DNA from: Haliotis cracherodii
Taxonomy: Eukaryota
Length of the DNA stretch: 64,000 nucleotides
Assembly (NCBI RefSeq): GCF_022045235.1
Contig: NW_027266265.1
Span: 29,202,001 to 29,266,000 of the forward strand
Reading direction: 5' to 3'
In this document: one piece after another, positions 1-64,000 of the stretch
How positions within the stretch are numbered: position 1 is the stretch's first letter
How the letters are laid out: each line of letters starts with the position of its first letter
The notes under the pieces: model-generated
Told to the model about the DNA's origin: nothing
Databases searched by the model: none
What the model saw: the letters and a program-made list of their open reading frames with translations, nothing else
Made by a program: the position numbers and the translations under genes

Positions 1-2146
1 CTTGCGTTGTGGAGGCGCCATCATCGACGACAGGCACATCATCAGTGCAGCTCACTGCCTCATGTTAGTATAGCTTCTTTGGCTTTTATTTTCTCGAATG
101 AGTGGGTGAATGAGTGATTAAATATGCTTTCAGGGGAGAAGTATGACGTCGGTGGATACCTTAACTGGACGTCACAACTGTGTCCATTTGAGTAATCGAC
201 CCAACAACGCCTTAACCACCAGGCTACATTTGTATGCCAAATATGTAAAGAATGTTATTTTCAGTTACATTTGGACCAACAAATACCATTTAGACTATGA
301 GATAGTCTGATATGACAGCTTGATATTTAAACAGACTGTAACACGCTTGGTGAATGATGTGATTCAACGCCACGTATAAAAGTATCTTATTTATATACAT
401 GTAACAGATGTACAAACCATTTAGCAAATCGCTGATACTTGTTGGTATGATTTATGAAGAAATGTGAATGTGCTTCGCGCACAACTTCATATCACATTCA
501 AGTGTTGGTATCCAAGAATGGAATTATATATGATAGATATCAATTATATAGTGTACAGAGAAAACATATACATGTTTTATTTTCACATAGGGGAATAAGG
601 AATGCCAAAGATGTAATTGTGGGGCTCGGATCCTCAGACAGACGCCGAACGCGAAATGCAACAGTATCAGCCTTCAGCATGCATCCAGAGCATTGGTCAG
701 GTGTGTGAGAAATATTCTCCCATGTGCATGTATCAATATTTTATTCCACTTGTTGAGTTGACTAAAATGTTTACATTTCTGTAAACTGAATACCTCCCTG
801 TTACTGAATACCTCCCGTTTCAAGTCGAATAGGATAAAGTACATATGTAAAAGTATATCTTCTGAAAATAGACTTAGCCAATCACAATTCTTAGTGTTGT
901 AAAAGCCCTCTGAATGTCACCAGTGAGTTATCAACCATCAAGCATGGCTTCATTATAAAAAACAAATATCCATCTATACCTTTATGTTAGAATAAGAAGC
1001 CGTCTCTTTGAAAATCTTCATGTGAACAATCAATATCATGGTTTTTTTCAGATGTCAACGATATTGTAATTTTAAGACTAAAAGAACCAATCAAGTTTAG
1101 CAAATGCATACGTCCGATTTGCCTTCCACCTCAAGACCATCAGTACAAACCCATGCAGAAATGCATTGTTGCTGGGTGGGGACTTACATCAGGTGAGTGT
1201 CATACCAAGCGAGAATTTTCCGTTTATGTAAAGCAATATACTTCCAGATCCAACTTCAGACGTCTACAAGTATAAATTGCTTAGATACTTTAGAGCGTGT
1301 ACAAAGTTATTCAAAGTTCACGGAACACTCATTCCTTGTTAATAATTGTGAAAGATTTGTCAAGGATAAAGGTCTGTATAAAAATCCAAACGACAAACAT
1401 CAAGTCTTTGAATGGCATTTAGAACATACTGCCCACTTAGGAATTGACTACAGACAGCTTGTTTTCATTTACCGTTCATAAGACATACAATCATTTTCAC
1501 TTAAAGGATAAATAAAAAAAATATTTTGCACCCCAATCCCTTTTTGTTGTCAAACCTAAGGCATTAACTTTCTTTTGTAACAAAGGCACTTTCTTGAACA
1601 ATGTTTCAGTGATCATATTGCGGCGTGTCAGCTTGATGTGGGGAACTTTAAACACTCCAAACTATCAAGCTGTGAATGTTCCAATACGTGTGTTTATTGC
1701 CTTGTGTTGCCACCACGAGATGTGTTCTTCATGCTAAAAGTAACGGTTATAACATGTGGCATGATGTTGCAGAGACGAGGCTGTTCCAGCCGTTCCAGCT
1801 ACAGAAGGTCAAAGTACCGCTGGTGGAGTGGGAGACGTGCCAGACGGCGTACAACATGGTGGACACACAGCTCTGCGCCGGATACTTCGACAAAGGAGGA
1901 AAAGATTCGTGTAATGTACGTTGTTTATGTTGTCAGATGCAGAAATGCATGACATCTATATATATATCATCACACAGTCAGGAGAGGTTATTGTCAGAGT
2001 ACATGGCAGACAAAAGTAATAATAAAATGATAAACGGTAATTGCGATCACAGTGTTGTTTATTCTGTCTTATTTGTGCACAGCGGAAGGTTGATGTGTGG
2101 GTTTTGCTAATAAAATAGAATAAGCTTTTAAACGTACAAATTATAT

Positions 2147-2201
<55 letters not shown>

Positions 2202-2262
2202 GCTAATGTCTCTACCACTAGTACTACTGCTGCTGCTGCTGGTTCTACTACTGGTCCTATTG

Positions 2263-2304
<42 letters not shown>

Positions 2305-2547
2305 TTACTACCACATTGCAATTTTGTCAAACCGATCCGCTAAGAAATACTTCTTTTTTTTCTTTTTCAGACTGATTCCGGCGGTCCTCTGATTTGCGAC
2401 TACAACAACCAATGGACTCTTATTGGAGTTGTGTCTAGTGGTGTTGGTTGTGCTCGGCCCATGTTTCCTGGAAAATATACAAGAGTGTCCAAATATATCG
2501 CTTGGATTGACTATGTAACGTCAGTGAGGAAGCCTTATCACTACTAA
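1..2547 (+). CDS. G1: trypsin-like S1A serine protease, 5'-partial, triad intact
   Basis: Exons <1-63, 591-700, 1052-1192, 1773-1915, 2371-2547, all GT-AG and in frame. Motifs [17 protein letters not shown] (His57), NDIVIL (Asp102), PICLP, AGWG, GGKDSCN/TDSGGP (Asp189, Thr193, Ser195), [18 protein letters not shown]. Stop TAA 2545-2547. Confidence 0.93.
2143..2311. repeat. (CTA)n/(CTG)n microsatellite in last intron of G1
   Basis: Long runs of ctactacta; source of the poly-Ser minus-strand ORF. Confidence 0.95.
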
Positions 2548-2568
2548 CGGACACGGGATGAGCAACAG

Positions 2569-2574
2569 AATAAA
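2569..2574 (+). terminator. Polyadenylation signal of G1
   Basis: AATAAA about 20 nt after the stop codon. Confidence 0.6.
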
Positions 2575-2643
2575 CACTTGCAATACCGTCTTCTTGGAAT
2601 GCTTTTCTTCCATGTAGTTTTTTATATAAGTAGAAGGAGAAGG

Positions 2644-2895
2644 ATGTGGGTGTAGGTGTGGGTGTAGGTGTAGGTGTGGGTGTGGATGGGTGTGGATGTA
2701 GTTGGATGTGGTTGTGGGTGTGGGTGTGGGGGTGAGGGTGTGAGGATGGGATGGGGATGTGGATGGGGTTGTGGTTATGGTTGTGGGGATGTGGGGATTT
2801 GGGAATGGGGATGGGGAGGTGATGTTGGTGCGGGGATGAGGATGGGGTGGGTGTGGTTGTGGGAAGATGGGGATGGGGATGGGGATGAGGATGGG
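2644..2895. repeat. G-rich hexamer simple repeat (GGTGTG/GGGATG)n
   Basis: Degenerate hexamer tandem array downstream of G1. Confidence 0.9.
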
Positions 2896-2994
2896 AACGT
2901 CTGTAGGCTATGTGATGAAGAATGCTGGATGGTTGGAAGAAAAGAAATCAATGCATACAATGATACTGACATAACTATAAAGTGATGGTCAAAA

Positions 2995-3375
2995 GATGTA
3001 TACCGAGTTTGTTTTTCATGTAATTGAAAATGGAAAGAATTGCTGTTAAATTTGATTATGTCTCTTTATCCATCATTCATTCCTGCAACAGTGTGTAAAA
3101 GGTAATCTGTGGCTGGGTAAGTTTGTGTAAAAATAAACTGGTTTAATGAAGACTGGGGTAAGAAATAAATTTGCAACCACATAACCCCTTACATGTTTGA
3201 AATGTAAATTTGTACTGTAAAATGCAAATTTATATTCAAAGATAAGATGACTAAGATACTCATAAGCAGTTGTGTATTATGCGAAATGCGAAATTCTTTA
3301 ATGTATAAAAGTCTTCAATCTAAATTTATGTTTTAAAAATAAAACCATGTAGAAGTATTCTTTGAGTGCTGACAG
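2995..3375. repeat. Dispersed repeat, second copy at about 16878-17232
   Basis: Shared blocks gtataccga..taattgaaaa..gttaaatttgattatgtct..ctgtggctgggtaagtttgtg..accatgtagaag..tttgagtgctgac. Confidence 0.8.
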
Positions 3376-4417
3376 TTTATTTTTAACAGAAATTAACAGG
3401 AAAATAAGTGCTGTAACGAGGTAACTGTCATAAGGATGTGGAATTAAGTAATATTCACTCAAAATTTCCCCCTGCAACCTGATTTTCATATACCGAATGG
3501 TGTGAATGGTGGGAGTTGAGCTTGTTTGAATTTCAAGTCGTGTCAGCTATAGATTGCAGACCTAAGCTCTACATTGAATAACTTTGCTATTTGAGAAGGA
3601 AAAATATTGATATTTACGATTGTGATTATTCACTTATTTGTGCTGACCTGGCATAAATAACAGAAGAAGCAGGATAATTAGAATCACACCATTGTCCTAT
3701 ATATCCAACTGGTTGCACATCATGCACATTGTGTGACTAATATATGTGTATTTGTATAGGAACACTAGCCAAGCAGATAACAATACTCTCCAGGTCACGA
3801 TCATGGATAGTGAAGTATATAAACTTTGGTAAGCTTGTAAAAACAGCTATTTATTAGTCGCAGGTGGACTTATTTTACATATTAATTTTTTTTAAAGCTA
3901 ATGAAAGAAAATGCTGAACAAGAGACAAAGGTTTTTCAATGATAATACATTTAATGTAAAACTCGCAGCTCGATACATGGAGTAAAAGTAGAATTTGCCG
4001 TAAATGTTACAACTTCTTTATAAAATACGTTGGCATTCCCAACATACTATGCAGTTAATGATATTAATCATTACGTCAAGGTTACATTTTCTAACGGTAT
4101 GTTATCGTGATTAGAAAAGGTACACCATGTACCGGGAATGTTTTGCACTCATAAAATGTATTTAGGATGTTTATGTATGTCCACATAACCACCACAATTC
4201 AACACACACATAGACACATACATACCTACTTAGACGCACATACACAAAGTTTAACATAGATACACACGCACATTCATAGACACATACACACACAACACAA
4301 CACACACATAATGTATATAGACAAACACACAGACGACACATTCAGAAACACATACCATTTTTTTTACCTATTCATGCTTTATTGCCTAAGGGCTTGCCTT
4401 TGCGAAAGGTTTCGGAG

Positions 4418-4660
4418 GTTTGTTTGTTTGTTAGTGTGTTGTTAAACGCCGCAATATTACAGCAATATGACGGCGGTCTGTAAATAATCGAGTCTGGACC
4501 AGACAATCCAGTGATTGACATCATGAGCATCGATCCACGCAATTGGAATACGAGGGTATGCATCAACCAAGTCAGCGAGTCTGACCACCCTATCTCGTTA
4601 GTCGCCTCTTACGACAAGCATAGTCGCCTTTTACCTATTCTAACCCGGATCTTCACGGGT
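4418..4660 (-). mobile_element. SINE-like family A copy (others: 12446-12705, 19208-19460, 30994-31212 minus; 25760-26016, 55965-56130, 57197-57440 plus; partials)
   Basis: About 250-nt repeat with core tcgagtctggaccagacaatccagtgatt..ttagtcgcctcttacgacaagc..cctattctaacccggatcttcacggg and an (AAAC)n tail. Confidence 0.85.
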
Positions 4661-5569
4661 CGGTTTCACAGATGGAGCAGGATAGACTCACCTTTTCACA
4701 AACACCTGTAATCTTTCCTGATTGTTTACACACCACCGCCGAATGGCAGGAGCACTGGCGTAAGGCGTCAGGCAACAAATACTTACTTATATGCACATTG
4801 TGTGAGTGGCGGGTGCTACCGGCAGGGCAGGACATGCTCAACCTTTTCGTATCATCATGCATATCATCGCATCCAAATCGGGGAGATCGATGTTCATGAT
4901 GTCAGTCAATGGACTGTCTAGTCCAGACTCGATCAGTTACAGATGGTCGTCAAATAGCTTGGATATTACTGCGTGCTGCGTTAAATAACCAAAAGAAATT
5001 CAGAAGCGAATAAGATGTCAATTGACACTAAATCCGCATTATATCATCTCGACCTAATACACAGACGCTAGAGCAACTAAAGTATACATGTAAATGTATA
5101 TTGAAATAAAAGCGTCAAAAAGGAATGTGCCCTACTGTGTTAAACGCTTTAATGCTTGAGTTTGTGATATGATCACGTTTGTGAAATTCAGCTATATTTT
5201 CATAATAACCTGAATTACACTACTGTCCAGTCACAGTGATAAACATCCTTTCTTCTGGAGTCGCTTCAACATTGAAATATTTCGATAGTGACATCATACA
5301 TTGATGACCACAAAACAGCCAAACATCCTGTTGTTTATCGAGCACACACCTGTTTGACCTTGATGTAGTGTACCTATTGTAGTAACACTTTTGTCCTTGT
5401 TCATCTCAACGTCTTTGAATACAAAATGTTGTCACACAAAGTCTCAAATAATCGTTGTTCAATGGTCCATACTATCATCGTTATTTTAAAAGTTGTTTAT
5501 AATATAAGCTTTATTTATTTCCGAATAAAACCGTTTGCTAAGTTAGCTGTCTTCATTTGAAGTAAAGTC

Positions 5570-8500
5570 ATGGGTTGGTGTGAGGGAATTCGCGTCCGGA
5601 GTCTCTGGTGGCGAATTTTTGTGTTTACTCTCTGCTTGTTGACATTTATGTGTGGGAGCCACGGTCAAACACGTAAGTTGGTGACGAATGTTGTGCAGGC
5701 AGGATTGACTATTTTTCTTAAGATTAATTGTGTCAGATAAATTTATACAATTATTTACCTTTGAATAGTAACACACTACCTTGTGACATGCATGTTACTG
5801 ATGTTTGAATTGATATGAAGACACAGTAATTGTATACTATTCAAAAGCAAAGGATCATCCGATTATTTCATATTACTATAGATGTATACATGGTATGATG
5901 ATTAAGTGTACATTATAACATTATTTACTGTAGTTATATGGAAATATCGGGTGGTCCTTAAATTCTTTGAGAAATATAATCGTATTACTTATTTGCATGG
6001 TTAAGTACTGGTAAACATAGGACAATAAATCAAAAGTGTGACTTCGTTGATAATAATACGGATAGTGAATACCGAAGAAACAGGTGTCAGCAATCTCACT
6101 TCACATAAGAAAAATATAGTATTTTTGGATTAGTCTTAAAACGGCTCAAGTAATTATACAAAGAGCTCAAAACAGTTCTTCTTTGGAACTGAATATGACA
6201 GTGTTCAGCCTGGTTATGTCATTCCAGATATCTTATAGTAGACATTCAGAGGAATTTACTAGAAAGGTCACACCGCTTGTCAACATGATGAGCAATGCTT
6301 TCTCATATTTTGTGACCTGTAATGGAGTTTTCACATCTCTTTATTTGCTGGAACCTTTTTGATTATGTGAGTGGCGGGTGTTACCGCTAAAGCAGAACAT
6401 GCATACCCTCTTCGCTAACACCTGGTGTCATCATTGTGTTTCACTATAATAAAATGTCGTAATATTTTTTTTCCTTTTGCGCCCAATATTCTAGATGCCT
6501 GTGTTCCTAATTCACGCTATACTAAACATTTTTATAAATAAATATATAAATTTTGTTTAAAGGGGGTTTAGGCTCGATAAATTTGCAATCCCATCAATTT
6601 TTCCTTTAACAACCCTTCAATGGTCTGCTTGTTCAAATTGTACAGTGATTTATTATTATTCATAATGTTTAGAGCTTTCCATAAATGAGCTGTGGCGCTA
6701 TGGGCACCTTGTATGATATATATTATTGATTTGTTGACACAAATACACTGACGTCTTTGCAATATTCGTTATATTGGGAAGTTCCATCCCTGATTGGTAT
6801 ATTTCATGACATAGGCAGATGTGGAGAGCACTGTCCGTACTTCCGCCAATGTTTCCCCACATCCCAGGTGTGCCAGCTACTCTACAGATACTGTCAATGT
6901 GGGCGCCCACCTTCCGGTAAAACAGCCTCATGCACGTTCACATTTACATAAACAATAGATCTATCACGTAAAATTGTACTGTTTATGTCATGTATGCTAG
7001 CTACATCTACCTGTTTATTGTGATTTCTGAGGCATGATATTGAGCTTTCAAGTTTATATGATCCATACGAAGTTAAAGACATGTATTTTACTTTACGTTT
7101 TGATAAAGAAAGAAATGCGACGTGACATCATGCAGAAGTATTGACTTCCTCTTCCTTTAATGACATTGTATTTTATAAGTCATTTGATCTATTACATAAG
7201 TACGACCTCCTCCAAGGACAACCACGACTACCGTTCCCTTTTTAACTGTGAAAGGTAACATGGCATTTATCATAATATAAAAGATACCTGTACAATTAAA
7301 TATTTTTGAAAATAAACCATAACACGTATGCATCTGGTACTCATAATTGTATGTAAAGGGGGATCAGCGTTAGCAAATGTTTATTTGTACTATGGGCATT
7401 ACATTTTTCAAGATAAAGTCAGCACACTGAAACCTCGTTTATCCGGACGGTCCTCTTCCCAGTAAAATGGTAAGGATTAAAACATTTCCGGATTAACGAA
7501 TCAGTGGTTCAGAGTAATATTCTTCGGATTTATGTTGTCGTTACAAACAGTAACGTTCTGATTTCGGGGTTTCCTGGTTCAGCGAGGTTTCGGGAAACTT
7601 TAATGTTGATGCATATAAAACAATTTTGTCGTACAGTTATTATTTCATATGTCCATTGTATGCACAAAAATACAACATCAAGCATTTGTGTGTGTGTCAG
7701 CACTAAAAACGTCTGATTACTTATTTATTTGGCCTGTCGCCATGAAAACTTTGTACGTACAGTATTTGTGTTTTTTCATATACTTAACTCAGATCTTTGT
7801 ATGACATACTTCCTTAACAAGGACATTCATTTCTAGACTGTGGTGTGAGCTCCATAACCGGCCCGGCCCAGATGTACGTGGCATCTAGCCGTATCGTGGG
7901 AGGGGATGCGTCTGCAGAGTGTCAGTTTCCATGGATGGCTGTAGTGGGAACCAGAAGCAGCCTGTGCGGTGGCAGCATCATCGACGACAGACACGTCCTC
8001 ACTGCTGCTCACTGTGTCGTGTACGTTGTGTGTATGGTTGGTCAGTGAGGTTTTACGCCACTTTAGCAATATTCCAGCAATATAACGGCGGAAGAGTTCT
8101 GACAATATACTCATTTGGGGATTTGAACCCAGGCCTTTTGACGTGACGAGTAAACGCTATAAGACAAGGTCTTATAATCAAGTAAGCTACAGATATGCAT
8201 ATTATTGCAACACGCAGTTGTGCTGTTCTAAGTTGAAGATAAACGTAATATTGAAATGTGTTTTAGAATTTACATTAACTTTATGTGTGTTCAAGTCCAA
8301 ACCTGTATGGAATGAGGGTCTAAATGTACGATGTGTCTAAGTGATAATGACCGCCTCTGTGGTCTAGTGGTAGAGCGTCCGCCAGGAGAGCGAAAGGTCC
8401 GGGATTCGAACACCGGCCACGTCATACCAAAAGACGTTAAAAGATGGTACATGTTGTTACCCTGACTGGCGCTCGGCATTAATGGGCTGAAACAAGGACT

Positions 8501-11016
8501 GGTCGGCTCGGATTCAATATACTGTGTCTCAGTAGGGTATTCATGTTAAACTGCGGCATGGTATCTCAGTGAGTTAGCACTATAAATCGGCATCAGTCCA
8601 GACTAGTACAAGCAGCCACACACACACGTACATTCACGTCGCTATATAAGTGCAATAATCTGGGACGCGACGTAAAACCCCATGTCACCAGTGATAATAA
8701 ACAAATGTTATAGTTTTGTGTTTACTCATCCCCAGCGGTTACCTCAAGAATTAATCCGCAGTGTTTACGCCACATCTGGAAAACTGTCTCGTGAAAATCG
8801 TATCAACGCCAAAAGATGTCGTTCATACTCCTCTGCACGTCAGTTTCGCGGTGGTGTGACCGATCTCTCGTTCTGAGAACGTCTTACTTCATGATAAAAT
8901 ATTATTTAAAACATCCTTCAACGGGTACATACATCAACGAATGTCATGTTTCTGTGTATTTTAGAAGACGAAATGTTGTGGTAAACCCAAGACTGTTGAC
9001 TATAGGAGTTGGGTCTTCCCGTCGGAACAGAGCAAGACGATTTCGTGTCTCTCAAGTCACGGTCCATCCACAGTACCGAAGCAGTAGTTTCTGTAAGTGA
9101 TGAGATTCAACTTCATCAACCGGCCAAATACGGAGCTTAGATAATGCTTCAAAAAGTAGTGTTCCAGCATTATCACGATGGGTTTGAAACCCAAGTCTTT
9201 TGTTTGACGAGCCACGGTGCATCCTCGTAATGAAGCAGTCGTTCCAGTAAATATAAGTGACACAACTCTTTCCATGATCATAAAAAATATATATTGTATA
9301 ATACTGACCAAACATAATCATGTGTCTGTGGTCCACTTGCAAAAAGTGATGGTGTACCTCATGGATGACACTCGTCACAAAAATATGCAAATGCAAGGGA
9401 AGTATTTACGATAAAACAAACGCCATACTAAGGAATTGAATTCTGTAACCCTGATCAAATTTAAACAACTTAACGCATTATACTCATGTGGGGAATAGAC
9501 GAATGAATATATATATATATATTTATATATATGACTGAGGGGGTTTGATTACTGCAGATTTGAACAGTGTATAAACAGCGTGTTTGGTTGACATTGACAG
9601 ACAGAAAACTATTTTCGAGACGAACCCAAGATCAGTGGTACCTGGCTTGGCTAGTGATGCAACAATGCATAGAAATGTACGTCGCCTTGGCCAACTGGTT
9701 GAAATTGGCACCCATATAGTCATTCCTGTGTATTTCAGCTAACGACGTTGCCGTCATCACGTTGAGAAGGAGGTTGCAATGGTCGCAGTGTGTTCGCCCC
9801 GTCTGTCTCCCCGACCAACTCGACACTGCTCTTGTTGGGCAAATATGTGTTGCTGCCGGATGGGGACTCACAAATGGTAATACTATATGTATAAATATGT
9901 CAATACATCAGTTATTGCTTATCTAACGTGTTTACGCTTTAAACAGTACTTCAAAACTAACTATGTATCACAATCAAACCGCGAACCATCCGGTATCCAA
10001 ATGCGAGTCGATCGCGATCCGAACGCGAATCGAACGCGAACCGTACCGATCCGATCGCAGCTACATGTACATGACGTTGTATAAGACACCCAAAATCTTT
10101 CGATCGCCATCGGATAACGATCGATGGAACGTTAGTTTTTAAGTGTCACTTTGTATGAGAATCGCTTTGATCTTCCTAATATCAAAATGTTTGATTTTAT
10201 CTCTATTAATTTCAGAGAAAAACTCACGGGCCGAGAATAATCTCCGGAGCGTCAAAGTGCCAATAGTGAGCAGTGGTACATGCAGAAGGATATATGGATC
10301 CCGAAACTTTGACACAAACAACATCTGTGCTGGTGACGTTAGAGCCGGAGGCATTGACTCTTGTCGGGTACTTAATATCTATTAATGTGAAATAATGAAT
10401 ACATGTATCAAATAGTGTATTTAAAAAAGCAAGTGGGTGAGTTTGATTTAACGTCGCTTTAACAGTATTTCCGTTTCACGGCGTGCCAGCTTGATGCTGG
10501 GGGGAAGCCCAACCCTTTGGTGAGGTCGAACCCATGTGTCAGTTGGTACCGAGAAATCTAGAATCTGGAATTCGAACCAACAATATAATAATTTTTCTGG
10601 CATAGTTCGGCACAGCAAATTGCGGCGCATCAGGCGACTGGGCAGCCTGTGCTACCACTGCAAAAGAAGGAAATGTGTGGGGAAGATGGCACACAATCTT
10701 TTAACTTTGTGATGAGTGTTTTATTCCCAGCTTAAAGGCCCATTATGCTCTATTTGGAGTATGAGGAAACTGTCTTCGTATGCTGAAAACAATGTACGAT
10801 AACGATGCGCGGATAATTGTTACATCCCATTTTACATTTTGATTTTGCTTCATTATCTAGGGAGACTCCGGAGGCCCTTTGATGTGTAGTTCCGGCACCC
10901 AGTGGAAAGTAATGGGCATCGTTTCTTTCGGAAGAGGGTGTGGACGGCGAAGGGCACCGGGGGTCTACGCCTTCGTTCCCCCCTACGTCTCATGGATAAA
11001 TAGCGTCAGGTCATGA
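5570..11016 (+). CDS. G2: secreted, strongly cationic trypsin-like serine protease zymogen with N-terminal six-Cys module and Thr/Pro linker (about 338 aa)
   Basis: Exons 5570-5672 (signal MGWCEGIRVRSLWWRIFVFTLCLLTFMCGSHG/QT), 6815-6916 (CGEHCPYFRQCFPTSQVCQLLYRYCQC), 7201-7254 (RPPPRTTTTT), 7837-8020 (DCG..SSR/IVGG..TAAHC), 8965-9092, 9739-9876 (NDVAV, GWG), 10216-10367 (GIDSCR), 10861-11016 (GDSGGP, VSFG, PGVY). Total 1017 nt, in frame. The three N-terminal exons are less certain than the protease exons. Confidence 0.9.
7423..7597. mobile_element. Degenerate MITE (pogo/Tigger-like termini)
   Basis: Left cactgaaacctcgtttatccggac and right ..cagcgaggtttc form an imperfect inverted repeat; related relics near 24060-24200 and 49915-50092. 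Confidence 0.4.
8350..8690 (+). mobile_element. tRNA-head SINE family B (Meta/MESC-like core); other copies 26182-26410, 34450-34805, 41668-41931, 43046-43326 (minus)
   Basis: A-box tggtctagtgg, B-box ggattcgaacacc, core gtcataccaaaagacgttaaaagatggtac..gctcggcattaa, (CA)n, 3' tail cgtaaaacccc. Core assignment is from memory of MetaSINE/MESC domains. Confidence 0.75.
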
Positions 11017-11169
11017 TTGGCAGCAGCATCGTTATCGTCATGAACAAAACCATTTTCAACTCTTTACAGGTTGGGGTGACATCATTTCAAAAGGTCTCTA
11101 TCTACATGTAAAACGCAATGACATTATATGTAGAAATAAAATGGCATGATTGTATTCCTGGCTTGTTAG

Positions 11170-11515
11170 GAAGCATGTAATGACACTAGTCCATATGTCA
11201 CTAGGCATTGACAATGTATTGGCACAGGTCCATAGTTTGTTAATCATAGCAAGTGTAAATACACTTACCCATAGCTTATTAAGCAATACAAATGTTATTG
11301 CACTGGTCCATTGTTCATTAAACATAGGAAAATGACACTGGTCCATAGCTCATTAATCATTGCAAGTGTAATAGCACTGGTCCGTAGTTATTAAGCATAC
11401 CAAATGTAATGGCACTGTTCATTGAACGGAGCAAATGTAATCACACTGTTCCATATATTGATAAGCGCACCAAATGCAATGACATTGGCCCATAGGTCAT
11501 TACGTATAGAAAATA
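11170..11515. repeat. Degenerate about 39-bp minisatellite 3' of G2
   Basis: About 9 units of aatgtaatgacactggtccatagcttattaagcatagca-like sequence. Confidence 0.8.
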
Positions 11516-11879
11516 CAAAGGCTCTGAATGATTGACTATTGATTAGGGAACACAACTCATTGTTATCCCTTAAAAACGATATCATAGTTTGTCTGTTTTT
11601 ATAAAATACATGTACAGCATTATACTAATAAAATTTGCGAATAAAAGCTCTGACAACAAATAATTAATTTGTTTACGTTTTTCTGAATATTGTAACATCA
11701 TATCAGTTATTCAGCTATATCACGTCTGTGAATAATCGAGACTAATCAGCGGCGGATAGTAGGCACAACGACCCCCGCAATCTGGGAACGCTGACACACA
11801 GACAGCTGACAATTGTCATCATCGGATTTTCAGTTTTATCTACACCTACATGACACGAGGGTGGGGTTGGGGGGTTGGA

Positions 11880-12120
11880 GGACTCGGGTTGCCAAGTCGT
11901 CTAAGGTGGCGCAAGTTCGCTGTGGAGAGTTGCTACCAAAAACTAATGCTCGTTGGTTCTTATCCCGGTTCGTCCTGATTATGTTTGTCAGCATCATACC
12001 CGTGCTCGTGAGTTTCACCAAATGGTAAATGTCTAATACCTAGATCACTTCTGGCTTTCCCCCTAACACCAAGCTGACACGCTATGATATAACAGCAATA
12101 CCGTTAAAAGCGGCGCTAAC
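11880..12120 (+). mobile_element. tRNA(Leu)-like-head SINE family C copy
   Basis: Matches the fuller copies at 52206-52474 and 55033-55317. Confidence 0.75.
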
Positions 12121-13340
12121 AATTTTTTAATTCCATTTCATATTTGTTTATTTAAATAACTGCAAGCTGAAGACACAGGTTATGCTTATAAAGCTACTCC
12201 CAAGGGTGGCAACTCTCCACAGCGAACCCGCAGCGCCTTAGACGACTTGGCAAACCGTGCTCCCCAACCCAACCCAACCCAACCCACCCACCGTTCACAG
12301 CGGCGCTAAAAATGTTAAAATTCCATATTATCCTTGTTCATTCACATAACTGAAAGCTGAAGACACAGGTTATGCTTATAAAGGTGCAGATGAGGATGCA
12401 AAACGTCACCAGCCGAAGAAAGGATAAAGAAAGTAGGCTGTACGGTTGTTTGTTGGTTGATTGGTTGGTTGGTTTGTTGTTTAACGCCGCACTCGGCAAT
12501 ATTCCAGCTATATGACGGTGGTCTGTAAATAATCGAGTCTGGAGTGGACAATGCAGTGATTAATATCATCAGCATCGATCCACGCAATTGGGATCCATTA
12601 CATGCATCAACCTAGACAGCGAGCCTGACCACCCGATCCCGTTAGTCGCCTTTTACGACAAGCGTTGGTTGCTGAAGACCTATTCTACCCCGGAATCTTC
12701 AGTGGTCCTGTACGGTTGAAGCCACCTCCATGCCGACATGAATGAGTTGTTGGAACCACCTGTGCAACGACAATATATATAATACTAGTAAAATTCCTGA
12801 AATACACAACATAAGGCCAGGTTTACCTTAACCTTCTACGTACTCCTTGAAGAGACATATATCAAGGTTTAGGGTTGAAACAGAGCATTGCGATATTTGC
12901 TTTGCGATATTTACTTTGAAGTGAATTTGCAGCATGTACATGCACACTTTTAACGTCAACACACTGAAGCTTGCATGCATGTCACACCCAGCAAACCTCA
13001 CAGGAGATTTGTTATTTTGCACCTTCATGTCGCAATTTGAACCTTATTTTCACAAATTTGTATTTGAAAGACCTGGGGTAATCCAGTTTAAGCACCATCT
13101 TCTTTAGGTTGCCCGCCTAATCACAGCGTTAGTGAGAGTTTGTAATTCACAACGATGTGTAAATAAAAGTGTGAAATGACGAGAATGTTGTTGTAAATCC
13201 AGTACGTTAAGTAGGTATATTAAAAAAACATCCTTTGAACAAAGCACAGTGCTTTTAACAGTCCCTGCCTCACAATACCGTTCTTCAGGACGCCTTTAGT
13301 TCAAATATTTGAACATAAAAGTCATCAGTTAAAGGTACCA

Positions 13341-13346
13341 TATAAA
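13341..13346 (+). promoter_or_regulatory. Probable TATA box of G3
   Basis: TATAAA 45 nt before ATG 13386; paralog G4 has TATAAA 46 nt before its ATG. Confidence 0.6.
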
Positions 13347-13385
13347 GGAGCTTAGGTACACAATTAACCTATGCCCAAGATCAGC

Positions 13386-16300
13386 ATGGTTTCACTTAAG
13401 CTGTTAACGTTAGGACTAGTGCTTATTTCTGAGGCGGTCTCCCAATTTTTCATTCCCAGTTTCGGTAGGTTGCAATTGTTTATTTTTCTTATAAACGTGA
13501 TATTTGTGATTATTGTTCCAGCGTCTTGGAAGCCTTTGGCCAAACATTCAAAGTGTCAAAGCAATTATTGTCGTAAGGAGTTGACAAAATTTTGAATCAG
13601 AATGAAATACAATGATTTAATAGATTCAACCATACATTGTGCGTTATTCAAGCTTAATTTGGTGATACGGGAGACGCAAGATATCTTGCGTTGGATCGAG
13701 TCCTGATCAGGTTAGGGAATTGGGTATACTTCAGTTGGGAACATCTCGGGGCGCCAGCATAACTCTTTTGCATTAACACTTTGGGTAAACCTACGGGCAC
13801 GAATTCAGACAAACCAAGAATCATATTCAGACGAATATGAGATTCGAACCTTCGAATATAGGATCCACTTAACATTGGTTACATTATGACCAGGGTAGTG
13901 TAGACCCCCTTTTGCAAAATCCTGGATCCGACTCTGTTTCTGTTCGACTTTTTATCATCCACGTATTAATGCTCACAGGTGCGGTAACCTGCGGATGGCA
14001 GTATGGCGGACAGTGCAAGAGAATCTGTGATAGTGAAGAGTACATCTTAGGCCGGCAGCCATGTGGTTTCGGTGTCGCGGTCTGCTGTTCGCCTACTCTA
14101 CGTAAGGTCTTTTTCTTGTGCAGTTTCATTTTTAAACCATCGGTCCTTGCGAGGGTTTCTGGATGAGAACATATTCCGCTTTTTTGAGTTATATATAAGA
14201 AATGATTGCGGTGATATAAACATTGGATTCACGAGGACAATATTAAAACTCGAGTATTGTATGTCACTAGTCATATCAGTCAATATCTACCAATCTATGA
14301 CTACAGTGAGGACCCATTTGATCTCCCGAGAGTGAATTGTGTCCCAGAAACAAACAGATATGGAAGACAACTTTTAGACGTTTGTAAACATATGGAAATT
14401 CATATTGTAAATGGAAGAATGAAGGGGGACAAACCATATAATTTTACCTACGTTTCTCATCAAGGAGCCAGCGTAATCGATTATTTTATTGTTTCTAGTA
14501 ACATTTTCCATTGTATGTTCCTTCGAAAATTTATTTTGTGACACCACTACATTCATAACTGAAGAAATAAGATTTCAACCTGTCCCTAAAATCAGACAAT
14601 TACATGAGAACAAGGAACGACTTGAACAACTGATGGCTCAAGATAGCTTCAGCAAAATTGTGGATGACTTTACAACTGCTTTGGAAACCGATATTAATCT
14701 AGCTGTTACCAAATTAAAGGACATGGTCCTGTTTTGTGCATCAAGTATGGGAAAGATATCAACAGGTAAATCTAGACCTAGAGAGCAACCTCCATGGTTC
14801 GACACACAGTGTGAAGATCTTAAGGTACAGAAAAGCCGGAAATTAACAAAGTTTAGAAAGTTCTCATGCAGTGAAAATAGGCTGGAATATATTGAGGCAA
14901 AGGACAAGTTCAAGAAATGTTGTAAAGAGAAGAAAATCGCTCATGAGAAGAAAATAGCTTCTGATATTTCTGAAGCCGCTGTAGGTAAAGACTGTAAAAC
15001 ATTTTGGACAGCATTGAAACATGCTCTCGGCAAACATTCTTCGAACTCAAACATTTCTCCAGACAAATGGTTGTCTTATTTCAAAAACTTATTAAATCCG
15101 GAATTAAGTGTAACATGTGAATTTGGGACTATAGTTACACACTTCATTGAAAATCACACTTTTGAAAACTGCGAACACTTCCCATTTATTGACCAGTTGT
15201 TGTCAAGTGTTATCTAATATCTCTCTAAACCAAAAGGAAGATTTTATACTGCCTTCATAGACTTTAAAAAGGCCTTTGACTATGTCGACAGAAAAAAACC
15301 CTACTATATGCCCTACTCCAGAAAGGCTGTCATGGTAAAATGTATGTTATTCTTAAAAGTATGTTTAGCTCTGTGAAAGCATGTGTTAAAGTAGATTCTG
15401 GTAAAACAGATTTGTTCGAAACAACGGTGGGTGTTAGACAGGGCTGTATGTTGAGTCCGATATTATTCATTTTCTTTATAAATGATCTTGTGACAGAAAT
15501 GTACAAAAATTGTCAAAATGGTATATTTATTTCTCAAGATATTGAGGATTTGATGCTGTTGCTTTTGTTGTACTATTTGCTTATAATGTTGTAAGTCTTC
15601 AGAGGCAATTAGATATTTTAGAATTTTTTTGTTTTAAGTGGGGTTTCCAGATAAACTTTAAAAAATCAGAAATTGTAGTTTTTAGAAATGGGGGTATTTT
15701 AAATCGCTTTGAAAAATGGTACTATAACGGTCGTTTATTAAAAACAGTTTCATATTATAAATACCTGGGAGTAGACTGATTTGGACGAAATCATGTGAGA
15801 ACCTGGCAGCTCAGGCTGTTCAGGCATGCATCCCTGTTTATAGATTATTCCAAAAAAATTCATTCCTATCATTCTCCACAGCTTGTAAAATATTTGATTG
15901 TAAAATAAGTCCTATACTTTTATATGGTGCAAAAATCTGGGGGCTAAGGTATTTTGCATGTAAAGAGAAAGTTCAAACTTCATATTTTAAATATTTTCTT
16001 GGTGTAGGTAAATATGCCTCAAACACAGCTATCTTAGGGGAAACTGGCCGCCACTATATGTTTGTCCAGAGTCAGATCAGAGCTATAAAATATTGGCTAA
16101 AATTATTGCACATGGGATCAAATAGATATCCTGTACAATGTTATTACTTCCTTAAAAAGCTAGATGAGAAAGGTAAGCACAGTTGGGTGACAGATCTTAA
16201 AAATTGTTTATATGTTAATGGTTTTTCATATGTCTGGGACTACCAAAATGTTGGTGATGTAAATATTTTTTGGTATCAATTTCAGGAAAGACTAAAAGAT

Positions 16301-19300
16301 GTTGCATTTCAAAATTGGTTTGCAAAATTGTCTGCTTCCAAATATTTATATCCTTATTCAAATGTTAAATCTTTGCTGAATGTAGAAAAATATATTGATT
16401 CTTTGCAGGATAAATCTCTCAGAAGAACCTTCAGTAAATTTAGGATTAGCTTACATAATTTTAATGTTCAGTTACTACGTAAAAAACCCTCAGATAATGA
16501 AAATAGTGTATGTAGATATTGTAACAAGGGTTGTATTGAAAATGAAGACCATGTCTTTTTCACTTGTGATTATTACCAGACTTTACGGAAAAATTATATT
16601 ATCCAACTACGGGATATGTATGACGGTTACCTGTCACTTCCAAATATTCTTAACTGCAATAATGTCGATGTAATAAAACTGACTTCTGTATACCTGTATA
16701 AGATATTTAAATCTAGAAAAACGTGACTAAATTTATATTGTACTGACATTGTAATATAGGCCATGTAGCCCACATTACCGAATAAATCTGTCTGTCTGTC
16801 TGTCAAAGATTCGTTTTATGCCACTATCTGATTCGTAATTAGGTGATTCTGGTAAATTAGACTCCGGGGGACAAAAGAATGTATACCGAAAGTAAGTATA
16901 GTCATTTATGTAATTGAAAATAGAAAGACCTGTTGTTAAATTTGATTATGTCTATTTAATCATCACTTATAACTGCAACAGTTTGTTAAACGTTACCTGT
17001 GGCTGGGTAAGTTTGTGCTTACTGGGAAGACTGGTTTGCAACCAAAAGACCTCTACCACGATTCAAATGTTATAAATTTGTGCTGGAAAAAGAATTTATT
17101 GATTTTCCAAAAGATGCCTAAGATCCCCATCAAAACTTGTGTCTTATTTTTAATTTTTTAATTTTTAAAAGTTTAAATCAAATTATATTTTAAAAAAATA
17201 CAACCATGTAGAAGAATTGTTTGAGTGCTGACCAGGCACCAGTACAGTTATTTTTATGATACAATATCGCTTACTTATTAATCAGATATTTTCAATAGAC
17301 ATATGATAAAATCAACTGAGAGGTATAGTTTCTTTTGTTGCCTTCTATGGCCAGAGTCTCAACATTTTTATACCACCATGCTTTTCACTCTAACTACATG
17401 TATCGTGAGGGAATATATACGGTTTCACGTCGTTAATCTAATACTACCACGTCACAATAGGGCTGAAATATTGCCGATGTGACGTTAAACTTTAACACAC
17501 TCACTCAATACTACCAACACGGGGGACAGCAGGAATGAGCTTCAAACACTGTACCCATGTAGAAATCGAATCCAATTCCCAGAAAACAACTTTGTGAAGT
17601 GTCGTTTTCTTTGTTATATTATATGTATGTGGTTTACAAAAACATGACAAAGATATTTCTTCTTGTAGCGTGCTTATCATATGGCGGAGTGTGTCGCCAA
17701 CGCGGGTGTTTCAGCACCTTTGAGGTGCCCCTTCAGTTCAACGTTAGATGCCCATTCGGAGAAAGAGGAACATGTTGTGTGAGACGGTCGAAAAGACCCG
17801 TAACGCAGACAACAACGATGACAACTACGACGACACTCGTGCCACCTGGTACGTTGTTAGTTACTAATAATCCACAACACGTCCTCTACGAGGGCTAGTC
17901 CAAAGGTTCTGAGCCTAACAAATAACACCAAAACTTGTAAAAGTCAACACAATCTCCCTGCTTTTCAATACACTTCTCATATCGATAGTGAAGCTTTCAA
18001 ATTCCAGTCAGAAGTTTTCTGAAGCCACCCTGAAATACCCATTCACGGCAGTTTTGCGGTCATCGTTGTCGTCATAGCGCTTTCCACGAAGATGTTCTTT
18101 CAGTTTAGGAAACAGGTGGAGCCAGGTCTGGCGAGTATGGAGGGTGAAAAAGCTCTTCTAACTAACAATGTCGCACAGCAGCCTATGCAAGTCGATAGGT
18201 GTGAGAAGAGCCATTGTCATGAAGGGGTAGAACTCCAGCACTCATCATTCCTTGTCGTTTTTCTTTGATAGAATCTCTCAGGCGATGAAGCAAATCAGCA
18301 TAGTAGGCACCGATAACTGTCTTTTGACTTTCTAAGTAATCAACAAGGATAACTTACTTCACTGATCTTGAAGACTTGGATGTCTTTGATGCCGGAGAAG
18401 TGGAATGGTGCCGTTCCGTGGATTGATGTTTTGACTCGGGATCATAGTGGTAGACCCCATGTTCATCACCCGCTACTAATCTCTTTTTAAATTTGATGAA
18501 ATCCTCTTAAATTATCTCTACATTTTCGGTGGCAATGTCAGTTGTTGACAGTTCCTTTTTCTTGAAGATCAAAATTAAGAACATTTGGCACCCAACGAGC
18601 ATATATCTTCATCTGTAAATGTTCATGATATAATAGTTTCAATGGATCCATGGCTTAGACCTGTGTCTCCCTCAAGTTCAGCAATGGCAAAAGGTCTATC
18701 TGACAGTATAAGTTTTTCTATCTCCTTGATTGAATCTTCATTAATGGAAGTTGAGGGAACATTGGAATAGCTAGGGCACTTATCCCCATACACTTGTGAC
18801 ATGCGGTCATGAATTTCTTGGGGAGTACTTTTCTCCAAAGTAAAAAAAACTTGGTACTCGTTCGTTTCCATTTCCGTGTCCATTTGCCCTGTCACGTTCA
18901 ACTGGCTGTCACTAATATACAAACGACCTCAGCAGACCAAATACTCTTGCAATGAACTACTCAAACAATGTACTACATTGACTATTCGCCCATAATTGTG
19001 GGCTTTGGTATGGCCCATAGTTGAAAGTTAGCCAGGCTTAGAACGTTTTGACCAGCCCTCGTTCTCCCTTGTTCATATTTACAAGGTGTCAACAATATCA
19101 ACATAATCAATTCATCGAAACATGAAGCTCTGTTTAAAAGAAAGAAATCGTATGTCATTTTTAATTATTATCAAATTTCCTTAAACCTAAGAAGGATAGG
19201 GTGATGCTGTTTGTTGTTTTACGCCGCACTTAGCAAAATTCCAGTTGTATGACGGCGGTCTGTAGACGTCCGGACCAGACAATCCAGTGATTGACATCAT

Positions 19301-22300
19301 GAGCATCAATCCGCGCAATTGGGATACGATGACATACATCAACCAAGTCAGTGAACCTGACCACCCGATCCCGTTAGTCGGCTCTTGCGACAAGTATAGT
19401 CACCTTTTACGGCAAGCATGGGTTGCTGAAGACCTATTCTAACCAGGATCTTCACGGGTACTTAAAGTAAAAAAAGTGATCATAATTTCCCATCCAACTC
19501 CTATCTATCGTGTCGTATTTCAGTGAAGAAATCAATGCAATAATTAATTATACCGTCGTATGGTGTCAATGTGAATTTGACTTTGCTATCAGCAGCATTT
19601 ATGTTTTGCCGCGATATTCGTATATTTTCTCTCCCATCAGAGCTAAAAAGGGCATACGATTGTTATTATCGAAACTTCACATTCCTGTGTATATTCTAAT
19701 AATTTTCAAGTTACAATAATTATTTCAGATATGCTCAGCAACGTCTTCAGATGAGTTGGAGTACTAAGTAAGGATGAGGTATTAGGATGAACACATAATA
19801 AATTCTTTATTACAACTTGGAGAGACGCTTCGGTGTAGGTTCTCTTGTTTGTTAACGGTGCTAGAACCTACGACGAAAAGGTGATCCTGATTGTAATAAA
19901 GATAGATCTTATCCTTACTTATGCTTAACTACACTAACAAAAATAATTGTAAAACGCTGGTCCTATCTTTTTAGATAAAGCTCTTGATTCTTCAACTGAG
20001 AAACTGTATTCGAAATGTTTTTAACGTAAATATTTGATAGATTCATTAATATTTATTTTCATTTTATTTCACACCGTGTTTCGTTACTGTGACTTATATA
20101 TGTAGATGTCTTTTCAGTGTGTGCTTCACGACCTCGATTTCATCCTGTAGCTGGTCGTATTGTGGGTGGTGTTCCTGTCAGCTCCCAGTGCCAGTGGCCG
20201 TGGATGGTCTCCATTAAACTTGGAACAACCAACCAGATTGGCCCTCATATCTGTGCCGGAGTGCTCGTCAACCGCAACAAGGTTCTCACCACATCAAGCT
20301 GTGTGCTCGGGTAAATTGTGACTGTAGACTCTATGCAGGGTTTAAAGTCAATCTCATTATAATCAGATCTTAGTTCTCGCTACCGCTAAACAAAGATCTG
20401 AGGACATCCCATTCCGGGTCACGTCAGACCGACCTTGCGCGAACTTTGACCGACCAATGAAATGACTGACAGGAAGTCTACATTAGCCAATCAGAAGGCA
20501 GCTTTCTTGTGCTTTACGGCACTCATTTCAAATTGGCGACAACGCTTTGAAACATATTTTGACAAATTCTCGATAAAATATTTGAAACCTGAACAAAATA
20601 ACATTTTGAAATGGCTAATAGATGGTCTAGATTGTATGGATTCAGTCGTTAAGCCCGTAACTATCGTTCGGAATACCCGTGTTAAAGTTTTCGAGGTTGT
20701 CACTTTCATGATCTGGTAAGCGACGTTCTGATTCGTCGAATGAAAGGTTGTTCTGACGTTACCCCTAATGGGATGTCCTCAGATCTTTGTTTAGCGGTAG
20801 CGAGAACTAAGATCTGATTTTAATGAGATTGGGTTTAAAGTGTAGTTTGAATGAAACAGTTGACAGTTTTAAACAATTTTACTAGATGAATACCAATAAT
20901 TCACAAAGCAGTTTGTGTTTTGCAATATTGGTGGTAACAACATATAATCAAATGAGTCAGTTAGTTGTTGCATTTTTCGACTGCATTACCCACTCTGGTT
21001 TTCCTTTCCATCAACCATGAAAACGATTACCTTCCCGTCGTCACTGACAGTGTCTTCTGTATAACGCTGGTTGTGTCAACAAAATTAACACGAACTGAAG
21101 ACAAACAAACATTTTTATTTACGTTTTAAGTTCATTGTATTATAAAAGAAAACTTCTCAAACACGTTTATGTTTGTAAAAGTCTTGTTTGTTTATTTGGG
21201 AGAATATTACTGACCGACGGAGTTCGACCACGTAAACGACGTAAGACATATATGTTATTACGGTAGTCATAGCTCTACGATCACGTTGTTGTACTTAAAG
21301 CAGATGTGATTCGTTATTCGTAATTCAACTTTGACATTACGATATCGAGTGAGATATCTGCTTCTGTTCCAGCCGCCAGGTGGTTGTAACTGTTGGCGAG
21401 AATAACATCAACAACCTTTGGGAAAATGGCGAGCAGACCGTGGCTGTAACTGGTGTAGCCACACCAAATCCAAGCCCGGCCGACCTTGGACAGCCATTGA
21501 GGGGTAGGTACTTTACCCGATATCCAACACAGTTACTGACACCATTCGTTTATGTACCAACCCCGTCCGATTTCTGTGAAGGGAGAATTGGTTCCATGTA
21601 ACCTCGTGGTAAGAGGCGACTAAGATGGATAGGCTGGGTTGTCAGGCAAGGTGATTGCGGGCCATCTTACGACCTGACGCTCTTCATAATGTCAACCACT
21701 TGTTTTCTTTTTCTGATTCGACTATTTACAGGCCGTTCATAAATAGTTGGATTATAATTGTACGTCAAAGATATATCATGGTAAACTGCATTCTACGAAA
21801 TTCAATACTGATTTAATGGCGTAAGATTGTAATCAAATGAGCGTATCGTGAATTTAAAGTATTCATATATGTGCATGGAATGTAGTCATCTGATGTCCAT
21901 TATTTAAGATGTCATCAACAATTTGCAGCTGACGACATAGCCATTCTGACTCTGGAATCATCCATTCCGTCTGATGGAACTTCATGTGCACAACCTGTCT
22001 GTCTTCCCCGGAATGGGGAGACCGTCGACTCAAACAGCAGATGTTACATAGCAGGCTGGGGGCCAAATGCACGTGAGTAGATCAATAGATTTATGAGTGA
22101 GTGAGTTGGGCTTAACGCCGCTTTTGACAGTATTCCAGTTATATCACGGCGTGTCAGCTTAACGTGGGAGGAAAGACCGAAGTGATGCAGGTCTCAGACG
22201 TTTACCACTTTGGTGAAACCCACGAGCACGGATATGGTGCTGACAAACCTAGAAACATAATCGAACCTACAATCATAGGTTTCTGGCGTGCCCAAGGGAC

Positions 22301-24486
22301 ACACTTTTGTACAGCAAATCACGGCGCCTAAGACCACAGGGCCACCCGTGCCCCCAATAGAGTTATGATCCATATGGTTAGAGATAAGAGATCAAAATAA
22401 ACAAACACGGGAAGCCATATGATTACACGGGCCTTATAGCATTTATTTGTAACACAGATATCATTGTTGACGCAATACAGACATCCCTGTTTATGTAATG
22501 CAGATATCACTTTTGGTGTAAAACGTATTCACGTAATAAAGACATCATTGTTGATGTAATACAGACTCTGTTCATGTAATACAGACAGCAAATTTAAGAA
22601 ATACAGACAACGTTGACGAAATACAGATATCACCGTTGACGTAATACAGACATCATTGTTGACGTAACGCAGACAACAATGTTGATGTAAGATAGACATC
22701 ATTGTTGGCGTAATAAAGACATCATTGTTGACGTAATATAGACAACAATATTGATGTAATATGAACATCATTTCTTGACGAAATACAGATATCACTGTTG
22801 ACGTAATACAGACATCATTGTTGACGTAATGCAGACAACAATGTTGATGTAAGATAGACATCATTGTTGACGTAATAAAGACATCATTGTTGACGTAATA
22901 CAGACATCATTGTTGACGTAATATAATGGTAATGTAATATAGACATCATTGTTGACGTAATAAAGACATCATTGTTGACGTAATGCAGACAACAATGTTG
23001 ATGTAATATAGACATCATTTCTTGACGAAATACAGATATCATTGTTGACGTAATACAAACAGCAAAGTTGTAGTGAAGATATCATTGCTGAAGTATACAC
23101 ACAGCACTGATGACGGAATACCATTAGGCATGCCAGAATCTAATGATCGTAGGTTAGAATCCCAGATTCGTCCTGATTATAATTATTTGTTTGTCTGCAC
23201 CATGCCCTGACCTGCATCACTTTAGGCTTTCATCCGATGTTTACCTGACTGAAATGCAAGTCAAAGCGGCATTGAACCCATTTAAGCCCATGCACAAACT
23301 ACGTGGATGCTTTATACTGCTGAGGGAGGGTGGGGTAACTTCGTGGTTAAAGCGTCACGATTCCCAACGTGGGGGTACAATGTGTGACGCCCATTTCTAG
23401 TGTTACCCGCCGTTATATATAAAATAAGCGGCTTTAAAACCATACTAACTCACTCACTAATAATCTGCTGAACCAGCATATGTATGTTGTTGTGCACATT
23501 ATGATGCATGTTGTTGTGCACATTATGAAACATGTTGTTGTGCACATTATGATGCATGTTGTTGTGCACATTATGATGCATGTTGTTGTGCACATTATGA
23601 TGCACATTGTTGTGCACGTTATGTACATCTCTATCTGATAAATGAATGTTTTCCAGTCGGGGACGGTCTTCTACACGAGGCTAATGTGAGGATTATGCAA
23701 AATGCCTTATGTTCATTCATAATTGGATCAAGAACCAACCTGCCAACGGACAAAATCTGTTCTCACCCTGTCATAGATCGGACCAACGCTTGTCAGGTAA
23801 ACACAAATATTATTCTTTTAAGTACCTGAACACCATCTATTATAACTTAATACAAAGTACTTTATCACTCACAGGCAATATATACTCGAAAAAAATCGGT
23901 GTCATGAATATTTTTGGGGATTTGTGTTGTAAAGTCTGGGAACACAATATCACAAAAATATCCCCCGAAATAGCCATGATCGCTAACCTTTTCGTTCCAT
24001 ACAGATATATAGTACTAAGCTAATTAGATAAGTGTATCAATTTTCTACATGAATATAAAAAACCGACATTAATCCGGACAGTATTGTTCTCTGTTAAATC
24101 GTCCGTATTGACGACTTTCCATATTAACGAATCTTAGTAATATCAATTTGATCCGTTTTTACTTATCCGCTATTAACACTGAAGGAGGATTGTATACAGT
24201 ACATCTCAAAAAGGCATCTCGCAGCTCAATCTGGAGACTTACACACTTACAGATTCTAATAAAAATGAATGTTTCTGTTTCGCTATGTGCAGACAGTACA
24301 TAACACCGTGTAGATGATGATTTTAACGATTTTCAGAGAGACAACGGTGGGATGCTGGTATGTGAAGATGGTACAGGAACGTGGAGCCTATTTGGCCTCA
24401 TCAGTGATAACAACTGCAATGCAAACATCCCTGTTATCTACACGCAGGTCAGCAGGCACCTCGGCTGGATCACCTCAAACCTTTGA
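13386..24486 (+). CDS. G3: secreted serine protease homolog (pseudoprotease) with two beta-defensin-like domains (about 379 aa)
   Basis: Exons 13386 (or 13371)-13464 signal, 13979-14101 (CGWQYGGQCKRICDSEEYILGRQPCGFGVAVCC), 17669-17848 (CLSYGGVCRQRGCFSTFEVPLQFNVRCPFGERGTCC + Thr run), 20118-20310 (AGR/IVGG..TTSSC, His57>Ser), 21373-21503, 21929-22072 (DDIAI), 23657-23796, 24337-24486 (RDNGG, Ser195>Asn). 1140 nt in frame, no stops. Confidence 0.92.
14260..16804 (+). mobile_element. 5'-truncated, frameshifted non-LTR retrotransposon (APE endonuclease + RT; CR1/L2/RTEX-like) in G3 intron 2
   Basis: Endonuclease end (IVNGRMKGD..FTY..GASVIDYFIVS), PPWFD, DFKKAFDYVDR (about 15260), GVRQGCMLSPILFIFFINDL, decayed FADD, YKYLG, C-terminal KFRISLH..CRYC..ENEDHVFFTC, AATAAA 16781 and a (TCTG)n tail. 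5' edge approximate. Confidence 0.9.
17889..19061 (-). mobile_element. Decayed mariner (Tc1/mariner) DNA transposon in G3 intron 3
   Basis: 28-bp TIRs cgagggctagtccaaaggttctgagcct / aggcttagaacgttttgaccagccctcg (4 mismatches), TA on the left. Minus-strand remnants ARWVPNVL, GDEHGVYHYDPESK, HDN, HPPYSPDLA, with stops and frameshifts. Confidence 0.92.
20349..20831 (+). mobile_element. 483-bp non-autonomous TIR element with 10-bp TSD and RecQ-like remnant (AcademH-like)
   Basis: About 65-bp TIR (caatctcatt..gatcttagttctcgctaccgctaaacaaagatctgaggacatcccatt, 1 mismatch), TSD ggtttaaagt at 20339-20348 and 20832-20841, internal peptide FSIKYLKPEQNNILKWLIDGLDCM. Confidence 0.85.
22095..22353 (-). 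mobile_element. SINE family C copy
   Basis: Reverse complement of the 55033-55317 consensus, with (TGAG)n tail. Confidence 0.8.
22450..23100. repeat. About 23-bp minisatellite (gacatcattgttgacgtaataca)n with higher-order variant pattern
   Basis: More than 20 tandem units; variant units (caacaatgttgatg, catttcttgacgaaat) recur. Confidence 0.92.
23484..23628. repeat. 24-bp minisatellite (atgttgttgtgcacattatgatgc)n
   Basis: About 6 tandem units just upstream of a G3 exon. Confidence 0.92.
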
Positions 24487-26035
24487 ATCGACCATTGCTG
24501 ACTAAGTTAGAAGCCTAGATATAATAACATCCCCACCTCATTAATATGATTTCATTTTACATGAACGTTCTTTTCATATTAATGAGATAATTTAATATGA
24601 ATTATACAATGTCCATATAAATAAATAAGATAGTTAGAATTTTCCCGTAGTTCAACAGACAAGCAAGCGAGTCTGCGTTTGTGAAACATTATACAAGGGA
24701 GAGTAGTGAACGACTAGATATAACAAGCTGTAATGTCGACACAATATAATCATGTCTTGGTGTATGTGCATTATGATTGCGAGTCGCGTAGCGCATATTT
24801 GAAACGCTGAACTGGTCAAGAGACAATTCAAGGAACACCCAGTAAAACATTGATATCTCGAAATCCTGGGGACTACATCTCCGTCTTCGAGTTAAGCAGA
24901 GACACCTTAAAAGTGTCGCCAATGCTTCAACGGTGACCATGAGGTAACTTTGTACCGAGCATAATATCGAATTCAAGGAGTTCAAGGTATGCTTTATATA
25001 CTCTGTACTGAGAACTGTACTCTTTGGAATGGATATCATACAGAGAATGTCTAATGAACATAAAGGTATTTCTAAATGTACTCTGCTGTATTACATAACT
25101 ATGTTGTACATTTTACGTATGTATGACAAGTAAACTTGATGAAAAACAATTTTGTGTGTTGACTTTAGTTGTATAAATATATCAAGTAGTTGCATGTGAA
25201 TTGTCAAAAAAATGTTCAAACTGTTTTATGGTAGACATGTTGAGGGCATTTTCCAAATCTGACGAACCAGTGACAAAAAATATGTCCGATGCAGTTACTT
25301 ATTTTCACTTGTACCATATGTTCCCGTGAATATTTGACTTGCATTTTTAGTAAATCAGTAAATGCGTATTATGTCACTGGATTGTCTGGTCCATCACTTG
25401 CTTGTCTGGCCAAGACACGATTATTTACAGGCAACCGTCGTATGGTAAGAGTACTGCTGTGCGGCGACAGGGAACACTTACTTTTGTATGCACATTGTAT
25501 TACTGGCGGTTGATACCTGTATGCATGGTCGTGCTTACCCTTTTCGCGAACATCTGCATTTCAATGTTGTTTTGCATTTTGCGCCTGATGAAATTTGTTT
25601 CGGTAGAGAGTCGAGACTGAGTGTTCTCTGGCGTTGACGTTGTATTGACGTTGTATTGACCTTTTATATTAATGGTGGGGTAAACCTGTGGAGCAGGATA
25701 CGATCACCTTTTCGAAAACAAATACCGGTGATTCATATGACATGCTTTTGAGACCAGTAAAGATCCGAGGTAGAATAGGTCTTTAGCAACCCATGATTGC
25801 CGTGAAAGGTGACTGTGCTTGTCGTAAGAGACGACTAACGAGGTCGGGTGGTTAGGCTCGCTGACTCGGTTGATGCTTGTCATCGTTTCCCAATTGAGTG
25901 GATCGATGCTCGTGATGTCAATCACTGGATTGTCTGGTCCAGACTCGATTATGTTCAGACCGTCGTCATATAGCTGGAATATCGCTGAGTGCGGCGTTAA
26001 ACAACGAACAAACGAACGTGCTTTTTATATGGTTG

Positions 26036-26181
26036 NNNNNNNNNNNNNNNNNNNNNNNNNNNNNNNNNNNNNNNNNNNNNNNNNNNNNNNNNNNNNNNNN
26101 NNNNNNNNNNNNNNNNNNNNNNNNNNNNNNNNNNNNNNNNNNNNNNNNNNNNNNNNNNNNNNNNNNNNNNNNNNNNNNNNN
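26036..26181. other. Assembly gap (146 N)
   Basis: Run of n between two SINE copies. Confidence 1.
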
Positions 26182-40300: not shown

Positions 40301-43300
40301 TTCCTTTAATCATTAATTAAAGCGGCAAAACCCTTTACTTTAAATGAAAGTGACTAAACCCTTTCCTTTAATCCTAAATAACAGCGACTAAACCCTTTTC
40401 TTTAATCATAAATAAAAGCAACTAAACCCTTTTCTTTAGTCATAAATAAAAGCGACTAAACTCTTTCCTTTATCACTGACAAAATCGCCAAAACCCATAG
40501 AGTCTATTGTACGATTCCGACTATATCCTAAGCATGTGTTTATATATAAAGACCTTTCTGCTAAAATCGCTCCACTGTGCAATGAAAAACTACCGGTAGA
40601 AGTACATACATTTTCAAACTATCATGCAACCAAAAAGCATAGATTTTGATGGGATTTTCATATTCCATTCAAAACAGACTATTACCATAAACAGCTAAAT
40701 TAACTTTTGTCATGTATTTCCAACCAGGAACTTGTGGCAAACGAAGATACATCGGTTCCTTTCCTCTCAACAGCACACGTGGGGCATGTGTGTTCCCCTG
40801 GGTTGTGTCAATCAGGACCACATACAGCCATCACTACTGCTCGGGCGTGCTGGTATCTGACCACGCCGTGTTAACAGTCACTGGATGCGTGGATGGGTAA
40901 ATATGAACAACAATGTGCATTTCAACAATGGTCCTGATCTTATTACATTTTACGATTACAGATAACCTTTCTCGTCGTGGGGTAATATCTCAGTCACAAA
41001 GTGATCTTCTACAGAATTATTACTACATCATCAGAACCGGGCCCTGGTTGTTATTAGATTCTTCTCATTGTATTACATACAAGAATACCCAGACCATAGA
41101 TTCCTGTTTATATTGCTTCCTACCTATCATATAACCCTAACTCTATTCTCAGATACCGAGAACAATTGTTCCTTGTGTTTCTTAAATATTTCTGATTATC
41201 TTACTATAAACGACTACAATGACATAAGGTTTAATAACACTTTCCTCAACATATAACCATTAATACATTCTCAGAGAGAACATATATTTGGTTATAAGTT
41301 TTAAACGTTATTATGTAAATTGATTAATACATGTAATTATTGTAATTTGAAGAAGTGGAATAACTGTTTGTTAGGTTCCTTACTCTGTCAAAGTGTATTC
41401 TTTAAGGGTTTCAACATCTCAACTAGTTCTAACATTGGGAGAATATGACGCAACACAAGCGGAAGCCACAGAAGTACAGGTGGAGGTTGCATCCATCACT
41501 AGGCACCCGCACCACACAGCCTTCACCAGAGGTAACTCAAGATAGGTGAACAAAAGCAGCTTGACTTTTCAGACGCTAGAATTAGAGAACGATGCAGGAT
41601 GTGATGAATACAAAATATATAAATCATTATTGGGAAACGTATGTTACCAAGATGCTTGTAAATGGTGAGGGTGAGGTGAAATTGGGTTTAAAGTCCCGTC
41701 CAAGATTATTGCACCCATAAAGCGACGTGCAGGTACGTGTCTGTGTGTGGCTGCTTGTACTAGTCCGGACTGATGCCGATTTATAGGGCTTGTTCAACAT
41801 GAATACCCCACTCAGACACAGTCTAATGACTCCAAGCAGACCAGTCCTTGCTTAACCCCCTTAATGCCGAACGCGAGACAGGGTAACAACAAGTACCGTC
41901 TTTTAACATCTTTTGGTGTGACGCGGCCGGTCCTTGTAAATAGAAATATATTTTATGACATATTTTAGCTTTAAGTCTGCAACCATGAAGATTTGGTTAA
42001 AAAATGGTGCCCAGCAATCTATGCTTTTCGTAAGGGCTGACGAAATGGATCAGGAAGACTCGGTGACTTGGTTGAGAGCATGTGCATCGCACGTGTGTCA
42101 TTGCTTATGATATCAATTACTTGATTGTCCTTATAATATGTTTATGTTACCAACAATTACCAAATGCTTCACAACAAAATAATCACATAATTACACGTGC
42201 TTGCAAATGGACATGTCTCCAGCTTTAAGTTTAAGTGTGTTGTCCCGACAGGCTTTGATCTCGTGCTGTTGGAGTTTGCCGAAGTTGTGAACCACCCCTG
42301 CATTTCCCCAGTGTGTCTACCTAAGGTCAACACATCTCCGGTCAGTCTCGGGTTTGGACGTTGTCTGGTGGCCGGGTGGGGAGATATCACAGGTGTGTCC
42401 ATAGTGGCCAGTCAGGTAGCCCTTTTTGGATGTCAGGTTTCCACAGGGTCGGTCGGGGAGACCTGTGTTTGATTCCCCAAGTGAATAAAATAATGGAAAA
42501 TACTTTCTGTTTGTTAATCATAGTCGATTATACTTAGTTCCCTTCTTCACGTAGATAATATCGATTCAGTCAACATGTAAGAAAGGTCTTGGATGTAAAT
42601 GTGGACGTATGTTATAGTAACGGATAGCATTTTATGTTGATTACATTTCTAAATTAGATCCAGATGTGTCGAGTGTGCTCGAAGTTCGGCCAGTGAGAGT
42701 GTACGAATCCTCCATGTGTTCTCAACTGCTGTTGGCCATGAATGCCAACGGCACGGTGCCTGATGACGTAATTTGCTCTCTACAAGACGACGAAGAGGAC
42801 ACTGATTGCAAAGTAAGTCTGAGGATGAAAGAAGAACCTTTCATTAAAACGCAGTACGAATTTTTAAAATAAGCGAGTACCTACATTGTAGAGACTGGTA
42901 ATTGGTTTTCCTGGTCGGATTATTCAAGTTATCCAAATCGAGTCTGTTTTTATGTCTACCAATGGCTTGAAAATAACCCACAATAAAGATGCAAGCAAGT
43001 CCCACAATAAAGATGCAAGCAAGTCAAGTCAAGTATGTTATTCGTTGGTGAGATGAAATGGGGTTTACCGCCGCATTCAAGATTAATGCACTTAAGTAGC
43101 GACCTGCATGCACGTGTATGTGTGTGTGTGCCTTCTTGTACTAGTCCGGACTAATGTCGATTTTGTAGTGCTAGCCCACTGAGACACAGTATACTGACTC
43201 CTAGCAGACCAGTCCATGTTTTAGCCCCTAAATACTTAGCGCCAGACAGGATAACAACAAGTACCATCTTTTAACGTCTTTTGGTGTGACGCTGCCGGGG

Positions 43301-43916
43301 ATCGAACCCCGACCATCTGCTCTCCATAATCAATAGAAAGACCGGAAGACTACGACCTTACATGTATCATAAACATTTGTTCATATATTACTGTCCTCCT
43401 GATATCTGGTGTTCCCGAAACGGTAAGCGTATCCTTTCTCACCAGTGGCGCATGCCACAAACACATACAAAGGCAAGGCAATTGCTCACCTGATACACAC
43501 ACGGGGAAATATGGTACTAGTCAAAATGGGGATTTGCATGTGGCATCATTTCGTCACTGATGCGTCAAATTTGGAAATGTCCTCCACATGTCTACCATAA
43601 AACGTTTCGAAAGCTTTACGAAAGCATTGAATGTTATAACCTTGAACAAACAGAAGTCGTACAGAAAACGTCGGAAACTTTGTAACAACGTTAACAATAC
43701 TTAAGATTACCAAATGAACGTTTGGTGTCATGTCAGGTTTACCTGCACGATTCTTTGTTTCAGACTGATGGCGGGAGTATGTTGATATGCCCCGATGAAA
43801 ACACCCAGTACTTCCTGTTTGGCATCGTTACAGAATACACGTGTACTGACTATGCGGTGACGCTTTATACCGATATAAGTAGTCATATCGAATGGATCGA
43901 AAGCAACTTATCATGA
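37393..43916 (+). CDS. G5: secreted, acidic serine protease homolog with two beta-defensin-like domains, long Thr/Ser linker and no IVGG activation motif (about 403 aa)
   Basis: Exons 37393-37468 signal (MLSWILCVCWLLYLQAVCA/QYFFWS), 37904-38023 (CHLRYGGECRGLCHPVEVNLGLDYCNNGMGYQGTCC), 39584-39856 (CWYIGGICRKWCMPDYETKYSLPTTCPHFRSTCC + mucin-like linker), 40728-40896 (TVTGC, His57>Gly), 41407-41531, 42252-42392, 42658-42812, 43764-43916 (TDGGS, Ser195>Gly). 1212 nt in frame. Confidence 0.9.
40048..40495. repeat. 33-34-bp minisatellite (aaataaaagcgacaaaccctttcctttaatcat)n
   Basis: About 13 tandem units, followed by the dispersed-repeat core agagtctattgtacgattccgactat. Confidence 0.92.
43400..43700 (-). 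mobile_element. Penelope-like retroelement 3' relic
   Basis: Minus-strand peptide VQGYNIQCFRKAFETFYGRHVEDISKFDASV resembles PLE RT C-termini. It is followed by a motif also seen at 4805-4850, 6368-6425, 25503-25550, 33588-33640 and 51753-51805. Confidence 0.5.
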
Positions 43917-45562
43917 CGATCTTACTTTTGTGAATTTATGTTGCGGATCAACGAGTCGCTGTTTCAGACAGGACGACGTGTTGTGTATTTAAATCAATTC
44001 AATTTATAAATCGGAAATGTTGTAATATTTTGTATTTCAAAGAGTGTGATTAAAGGAATAATTTCAATGAGACCCCGCTGTTTTCGTGCTTTCCGATTTG
44101 ATATCCTGCTGCATGTTTTATCTCAATAATGCCAAGCGCCGGGGGTGGTAATAACAATCAACAACTTTCATCTCATTTGGCATCACAATTACAAACCTCT
44201 GATATAATCAACAGCAACAGCGCGAAAGATAAGTCTTTTTCTTTACTCAAGCTTGACCTGTAGGAAGTTTTCGTAAATTGTGTTAGCAAAAAAAGGAAAG
44301 TTAAATTTGATAAAATATACTCTAATTCTGCGACTTTCAGGCAGGCAGATCACAATAAGACCTTCGACGCAAGACACTTTCAGTGTAAATCAGAGAAAGG
44401 GCACAGGTTACACTAATAGTTTCTTATTTTTAACAACACGTCTACTTGATGTAAATATGAGGTAGTTTACATATCACGTCCATGTAATTGTTCTGTACGA
44501 GATTTATAAATGTTTGAAAAAAATAAGGCTGTTTGACAAGCTTGGAGTTATACTGTGTCCTCATGTCTGATTAGTGACCACAGACACGCAAAACATGCAT
44601 TTCCTCTTCAACATAGTGTGAGCCTTTAGACTTACAATGTACACACAGGCGTTGGTTATACTCCACCATATCATAGCGACCAGTTTCAACAGTTATTTTA
44701 AAATTTCTGCATCTAAATCGAGAGAGCGTTTAGTGATGTTAAAAATTAATGACGTTAAAAAGTGTTATCATGATCAACATACAGGAGTTTTAGGATTTTG
44801 GTGTGGAGCATCTACCCAAGTCAGAAAGTCAACAAACACAGAGTGAGTGTTTCACAGCCGCTGAACCACATAATTTTCCCTTCCGCCCAGCCAATGCAAA
44901 AGACCCAAATGAAGCATGTCTAGATTTTCCGCAGGTTCTGATTCTGCATCTCACAGGGCTAGATGTTTTGTTTCCATCGATTATATATTATCAGAGACTT
45001 AGCGTCAGTCCATCTGCCCCGTGAGTTTTCAAGGTGAGAATAATAGGTCCCCAGCAATCAATTATGGTCGAAAGTGGCGAGAGTCATTACCTATTTGAAG
45101 ACCTTTTCACTGTTAAATTATCTTCCTTCAAACGTCTCATGAGGACAAAGGGGAAAAGGTTGAGGTGAAAAGACATATTGTGGTGACTAGAATCATGAAG
45201 TCCTGGCGATCCCAGAGCGCCTGACCTTTCCATCCGCACCGAGTCGTTTAAATCTAGTGCAAATATTGTCGTAGAAAGTGTCACGATAATGTAAATGTCT
45301 CGAGGCGAGAGACAAATTAACTAACTTTCAGTGTTGGCAAATAGTCGTGAGCGGTTGACTTCTGTAAATAAAGTCCTTTCTTAATATTCTGGGTATAAAT
45401 GGGTTTACTGATAAATTACACACAAGGTCCCTACATATATGCACATGTACATGCATGTAATATCCGTGTGATATATATAAACTTGAAAATCATATTCGTG
45501 AAACCGGTTGACTAAATGATACAGCTCATCTTTGGACTTTTGTATTTTATCTATCTATGTCT

Positions 45563-45734
45563 GTGAGTGAGTGTGAGTGAATATGGTTTTACGCCCCTTT
45601 TAGCAATATTTCATAATATCACGGCGGGGGACACCGGAAAATGGGCTTTACACATTGTACCCATGTGGGCAATGGAACCCGAGTCTTCGGCGTGACGAAC
45701 CAACGCTTAAATCACTAGACTACCCCACTGCCCC
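45563..45734 (-). mobile_element. Short tRNA-head SINE family D (others 8043-8160, 17505-17575, 23325-23460, 49360-49440)
   Basis: Minus-strand head ggggcagtggggtagtctagtgatttaagcg..cgggttccattgcccacatgggtacaatgtg, shared 3' tail and (ACTC)n. Confidence 0.7.
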
Positions 45735-48700
45735 TATGTGAGTGAGTGAGTGAGTGAGTGAGTGAGTTAATATTTAACGTCACCCTATGTATATATATGG
45801 GTACAGTATATGTAGCCGATTGTTGGTGTCCCATGCCCTGTCGTGACAAAAGCGTCATAAAAGCAACTTCATTACACGAGACACGGGGGATCCACTCAGC
45901 GTTTCAATTAACTGTGAAGAGCTACGTCCCATGCTCGTTTGGTCGAATGCCAGATTCGCTCTGAGAATGTTTCTAGGTCTGTCAACACCGTACCCGTGGT
46001 CATATGCTTAACCAGACAGGTAAACGTCAAGGACCTGTACCATTACGGGGTTTACTCACACATCAAACTGACACGCTGTGATATAACTGAAATATTGTCA
46101 GTACAAAGCGGCGTCAAACTGACTCACTCACTCTAATAAAAGAGTCCAAACCATTTCTATAAACATATGAAATCTCTGCTAAAAGCAGAGTCCATATCAG
46201 ATGCTGGCCATGCTTTAAGCATGTGTTTATTAATCACTATCAATTACTCATGATACCAGGTGTTCGCGAAAAGGTTAACATATACTGTCCCACTGGTTGC
46301 ATTCGTCACAGTCACAATTAAAAAGCAACTGAAGTATTTACCTGGCGAAACACGTGAACAAACAACTTTTGAGCTATAGTCCTATGGCGCTCTTTGAAAT
46401 CTTCGTAGAAAGAGTATCTTTGCTTGTACCTCAAATGTAGACACCAGAGACTGCAGCTTCTGGAATATTGGTTAACATAATGGGAAAGTTGAAGTCATCA
46501 CTCTAGTCCTATAGGTTTGTGGCTATTTGTCTGTATCATATAACGGGTAGGTGTCTCGGCAGGATAAAACCAACGGATAAAAACGGTAACCTTTTGGGTC
46601 ATATTCGGAGAGAGATGCAAATATCAAAGGTCAGGTAGGTACTACTTTCAGCGTTTACAAGCAAACATGGCGTCGCCCCTGTCAATCGGCGATCGAGTCA
46701 GAATTAACCATCGGTAATCTGGAGAAACTACAGGAATACTTGTTATCATTATCAAAACAATAGTCAAAAGCACTGGAAATCAGTATCTAACTGGGGCGTA
46801 TACGTAGCTGGGGCAGATTTGGAGACATACATTGCAAAAGGTTTTAGCGAGGACACCAGCCTAGCGGGATCGGTTTCCATATCTGTGCTTGTGAACCTCC
46901 GCGGCTTGGGGCCGATTCCTCTAAGTGGAAGAGTCAGATTTGGCCGAAATATTTCCGAATTGTTAGCTTGTTTCATTTTGTCAATGTGCGTTCATCTGAC
47001 TCTCCACTTCGTAAGGCATTGGCGGGACAGGCAAACTCAAAACAAACGTGACGTCTCATAGACTAGGGTTAGAGTAGCTTCTCTTTGATAAAGGGCAGCT
47101 ATTCCAGCGGGCAGACCGATGGAATGCCTCGAAAGGCAAGTAGAAATAATGTGTGTAGGCAATTGTTACTTTGCCTACATGTAGTTACGCCTCTGTGTAA
47201 GAAGCAGGTTTCAGTTGGAACTGTATTGACTGTCGTCACTGTCCGACTGACACATCACTTCTGACGTAATATATATTAATACGCGCATTTCAAGGAAACT
47301 TGCAATGTTTAGTTAATGTTTGTGAGAGAAGAGAACTGCTTTTTCGACAACAATATTTAGGAATGACATTATATGATAAAGAGTTTATCGCGCTTGTATG
47401 TTTTGGGACAGTAAATATCCTGCATTAGGAATAAACACTTTGTATTTAGCACACCAGGGCTCGGTAAATACATTGTATGTGCCTAATACAGGATATATAC
47501 CATCCAAAAACACACTCGTGTGATAACTTACATGTATATGCCCCAGATCTAATCATGACACAGTCGTTTCTCATACAAAACAATACAACCATGCAGGCGT
47601 TTGTACGTGGGTGCGAGCGTATAAAGTACAAACTTGACAGTAAAGTCAAAGAATGTGATAAAACAACAAGCCAGCTGCATTTTGAAAACAACCCGAACAA
47701 ATGATTTAATGATTTTAATTTTGCATACGTTAACGAAAAATATGAACCCGATAGGGCGATATGCGTCTTTTGAATGCTCCTAACATGACATTTCTGCACG
47801 TAATGAAACTTACAGTGTGACGTCAAAGGGGACAAAAATGCATGATACAAATCCTTGTATAAAAGCACATGATTAGAAAGACCTTTCCGCAACGTAAACT
47901 GAATGCATTCATCGTGTAACGGAACCAGAGACTGACTGACAAACATCCAACACCATGACGTCCCGTGACGCCTGTCAGTCATGTCTGTACCACCCAATAG
48001 AAAGAAAGGTCAAACAAACCGGTTAAGTATGTGTTCAGGAAACTCGTTACAATGACGCATTATGACGTCAATGAAGAAATGACAATGCCATGTATGGCTC
48101 TGAGTGTAAAGACCTTTTGATAAGATAGCTCGTCCCGTCAGGTTGAAGTTGACCAATGAGTTGAAGCAAGCATCCCACGTGATGTAGGAGGAGTCCGACA
48201 TGGGACAACGTGTTTGTGAAAATGACAAGCCTTCGTGTACATTTACGGGAAAAAACACCTGTGGTGTGTTTGCTTAACCTGTATTTGTTAAGCGTGTTGT
48301 CATGTACATAGTAAACCAACATTTGTTCAGACGAGCTGATACACGGCTTTGAAGTTGGAGACATGCATAGTTTTAACTGCGACTTATTCATTGAAACAGG
48401 CAAGATGATAAATTGTAATTTAATGGAAGGCATATTCACCATTTCTACTGCAGTAAGACTTTAGTATTGGATGAAGATAATATTTTCAAAACACCGAATA
48501 AAATATAAATATATTCCTGTAATTGTGAAACAAAGATGGTCAAAGAAAATCCAAAACATCAACGCCAGAGAATAATCTGTCTCCAATATCTGCCCAAAAA
48601 GATTCCATACGGCGAAAAAGGCAAACTAGTGTTGAAACTATTGGGAATGGATACAAGTATGTTTGCATACGTTTCTTCAAACACAAAATGGCATCTTTCA

Positions 48701-49457
48701 GCAACAGATCTGGAATTCAATAAAACATCGTTAGCTAGTCGAACTCAATGTTTTGTTTAAGAGTCATGTGTCTCGAAGAACGGGTAACTCCATAAACAGT
48801 GGATCAGGGAGTTCAGAAGCTAACACATTCATGTCAAGTAATATAAAATAGAACAATATATGCTTGTGACTATATACTTATGCGTCAAACGATAAAAATG
48901 TGTGGGTGAGATTTGAACAGTATTTCAGTTATATCACGGCATGTCAGCTTACTGTGGATGGAAAGTGCTGTATGTCTTAGACATTCACTATTTTGGTGAC
49001 ACACACGAGCACGGGTAGGTTGCTGCGATCCTAGAAACATAACCAGGGAGAATCTTTAATTGGAACCCACGATCACAGGTTTCGGGCACCCCTAAGGGAT
49101 ACAACTCTACACATAGGTGACTGGGCTACACGTGCCCCCGGAACGGTAAAAGGGTAACGATGTCCAATTAGTGTCAAGGTGCGAGTGGTCGGGAGGACCA
49201 GGTTAAGTAAACACTACTTTGAGGTCCACTGAGGTCATCTCTCAAGATCACGCTGACCAGGTACAACTCTCGTCGTCATTACTGACATTCACAACTGAAT
49301 TAACTTGTTCGGCAGCATGGGTATCTTTCGAATGCTCCATCATGTATACATGATTATTGAGCGAGTGAGTATGGTTTTACGCCGCTTTAAGCAATATTCC
49401 AGCAATATCACGACGGGGGACACCAAACATGGGCTTCACACTCACACACACATACAA

Positions 49458-49497
<40 letters not shown>

Positions 49498-52205
49498 TGG
49501 TTACATCCTTCTTTTGTTTCTGATAGTTACAAGAAATGAAGTGTACGATTTTAACGTTCTAAGTCAATGGGCAAAACCCTTTCCATAATCATCAGAGTCC
49601 ATTGTACGATTCCGACTATGTCGTGAGCATCACTATCACTATCATATAGTGATGATACCAGGTGTTCAAGGCCCCAAATGCCAAATGTGGTACCACAAAG
49701 GCAAACCAATTGTAGATATGCTTAATTTAACAAGTGTATTTGATTATTATCGGAAAGGCAAGGCATGCAATAGCAAGACAGGATAGTCCCAAATCACGGA
49801 CATAATTATCAGGTTCATAAGATGCACAGCGACATTAGGACAATCAAATGTTTTTCTCTATATTTCACAACTGTTTTGAGAATAAAAATGCGTAGCGCAT
49901 ATACACGTGCACTGAATACTGTACTCCAGACGATACCGCAACCAATGATATTGTCCGTATTAACAAATGACCGGATTAAGGTGACTTAAAAATGATAACA
50001 TATCTATATACACATATACGTAGCCACTCACAGTATTCGTCCGGGAAAACAGGTTTTAAGTCTTATGAGGTCCGGATGACCAAGGTTTCATTTTGAATCG
50101 TGACAAGGAACCTGGCAGTGACACAGATGTGTTGAAATGTTCCCTGAAGATACATGTACTGCGACGTAGATACCATTGGCAGTAATGTACTTCCTGCTAG
50201 CTAGATGTGTTTACCCACAGCTGTGTCGCCTGTGCATAAACATTGATATAAGAACATCACAAAGAACGTATTCATCTTGGGAAGGGCATCCAGATCACAA
50301 ATAAAACAACAACAAAGTGAACCAAAACGTAATTAAAGATTTGTACTCATTTGTTGGGTAGTAAGAAAAAGCATGCTGATTCGTCATGTTTTCCTCGAAG
50401 TAATACAATCCGTGAGTATTACCACAATGAGACCATCTCTCAGCAATCATTCTTCATATTGTAAATGTAGATAATGATACACAACTGTCCACAATGCGAG
50501 TGTATATTGTATGTGCCTGTCATACTCGCGATTTGAAACCTAATAGGAAGACAAATAAATATACGTGACTTTACCCCGCTCAACGCCTAAACCTGTCTCA
50601 CGCACACGTGGTGTCAGGATGTTATCGCACGTTGGCGTATAATGGCTTCTAACACCGTTGGAAGCACCTTATAATCATCTGATTTTTTCCACTTTTCGGT
50701 TCATGTTGTTGAGGAAGATTATTTGAGATGATGGAAATCCTTGCAGTTTCTAAAATTTGAATAAATGAGGTATTCATCTGCCCATTACGAACTTAAAAGA
50801 ATTGTTATGTTGGAAAGTTGAATGGTTTCTCATGACATGTTTCTGCTACAAATGACATGTCCATGCAAGCAACAAAACCCATATTCATAAGAAATACCTG
50901 CCAAAAGCAGAGTCGATTGTACGATTCCGACTCTATCATGATAGTATATCCTAAGAGTCATGAATATTGACTGAGGAAGACATCTGCCCAAACCACTAAT
51001 ACTTACTATCAACTTTTGCCTTGACACTAAATGCTGAAGACATGTCTGTTCCTCAAATATACTGGATTACAGAGCCCCACAAAGGTCCGTACAAATAGGG
51101 TTCATTAAATGTACACTCAAACCCCTGACTCGAAGATTAACCATAATCCTTAATATATTCAAGGAAGGACTTTCTTTATATTTACGGATAATATTTGATA
51201 CCATTTGCTTTTGAAAATTGATTGGCTTGATTTTTTTGTAATCTCAGGAGAGAACAAAGTTCAATTATGTAAAAAGTTGAGTTTTCAACTTGTACTCTCA
51301 AAATGTCAACGCCAGAGGATGTTCACCTCGACTCCACACGACAAACTTCTGGAAAAACTGTATTGCTTGATCCATGGGGCATTTGTCCCTTAACGTGATG
51401 ACTATATATATAGTCCCATCATCAAAGGTTCAGGACAATGTGTACAAAATGAAAGCAAATGTCATCTGAACAATATGTGAAATGCTTGGTCAACTTCAAA
51501 AGAAATGTTTGGGCTGAGTCACTCAAACCGCTTCCCACTGTGTTGAAAACGAACATATTTCTGAAAGGTTTCTCTTTATATTCTTATAAGCAACAGAATC
51601 TCTTCAAGTGCACGCAACAAATGCAATACCGTGTTATTGGATTGTCTGGTCCATGACTTGATTTTTAGACTGTTTACAGGCCATGGTCGTAGGACAGAAG
51701 TACTACTGTGCGGCATCGGGCAACTAACATACACTTTTACAAATTCAAATTGTGAGTGGCGGATGCTACCTATATGATAGGACATGCTTACCCTTTTCGC
51801 GGACACATTGTGTTATCACTTATTTTCAGTCCTACATTCATGTAATGTGCATAGCTATTTTGCATTTTGCGCCAAATGGAATCTCTCTCAGATGGTATCT
51901 GTGTGTGTTATGTATGCGTGAAGGTATAAGGAAGTATAATAACGTTTCATATGCATTGTTTTGTAATAAAACTGTCAAATGTTACATAGCACATTTATTG
52001 ACATAACATAATTGTCTAATTGATTTTGCTTTGTAGGAACAGTTGTTTCTTTACAAATTCGTTGTTAAGCCAAGTTCTTTGATATCTAAATTAATAACAT
52101 CTATCTTCTTATCTGTGATACTTTAGGCCTTTAAATAAATATGTGTACTGTCATACTAAACATGGAAGGGTAACACTCACGTTCCATTCTAAATCATTTA
52201 TGTTC

Positions 52206-52474
52206 GGGGGCACGGGTGGCCCAGTCGTCTAATGTGCCGTGCAGAGTTGCGTCCCTTGGGCACACCACAAACCAATGATTGTGGGTTCGAATCCCGGTTC
52301 GCCCCGATTATGTTTCTAGGTTAGTCAGCACCATACCTGTTCTCGTGGGTTTCACAGCAGTGATAAACGTTTGAGACCTGCATCACTTCGATCTTTCCTC
52401 CAACATTAAGCAGACACGCCGCGATATAACTGAAATACTGTTAAAAGCCGTGTTAAACCCAACTCACTCACTCA
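52206..52474 (+). mobile_element. tRNA(Leu)-like-head SINE family C copy
   Basis: A-box-like tggcccagtcgtctaa, B-box gggttcgaatccc, tail ccgtgttaaacccaactcactcact. Confidence 0.85.
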
Positions 52475-52515
52475 TTGATGTTCAATGTTCTACTTCAGAC
52501 TGATTTCGCATATCC

Positions 52516-52706
52516 TTTTAGATATCCCCTGGTTATTTTAGATATCCCCTGGTTATTTTAGATATCCCCTGGTTATTTTAGATATCCCCTGGTTATTTTA
52601 GATATCCCCTGGTTATTTTAGATATCCCCTGGTTATTTTAGATATCCCCTGGTTATTTTAGATATCCCCTGGTTATTTTAGATATCCCCTGGTTATTTTA
52701 GATATC
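52516..52706. repeat. Perfect 20-bp minisatellite (gatatcccctggttatttta)x9
   Basis: Nine identical units at 52521-52700. Confidence 0.98.
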
Positions 52707-54065
52707 ACTTATCATTGATCTGTGACTGTGACTGGACATGACTCAGGAGTCAAGGGTTTCTGACGCAAATCTTTCAGAGAGACAGTCAATGGATTATTAC
52801 AAATTTAATTTAAAAAATCAATGTTTTGGCTGGCATGTTTTTTACCTATAGTTGCGGTGCATAAACAAGTCAACGTGTTACACATTTCAGGTTTATTTAT
52901 TATTCTAGGTAAAGAGAAACACACTCGACTCAAACATACAAATGATGGTTTGAGGGACCAATCTTTGAATATAGCTTTTAAAACCACACTTTATGAACAA
53001 CAGCCATTTGTATAGACAACACAAAAAGATAGTTTCATATTTATATACTGCAGTTTATGCTTTATTGGATTGTTTCGGGGTTACTCGGTAACGTGTTGGT
53101 CGTTTTCGTAACCACCCAAATTACCTTGAAAACATGCATTGTTTCAACTAATCCTTGGATACCAACATACCTACTCGTATGACGGGGACGGAAACAAGTG
53201 AATCACATTTAGTGGTGATCCTTTGTGACAACATGGGCGTGGGACAACCAGTAAACAACAAGACACATGAGAATCGGTCGTAAGACTTCACGGCGTTAAA
53301 TTACACAGGAAAGCATCTCAGCCAATCAACGGAGGACAATTGCCAAGTAATCTTCTCTCGTCATACGCGGGGATCTTTCCTCACCACAATGGGCCTGATT
53401 CGCAAGATGTGTCGTGATTTCATGAACGAGGAATGCCTTTGTTGCAGATGAAAAAAACGGCACCGGTTAGCAAAGTGCGAATCCAACAGCCCTGGGTTCA
53501 TTAAACGTGTCAAAATCAAAGCGGTATTTCTCTATCCGTAACTGCCACCGCTAACGTAGGCAGCTGAATTAAAGCAAAGGAAAGTTAGATAGTCATTCGA
53601 AAAGAACATCCCTTTATACTGGGTGAAAGGGTACTTTGTTTGACGTTCTCATTGAGCTCGTGGTTTGCACACTGACGAGGTGCCATGAGCCTATAACACC
53701 ATGGACAAACAATGTTAGGTCGTCCACAATCTCCTTTCTTAACTCAACACCATCACATACCCTGTTTGTCTTCTCATGATTACAAACTGGCCCTTTGGTC
53801 CGTAGAACTACCTCAACCCAACGCGGTCAAGCTACACAACGATACATTAGCCCACACAATAGGGGATACAAATTCCAAACAAACTTGAACTGAAACCTAC
53901 GCTTGTCACCAGTGCTATATGACTGAGCGTATGATTGTCACATTATCTGCCGGTTCTACTGTGTTTCTGCTACTGCATCGTTGTGTTGTATCAAGTGTGC
54001 ATCCCGCAAGTGTCAATCTGTGATCTCCTGTACAGATCAACGTCTTGCAGAGGTTCCTGGACACC

Positions 54066-57000
54066 ATGTTGCCCAGGACTGTGTTTCAAGTTTTACTCTT
54101 GGCCTATATAGCCTCTATTACTAATGGACAGTTTAACTGTAAGTATTGTTTTATGTCATCCATACGAATATATATGAATAATTAGCAGTGAAGGACATAA
54201 AGTCGGTAGTATCGCTATCAGTTTGGTTTGAATTATATTCTTTCACTGCAATGAAGTGCAGTGCGTTAGCACTGTTTGTTGTAAATCCAGACCGCAGGTG
54301 TTAAATTGGGTTTGAATTCATTATTTCCAGTTAAACCTGAAGTCAGCTAGCCAGTATTTACACACAATCATGAAGTAGGGCAATGGGAGTACACAAGTCA
54401 TTAGCAGCTTGCCCCGATTACCATAATATATTCTGAGCTTACTGTTGACGTGACATTTACTTTCACGGCAAAGCAGATTTCCAGGTGTATTTTGACTCCT
54501 GCCTGTGTAATTGATATATTTGCATATTGCAATTAAACGACTAACACAAACGTTGGAAACGTTTCACTGAAGTATGCAATTAATTATGTAAATATGAATA
54601 CATTGAATTATATTATTTTAACTACAGAAGGGACTCGTTGATTAGGATCATGATGAATGATATATGTCTTCGTCATTAAGCGGTCCGTCGACCTCTGACA
54701 ATCCTCTCCAGTGCAAGGTATAGCTTTGAGACAGGAATGGAAATATACATTCAAACATATCAGTTACATTAATCTATTACACTATCGTTCCATTATGCTT
54801 GTGGAGTCTTAAATGCATGTGGGGGATTGTGGTTTATGTGCTGTTTTGACAGCTGAGAAGTTCACCCGAACTTACATGTATTTCTGGGTATGTGATGTTG
54901 ACTTATCCAGCTAGTTTGTATAAAGCTTAAGCTGACAAATACGAGGTTTAATAGCGATGTGGAAAGACGTCCACGCCTATTTCTTTGTATCATGCCACGT
55001 TGGGACGCCATCATACTTTCATAATTTGCCGCGGGCACGGGTTGCCCGGTAGTCTAAGGCGCCGCGATTCGCTGTGCAGAGTTGCGTCCCTTGGGAACAC
55101 CACAAACCTATGATTGTGGGTTCGAATCCCGGTTCGCCCCGATTATGATTCTATGTTTGTCAGCACCATACCCGTGCTCGTGGGTTTCACTGAAGTGGTA
55201 AACATCTGAGACCTGCATCACTTCGGGCTTTCCTCCCACATTAAGCTGACACGCCGTGATATAACTGGAATACTCTTAAAAGCGGCGTTAAACCCAACTC
55301 ACTCACTCACTCACTCATAATTTGCCGACTAATTGCTATAACTTCTTCATGGCATATACACGACAGTTCAGGGCCACGTCTTACCCATCTCAACAGGTGA
55401 ATGAATGGCAGGATAGTTAAATAACACACGCACGCATGCACGCACGCACGCACGCACGCACGCACACGCGCACGCATGAATATATGTTGGACATGACAGT
55501 TTCTGCCAGCTGATTGGTATATACAAAAGGTTGGTGACACATGTAGAGTAAATTATGGTAAAAATGGTATCTTTTGTTTCAGTTTGTCGCTTGCTACAAG
55601 GTCAATGTCAGACCATATGTCCATCGGGTTCTACCACTCTGTTCCAAGCCCCAATTCTGTGTCCCTCAAGGAACTACTGCTGTATTCAAGATAGATCACA
55701 ACGAACGACAACGACAACAACGACAACGCGAATCCCTGCCACTCGAACCCCCTATCCGGTAATCACAGGTAGCCCCATTCTTCCGTGTTTGTGGAATCAG
55801 GTCAACGTGCTCATAGTTTAAACATAATCGGAAATAGAAATGTCATATAGAAATGATCAAACGCATACATTTACTTCACGATTAGATCACCCAAATCTGA
55901 TTTCACCTACAAATTTGACTGAATAGTCCCGATAGTTAATAAATTTCGTCCAAAACTTTACCCTGAATATCTTCAGCAACCTATTGCTTGCCGTAAGAAG
56001 CGACTAACGGGATCGGATTGTCAGCCTAGCTGACTTGGTTGATGCATCCCAATTGCTTTGATCGATACTCATGATTGTATGGCCCAGTTTGAATATGACT
56101 GAGTGTTGCGTTAAACAACAAACAAACAAACCTTGACGATCTGGTTCTTGTAGATCTTGAAGAATTATAACACACAACACTTGATTAGCACGGGTTTTAG
56201 TTGTGAGGTACATGCACATGTGGTTAACTGATAGGTATCCAATGTGATGTCACACTAAACTAACACTTACTACTACTAAGTGCATTGTATAATGTATTCC
56301 TATTTGGACAGAATGCGGGATAGGACTACAGTCCCGTATAGACGTTTCTTCACGGATTATCGGCGGTTCCAATGCTGGCCGTTGTGAATTTCCATGGATG
56401 GTGTACATATATAGAGAAAACAGTCCATGCGGAGGCAGCATCATCGACAGCAGACATATAGTGACAGCTGGTCACTGCCTGAGGTGAGATGCTGTTTGTT
56501 GAGATAAGATGCTTAAAGGGGGACTTTTCTCCTCGACCCGGTTCCTGTTTCAAGACTAAGCCTAGTCATTGTAATTAATACCTTGTTCTCCAAATAATTC
56601 TAGGAACCGGAAAATCGCAACAAGACAAATATTTGTATTGTTCATTAGTAATCACTACTTAACCATCCCCGCTCATCGTGTGTATTATATAGCCAGTGTA
56701 TTGTGTTAAGTACTCCTCGCCCCATATTACAAGCGGTAATGGTACAAGGAATGGAATATTATGTTCAGAAAATACTTATGTTTTATTGTCTTGAATAAAT
56801 CTTGCTAAGAACGAATGCACACTGACAAATACAAAATTCCCCGTTATACTCGTGATGTGCATTATATCTCCATTTATTTGGGAGAATATTTCCATTTACT
56901 TTAATCAAACCTAGATGATTAAAATAGGCTGATTCAAGTTAGCTCTATGAAATCAACTGTTGAAAAAAAGTTTTATGTAAAAAAAGAATGTGTATGTTTA

Positions 57001-59414
57001 CTCTTGTGGAAAGGGAAAATAACGTAACCTGAAAGAAATGGTCGGATTGTTCGGTTTAGATATGATACAACTTCTCGAAATATCTTACACGTGTATTGAA
57101 TCCGGATCTAGATTTGATTGGCTGTCCTTATACATTTATTTGCTGAATGTCAGTGAAGACAGGATAGGTTTGTTCCTTTCCACCACTTACAAAGAAGACC
57201 CGTGAAGATCCGGGTTAGAATTGGTCTTCAACAACCCATGCTTGTCGTAAAAGGCGATTAACAGGATGGTATGGTCAGACTCGCTGACTTGGTTGATGCA
57301 TGTCAGCATATCCAAATTTCGTGAATCGATGCTAATGATATCAATCAAAGGATTGTCTGGTCCAGACTCGATTATTTACAGACCGCCGTCATATTGCTAG
57401 AATATTGTTGAGTACGGCGTTAAACAAGAAACAAAGAAACGCAAAAGCCTCCCCTGTTTTGTATTCTCGGGTAAAATATGACATTTCATATGGCTGTTGT
57501 TTGTTCTTAAAAAGCAAAGAGTTATCTCTTTGTAAAACATCTGTACAGTGCTCCTTCGTTAATTAGATAATTACCATTCAGATATACAGTTTGCCATCAC
57601 CAATACTATCGCCACTTTACAATTAAATCTGTTTACCCTTTCAGTAACGTAGCAAAGTCGCAGCTGACGATAACTATTGGTGAATACAACACGAATGAGT
57701 ACAGGCCCAAGGCGGAGTTTGTCGTCCGCAATTACAGAATATTCATCCCGTCGACATACCAATCCCAGTACTACAGTAAGGGTCATATATAAGTGAGTGC
57801 GTGAATGTTGTCTAACACTGCAAACAGCAATGTTACAGCTATATTACAGCGACATGTAAATAATCGAAGCTGCACCAGGCATGTAAATGCCTGAAAGCAA
57901 TGGTTCACATCGTCAGGGCAAGACGATGCTCAATCAACCAAGTCAGCGACCCTGACCACCGGATCCTCTTTGGCCAGTGCCTATGGCCAACATGACACAG
58001 ATGGTCTCCTTGGAATATATTGCATATTTATACACATGGAAAACGTTCCCGACCACACCTTCTTTTTCATATATCTCGAACTTCTATGTATCATTTTGAA
58101 ATATCTACATTGATATCATTTTGATAAAAGTCAAAGACACCACCGATACTTCTTGGGCAGTCGGTAAAAGAAAATCGTATGTTCCTCCAGATGATCGCTT
58201 GTATGGTCATATGTATGGCACAAAGCAGAAGATGCAATTGAAAGGGTCCATAAACTTATTATTATTGCTAAAGACCCGTTGCAAATCAATTTATTACATA
58301 ATCGAATTCTGTTTCTGTATTTCACTATGTGTATGTAACTTTGTAGCAAACAGTAAATATGTTTTGTAAAATATTAAAACAGGATACGATTAAATAAGTG
58401 CCTGTTATGTAAGGAAATATATAGTAAGCGCTGCATTACTTTTCCCAGGTGTATATATAAATGACATTTTCATAAGTTATCATAGGTTATCATAGGCAAC
58501 TAATATATACGTTACCTAAAGCCATTAGTCATTTATAAAAAAAAACACCATTCGTTATGTGGTGACATAGGAAGCTGTTTGAAAGTATGGACATAAAGGT
58601 GCATTGCAAGGCAACTTCAGATACATGTATGCAGTAAACGTCCCAGTACCGAGCGTCAAACCAAACTTCTTGGGTTTCTATGTACTAGTACGTGTAAGTA
58701 CTCAAATTACGCTTTTTAAAATCTCATTTAGAAGTGCAATGGATGTATTATCCAAACCAGTCTATTGCAATGATGATGTTTTTTTCTAGGGGATGACATT
58801 GCAATGATTAAACTAGATGAACCAATCGACTTTTCACGGTATGAGTGCCTCACACCAATCTGTATCCCCGAGTCCTGGAGAAGGTTTTCCGGAGTGTCTT
58901 GCACTGTGATCGGATGGGGCGTGACACGTACAAACTATACATGTGAGTGTTATGTATATTACTTTAACATTAATGTTTCTAGATTTCAAGGTGTTATGCA
59001 GTATTTGATACCATGAAATGTATTTGAAACCCAAAGTGTTTATCGACATCATATGAGGGGTGGCTGAGAAGTTCAGAACCTGAATGTGATGGAATGAGTT
59101 GATGGAGTTGGATGCTAATTATTTTGTCAATATAATCCCCTCCGAGTTCCACACGCTTCTGCCAACGATGCTTCAGTGCCTGGACCCCACATCTTTGTCC
59201 TGATGGTTGAAAAATGTCCACCAAAGCAGATGGTAGGATGAGATGGTAATGTGGCTGTTAACCTTCTAGCGCCTTACAGGCAGCTTGGGTTGTATACTCC
59301 CCATGGAGATGAGAATGAAATCCGAGTGCTCACTGATCAATTGACCGGGGTAATAATAGTGTATCGCTATGAGCATCCACTTGGTGAATGGATTCTGGCG
59401 CATTTTCAATGCAC

Positions 59415-59481
<67 letters not shown>

Positions 59482-62400
59482 CATTTTTATTATTATCATT
59501 ATTATTATATTGGCAATTAATAGTCTTTTGGGATGTGGTCCACAAGTATGATGTCTTTTAAATTCCCGAGAACCAAAGCCATTATTTTGCCACCTGATAG
59601 AACAAACTTTTTCTTCTTCTTTGGAGTAGACGTTAGATGTTTCCACTGCTTTGACTTTTGTTTAGTCTTTGGGTGACAGTGGTAAACCCAAGCCTCACCC
59701 GTGGTTACAAATCCCACGACAAGATTAGCTGGATATGCTTCAAAACGACGTAAATTCCCATGAGAGATTCCCATTGTCATGCCCAGTTCGTTTCTATAAT
59801 AATTTATCTTGAACTTGCGTTTTAGCGTACACTGGGATAGGTCAAGAACATCAATAACATCCTCGTTACGACCCACCCCAGTGAACAAAACAAAGAAATG
59901 CACATCCAAACTGTGGCCTGGATCCGTTTCTAAAAATAAATTTACCTCAGTATCTATCTGGCACATCTTTATGATAACTTCAATGATAGGCCAAATGGTC
60001 AATGATGACTAATACTTGTAATCGTAACGGGATATTCATAGGGTTTGGTCCTCACTCTATGAGTTTAATACTCCAATGAACTCACACAAAGTCCAAACTT
60101 AAAAAGATATTGGCATAAACTGAATCCGCACTGTTTTATTATCATGAATAGTTATTTACTGAATTATTAATTCTTGGCAATTATCAAGAGTATAAATGTG
60201 GCAGATAAAAGATTTGTGAATCTCCTCAAATATCCTCTAGAGTGTGAGTGAGCAATAAGAGGTTTTAGTCGTTAAAGAATGGCACCATTGACATAAACAA
60301 CATCTGTGGATTAAGGTTCTTCCAAAAGGCTGGGGCATCCTAATGCCACGTCTTTTATTTGACTTGACTCATCCAAGATATACATGCAACAGAAACAAGC
60401 AGATTCACACTGTCTCGAAATTTGCGGGTTTGACATTTACTTATCTTTAGTCCATTGAATTTGTACATGTTGGGTTAAAGGCAGATGTTGTGTGTCTACC
60501 TGTGGTTGAGCAGGTGCACTGGTCTGCTGTCTTGCCAGGTGTGGACAGGTGCAAGCTATAATGGCATCTTCAAACCGATAAATACTTCGGTATTCAATGA
60601 GCCTACGTCAATATTCTGTTAATTCGTTTTAGTGAACATTCTTGCATATGCATCATTTGTTATTGGCAATTATTCACTTACAGACTGTGAGTTCAACCCT
60701 AACCCCGTGACGAACCAATTATATATGTGCACTCATTATACAGAGGACAGAATACCTTACTCTATTCTATTTGGCTGGCCTAAAAAGTATTAACGTTTCG
60801 TATAGAAACCTGGAATGCATTGGAAATTAAAATTGTCTCCAAGCTTCCCTTGATCTCCCGAAAAATAAAAAATTAGAATAATTATGCATTAGGCCGTTTA
60901 AACAAGACAAGAAATTGCCTGCCACAAAAATTACATTGTTGCAAGGTGTTTTCTTTTAAAACCACTCAGGCTCATAGTATAAGGTATAAAACATATATTT
61001 GTATCTGTAACTGAAACTTATATATTCTTGATACAAAAGCATGTTCTTTTTTCAATCTATCGATCGAAGTAAATATATTTGATTTAATGATTCCATTAAT
61101 CATATTGATGCAACGATATTTCAAGTATATAACCTAGCGTTATAGCAAACATTATCAAAAGAAACACATTGTCATATCGATATCACGGTACCTCGACGAT
61201 GTGTGTTTTATGATTATGTCTGATAAGTATGGCCATATGTATACTCCAAATGTCAGTTGAAATTGTTTATTGCGCCAAAGACCATAGGCCTATAGGACAT
61301 AAAATCAAACATTATATATGTATTGATATTCAAATCAGAAAATACATATACATGTGTAGTGACGGGTATAACTTTAAAGCATGAAATACTTAATTTAGGT
61401 ACATGTACAGTTTTATTCTCCAGCTAATAATGTAGGGGGATATAGTTATCATCTGGTCTGTCTGCCCATCCGTCAGTCCGTCCGGTATTTCGTTTCTGGA
61501 GCATAACTTGAAAACCGGACTACATCTCTAAAACTAATACTAGGTATTCTTTCTTCAAACTGTGCACACACAAAGACCAGTTTGTCAAATGGTGCCTTTT
61601 GCTATTTAGGGATTTTAAGAATTTATATTTCTTTAGCGTCCATTGCAACACATTTGGTCTTCACTCTGTTCATACATGTAATAGAGTGTTTGTCTGGACC
61701 ATATCTCTAAAACTGATAAGTATTCATTCATGAAACTGTGCACACGCAAAGACAAGGTTGTCTACTTGTGCCTTTTGATATTTAGATTTTTAAAATTAAT
61801 ATTTTTTTCGGTTGCCATAGCAACAAGTTTGACTTTGACTCTGTTCACATCGGTGTCTACCTGACATAGAAATATAAAATTCCGAATCCAAAGTCCATGG
61901 TATTGTTTTGACAGCTTAATAACTACTCTTGTATGCGGACAGACAGCTTAGATAGAAACCAAGTTGGAACAAAGGCAACAGTCAGAGGATTTGTTCTAAT
62001 GTATTTGGGGTGGGTGAGTGGGGAAGGGGTGATTTACAAGCCATTCCAAGCATGTATTATCATAAAATATATCGTTTCCTTAAATCGACAAAAGTCATAC
62101 ACACAAGCAAGAAATGAAACTAATTTTCAACACAACCATAACCAAACTCCAATGGTCACGAGCTACGGATAAATCGATATGTTTTGAAGGTCCAGAAGGT
62201 AAAAGAAAGCACGTTTCATTGTACATGTAATCATTTTTTTTAAAATGATAGTGTACATGTACGTATATATCAGAGATAATTGTGAATATTGGATACAAAT
62301 GGGACACATTGCATATAAACTGGTTTGATTATGATTATCTTTATAGATCTGAATCCTCCCCTGTCAGCGATACTACAGAAGGTAGACGTGGACATCGTGG

Positions 62401-63856
62401 ACAACTCCATCTGTACACAGAAGTTTGGGACGAGCTATTTCAGGAGTACTAACTATTGTGCCGGTATTCTTGCAGGAGGACGCGACTCGTGTGGTGTATG
62501 TAACCTTTACCGTTAATACTATATTATAAATCCATGTAATATTTATATTCACATTGAACGAGTAGTACATTTTCTTTCACAGGGAAATAGTTTCGAGTCG
62601 TTTAAGGCACTGCAAATCGCTGTGCTGAGTTGTGTCCCTCAGGAATGCCAGAAACCTATCACCGTGGGTTCGAATCCCTGATCCCTGATCATGTTTTAAG
62701 GTTTGTCATGACCTTGCTCGTGGGTTTGGTAAACGCCTAGGACCTGCATTGATTCGGGCTTTCTTCCCACGTCACGCTCACAAGCCGTAAAATAACTGAA
62801 ATACTGTTCAAATCGGCGTTAAACCCAACTCACTCACTCACCCACTCGAGAAGACTACAGACAGCTGATGATATTATGTTTAGGACATATGGATGGACAA
62901 ATGGTGAAACTTGAGGGAACACCGTGTTCCCTCAACTTATGGCTGCAACGTATACCCCATCAACATAATGATAAAAGCGACAAAACGCTTTCCACAATGA
63001 TATGAAATCTCCACCAAAAGTCTGTTGTATGATTCCGACTGTTCAATGAGCTTATGTTTATGAATCACTATCAAATAGTAACGATAACAGTTGTTCGTTG
63101 AAAGGTGAGAGATAAGAAAGAGTGCTTTTGGCGAATTGATTTAGCTACTGATGAGTATATTATACTAATAATACATTTGGGATAACACAGACCATCAACA
63201 GTAATTGATAAATGTTATAATGTTATGTTATTGTTTACTGATGATATGAAAATTAATAAATGTATCATAGACTGATATCATCCTATGCTTAGGATATTGA
63301 TGCCCCATTGGATTTCGGCGCCACAACACCGATTATACTGATGATATGCAAATTAATAAATGTATCATAAACTGATATCATCCTATGCTTGGGATATTGA
63401 TGGCCCAGTGGATTTTGGCGCCACAAAACCGATTATACAGAGTGACGTCCCTTAGGTACCCTTATCCCTCGGGGCCTGATACTGATCCGGGTTTTTTTTG
63501 TCAACACCTTACCGGCTCTCTTTGTCTTGTAAAGTGTTGAATGTCTATATCCTCTGTCACCATAATCAGCTGACATACCTTGATGGAATGATGACAGTGA
63601 AATGTTCTTAGCAGCATCAAATCCAACTCACCCACTCGTTTAACTTTGAACAAAGTATCACCTTAATTATTCATTTCAGGGCGATTCAGGAGGACCCCTT
63701 ATGTGTTCAACAATGGACAGATTCGGCAGACGGAGGTTTACACTTGCAGGTCTTGTCTCAACGGGATCCAACTGTGCTGAGAAAGATACCCCGGCTATAT
63801 ACACCGATGTAGCGCAATTCCGCAACTGGATTGATTCTATTCTTGCAACTCCATAG
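54066..63856 (+). CDS. G6: secreted trypsin-like serine protease zymogen with one beta-defensin-like domain and Thr-rich linker (about 346 aa), triad intact
   Basis: Exons 54066-54138 signal (MLPRTVFQVLLLAYIASITNG/QFN), 55583-55768 (CRLLQGQCQTICPSGSTTLFQAPILCPSRNYCC + T8), 56312-56483 (SSR/IIGG..TAGHC), 57645-57775, 58790-58942 (DDIAM), 62347-62495 (GRDSCG), 63680-63856 (GDSGGP). 1041 nt in frame. Confidence 0.93.
55033..55317 (+). mobile_element. SINE family C, best-preserved copy (others 10433-10650, 48905-49140, 62595-62845)
   Basis: ggtagtctaaggcgccg (tRNA-Leu-like D arm), gtgggttcgaatccc B-box, tail agcggcgttaaacccaactc(actc)n. Confidence 0.85.
59053..59790 (-). mobile_element. Second mariner transposase relic, in a G6 intron
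   Basis: Minus-strand peptides VTTGEAWVYHCHPKTKQKSKQWK..SGGKIMALV..IILVDH and KHRWQKRVELGGDYIDK. Terminal tgaggggtggctgagaagttcagaacct resembles the TIR of the 17889 element. Far boundary approximate. Confidence 0.85.
59417..59510. repeat. (TTA)n microsatellite inside the mariner relic
   Basis: Direct trinucleotide run; source of poly-Y/I/N ORFs. Confidence 0.97.
61410..62060 (+). mobile_element. Non-autonomous Helentron/pearl(CvA)-like element
   Basis: ttttattctcc..gggggatatag start, then a (GTCT/GTCC) microsatellite and two tandem about 180-bp core repeats (aaactgtgcacac..gtgccttttg..actctgttca). Boundaries approximate. Confidence 0.6.
63236..63439. repeat. About 100-bp tandem duplication (2 copies)
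   Basis: tactgatgatatg..ttaataaatgtatcat..actgatatcatcctatgctt..gcgccacaa..ccgattata occurs twice. Confidence 0.9.
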
Positions 63857-64000
63857 AGTATTAAGTTGACGGAGATATACAAGGTCAACCAGCGCATCGT
63901 TGGTGTTGGAAGATTTTGGAAAATCCATAGTGTTCATTTTGTGAAAGAATTTTTTTTTTTTATAATAAGTAAAGAGACTGACATCTTTGCGTTGAGAAAA

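Follow-up and report, generated by a model that had tools for sequence, protein, structure and literature searches.

Do six clustered serine protease genes of Haliotis cracherodii, three of which lack an intact catalytic triad, make up one closed extracellular cascade, or are they part of a larger gene family? We analyzed a 64,000-nucleotide stretch of contig NW_027266265.1 (the window) and found six intact S1A genes (G1 to G6), all on the plus strand, at 29.20-29.27 Mb; the GT/AG splice sites of the exon models are canonical and the open reading frames are complete. All five gene models other than that of G2 have a match in a RefSeq protein or close ortholog. The Pfam Trypsin family (PF00089) is matched at the level of individual exons, and the full-length proteins score 95-191 bits against a cut-off of 20.6, which assigns them to S1A. 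A first-pass annotation of the window had described the cluster as self-contained. However, G1-G6 belong to an array that spans about 230 kb and has no fewer than 16 S1 genes, at least seven of them dead, with genes U1-U5 located upstream and D1-D4 downstream of the window, so that the six-gene set is a slice produced by the placement of the window. The RefSeq names of the array proteins are generic and of the digestive type (chymotrypsin-like elastase 2A, CTRL-1, tryptase-2-like). Our literature search (abalone and mollusc serine proteases, clip domain, defensin plus trypsin) returned no paper on these genes or this architecture.

Along the window, two active genes are followed by three dead ones and then by a last active one, as the first-pass annotation had read it and as the residues at positions 57, 102 and 195 of the exon models bear out. 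The active-type genes are as follows:

1-2547, plus strand: G1, active-type S1A gene with its 5' end to the left of the window
2-63, 591-700, 1052-1192, 1773-1915, 2371-2547, plus strand: exons of G1 in the window
53-55, 1060-1062, 1904-1906, 2377-2379, plus strand: His57, Asp102, Asp189 and Ser195 of G1, respectively
-136 (start of exon A) and -521 to -429 (exon of a 6/7-Cys module): parts of G1 upstream of the window
5570-11016, plus strand: G2, active-type S1A gene, modeled from splice sites and paralog alignment
5570-5672 (signal), 6815-6916 (6-Cys module, not defensin-like), 7837-8020, 8965-9092, 9739-9876, 10216-10367, 10861-11016, plus strand: exons of G2
54066-63856, plus strand: G6, active-type S1A gene, with an ortholog in H. 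rufescens
54066-54138, 55583-55768 (single defensin-like module and Thr8 linker), 56312-56483, 57645-57775, 58790-58942, 62347-62495, 63680-63856, plus strand: exons of G6

All three genes keep the triad (His, Asp and Ser at positions 57, 102 and 195) and the Asp189 pocket with Gly216, and their products are predicted to be of the active type. The earlier description of the three as active trypsins holds for these residues but is less secure at two other positions: the oxyanion-hole Gly193, which is kept in G2 and G6, is Thr in G1, and G6 has Ala226 (in the alignment to factor XII) where G1 and G2 have Gly226. In trypsin, the G226A replacement lowers activity and shifts the Arg/Lys preference. 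The G1 protein and P0160 of H. rubra share 87.6% identity, and Thr193 is also found in the H. rubra ortholog. Profile searches of protein databases yielded no protein matching G2, so this model is unvalidated. G6 matches P0159 of H. rufescens at 98.8% identity and is spliced in the same way; its closest solved structures, factor XII, enteropeptidase, kallikrein and PPAE-I, are regulatory proteases that are activated by cleavage.

The three genes in the middle of the window encode pseudoproteases, and an assembly gap lies between the first two of them:

13371-24486, plus strand: G3, pseudoprotease, the same as P0152 / XP_071091980.1 from its second Met onward
13371-13464 (signal), 13979-14101 (defensin-like module 1), 17669-17848 (defensin-like module 2 and Thr linker), 20118-20310, 21373-21503, 21929-22072, 23657-23796, 24337-24486, plus strand: exons of G3
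26036-26181: intergenic assembly gap, downstream of the G3 stop (24486) and upstream of the G4 start (28563)
28563-35180, plus strand: G4, pseudoprotease, 100% identical to P0151 / XP_071091981.1
28563-28641, 29213-29335 (defensin-like module 1), 30649-30840 (defensin-like module 2 and linker), 31998-32178, 32483-32619, 33283-33414, 34097-34242, 35031-35180, plus strand: exons of G4
37393-43916, plus strand: G5, pseudoprotease, 100% identical to P0163
37393-37468, 37904-38023 (defensin-like module 1), 39584-39856 (defensin-like module 2 and long Thr/Ser/Pro linker), 40728-40896, 41407-41531, 42252-42392, 42658-42812, 43764-43916, plus strand: exons of G5

The gap is flanked by interspersed repeats on both sides, the nearest exon is more than about 1.5 kb away, and no exon or reading frame spans it. 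Positions 57/102/195 read S/D/N in G3 (His57 to Ser at 20297-20299, Ser195 to Asn at 24343-24345) and in G4 (32165-32167 and 35037-35039, respectively), and G/D/G in G5 (His57 to Gly at 40883-40885, Ser195 to Gly at 43770-43772). Position 189 is Asn in G3, where position 193 is Arg, and Thr in G5; G4 retains Asp189. Combining an S1 fold, a replaced Ser195 and an intact, conserved gene, G3-G5 are serine protease homologs.

In the tree, the dead genes form a single clade of at least seven pseudoproteases (support 90/90), and one state change is enough to account for the active/dead trait, a value that none of 500 label shuffles matched. Thus, His57 and Ser195 appear to have been lost once in the clade that includes G3-G5, with the copies multiplying afterwards. 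H. rufescens and H. asinina carry intact orthologs of the dead genes. Orthologs of H. cracherodii and H. asinina are 76-80% identical, with 64-94% identity across the S1 exons of the dead genes, and the Cys residues are kept in 24 of 24 positions in G3, 23 of 23 in G4 and 26 of 27 in G5; Asp194 is retained in all exon E copies recovered from dead genes. We rejected the interpretation of the dead genes as decaying relics because, in all three species, the frames are unbroken and the Cys residues conserved.

Two defensin-like modules each in G3, G4 and G5 and one in G6 make up a set of seven, and all seven share six invariant Cys residues in the alignment, with a spacing of about C-x6-C-x3/4-C-x13/15-C-x6/7-CC. 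The structure predicted from the seven-sequence alignment (pLDDT 81) consists of a short helix and three strands. About 20 of its 25 structural matches at Z of at least 2 are defensins or defensin-like peptides, and the top PDB matches, nearly all of them beta-defensins, include HBD4 (Z 3.7, the best), HBD2 (Z 3.5) and the oyster big defensin 6qbk (Z 3.1); the Z-scores (2-3.7) are low, in line with a length of 40 residues. Pfam beta-defensin matches to the modules fall below the family cut-offs (E about 0.1). The modules of G3-G6 are predicted to be beta-defensin-like, and G1 and G2 carry a different 6-Cys module. Genome searches with the G6 module and with the seven-module profile gave significant E-values only for the seven modules of the window itself; a local HMM added two weaker ones, which lie downstream at +146.6 kb and +157.0 kb.

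Among the matches in the structure search lists for the module, there was no clip chain, and Pfam CLIP and CLIP_1 (PF12032, PF18322) matched none of the seven module exons or five full-length proteins at E <=10. Genome-wide searches, run without a eukaryotic positive control, gave no match to PF12032, to Spaetzle or to arthropod hemocyanin/PPO. Language-model features of the G4 prodomain showed a weak similarity to arthropod clip clusters (0.77-0.79), under the trust level of the tool; in the full-length G4 model, prodomain residues 15-141 have pLDDT below 50, and this model was not used for the prodomain.

The activation junctions in the window are the following:

7884-7904, plus strand: G2 junction, VASSR/IVGG (codons TCT AGC CGT, then ATC GTG GGA GGG)
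20150-20170, plus strand: G3 junction, PVAGR/IVGG (AGR/IVGG in H. rufescens, TGR/ILGG in H. asinina)
32021-32041, plus strand: G4 junction, IFSSR/ILGG (codons AGT TCA CGG)
40739-40759, plus strand: G5 junction region, KRR/YIGS, dibasic with no I-x-G-G after it (RRR/YVGS in H. asinina)
56347-56367, plus strand: G6 junction, DVSSR/IIGG (codons TCT TCA CGG)

The four junctions quoted by the first-pass annotation, those of G2, G3, G4 and G6, are present as written, and these are the genes with a canonical zymogen site (Arg/Lys at P1 followed by I/V-x-G-G). Arg at P1 followed by Ile/Val is also found in D1, D3 and D4 and in the H. asinina and H. rufescens orthologs. The notion of matching Arg sites throughout the cluster fails, however, for G5 and for G1, whose junction just to the left of the window is STY/IVGG with Tyr at P1, as in H. 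rubra; no activation site is visible in the sequence of D2. Judged by their sequences, G1, G5 and D2 do not follow one simple rule of activation. The SSR shared by G2, G4 and G6 is likewise real, but at G4, the P3-P1 residues ahead of ILGG are SSR in H. cracherodii, RPR in the H. rufescens ortholog and RSR in that of H. asinina, with P3-P2 accounting for two of the ten differences between 97%-identical proteins. Given this variation among three Haliotis species, only the P1 Arg is conserved at the G4 junction. Recent gene conversion was ruled out as the source of the common SSR because the Ser codons of the G2, G4 and G6 paralogs come from different codon families.

Asp194 is present in all six genes, and so are both a linker Cys, as previously noted for G2-G6, and Cys122, a putative disulfide pair that supports the earlier suggestion of secreted two-chain zymogens with a prodomain that would stay tethered after the cut. 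Cleavage-driven maturation of the non-catalytic homologs is plausible as well, because most of them keep the P1 Arg, Ile/Val16 and Asp194 and are conserved between species.

This organization invites comparison with several known systems. The clip-SP/SPH proteins of arthropods (prophenoloxidase, Toll/Spaetzle, horseshoe-crab clotting), to which the first-pass annotation had likened the cluster, share with the putative abalone zymogens secretion, tandem gene clusters, a small 6-Cys module at the N-terminus that ends in CC, a tether between a linker Cys and Cys122 (a predicted disulfide in abalone), activation after Arg before I-[VIL]-G-G, and non-catalytic homologs with a cleavage site; PPAE-I is one of the solved relatives of G6. 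The analogy extends to the logic but not to the parts: the abalone proteins lack a CLIP match and their module is predicted to adopt the beta-defensin fold, the dead genes lost His57 besides Ser195, and the genome yielded no match to CLIP, Spaetzle or arthropod-type prophenoloxidase. Known so far from sequence, the abalone family thus appears to resemble clip-SP/SPH without being a member of the clip family.

Beta-defensins and big defensins (such as Crassostrea gigas big defensin 1, 6qbk) share the Cys spacing and the predicted helix and three strands. Unlike these free peptides, the abalone module is a tethered prodomain, single or doubled, in an S1 protein of roughly 380 residues, and the hydrophobic N-terminal domain of big defensins was not seen in the abalone proteins. 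Azurocidin/CAP37 is an S1-fold protein with the catalytic His and Ser replaced, and in masquerade-type proteins, which become functional once processed by proteolysis, a dead S1 domain is preceded by several disulfide-knotted modules. However, azurocidin has no Cys-rich prodomain, the masquerade modules are of the clip type, and sequence kinship of either with the abalone genes is seen only at the level of the S1 fold. In HGF/MSP, which also have a dead S1 domain, a zymogen-type Arg cut and insertion of the new N-terminus are needed for the binding function; G3 and G4 similarly keep R/I-[VL]-G-G and Asp194, whereas HGF/MSP are vertebrate proteins with kringle prodomains and a known role as receptor ligands.

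Taken together, these observations show G1-G6 to be tandemly duplicated S1A genes of a Haliotis-lineage array, which probably encodes secreted, mostly Arg-cleaved proteases together with conserved pseudoproteases, with no indication of a closed six-gene cascade. From the sequences, we infer secretion, O-glycosylation, disulfide tethering and cleavage. All six proteins would consist of a signal peptide, a small disulfide-rich module in one or two copies, in many cases a linker rich in Thr/Pro, the linker Cys, which should pair with Cys122, and the S1 domain. Most members would be made as single chains and cut after the conserved Arg by some Arg-specific protease, upon which the new Ile/Val16 N-terminus would pair with Asp194 and mature the domain, with a disulfide still holding the Cys-rich module to it. 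In the dead members, the mature product of the cut would be a binding protein and not an enzyme, and the activator need not come from the cluster. By analogy, extracellular defense would be the most likely setting.

An alternative that we consider unlikely is that G3-G5 act on their own, as opsonin-, adhesion- or antimicrobial-type pseudoproteases akin to azurocidin or masquerade, or as carriers that release a double-defensin peptide, and are processed by general secretory convertases outside any cascade. The double loss at His57 and Ser195, reminiscent of azurocidin, the cationic second modules, the furin-type RRSKR after module 2 of G3 (RRWKR in H. asinina), the dibasic [KR]RR/Y of G5 and the predicted defensin fold are all compatible with such a role. 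Big defensins are reported to be chiefly antimicrobial peptides of molluscs (PMC6805989). Nevertheless, the tether between the linker Cys and Cys122 suggests that the modules remain attached after the R/I cut, and with Ile16 and Asp194 kept, the proteins look more like zymogens matured by a regulated protease than like precursors that are simply processed.

The closed cascade itself, in which G1, G2 and G6 would cut G2, G4 and G6 at SSR/I, with the cleaved pseudoproteases serving as cofactors, appears improbable. The Asp189 of the three putative drivers suits a P1 Arg, SSR recurs in three divergent paralogs through different Ser codon families, and the dead genes retain the Arg/Ile16/Asp194 switch. 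In insects, two studies indicate that clip-SPHs require cleavage and serve as cofactors (PMC6901238, PMC10540698). Against this reading, and apart from the arbitrary limits of the six-gene set, G1 would have to be cut after Tyr, where no member with Asp189 should cleave, and G5 has no canonical site. The sites are also less uniform than the proposal implies, with SS, RP and RS at P3-P2 of G4 across species, AGR in G3 and LPR, MPR and GLR in the upstream active genes, and Ala226 of G6 and Thr193 of G1 weaken these two as drivers. Finally, no pairing is commoner in S1 proteases than that of P1 Arg with Asp189, any Arg-specific protease would fit the P1 Arg, and the genome search gave 291 hits that are candidates for trypsin-like proteases.

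A non-immune role (digestion, fertilization or gamete interaction, larval settlement, shell-matrix processing) within an ordinary lineage-specific protease expansion seems no less remote, as the digestive-type RefSeq names, the considerable divergence of the orthologs and the mention of serine proteases in mollusc shell-proteome and metamorphosis studies are set against the regulatory, not digestive, closest solved relatives of G6 and the fact that, to our knowledge, digestive S1 enzymes rarely have tethered Cys-rich prodomains or conserved pseudoprotease partners.

Returning to the array of Arg-cleaved proteases and conserved pseudoproteases, we would tentatively extend this reading, as a speculation with the odds against it, to an independent rebuilding of the arthropod clip-SP/SPH logic in abalone, whereby the Arg cut would turn S1 proteases and a seven-member clade of pseudoproteases, all with tethered beta-defensin-like modules, into microbe-directed cofactors or effectors of humoral defense, and fast change at P3-P2 would tune the activation partners. 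If true, abalone and the arthropod clip proteases would have arrived at their domain designs by convergence. The present yield consists of validated gene models, G2 excepted, and a map of the array, with the cascade itself as a proposal. We know of no humoral protease cascade that has been worked out in molluscs, and bacterial disease takes a heavy toll of abalone, among them the endangered black abalone. Conserved, cleavage-matured pseudoproteases with defensin-like modules would be concrete candidates for components of a molluscan humoral protease system.

The window covers 29,202,001-29,266,000 of Haliotis cracherodii contig C2. Motif scans and an all-against-all comparison of plus-strand reading-frame fragments revealed six paralogous sets of trypsin exons in it, all on the plus strand (G1 to G6, the S1A genes in window order), and Pfam bore out the Trypsin domain for individual exons. 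Splice sites were placed by intron phase and paralogue alignment (phases 1, (1), 1, 2, 1, 1, 0 in G1-G6), yielding complete reading frames for all six genes. The G4 and G5 models are 100% identical to RefSeq XP_071091981.1 (P0151) and to P0163, respectively; the G3 model equals XP_071091980.1 (P0152), counting from the second Met; the G6 model is 98.8% identical to H. rufescens P0159, with the same splicing, and the G1 model is 87.6% identical to H. rubra P0160. Profile searches found no database protein matching G2, so its predicted model is unvalidated. The RefSeq names of these genes are all generic (chymotrypsin-like elastase 2A, CTRL-1, stubble-like, tryptase-2-like).

Positions 57, 102 and 195 are His/Asp/Ser in G1, G2 and G6, Ser/Asp/Asn in G3 and G4, and Gly/Asp/Gly in G5; therefore, the order active-active-dead-dead-dead-active proposed in the first-pass annotation, where "dead" denotes a pseudoprotease, is correct. 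The Asp189 and Gly216 that it assigned to the active members are found in all three, and the linker Cys and Cys122 reported for G2-G6 are present there and also in G1. Asp194 is present in all six genes. Two caveats were missing: position 193, in the oxyanion hole, is Thr in G1 and in its H. rubra orthologue, and position 226 of G6, in the alignment to factor XII, is Ala.

Two introns carry transposon debris. Intron 2 of G3 has RVT_1 (E 2e-6) and zf-RVT reverse-transcriptase fragments at 14257-16726 (plus strand), and the G6 intron that follows the Asp102 exon has a mariner-type transposase fragment at 59517-60002 (minus strand). The G3 stop codon (24486) and the G4 start codon (28563) enclose a run of Ns at 26036-26181. 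On either side, this gap is flanked by interspersed repeat copies found in at least 8 other places in the window, no exon or frame spans it, and the RefSeq accessions of G3 and G4 are consecutive in two species; a paralogue may be missing here. A further short repeat, about 250 bp long and with copies 75-88% identical, is interspersed in introns and spacers across the array, and one copy adjoins the gap; its copies are:

4426-4992, short interspersed repeat
12464-12707, short interspersed repeat
19208-19459, short interspersed repeat
25750-26018, short interspersed repeat
31022-31212, short interspersed repeat
57196-57441, short interspersed repeat

The six genes are part of a larger array, so the self-contained set originally described is not supported. 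In 100 kb taken on either side of the window, tblastn and motif scans for S1 genes extended the array to about -78.8 kb on the left and +152.6 kb on the right. Upstream lie four more active-type genes, with activation junctions LPR, MPR, GLR and MPR followed by I/VVGG, and an odd S1 gene (about -8.8 to -6.1 kb) that keeps TAAHC, reads GNSGAP (Asn194), lacks an IVGG N-terminus and sits on a long tree branch. Downstream are at least four more pseudoproteases, in which the position-57 motif is TTASC or TSAVC and the position-195 motif is GDEGG or FDWGG. One of these (D2) has exon A in two identical copies about 2.9 kb apart (L015 and L016; +107.2 to +110.4 kb), which points to a local duplication in the very recent past or else to a repeat in the assembly. 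A maximum-likelihood tree built from exons A, C and E after removal of the activation-peptide columns places all seven dead genes in a single clade (support 90/90), and one state change is enough; the active G6 is physically located among them.

In the comparison of H. cracherodii with H. asinina, 24/24, 23/23 and 26/27 Cys residues are conserved in the dead genes G3, G4 and G5, and their S1 exons are 64-94% identical, mostly equalling or exceeding signal peptides and linkers. The P1 Arg ahead of Ile/Val16 is retained by six of the seven dead genes, and Asp194 by all dead exon E copies recovered. Judging by this conservation, the dead genes are predicted to encode functional proteins in which the zymogen switch seems to survive.

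The four activation junctions quoted previously, those of G2, G3, G4 and G6, are exact. The G1 junction, just left of the window, is PRISTY|IVGG, with Tyr at P1 also in H. rubra; upstream paralogues read ASRY-AMPR|IVGG, and G1 has lost the four-residue stretch that included the Arg. G5 has GKRR|YIGS (GRRR|YVGS in the H. asinina orthologue), and P3-P1 of G3 is AGR (TGR in H. asinina). The SSR motif held to be matched in three genes is not stable: in G4 (32021-32029; P0154, P0008), it is SSR in H. cracherodii, RPR in H. rufescens and RSR in H. asinina, leaving only the P1 Arg conserved. Only 10 differences separate the G4 proteins of H. cracherodii and H. rufescens (97% identical), and 2 of them fall at P3 and P2; this site could be evolving fast. 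Gene conversion does not account for the common SSR, because the codons differ among the paralogues (TCT AGC CGT in G2, AGT TCA CGG in G4, TCT TCA CGG in G6).

Ahead of the S1 domain, G3-G5 each encode two defensin-like modules and G6 a single one. Every module is about 40 residues long, has six invariant Cys and occupies a symmetric exon of phase 1-1, after which comes a Thr/Pro-rich linker. Pfam gave beta-defensin matches, all sub-threshold, and no CLIP match. Nearly all matches to the predicted structure of the second G4 module (pLDDT 81) are beta-defensins, both in Foldseek and in a separate, Foldseek-independent search of 48,161 PDB representatives; examples are HBD4 (Z 3.7) and the oyster big defensin 6qbk (Z 3.1), low values as expected for 40 residues, and no clip chain is among the listed matches. 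Language-model features recall clip clusters weakly, under the trust level of the tool. In the same slot, G1 (-521 to -429) and G2 (6815-6916; C-x3-C-x5-C-x6-C-x6-C-x-C) carry a different 6/7-Cys module without a Pfam match. The Thr/Ser/Pro-rich linkers between module and protease (G3, 17790-17848; G5, 39700-39856; G6, 55700-55768, TTTTTTTT) are the least conserved protein parts across species and resemble O-glycosylated stalks of the mucin type.

In G3, the CC of module 2 is immediately followed by a furin-type RRSKR (17776-17800; H. asinina has RRWKR and H. rufescens RRSNR), at which a double-defensin fragment could be released. Together with the dibasic site of G5, this fits stand-alone defensin-bearing effectors or precursors, a possible but rather unlikely alternative. 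The closed six-gene cascade with matched sites proposed at first is highly doubtful: G1 requires cleavage after Tyr, the G5 site is non-canonical, P3-P2 is unstable across species, G6 has Ala226, and the array is much bigger. No pairing is commoner among S1 proteases than P1 Arg with Asp189, and a trypsin search of the H. cracherodii genome gave 291 candidate hits, so enzyme-site compatibility inside the cluster is weak evidence. Pfam CLIP, Spaetzle and arthropod Hemocyanin_M had no match in this genome in a search with no eukaryotic positive control, by a method that does detect trypsin exons of 45-60 residues; arthropod-style downstream targets are thus not in evidence. A role outside immunity is about as improbable as the closed cascade.

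A literature search found no paper dealing with these genes. The array is similar in logic to arthropod clip-SP/SPH systems and masquerade-type homologues, but its genes are not clip family members by the Pfam and structure tests run. The dead genes would share with HGF the principle of being dead but cleaved, and they share with azurocidin the double loss of His57 and Ser195. On balance, we consider it fairly likely that the array encodes secreted proteases and pseudoproteases that cleavage would turn into two-chain forms, with the Cys-rich module remaining tethered, probably in extracellular defence, and with activators that need not be local.

Follow-up and report, generated by a model that had tools for sequence, protein, structure and literature searches.

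In arthropods, proteases with clip domains, and dead homologues of these, drive clotting, melanisation and Toll signalling. We know of no equivalent clip-type system having been defined for molluscs, a group whose humoral immunity is of importance for aquaculture and for disease in abalone. The arthropod proteins are secreted and carry at the N-terminus one or two six-Cys domains that close with CC; a Cys in the linker can tether the fragment, an Arg cleavage site lies ahead of I-V/I-G-G, and active enzymes are mixed with His/Ser-less homologues in the gene clusters. All of this is shared by the abalone genes described here; however, Cys2 and Cys3 are x3–4 apart in the abalone modules versus x5 in clip domains, the abalone modules are shorter (33–36 residues), the host is a lophotrochozoan, and any cascade, substrate or immune role of the abalone genes would be hypothetical. 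The big defensin C-domain and vertebrate beta-defensins (Defensin_beta, Defensin_beta_2 and Defensin_big) share with the abalone modules the six-Cys pattern, the terminal CC and G-x-C at Cys2, but are free and strongly cationic peptides, whereas the abalone modules are near-neutral internal parts of 346–403-residue proteins, lack the hydrophobic N-domain of big defensins and score under the Pfam cut-offs. Chymotrypsinogen-type zymogens share a Cys shortly upstream of the activation site, a Cys at 'C-L/I-P' and an odd S1 Cys count, and the RefSeq names of these genes are chymotrypsinogen or elastase-like; chymotrypsinogens are nevertheless catalytically active and lack both the Cys-rich module at the N-terminus and the mucin-like linker.

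In the window (the whole 64,000-nucleotide stretch of black abalone (Haliotis cracherodii) DNA that was analysed) four tandem genes, G3 to G6, lie on the + strand, each encoding a protein of 346–403 residues. G3 (13386–24486) has eight exons (13386–13464, 13979–14101, 17669–17848, 20118–20310, 21373–21503, 21929–22072, 23657–23796 and 24337–24486), an intact ORF and GT-AG borders at every intron; its 379 amino acids comprise a signal, module A, module B, a Thr linker and a dead S1 domain (TTSSC, RDNGG). Intron 2 of G3, which separates the two module exons, contains a decayed non-LTR retroelement (14215–16726, + strand; Pfam RVT_1 E 2e-6, with a weak zf-RVT match). G4 (28563–35180; eight exons: 28563–28641, 29213–29335, 30649–30840, 31998–32178, 32483–32619, 33283–33414, 34097–34242 and 35031–35180) also encodes 379 amino acids, with a signal, a module A with an additional seventh Cys, a module B, a non-Thr-rich linker and a dead S1 domain (TTASC, GDNGG). 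G5 (37393–43916; eight exons: 37393–37468, 37904–38023, 39584–39856, 40728–40896, 41407–41531, 42252–42392, 42658–42812 and 43764–43916; ORF intact and every intron GT-AG) encodes 403 amino acids, in which a signal, modules A and B and a long Ser/Thr/Pro linker precede a dead, divergent S1 domain (TVTGC, TDGGS) without an IVGG N-terminus. G6 (54066–63856; seven exons: 54066–54138, 55583–55768, 56312–56483, 57645–57775, 58790–58942, 62347–62495 and 63680–63856) encodes 346 amino acids, with a signal, one module B, a Thr8 linker and an S1 domain that keeps its catalytic residues (TAGHC, DDIAM, GDSGG) and Asp189. Intron phases of 1,1,(1),2,1,1,0 and GT-AG borders are common to the gene models. 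An assembly gap of Ns (26036–26181) lies between G3 and G4, separated by 1.5 kb from the stop codon of G3 (24486) and by 2.4 kb from the G4 ATG (28563); the gene models on either side are complete, and no exon or reading frame of either spans it.

A six-frame scan combined with alignment located the seven six-Cys modules, one or two per protein, and the spacings recomputed from them were exactly those given in the earlier note. Module A of G3 (Cys1 to CC at 13990–14088, spacing x7/x3/x11/x6) occupies a 123-nt phase 1-1 exon (13979–14101), while module B (Cys 17671–17778, x6/x4/x13/x7) shares its exon (17669–17848) with an RRSKR motif and the Thr-rich linker. The corresponding modules of G4 are at 29224–29322 (x6/x3/x11/x7 plus the seventh Cys; exon 29213–29335) and 30651–30755 (x6/x4/x13/x6; exon 30649–30840 with linker), and those of G5 at 37906–38013 (x7/x3/x11/x9; exon 37904–38023) and 39586–39687 (x6/x3/x13/x6; exon 39584–39856 with linker). 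The single G6 module, which is of type B, has its Cys at 55585–55683 (x6/x3/x13/x5; exon 55583–55768 with Thr linker); all seven lie on the + strand. The terminal CC and G-x-C at Cys2 are present in 7/7, and a Glu 3–5 residues past Cys3 in six, with G6 as the exception, again as previously claimed. Each module is a separate exon with phase-1 introns on both sides, AG/GT borders and the frame kept, and in every case the exon begins 2–11 nt ahead of Cys1. Their net charge is 0 to +2 and their pI 6.0–8.4. A profile built from the seven modules scored its own members at 52–70 bits in the 1.18 Gb genome, with G5 module B the top match at 70 bits and the next best match at 20.4 bits, and by this gap the modules exceed chance. 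Searching the abalone genome with Pfam Defensin_beta_2 and Defensin_big returned marginal matches only, none of which proved on inspection to be a six-Cys module.

Splicing of the module exons to the S1 exons, as the earlier note had it, is borne out by spliced contigs for G6, by RefSeq identity for G3 and G4 and by colinearity with H. asinina for G5. Transcript contigs cover G6 only; its first five exons are joined with GT..AG introns in spliced contigs from four public runs of three studies, the joints of the module exon being 54138 to 55583 and 55764/8 to 56308/12. The RNA label of these runs is a guess, and as the contigs skip GT..AG introns they can hardly be DNA. The G3 and G4 models are 100% identical to the H. 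cracherodii RefSeq proteins P0130 and P0131 respectively, and the G6 model is identical at 346/346 residues to XP_071091982.1 (P0008). The G5 model and H. asinina P0002 are colinear and share 79% identity; orthologues are present in H. asinina and H. rufescens. Searches were queried with exons or database proteins, and exons were joined locally for the checks of frame and identity.

Pfam Trypsin (PF00089) matched the full-length proteins P0001–P0004 and P0008 with E-values of 1e-28 to 1e-51, and exon by exon in the window it matched G3 exon 4 and G4 exons. The description of these genes as serine proteases stands for G6, the only one in which His57, Asp102 and Ser195 are all kept, but fails for G3 (TTSSC/RDNGG), G4 (TTASC/GDNGG) and G5 (TVTGC/TDGGS), in which His57 and Ser195 are replaced; both are also lost in the H. 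asinina orthologues of G3–G5. Having an S1 fold, a replaced Ser195 and an ORF that is intact across species, G3, G4 and G5 are by their sequences non-catalytic protease homologues and not proteases, and G6, with its His, Asp and Ser as well as Asp189 in place, is expected to be a trypsin-like zymogen. The Thr linker was likewise correctly described for G3 and G6, and in Ser/Thr/Pro form for G5, but not for G4; the Ser/Thr/Pro-rich linkers are probably O-glycosylated. A single linker Cys lies 4–13 residues ahead of an Arg-Ile/Tyr putative zymogen cleavage site, and the S1 domain has an odd number of Cys. In vertebrates the S1 domain of G6 has its closest relatives in the ovochymases, a kinship by which these proteins may have a reproductive or digestive role.

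A trans-defensin and not a clip fold had been proposed for the modules, and structure prediction agrees: AlphaFold, Foldseek and a PDB search gave a superposable three-stranded antiparallel sheet in the predicted models, to which the type B modules add an N-terminal helix. Predictions drew on a seven-sequence alignment of paralogues and reached a pLDDT of 86 for G3 module A (type A) and 77 for the G6 module (type B). In an all-against-48,161 search of PDB chains, together with Foldseek, nearly all matches of both predicted module types were beta-, alpha- or big defensins or related toxins. For the type A model the best match was hBD4 (Z 5.2, rmsd 1.3 Å over 35 residues), and trans-defensins made up 26 of the 27 chains with Z of at least 2; for the type B model the defensin fold was found in 25 of 26 such chains. 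Foldseek also placed hBD4 at the top (TM 0.67), and the best structural matches of the modules included hBD2, crocodile BD13 and oyster BigDef1, the C-domain of the oyster big defensin scoring Z 3.8. The modules are thus predicted to adopt the beta-defensin (trans-defensin) fold. Helianthamide, an alpha-amylase inhibitor with this fold, was a top-ranking structural match (Z 4.1 and 3.7), and shows that the beta-defensin fold can act as a protein-binding module instead of a membrane-active peptide; helianthamide and the tick carboxypeptidase inhibitor, the latter not among the matches in the structural searches, are however free inhibitors, whereas the abalone modules are fused to an S1 domain.

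Sequence profiles did not place the modules in a defensin family. The pattern C-x(4-8)-C-x(3-5)-C-x(9-13)-C-x(4-7)-CC fits all of them save for the last gap of G5 module A (x9), but the profile search proposed in the earlier note found no module at the Pfam gathering score, the best being 16.4 bits on PF13841 (Defensin_beta_2; G4 module A, E 0.012; cut-off 22.2) and 15.5 bits on PF00711 (cut-off 21), and two of the seven had no Pfam defensin match of any score. As the matches are sub-threshold, defensin membership is not established by sequence. The weak Pfam and PDB sequence matches of the modules were to beta-defensin families only, the module of the Pomacea orthologue scored 19.4 bits on Defensin_beta_2, and an indirect link exists in that profile A1 matches P0007 (E 1.5e-5), which itself passes PF13841 with 23.0 bits. 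A phase-1 intron 5' of the Cys-rich coding region is a hallmark of how big-defensin and beta-defensin genes are built (PMC7203481), and all seven modules have such an intron at the 5' border of their Cys-rich part; phase 1-1 exons are common in extracellular mosaic proteins, so this argument is weak alone and not specific. The net charge of the modules falls short of the cationic character expected of antimicrobial defensins.

The earlier note had asked whether the fusion occurs beyond abalone, and the module and S1 design was found in seven other gastropod genera: Babylonia, Nucella, Pomacea, Patella, Lottia, Aplysia and Littorina. The active branch includes Babylonia, Nucella and Pomacea, with a Patella example placed separately, and the dead branch unites Lottia, Patella, Aplysia and Littorina with abalone in one clade (99% SH-aLRT), in which Ser195 is D, N or G in 10/10 members from five gastropod genera. 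Since the dead branch extends to limpets, periwinkle and sea hare, the design is gastropod-wide, and the active and dead kinds are old gastropod-wide groups and not abalone-specific; the tree falls short of showing a single fusion event behind both branches. Between abalone species the modules and the S1 domain are equally conserved (69–91%), the S1-like domain being 79–87% identical between two of them. These relatives came from whole-protein searches, a homologue search with the module region of P0003 only having returned nothing beyond the query, and no relative of protein P0009 was found among bacterial genome representatives.

Taken as a whole, these observations are probably best explained by tandem secreted mosaics in which defensin-fold modules and an S1 domain form a clip-like system. 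The modules would act as N-terminal binding or regulatory domains, by analogy with the prodomains of arthropod clip proteases and dead homologues, and after cleavage the N-terminal piece would stay disulfide-tethered to the protease domain via the linker Cys. Dead members would serve as cleavable cofactors or adaptors for active members or other partners, and the whole would operate much as clip proteases and their homologues do in arthropods, its likeliest setting being extracellular defence. That the module exons are instead separate small defensin genes, or chance ORFs mis-merged with protease genes by prediction, is scarcely credible: the exons are small and direct transcript joints exist for G6 only, but for G6 the idea is already refuted by contigs from four runs that join the module exon on either side, the module exons have no start or stop of their own and keep the frame at their GT-AG borders, the gap between own-member and next-best profile scores is wide (52–70 against 20 bits), and the fusion is seen in proteins of eight gastropod genera. 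The modules might also be cargo, the proteins being carriers that release defensin-like peptides on cleavage (pro-AMP) with the S1 domain as a chaperone or processing scaffold, a release of antimicrobial peptide-like cargo of the kind long ago suggested for the clip domains of horseshoe crabs. The predicted fold and the furin-type RRSKR directly past G3 module B, with RRWKR at the same position in H. asinina, speak for this, but we regard it as very unlikely, as the modules are nearly uncharged, the basic motif is missing from Lottia, G5 and G6, and throughout Gastropoda conservation of the S1-like domain equals that of the modules, which is more than a mere carrier needs.

It is also unlikely, if less so, that the modules are divergent clip domains whose defensin look arose by shortening, the genes then being a molluscan family of clip-domain proteases and homologues. 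The design is the same (an N-terminal domain of six Cys with a final CC, then a Cys in the linker, an Arg site and S1, and numerous dead homologues), the 120 nearest S1 relatives of G6 include arthropod proteases of the clip or stubble type, the RefSeq name of the H. rufescens orthologue is 'stubble-like', and CLIPs are stated to occur in arthropods and mollusks (PMC8611957). Pfam CLIP (PF12032), however, gave no match at E ≤ 10 for modules or full-length proteins, although it is an insensitive test that matched one of four arthropod clip-like controls (E 0.088), and against the abalone genome it gave two marginal partial matches only. In profile comparison the Lottia module could be aligned (E 4e-4), whereas the clip regions of two arthropod proteins could not, and the gastropod-wide module profile scored nothing on six arthropod clip-like modules. 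The x5 that the earlier note gave for Cys2–Cys3 of clip domains was confirmed in arthropod clip-like modules, five of them in the hit list of the G6 S1 domain, against x3–4 in abalone. No clip-bearing chain reached Z of at least 2 in two whole-PDB searches, in which the clip chains among the 48,161 representatives were not itemised, a PDB sequence query for clip entries giving mainly catalytic domains. The PPAF-II structure, published in 2005, reportedly sets the clip fold apart from that of defensins. More speculatively, and still doubtful, the genes could form an extracellular gastropod protease/pseudoprotease system in which genuine beta-/big-defensin-type modules, acquired by exon shuffling, are the prodomains for recognition or regulation. 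It would be the lophotrochozoan counterpart of clip cascades, with the arthropod clip a derived and enlarged descendant of the same module, and clip domains, big defensins and beta-defensins would then have connected origins.

Returning to the clip-like system that we favour, the abalone genes place the module N-terminal to S1 and have both the linker Cys and the Arg cleavage site. With the same unnamed design in snails and limpets, the family looks like a gastropod counterpart of arthropod clip-domain proteases, an idea raised previously, although a defensin-like six-Cys domain ahead of S1 is in concept the well-known clip design. The earlier note knew of no characterised family with this architecture; the family is unnamed in databases, but RefSeq already lists the genes with generic chymotrypsin/elastase-type names, and the annotation 'chymotrypsin-like elastase 2A' conceals the module as well as the catalytic loss. 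Among open-access papers we found none that describes molluscan S1 domains with a fused defensin-fold module. As a concrete conserved gastropod family with a predicted defensin-fold module in the clip position and with active and dead branches, it makes testable whether molluscs have arthropod-type protease cascades, what role a defensin fold has when built into a larger protein, and whether clip domains and beta-defensins have a common origin. A look-alike search of the ESM Atlas with the two-module region returned one unnamed and uninformative cluster (score 0.79).

Trypsin-type genes stand head to tail on the + strand of the window (64 kb, ~38% GC), G1 and G2 lying upstream of G3–G6. A six-frame pattern scan combined with alignment placed seven six-Cys modules at the N-termini of G3–G6, where the earlier note had put them, and the recomputed Cys spacings were exactly those it had listed; all seven modules end in CC and carry G-x-C at Cys2, with a Glu 3–5 residues past Cys3 in six of the seven. 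When a profile built from all seven was run on the whole genome (1.18 Gb, 80 contigs), the modules scored 52–70 bits and the next match 20.4 bits, indicating that they form a distinct family limited to this locus and are not chance Cys-rich ORFs. Each is a separate exon between phase-1 introns; exons of type A (the first module of G3, G4 and G5) are 120–123 nt long, and those of type B (the second module of these genes and the single module of G6) include the linker as well. Module A of G4 has a seventh Cys (window 29224-29245, + strand; C-W-R-F-C-G-Q-C) that is kept in H. asinina and gives the G4 protein an odd total Cys count; it may be a free thiol or form an intermolecular disulfide. Immediately past module B of G3 there is a furin-type basic motif, RRSKR (window 17782-17796, + strand), which is RRWKR in H. 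asinina; G5, G6 and Lottia do not have the basic motif.

Joining of the Cys exons to the protease exons, as proposed earlier, was borne out by spliced contigs for G6 and by protein models for G3, G4 and G5. The G6 evidence consists of contigs from three studies (four public runs), which cover window positions 53900-54138, 55583-55764, 56308-56481, 57643-57775 and 58790-942 and jump the intervening stretches, which have GT..AG ends. The RNA label of these four runs is a guess; intron skipping with canonical ends is what spliced RNA yields, and the contigs are therefore read as spliced transcripts despite it. With cut offsets allowed for, the G6 exons (+ strand) are 54066-54138, 55583-55768, 56312-56483, 57645-57775, 58790-58942, 62347-62495 and 63680-63856, the product being identical to H. 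cracherodii XP_071091982.1 at 346 of 346 residues. Applying the G6 intron phases to G3, G4 and G5 gave intact ORFs of 379, 379 and 403 residues, every intron being GT-AG. The G3 and G4 models match their H. cracherodii RefSeq proteins (P0130 and P0131) letter for letter, and the G5 model is colinear with H. asinina XP_067651498 at 79% identity. The single N run in the window (26036-26181) lies in repeat-rich intergenic DNA, with the G3 stop 1.5 kb before it and the G4 start 2.4 kb after it. It interrupts neither an exon nor a reading frame, complete RefSeq-identical models flank it, and the gap affects only the true spacing or possibly lost intergenic sequence.

Pfam gives the full-length orthologues a strong Trypsin match and no named domain at the N-terminus. 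G6 retains TAGHC, DDIAM, GDSGG and Asp189, from which it is predicted that the protein should be an active, Arg/Lys-specific zymogen cut at SSR|IIGG. The catalytic His and Ser are both gone from G3 (TTSSC and RDNGG at the His and Ser motifs respectively), G4 (TTASC and GDNGG) and G5 (TVTGC and TDGGS), with identical losses in H. asinina. Three of the four supposed proteases are thus non-catalytic homologues, and the description of the family as serine proteases holds for G6 but not for G3, G4 or G5; nor does the Thr linker extend to G4, where the poly-Thr run is absent. Ser, Thr and Pro together make up 31–56% of the linkers. Exactly one linker Cys is present per protein, 4–13 residues ahead of the cleavage site, and each S1 domain has an odd Cys count; from these we infer that the N-terminal piece would stay disulfide-tethered following cleavage, the pattern being the one expected of such tethering, which is known from chymotrypsinogen and clip proteases.

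In Pfam searches of the modules all matches fell below threshold, and those of defensin type were without exception to beta-defensin families (the best being PF13841, E 0.012, and PF00711, E 0.018). In a profile search of PDB sequences, Hact-4, oyster BigDef5 and crocodile beta-defensin 13 aligned over the full length from Cys to Cys, without reaching significance. AlphaFold2 models, made from a shallow alignment of the seven paralogous modules, have a three-stranded sheet for type A (G3 module 1, pLDDT 86) and a sheet with a short N-terminal helix for type B (G6 module, pLDDT 77). Foldseek returned human beta-defensin 4 (hBD4) as the top match for type A (TM 0.67, E 0.04), the rest of the list being nearly all beta-, alpha- and big defensins. 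In an independent structural alignment against 48,161 PDB representatives, the trans-defensin fold accounted for 26 of the 27 chains with Z ≥ 2 for type A and 25 of 26 for type B; no clip-bearing chain reached Z ≥ 2 in either search. Type A aligned with hBD4 at Z 5.2 (rmsd 1.3 Å, 35 of 39 residues), helianthamide at Z 4.1 and the oyster BigDef1 C-domain at Z 3.8, and type B with hBD4 at Z 4.3, CpoBD13 at Z 4.2 and hBD2 at Z 4.1 (rmsd 1.4 Å). The Z values for these models are modest, inevitably so at 39 residues, but a single fold makes up nearly all of both lists; the predicted fold of the modules, as modelled from the shallow alignment, is of the defensin type, as anticipated in the earlier note. 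A phase-1 intron 5′ of the Cys-rich coding region is a hallmark of big defensin and beta-defensin genes (Gerdol et al., PMC7203481) and all seven module exons start in this way, a weak supporting point. Against a classical defensin role stands the low net charge of the modules, 0 to +2.

A six-Cys defensin-like domain before an S1 domain is a known idea, that of the clip proteases, whose overall design is the same as in G3–G6, and CLIPs are said to occur in mollusks (PMC8611957). The modules were nevertheless not classed as clip domains: Pfam CLIP did not match them (a weak negative, three of four arthropod clip-like controls being missed too); the module profile, which aligns with the Lottia module at E 4e-4, gave no alignment with the clip region of thrips PPAF-like and ant easter-like proteins; a 22-module gastropod profile gave no score against six arthropod clip-like modules; and Cys2–Cys3 spacing is x3-4 in the G3–G6 modules versus x5 in the arthropod ones, a contrast correctly drawn from the outset. 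A CLIP search of the abalone genome yielded two marginal partial matches only. Modules and clip domains may share a distant kinship.

Against 1.84 billion representative proteins the seven-module profile reached four Haliotis gene clusters and a few non-molluscan proteins only. It was evidently too narrow, since searches seeded with whole proteins found more relatives; the same fusion in molluscs was recovered from several gastropod genera by whole-protein searches, but only from Haliotis by the module profile alone. By S1 domain, the nearest relatives of G6 come from Babylonia, Nucella and Pomacea; these proteins combine a single six-Cys module (19.4 bits on Defensin_beta_2 in Pomacea) with a linker rich in Thr or Pro and an active domain reading GDSGGPLMC. 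A similar protein of Patella caerulea, its S1 domain likewise active (GDSGGPLVC), falls at a different place in the tree. G3 relatives in Lottia, Patella, Aplysia and Littorina have one or two modules and a motif without Ser195, mostly G-D-D-G-G-M-L-V-C. Lottia shows the abalone order, first a type A module (x7/x3/x11/x6) and then a type B-like module (x6/x3/x12/x5), so the two-module state predates Haliotis. The ten non-catalytic module-bearing proteins form a single clade (SH-aLRT 99) in a tree built from 42 S1 domains, where G6 clusters with Gigantopelta, Pomacea, Babylonia and Nucella (support 98); the tree does not decide on one shared fusion event for the two groups. Ser195 is gone in all ten non-catalytic members and His57 is retained in Aplysia and Littorina, indicating that the Ser was lost earlier. 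Between the two abalone species module identity is 69–91%, similar to that of the S1 domains (79–87%), and the modules are more conserved than the G4 and G5 linkers. Another small Cys module, unlike those of G3–G6 and with no Pfam match, lies upstream of active S1 exons in G2 (window 6815-6916, + strand); on visual comparison it is similar to the N-termini of P0087, P0105 and P0092 from Patella and Biomphalaria, proteins that make up a separate group of the S1 tree.

On the model of clip proteases and their homologues, e.g. PPAF-II, the G3–G6 proteins would be secreted and an upstream Arg-specific protease would activate G6; G3 and G4, in which R|I-V/L-G-G is retained, could be cut without gain of activity and serve as cofactors or adaptors. 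Binding to microbes, glycans or partner proteins may fall to the defensin-fold modules; the match to helianthamide indicates that a defensin fold is capable of protein binding. We consider the structural and architectural account probable; an immune, clip-like function, argued from the analogy, is put forward tentatively. Genes of the G3–G6 type are in RefSeq under generic names, no description of their design was found in the open-access literature, and the big-defensin review PMC7203481 mentions neither proteases in this sense nor clip domains; the design is of real interest for invertebrate immunology.

The only non-molluscan matches of the module profile were P0005, P0007, P0009 and P0010 (L026:1-423 and L025:2373-2645, both + strand; E 1e-5 to 1e-7 in 1.84 billion proteins). 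These are encoded on metagenome contigs of 62–63% GC, are intron-less with lipobox-like signals (LAGC, LFGC) and, on these features, look bacterial; adjoining genes are HNH-like or encode a matrixin-type metalloprotease. P0007 is above the Pfam Defensin_beta_2 cut-off (23.0 versus 22.2 bits). On L026 one module lies past the C-terminus of an apparent S1 protease (GDSGCG ... HRSWI), a short fragment for which Pfam gave no confirmation. If real, bacteria would have beta-defensin-like modules, in one case fused to a protease at the end opposite to that in abalone.

A short dispersed element has many copies (window 4484-4708, 12564-12716, 19266-19439, 25828-26035, 31048-31191 and 57251-57397) and translates as '...SGPDNPVIDIMSI...' or '...GLSGPDSI...'; one copy directly borders the assembly gap and may explain the break in the assembly at this point. 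Frame-broken remains of a non-LTR retroelement (RVT_1, weak zf-RVT; window 14215-16726, + strand) lie inside the 3.6 kb intron separating the two G3 module exons. Repeats in G6 introns (window 55082-55475 and 57052-57445) were covered in each of the four runs by thousands of contigs whose summed depth is very high; these repeats are abundant and dispersed, and are apparently transcribed somewhere in the genome. Tandem repeats comprise a 23/46 bp minisatellite (window 22449-23065) and a 24 bp repeat (23480-23623) in G3 intron 6, a 34 bp repeat of 12.9 copies in G5 intron 3 (40047-40472) and a perfect 20 bp repeat of 9.6 copies between G5 and G6 (52516-52706).

Follow-up and report, generated by a model that had tools for sequence, protein, structure and literature searches.

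Arthropod clip-SPHs (clip-A; among them PPAF-II and Manduca SPH1/SPH2; Pfam PF12032 and PF18322) share with the three genes described here a signal peptide, six-cysteine modules ending in CC, a linker, conserved tether cysteines, an activation site, a dead S1 domain and a head that is common to active and dead genes. A dead S1 domain with its maturation cut kept and a disulfide-linked head is also found in haptoglobin and hepatocyte growth factor, vertebrate plasma proteins that differ in their CCP or kringle heads. In azurocidin (CAP37, heparin-binding protein) His57 is replaced by Ser, as in G3 and G4 below, and activity rests on a cationic surface. The SMIPP-S of the scabies mite, which are not known to carry defensin modules, act against complement, and a decoy or inhibitor role has been proposed for insect gut homologs. 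Azurocidin has the S1 fold and active paralogs but is itself proteolytically inactive (PMC4646688), and the SMIPP-S form a multigene set of S1 homologs in which the triad is mutated (PMC2907415). Clip proteases have been reported in molluscs, and clip homologs must be cleaved before they can act as cofactors (PMC8611957); a working rule for clip domains asks for six Cys ahead of the protease domain, the last two of them side by side (PMC1761132).

We analysed a window of 64,000 nucleotides from Haliotis cracherodii in which three plus-strand genes, G3, G4 and G5, encode what are, by fold and triad loss, S1A serine protease homologs predicted to be catalytically inactive. G3 (13386..24486, 379 aa) has exons at 13386-13464, 13979-14101, 17669-17848, 20118-20310, 21373-21503, 21929-22072, 23657-23796 and 24337-24486. 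G4 (28563..35180, 379 aa) has exons at 28563-28641, 29213-29335, 30649-30840, 31998-32178, 32483-32619, 33283-33414, 34097-34242 and 35031-35180, and G5 (37393..43916, 403 aa) at 37393-37468, 37904-38023, 39584-39856, 40728-40896, 41407-41531, 42252-42392, 42658-42812 and 43764-43916. The hand-built models have GT..AG at every intron, intron phases 1,1,1,2,1,1,0 and no internal stops, bearing out the first-pass annotation, which had described eight exons each free of stops and frameshifts. They are identical letter for letter to the H. cracherodii RefSeq proteins XP_071091980.1 (G3), XP_071091981.1 (G4) and XP_071091979.1 (G5); the signal peptides are predictions made by eye. The annotation had given the range of the three genes as 20118..43916. 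Its motifs lie where it placed them, but G3 starts at 13386, and its first three exons, both modules included, fall outside that range.

The catalytic motifs were as the annotation had read them on the plus strand. Instead of TAAHC, G3 carries TTSSC (20288), G4 TTASC (32156) and G5 TVTGC (40874); instead of GDSGG they carry RDNGG (24337), GDNGG (35031) and TDGGS (43764), and the 214-220 loop reads ISDNNC (24400), ISDNAC (35094) and VTEYTC (43827). The His57 codon specifies Ser in G3 (20297..20299) and G4 (32165..32167) and Gly in G5 (40883..40885), with the activation site upstream in the same exon (RIVGG, RILGG and, in G5, the atypical segment KRRYIGS). Positions 193-195 are Arg-Asp-Asn in G3 (24337..24345), Gly-Asp-Asn in G4 (35031..35039) and Thr-Asp-Gly in G5 (43764..43772); Ser195 is thus Asn, Asn and Gly, Gly193 is lost in G3 and G5, and Asp194 is kept. 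Asp102 is retained, as had been claimed, within DDIAIL, NDIAIL and FDLVLL. Both His57 and Ser195 are replaced in all nine G3-G5 proteins and their orthologs. The short loop and lost Gly216 of the annotation were likewise recovered: four residues precede Cys220 in G3-G5, against five in all seven Ser-exons with DSGG, making the loop one residue shorter, and at position 216 the alignment shows a gap in each of the 11 family rows but Gly in each of the 10 active ones. Gly226 is lost in the same 11 rows, all of which have Met at position 198 where the 10 active rows have Pro. All 15 family sequences retain Asp194 and an Arg site ahead of the protease domain, and Asp189 is kept in G4, three limpets, Nucella and one further record. 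An extra disulfide pair is whole in nine of the 15 and wholly missing in six, never half, a pattern suggestive of selection acting on a folded protein. Pfam Trypsin scored the His exons of all three genes above its cut-off, and a model of G4 (mean pLDDT 64) matched tryptase, chymotrypsin and elastase with E values of about 1e-18 to 1e-16. All three protease domains are acidic, with net charges of -5, -8 and -22 and pI values of 5.25, 4.81 and 4.32 for G3, G4 and G5, respectively.

Two comparisons drawn in the first-pass annotation were not supported. It had stated that arthropod SPHs usually lose Ser195 only; in Tenebrio, where His57 is present in 42 and Ser195 in 24 of 125 homologs by the counts in PMC11172050, arithmetic on these counts leaves at least 59 of the 125 without either residue, and the statement fits the clip-A rows, which are H-D-G or H-D-Y in the tables of that paper. 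The double loss is common among beetle homologs and is in itself ordinary. It had also been likened to azurocidin. However, the G3-G5 domains are acidic, so the likeness is weak. The Nucella and Aplysia relatives keep His57, so the double loss is no family trait, and the substitutions common to azurocidin and G3/G4 are convergent. Azurocidin is a single-domain protein of the neutrophil elastase clade, confined to placental mammals and without N-terminal modules, whereas G3-G5 are multi-domain with pI 4.3-5.3.

Each protein begins with two six-cysteine modules. In G3 these are encoded by phase 1-1 exons at 13979..14101 (net charge 0) and 17669..17848 (net +4, with a dibasic site and a Thr-rich linker). 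Module 1 of G4 (29213..29335) has a seventh cysteine that is kept in all three abalone species, and module 2 with its linker (30649..30840; module net +4) has a predicted beta-defensin fold. In G5, module 1 (37904..38023) has a net charge of -1 and module 2 (39584..39856; net +2) leads into a 55-residue Ser/Thr-rich stalk. Adjacent Cys5-Cys6 closes six of six modules, and the five that fit the beta-defensin pattern have Cys spacings of 6-7, 3-4, 11-13, 6-9 and 0 with G-x-C present. Modelled alone, G4 module 2, whose predicted fold is the beta-defensin one of a short helix with three strands, reached pLDDT 80 in the best of five models (the other four, 54-60) and matched human beta-defensin-1 with TM 0.57-0.64 at E 1.1 or weaker, and by VIA with Z 3.8 and rmsd 1.9 over 34 residues. 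Nearly all of its 33 Foldseek and 29 VIA rows were defensin-type, and none was a clip structure; searched against PDB sequences, a profile of the modules matched only three oyster big-defensin chains (E 0.065-0.56). The clip profiles PF12032 and PF18322 gave no match to the modules at E up to 5, and the best module score for PF13841 was 16.6 bits, below its gathering cut-off of 22.2. In an Atlas feature search the G4 head reached clip clusters at only 0.76-0.77. Taken together, spacing, predicted fold and profile favour a beta-defensin type over a clip, in line with the defensin domains proposed in the annotation, though the modules may belong to an unlisted clip family.

A phase-1 intron precedes all six modules of G3-G5, and the acceptor fits such an intron in 16 of 16 modules across the region; because shuffled modules often sit on phase 1-1 exons, such an intron is weak evidence. 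The modules share with big defensins (oyster Cg-BigDef1 and Cg-BigDef5) and with AvBD11, an avian double beta-defensin, the six-Cys G-x-C pattern, the preceding phase-1 intron and weak profile and fold matches. They differ in lying directly after the signal exon, with no big-defensin hydrophobic N-terminal domain in G3-G5, in being fused in pairs ahead of a protease fold, and in charge (slightly negative in some, otherwise 0 to +4). G3 and G4 have cationic heads, of +4 to +6, in which RR or RK directly follows module 2 in six of six abalone sequences. Those of G5 (+1 to +2) and of limpets, Nucella and a partial Aplysia model (-1 to +2) are near neutral, and no dibasic site follows module 2 in the limpets, Nucella or the Aplysia model; one further family record has a strongly cationic head (+8), the sole such case beyond abalones. 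Ser and Thr make up 10 of 21 linker residues in G3 and 29 of 55 in G5.

The genes lie in a cluster with 29 protease-exon hits in 444 kb, most without catalytic motifs and several of these adjoining VWA or single modules. Seven genes with intact motifs are interspersed among the dead ones. Two flank G3-G5 on the plus strand and are candidate partners: G2 (5570..11016, 338 aa), with intact triad motifs and a six-Cys head of different spacing, and G6 (54066..63856, 346 aa), with intact motifs (TAGHC, DDIAM, GDSGG) and one module of the same kind. The claim that the dead genes are exactly those with two defensin domains was correct inside the window, but failed in the wider cluster, where dead genes with one module or VWA lie downstream. 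Neighbouring dead genes also have exons of VWA, TSP1-like and EGF-like type and stalks rich in Thr, which would fit roles in matrix or mucus equally well.

For G4, one 1618-nt contig (run X2) carries exons 1, 3, 4, 7 and 8 at spliced spacing, and G5 is represented by spliced contigs in runs X1, X6 and X14 and in two pieces in X2. None of these runs is recorded as RNA, and the contigs speak to presence only, so that the lack of G4 coverage in X14 is given no weight. These spliced contigs are the evidence for the transcripts sought in the annotation, and they concern G4 and G5. Intact orthologs of all three genes occur in H. rufescens and H. asinina, and identity to the latter is 79-87% in the protease part against 47-67% in the linkers. 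Between paralog protease domains synonymous sites are saturated at dN 0.41-0.81. As a stand-in for ortholog dN/dS, pooled over three organisms, we counted 29 coding differences in 40 of 156 rows, 13 synonymous and 16 non-synonymous (nine and six in the protease parts); a 3:1 site correction gives ratios of about 0.4 overall and 0.2 for protease parts, to which we give little weight. The spliced contigs, intact orthologs and saturated synonymous sites agree with the purifying selection proposed at first pass and support G3-G5 as maintained genes rather than pseudogenes, on a transcript basis for G4 and G5 only.

Relatives were found in limpets, Nucella and Aplysia, one family record per species outside abalones, and by sequence G3-G5 belong to an old gastropod-wide family. 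In a 25-row tree of whole domains, built without azurocidin and without the near-copies H. rufescens G3-G5 and P. vulgata, the family clade has support of 100/99, is united by Ser195 loss, Met198 and the short loop, and stands apart from four arthropod clip proteases, all active. VWA-headed dead genes sit inside it, and a clade of two-module proteins without them was unrecovered yet unrejected (p-AU 0.133). The clade joins long branches and may partly be an artefact, its inner order being unsettled. An earlier 48-row tree, in which region genes entered as three-exon fragments and six of 29 region hits were omitted for missing exons, had an open backbone and left a PPAF-II homolog unplaced. Position 195 in the family is Asp, Asn, Lys or Gly. 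Because His57 survives in Nucella and Aplysia (and in one further record, all with Asp102 kept and Asp at 195), it was likely lost later than Ser195; enzyme death would have been stepwise, Ser195, pocket and loop being lost first, and His57 and, in the limpets, also Asp102 afterwards. Bivalves, cephalopods and annelids contributed no member to the matches listed, which is not evidence of absence as generic trypsins crowd these length-limited searches. A search of mainly open literature found no published description of the family, and accession searches in papers gave irrelevant matches only. New here are the snail-wide relatives, their single clade, the probable order of His57 loss and the beta-defensin match of one modelled module.

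At slightly under an even chance, and by analogy with arthropod clip-SPHs, we favour G3-G5 as secreted proteins that would be cut once and then assist an extracellular protease cascade as non-catalytic adaptors or cofactors. From the signal peptide through six-Cys modules ending in adjacent cysteines, a Thr-rich linker and Cys1 to the Arg site and the dead S1 domain, their layout is that of clip-SPHs (PMC1761132, PMC8611957). A trypsin-like enzyme would cut after the Arg of RIVGG, RILGG or RYIGS, the new N-terminus would pair with the kept Asp194, and the head would stay attached through a Cys1-Cys122 bond. The S1 pocket would be shut by loss of Gly216 and Gly226, and the modules, together with Glu213, Pro-x-Asp 313-315 (G4 numbering) and Met198, may bind a partner or surface; G2 and G6 are candidates for the partner by neighbourhood only. 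By language model, the limpet member lies closest to S1 clusters of arthropods that carry clip families, among them a phenoloxidase-activating-factor-2 cluster at a score of 0.96, a lead from a single source. The same module type heads active proteases (G6 and a Pomacea protein), a parallel to clip domains capping both enzymes and homologs that is one of analogy, because the modules match beta-defensins and the family is separate from the active arthropod clip proteases in the tree. Unlike clip domains, the modules space Cys2 and Cys3 by 3-4 residues and lack a Pfam clip match, and in contrast to most clip-A rows (H-D-G), G3-G5 lack His57, have a short 214-220 loop and belong to a family with Asp, Asn, Lys or Gly at 195.

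Further points count against the cofactor reading. Clip-A homologs retain His57 and an open trypsin-like pocket (tables of PMC11172050), which G3-G5 do not, and cleavage of G5 would put Tyr at position 16.

It is unlikely, if conceivable, that the proteins instead have a structural or adhesive role, binding mucus, matrix, shell or egg and sperm coats, with the dead domain and modules spaced by a glycosylated stalk so as to cross-link or coat a surface, and with no part in a cascade. The Ser/Thr-rich linkers, the acidic protease domains, the VWA-headed dead genes in the family clade and the TSP1-like and EGF-like exons by other dead genes would suit such a role, and the seventh cysteine of G4 could cross-link; against it stand the activation Arg and Asp194 kept throughout the family, and a paper on limpet pedal mucus mentions neither a trypsin-like protein nor a defensin in its main text (PMC7333891).

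The line taken at first pass, that these are direct antimicrobials, either azurocidin-like or carriers that free a twin defensin head at the dibasic site, appears doubtful. In its favour are the predicted beta-defensin modules and their sole PDB profile matches, the cationic G3/G4 heads followed by RR or RK, and the phase-1 intron ahead of each module, which big and beta-defensins share (PMC7203481). However, the isolated oyster beta-defensin domain did not kill S. aureus at 20 uM in 0-300 mM NaCl (PMC6805989), needing the hydrophobic N-terminal domain that G3-G5 are without. The protease domains are acidic, the heads of G5 and of the limpet, Nucella and Aplysia relatives are near neutral, and the beta-defensin fold also serves non-antimicrobial proteins such as the amylase inhibitor helianthamide.

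A further reading, of equally low probability, has the proteins as decoys or inhibitors that either mop up protease inhibitors of dietary or microbial origin or themselves act against other proteases. Asp189, where kept, would be in keeping with it, but loss of Gly216 and Gly226 should shut the S1 pocket, which canonical inhibitors are established to enter in chymotrypsin-family structures. Dead genes have multiplied extensively here in the midst of active ones, which resembles the expansion of SMIPP-S to at least 32 members (PMC2907415), and Tenebrio homologs are mostly anionic, with 95 homolog transcripts mainly at feeding stages (PMC11172050). Yet SMIPP-S are highly diverse parasite gut inhibitors of host complement, whereas G3-G5 are conserved across abalones, evolving slowly there and found as one record per species elsewhere, unlike a fast-changing decoy set. 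That the genes are pseudogenes or still-active enzymes is very improbable: the former is refuted for G4 and G5 by spliced contigs, intact orthologs in three species and constraint, and the latter, for which one might cite the relatives that retain His57 and Asp102 and have Asp at 195, is opposed by the missing nucleophile at 195 and base at 57 in G3-G5 and the missing Gly193 in G3 and G5.

Returning to the cofactor reading, a broader account, possible but rather less than probable, is that gastropods assembled their own counterpart of the arthropod clip-protease system when an exon of big-defensin type was shuffled onto trypsin genes; the twin-module pseudoprotease would then be a conserved cofactor, dead before limpets, abalones, whelks and sea hares split and triplicated in abalones, with abalone G3 and G4 able to release a cationic double defensin on cleavage. 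In gastropod humoral defence, little has been mapped of the proteases and cofactors that act upstream, and a pseudoprotease conserved from limpets to sea hares is a defined handle on it. A beta-defensin-type module as the head of a protease bears on the relationship between defensin and clip modules, and the family gives a stepwise record of enzyme death.

The window (G000:C2:29202001-29266000 on contig NW_027266265.1, in a genome of 1.18 Gb) carries six tandem trypsin-family genes, all on the forward strand. G3, G4 and G5 each comprise eight exons with GT..AG introns and uninterrupted translation, and in our exon models they share the intron phases 1,1,1,2,1,1,0. The exons encode, in order, the signal, module 1, module 2 with a linker, and the protease domain (five exons), a module being a six-cysteine head unit. 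The model translations are identical to XP_071091980.1, XP_071091981.1 and XP_071091979.1 (P0001, P0002 and P0003), which NCBI labels Haliotis cracherodii elastase-like or CTRL-1-like proteins; public databases list all three by generic names of enzymes. Intron 2 of G3 (window about 14200-16720) holds a decayed stretch that, read by eye, resembles a LINE reverse-transcriptase element.

The first-pass annotation had called these genes intact pseudoproteases lacking both His57 and Ser195, and every motif it described was found in place. In chymotrypsin numbering, His57 is replaced by Ser in G3 and G4 and by Gly in G5, and Ser195 by Asn, Asn and Gly, respectively. Asp102 and Asp194 are retained in all three, and Gly193 is changed to Arg in G3 and to Thr in G5. 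The neighboring G1, G2 and G6 have intact triad motifs. In G1 the triad is intact, but the motif at window 2371-2385 is TDSGG, with Thr replacing Gly193 at the exon start. The L006 gene (G000:C2 about 29,193,000-29,196,000) has TAAHC and Ser195, yet its serine motif is GNSGA, with Asp194 changed to Asn.

G3-G5 are living genes. A single 1618-nt contig from run X2 contains five G4 exons: exon 1 at record positions 1-241, exon 3 at 366-557, exon 4 at 558-736, exon 7 at 1005-1150 and exon 8 at 1151-1317. Its two gaps match in length exon 2 and exons 5 and 6 combined, which shows that this contig is spliced. Spliced G5 contigs occur in runs X1, X6 and X14. This evidence covers G4 and G5 and consists of contigs in all four runs, which are presumed, not recorded, to be RNA. 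Full-length orthologs of G3, G4 and G5 with the same residue losses occur in H. rufescens (P0007, P0009, P0011) and H. asinina (P0012, P0004, P0005). Identity to H. asinina is 198/251, 201/247 and 214/246 in the protease part and 14/21, 13/26 and 26/55 in the linker. Between paralogs, the protease domain gave a pS of 0.68-0.80, with synonymous sites saturated or nearly so, and a dN of 0.41-0.81. The seventh cysteine of G4 module 1 (window 29233-29238), conserved in three of three abalone species, may pair with another chain.

In the 444 kb around the window, 8 of 29 His-exon matches (two of them exact duplicates of each other) carry [AG]HC and 7 of 23 Ser-exon matches carry DSGG; therefore most genes of the cluster are dead, that is, without catalytic motifs. 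The six-cysteine pattern matched 15 times, versus 0-2 times in 20 shuffles, and G4 module 1, which escaped the pattern through its extra cysteine, is a sixteenth module. The proposal that dead genes are exactly those with two defensins stood in one direction only: the scan found two modules only in G3-G5, and every two-module gene seen is dead, but dead genes with one module or VWA exons exist. Single modules lie upstream of several downstream-lying dead genes and of active G6, and VWA exons upstream of two dead genes, heads outside the window being assigned by proximity alone. An active Pomacea protease has one module ahead of each of its two domains.

Active G1 (L006, some 510 bases ahead of the window) and G2 (window 6815-6916) bear a head of another kind, also with six cysteines but closing in C-x-C; for that of G2, Pfam gave no match. 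Three dead protease genes lie in L009-L013 (G000:C2 about 29,286,000-29,327,000). They read TTASC and have E as residue 195, and VWA exons precede two of them; one His exon has an exact second copy at a distance of 2,868 bases. L014-L018 (about 29,337,000-29,383,000) hold four further dead genes, with a single module and TSP1-like exons near three. Upstream, the four dead protease genes of L031-L038 (about 29,065,000-29,136,000) have variant modules or EGF-like exons; two near-identical copies of one module lie on opposite strands.

The modules are predicted to be beta-defensin-like; the individual lines of evidence are weak yet agree. Pfam returned beta-defensin matches, all below threshold, and no match to clip-domain families. 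A profile of 10 modules searched against PDB sequences (E up to 10) gave three matches, all oyster big defensins (E 0.065-0.56). The G4 module 2 model contains three strands and a short helix (pLDDT 80 for the best of five, 54-60 for the others); with it, 32 of 33 Foldseek rows, all weak, were defensins or similar to them, and human beta-defensins headed the VIA rows (Z 3.8, rmsd 1.9, 34 residues). The modules are preceded by a phase-1 intron; the accessible text of PMC7203481 gives the same arrangement for big defensins and beta-defensins, ahead of their cysteine-rich region. The working rule in the available part of PMC1761132 would class these modules as clip domains, and the language-model neighbors of a limpet protein are arthropod clusters bearing clip families.

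Profile searches recovered proteins with this architecture: P0085 (Patella caerulea), P0128 (Nucella lapillus), P0118 (a JGI record) and P0179-P0181 (Patella vulgata, Lottia gigantea and Aplysia californica). A single module is present in the P. vulgata model, the Aplysia model (P0181) starts inside the head, and the first module is altered in Nucella and P0118. The family is ancient and extends beyond abalones. Ser195 is absent in 15 of 15 family sequences, with Asp there in all six non-abalone ones; Asp194, Met198 and a four-residue stretch before Cys220 are present in all 15. One disulfide pair has both cysteines in 9/15 and neither in 6/15. In a tree built from 25 whole protease domains, the family (11 rows) and two dead abalone proteins with VWA heads form one clade (100/99), with the active proteases G2 and G6 and those of Pomacea and arthropods outside it; long branches may favor this grouping. 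The shared clade suggests a head swap between the VWA-headed proteins and G3-G5. Residue 57 is His in Nucella, Aplysia and P0118. Limpets have Arg or Gln there and Asn at 102; in abalones, residue 57 is Ser or Gly. We infer an order of loss in which Ser195 went together with the loop and the pocket, and His57 followed in one event or two, a choice that the tree's internal branching does not decide. In P0128, P0181 and P0118, where His57 and Asp102 survive, residue 195 is Asp and residue 193 is aromatic, speculatively a possible metal or ligand site.

The observation on G3-G5 is real. Proteins that combine a dead S1 domain with a disulfide-knotted head are already known. In the literature searched, of limited coverage, we found no description of a gastropod-wide pseudoprotease with a twin beta-defensin-type head. 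The supposition that arthropod homologs usually lose only Ser195 found no support: in the accessible portion of PMC11172050, double loss is common in Tenebrio, because His57 is kept in 42/125 homologs and Ser195 in 24/125. The same portion describes these homologs as mostly anionic. The likeness to azurocidin suggested in the first-pass annotation is weak; azurocidin is inactive, antibacterial and confined to placental mammals (PMC4646688 and PMC7914634, in the text available).

With the Arg site, Asp194 and the tether cysteines kept, established S1 zymogen biology would predict a single cut at the Arg site, leaving two chains joined. Gly216 and Gly226 are lost in the family, so the S1 pocket should be closed and binding would likely occur via other surfaces, where candidate family-specific residues would do the binding. 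Clip-domain homologs follow the same plan, with cleavage required before the cofactor role, in the part of PMC8611957 available. The proteins might instead bind matrix or mucus, which we consider unlikely. Direct microbe killing would fit the cationic heads of G3 and G4 and the dibasic site behind them. Against it, the protease domains are acidic and most heads outside abalones are neutral, and the beta-defensin domain of an oyster protein, when isolated, failed to kill S. aureus (PMC6805989, accessible text); we regard killing as improbable, and less likely than a role of the clip-homolog type. Action as a decoy or inhibitor is similarly doubtful. By analogy, we tentatively favor, as possible though short of probable, that G3-G5 would serve as cleaved, non-catalytic cofactors working like clip-domain homologs.
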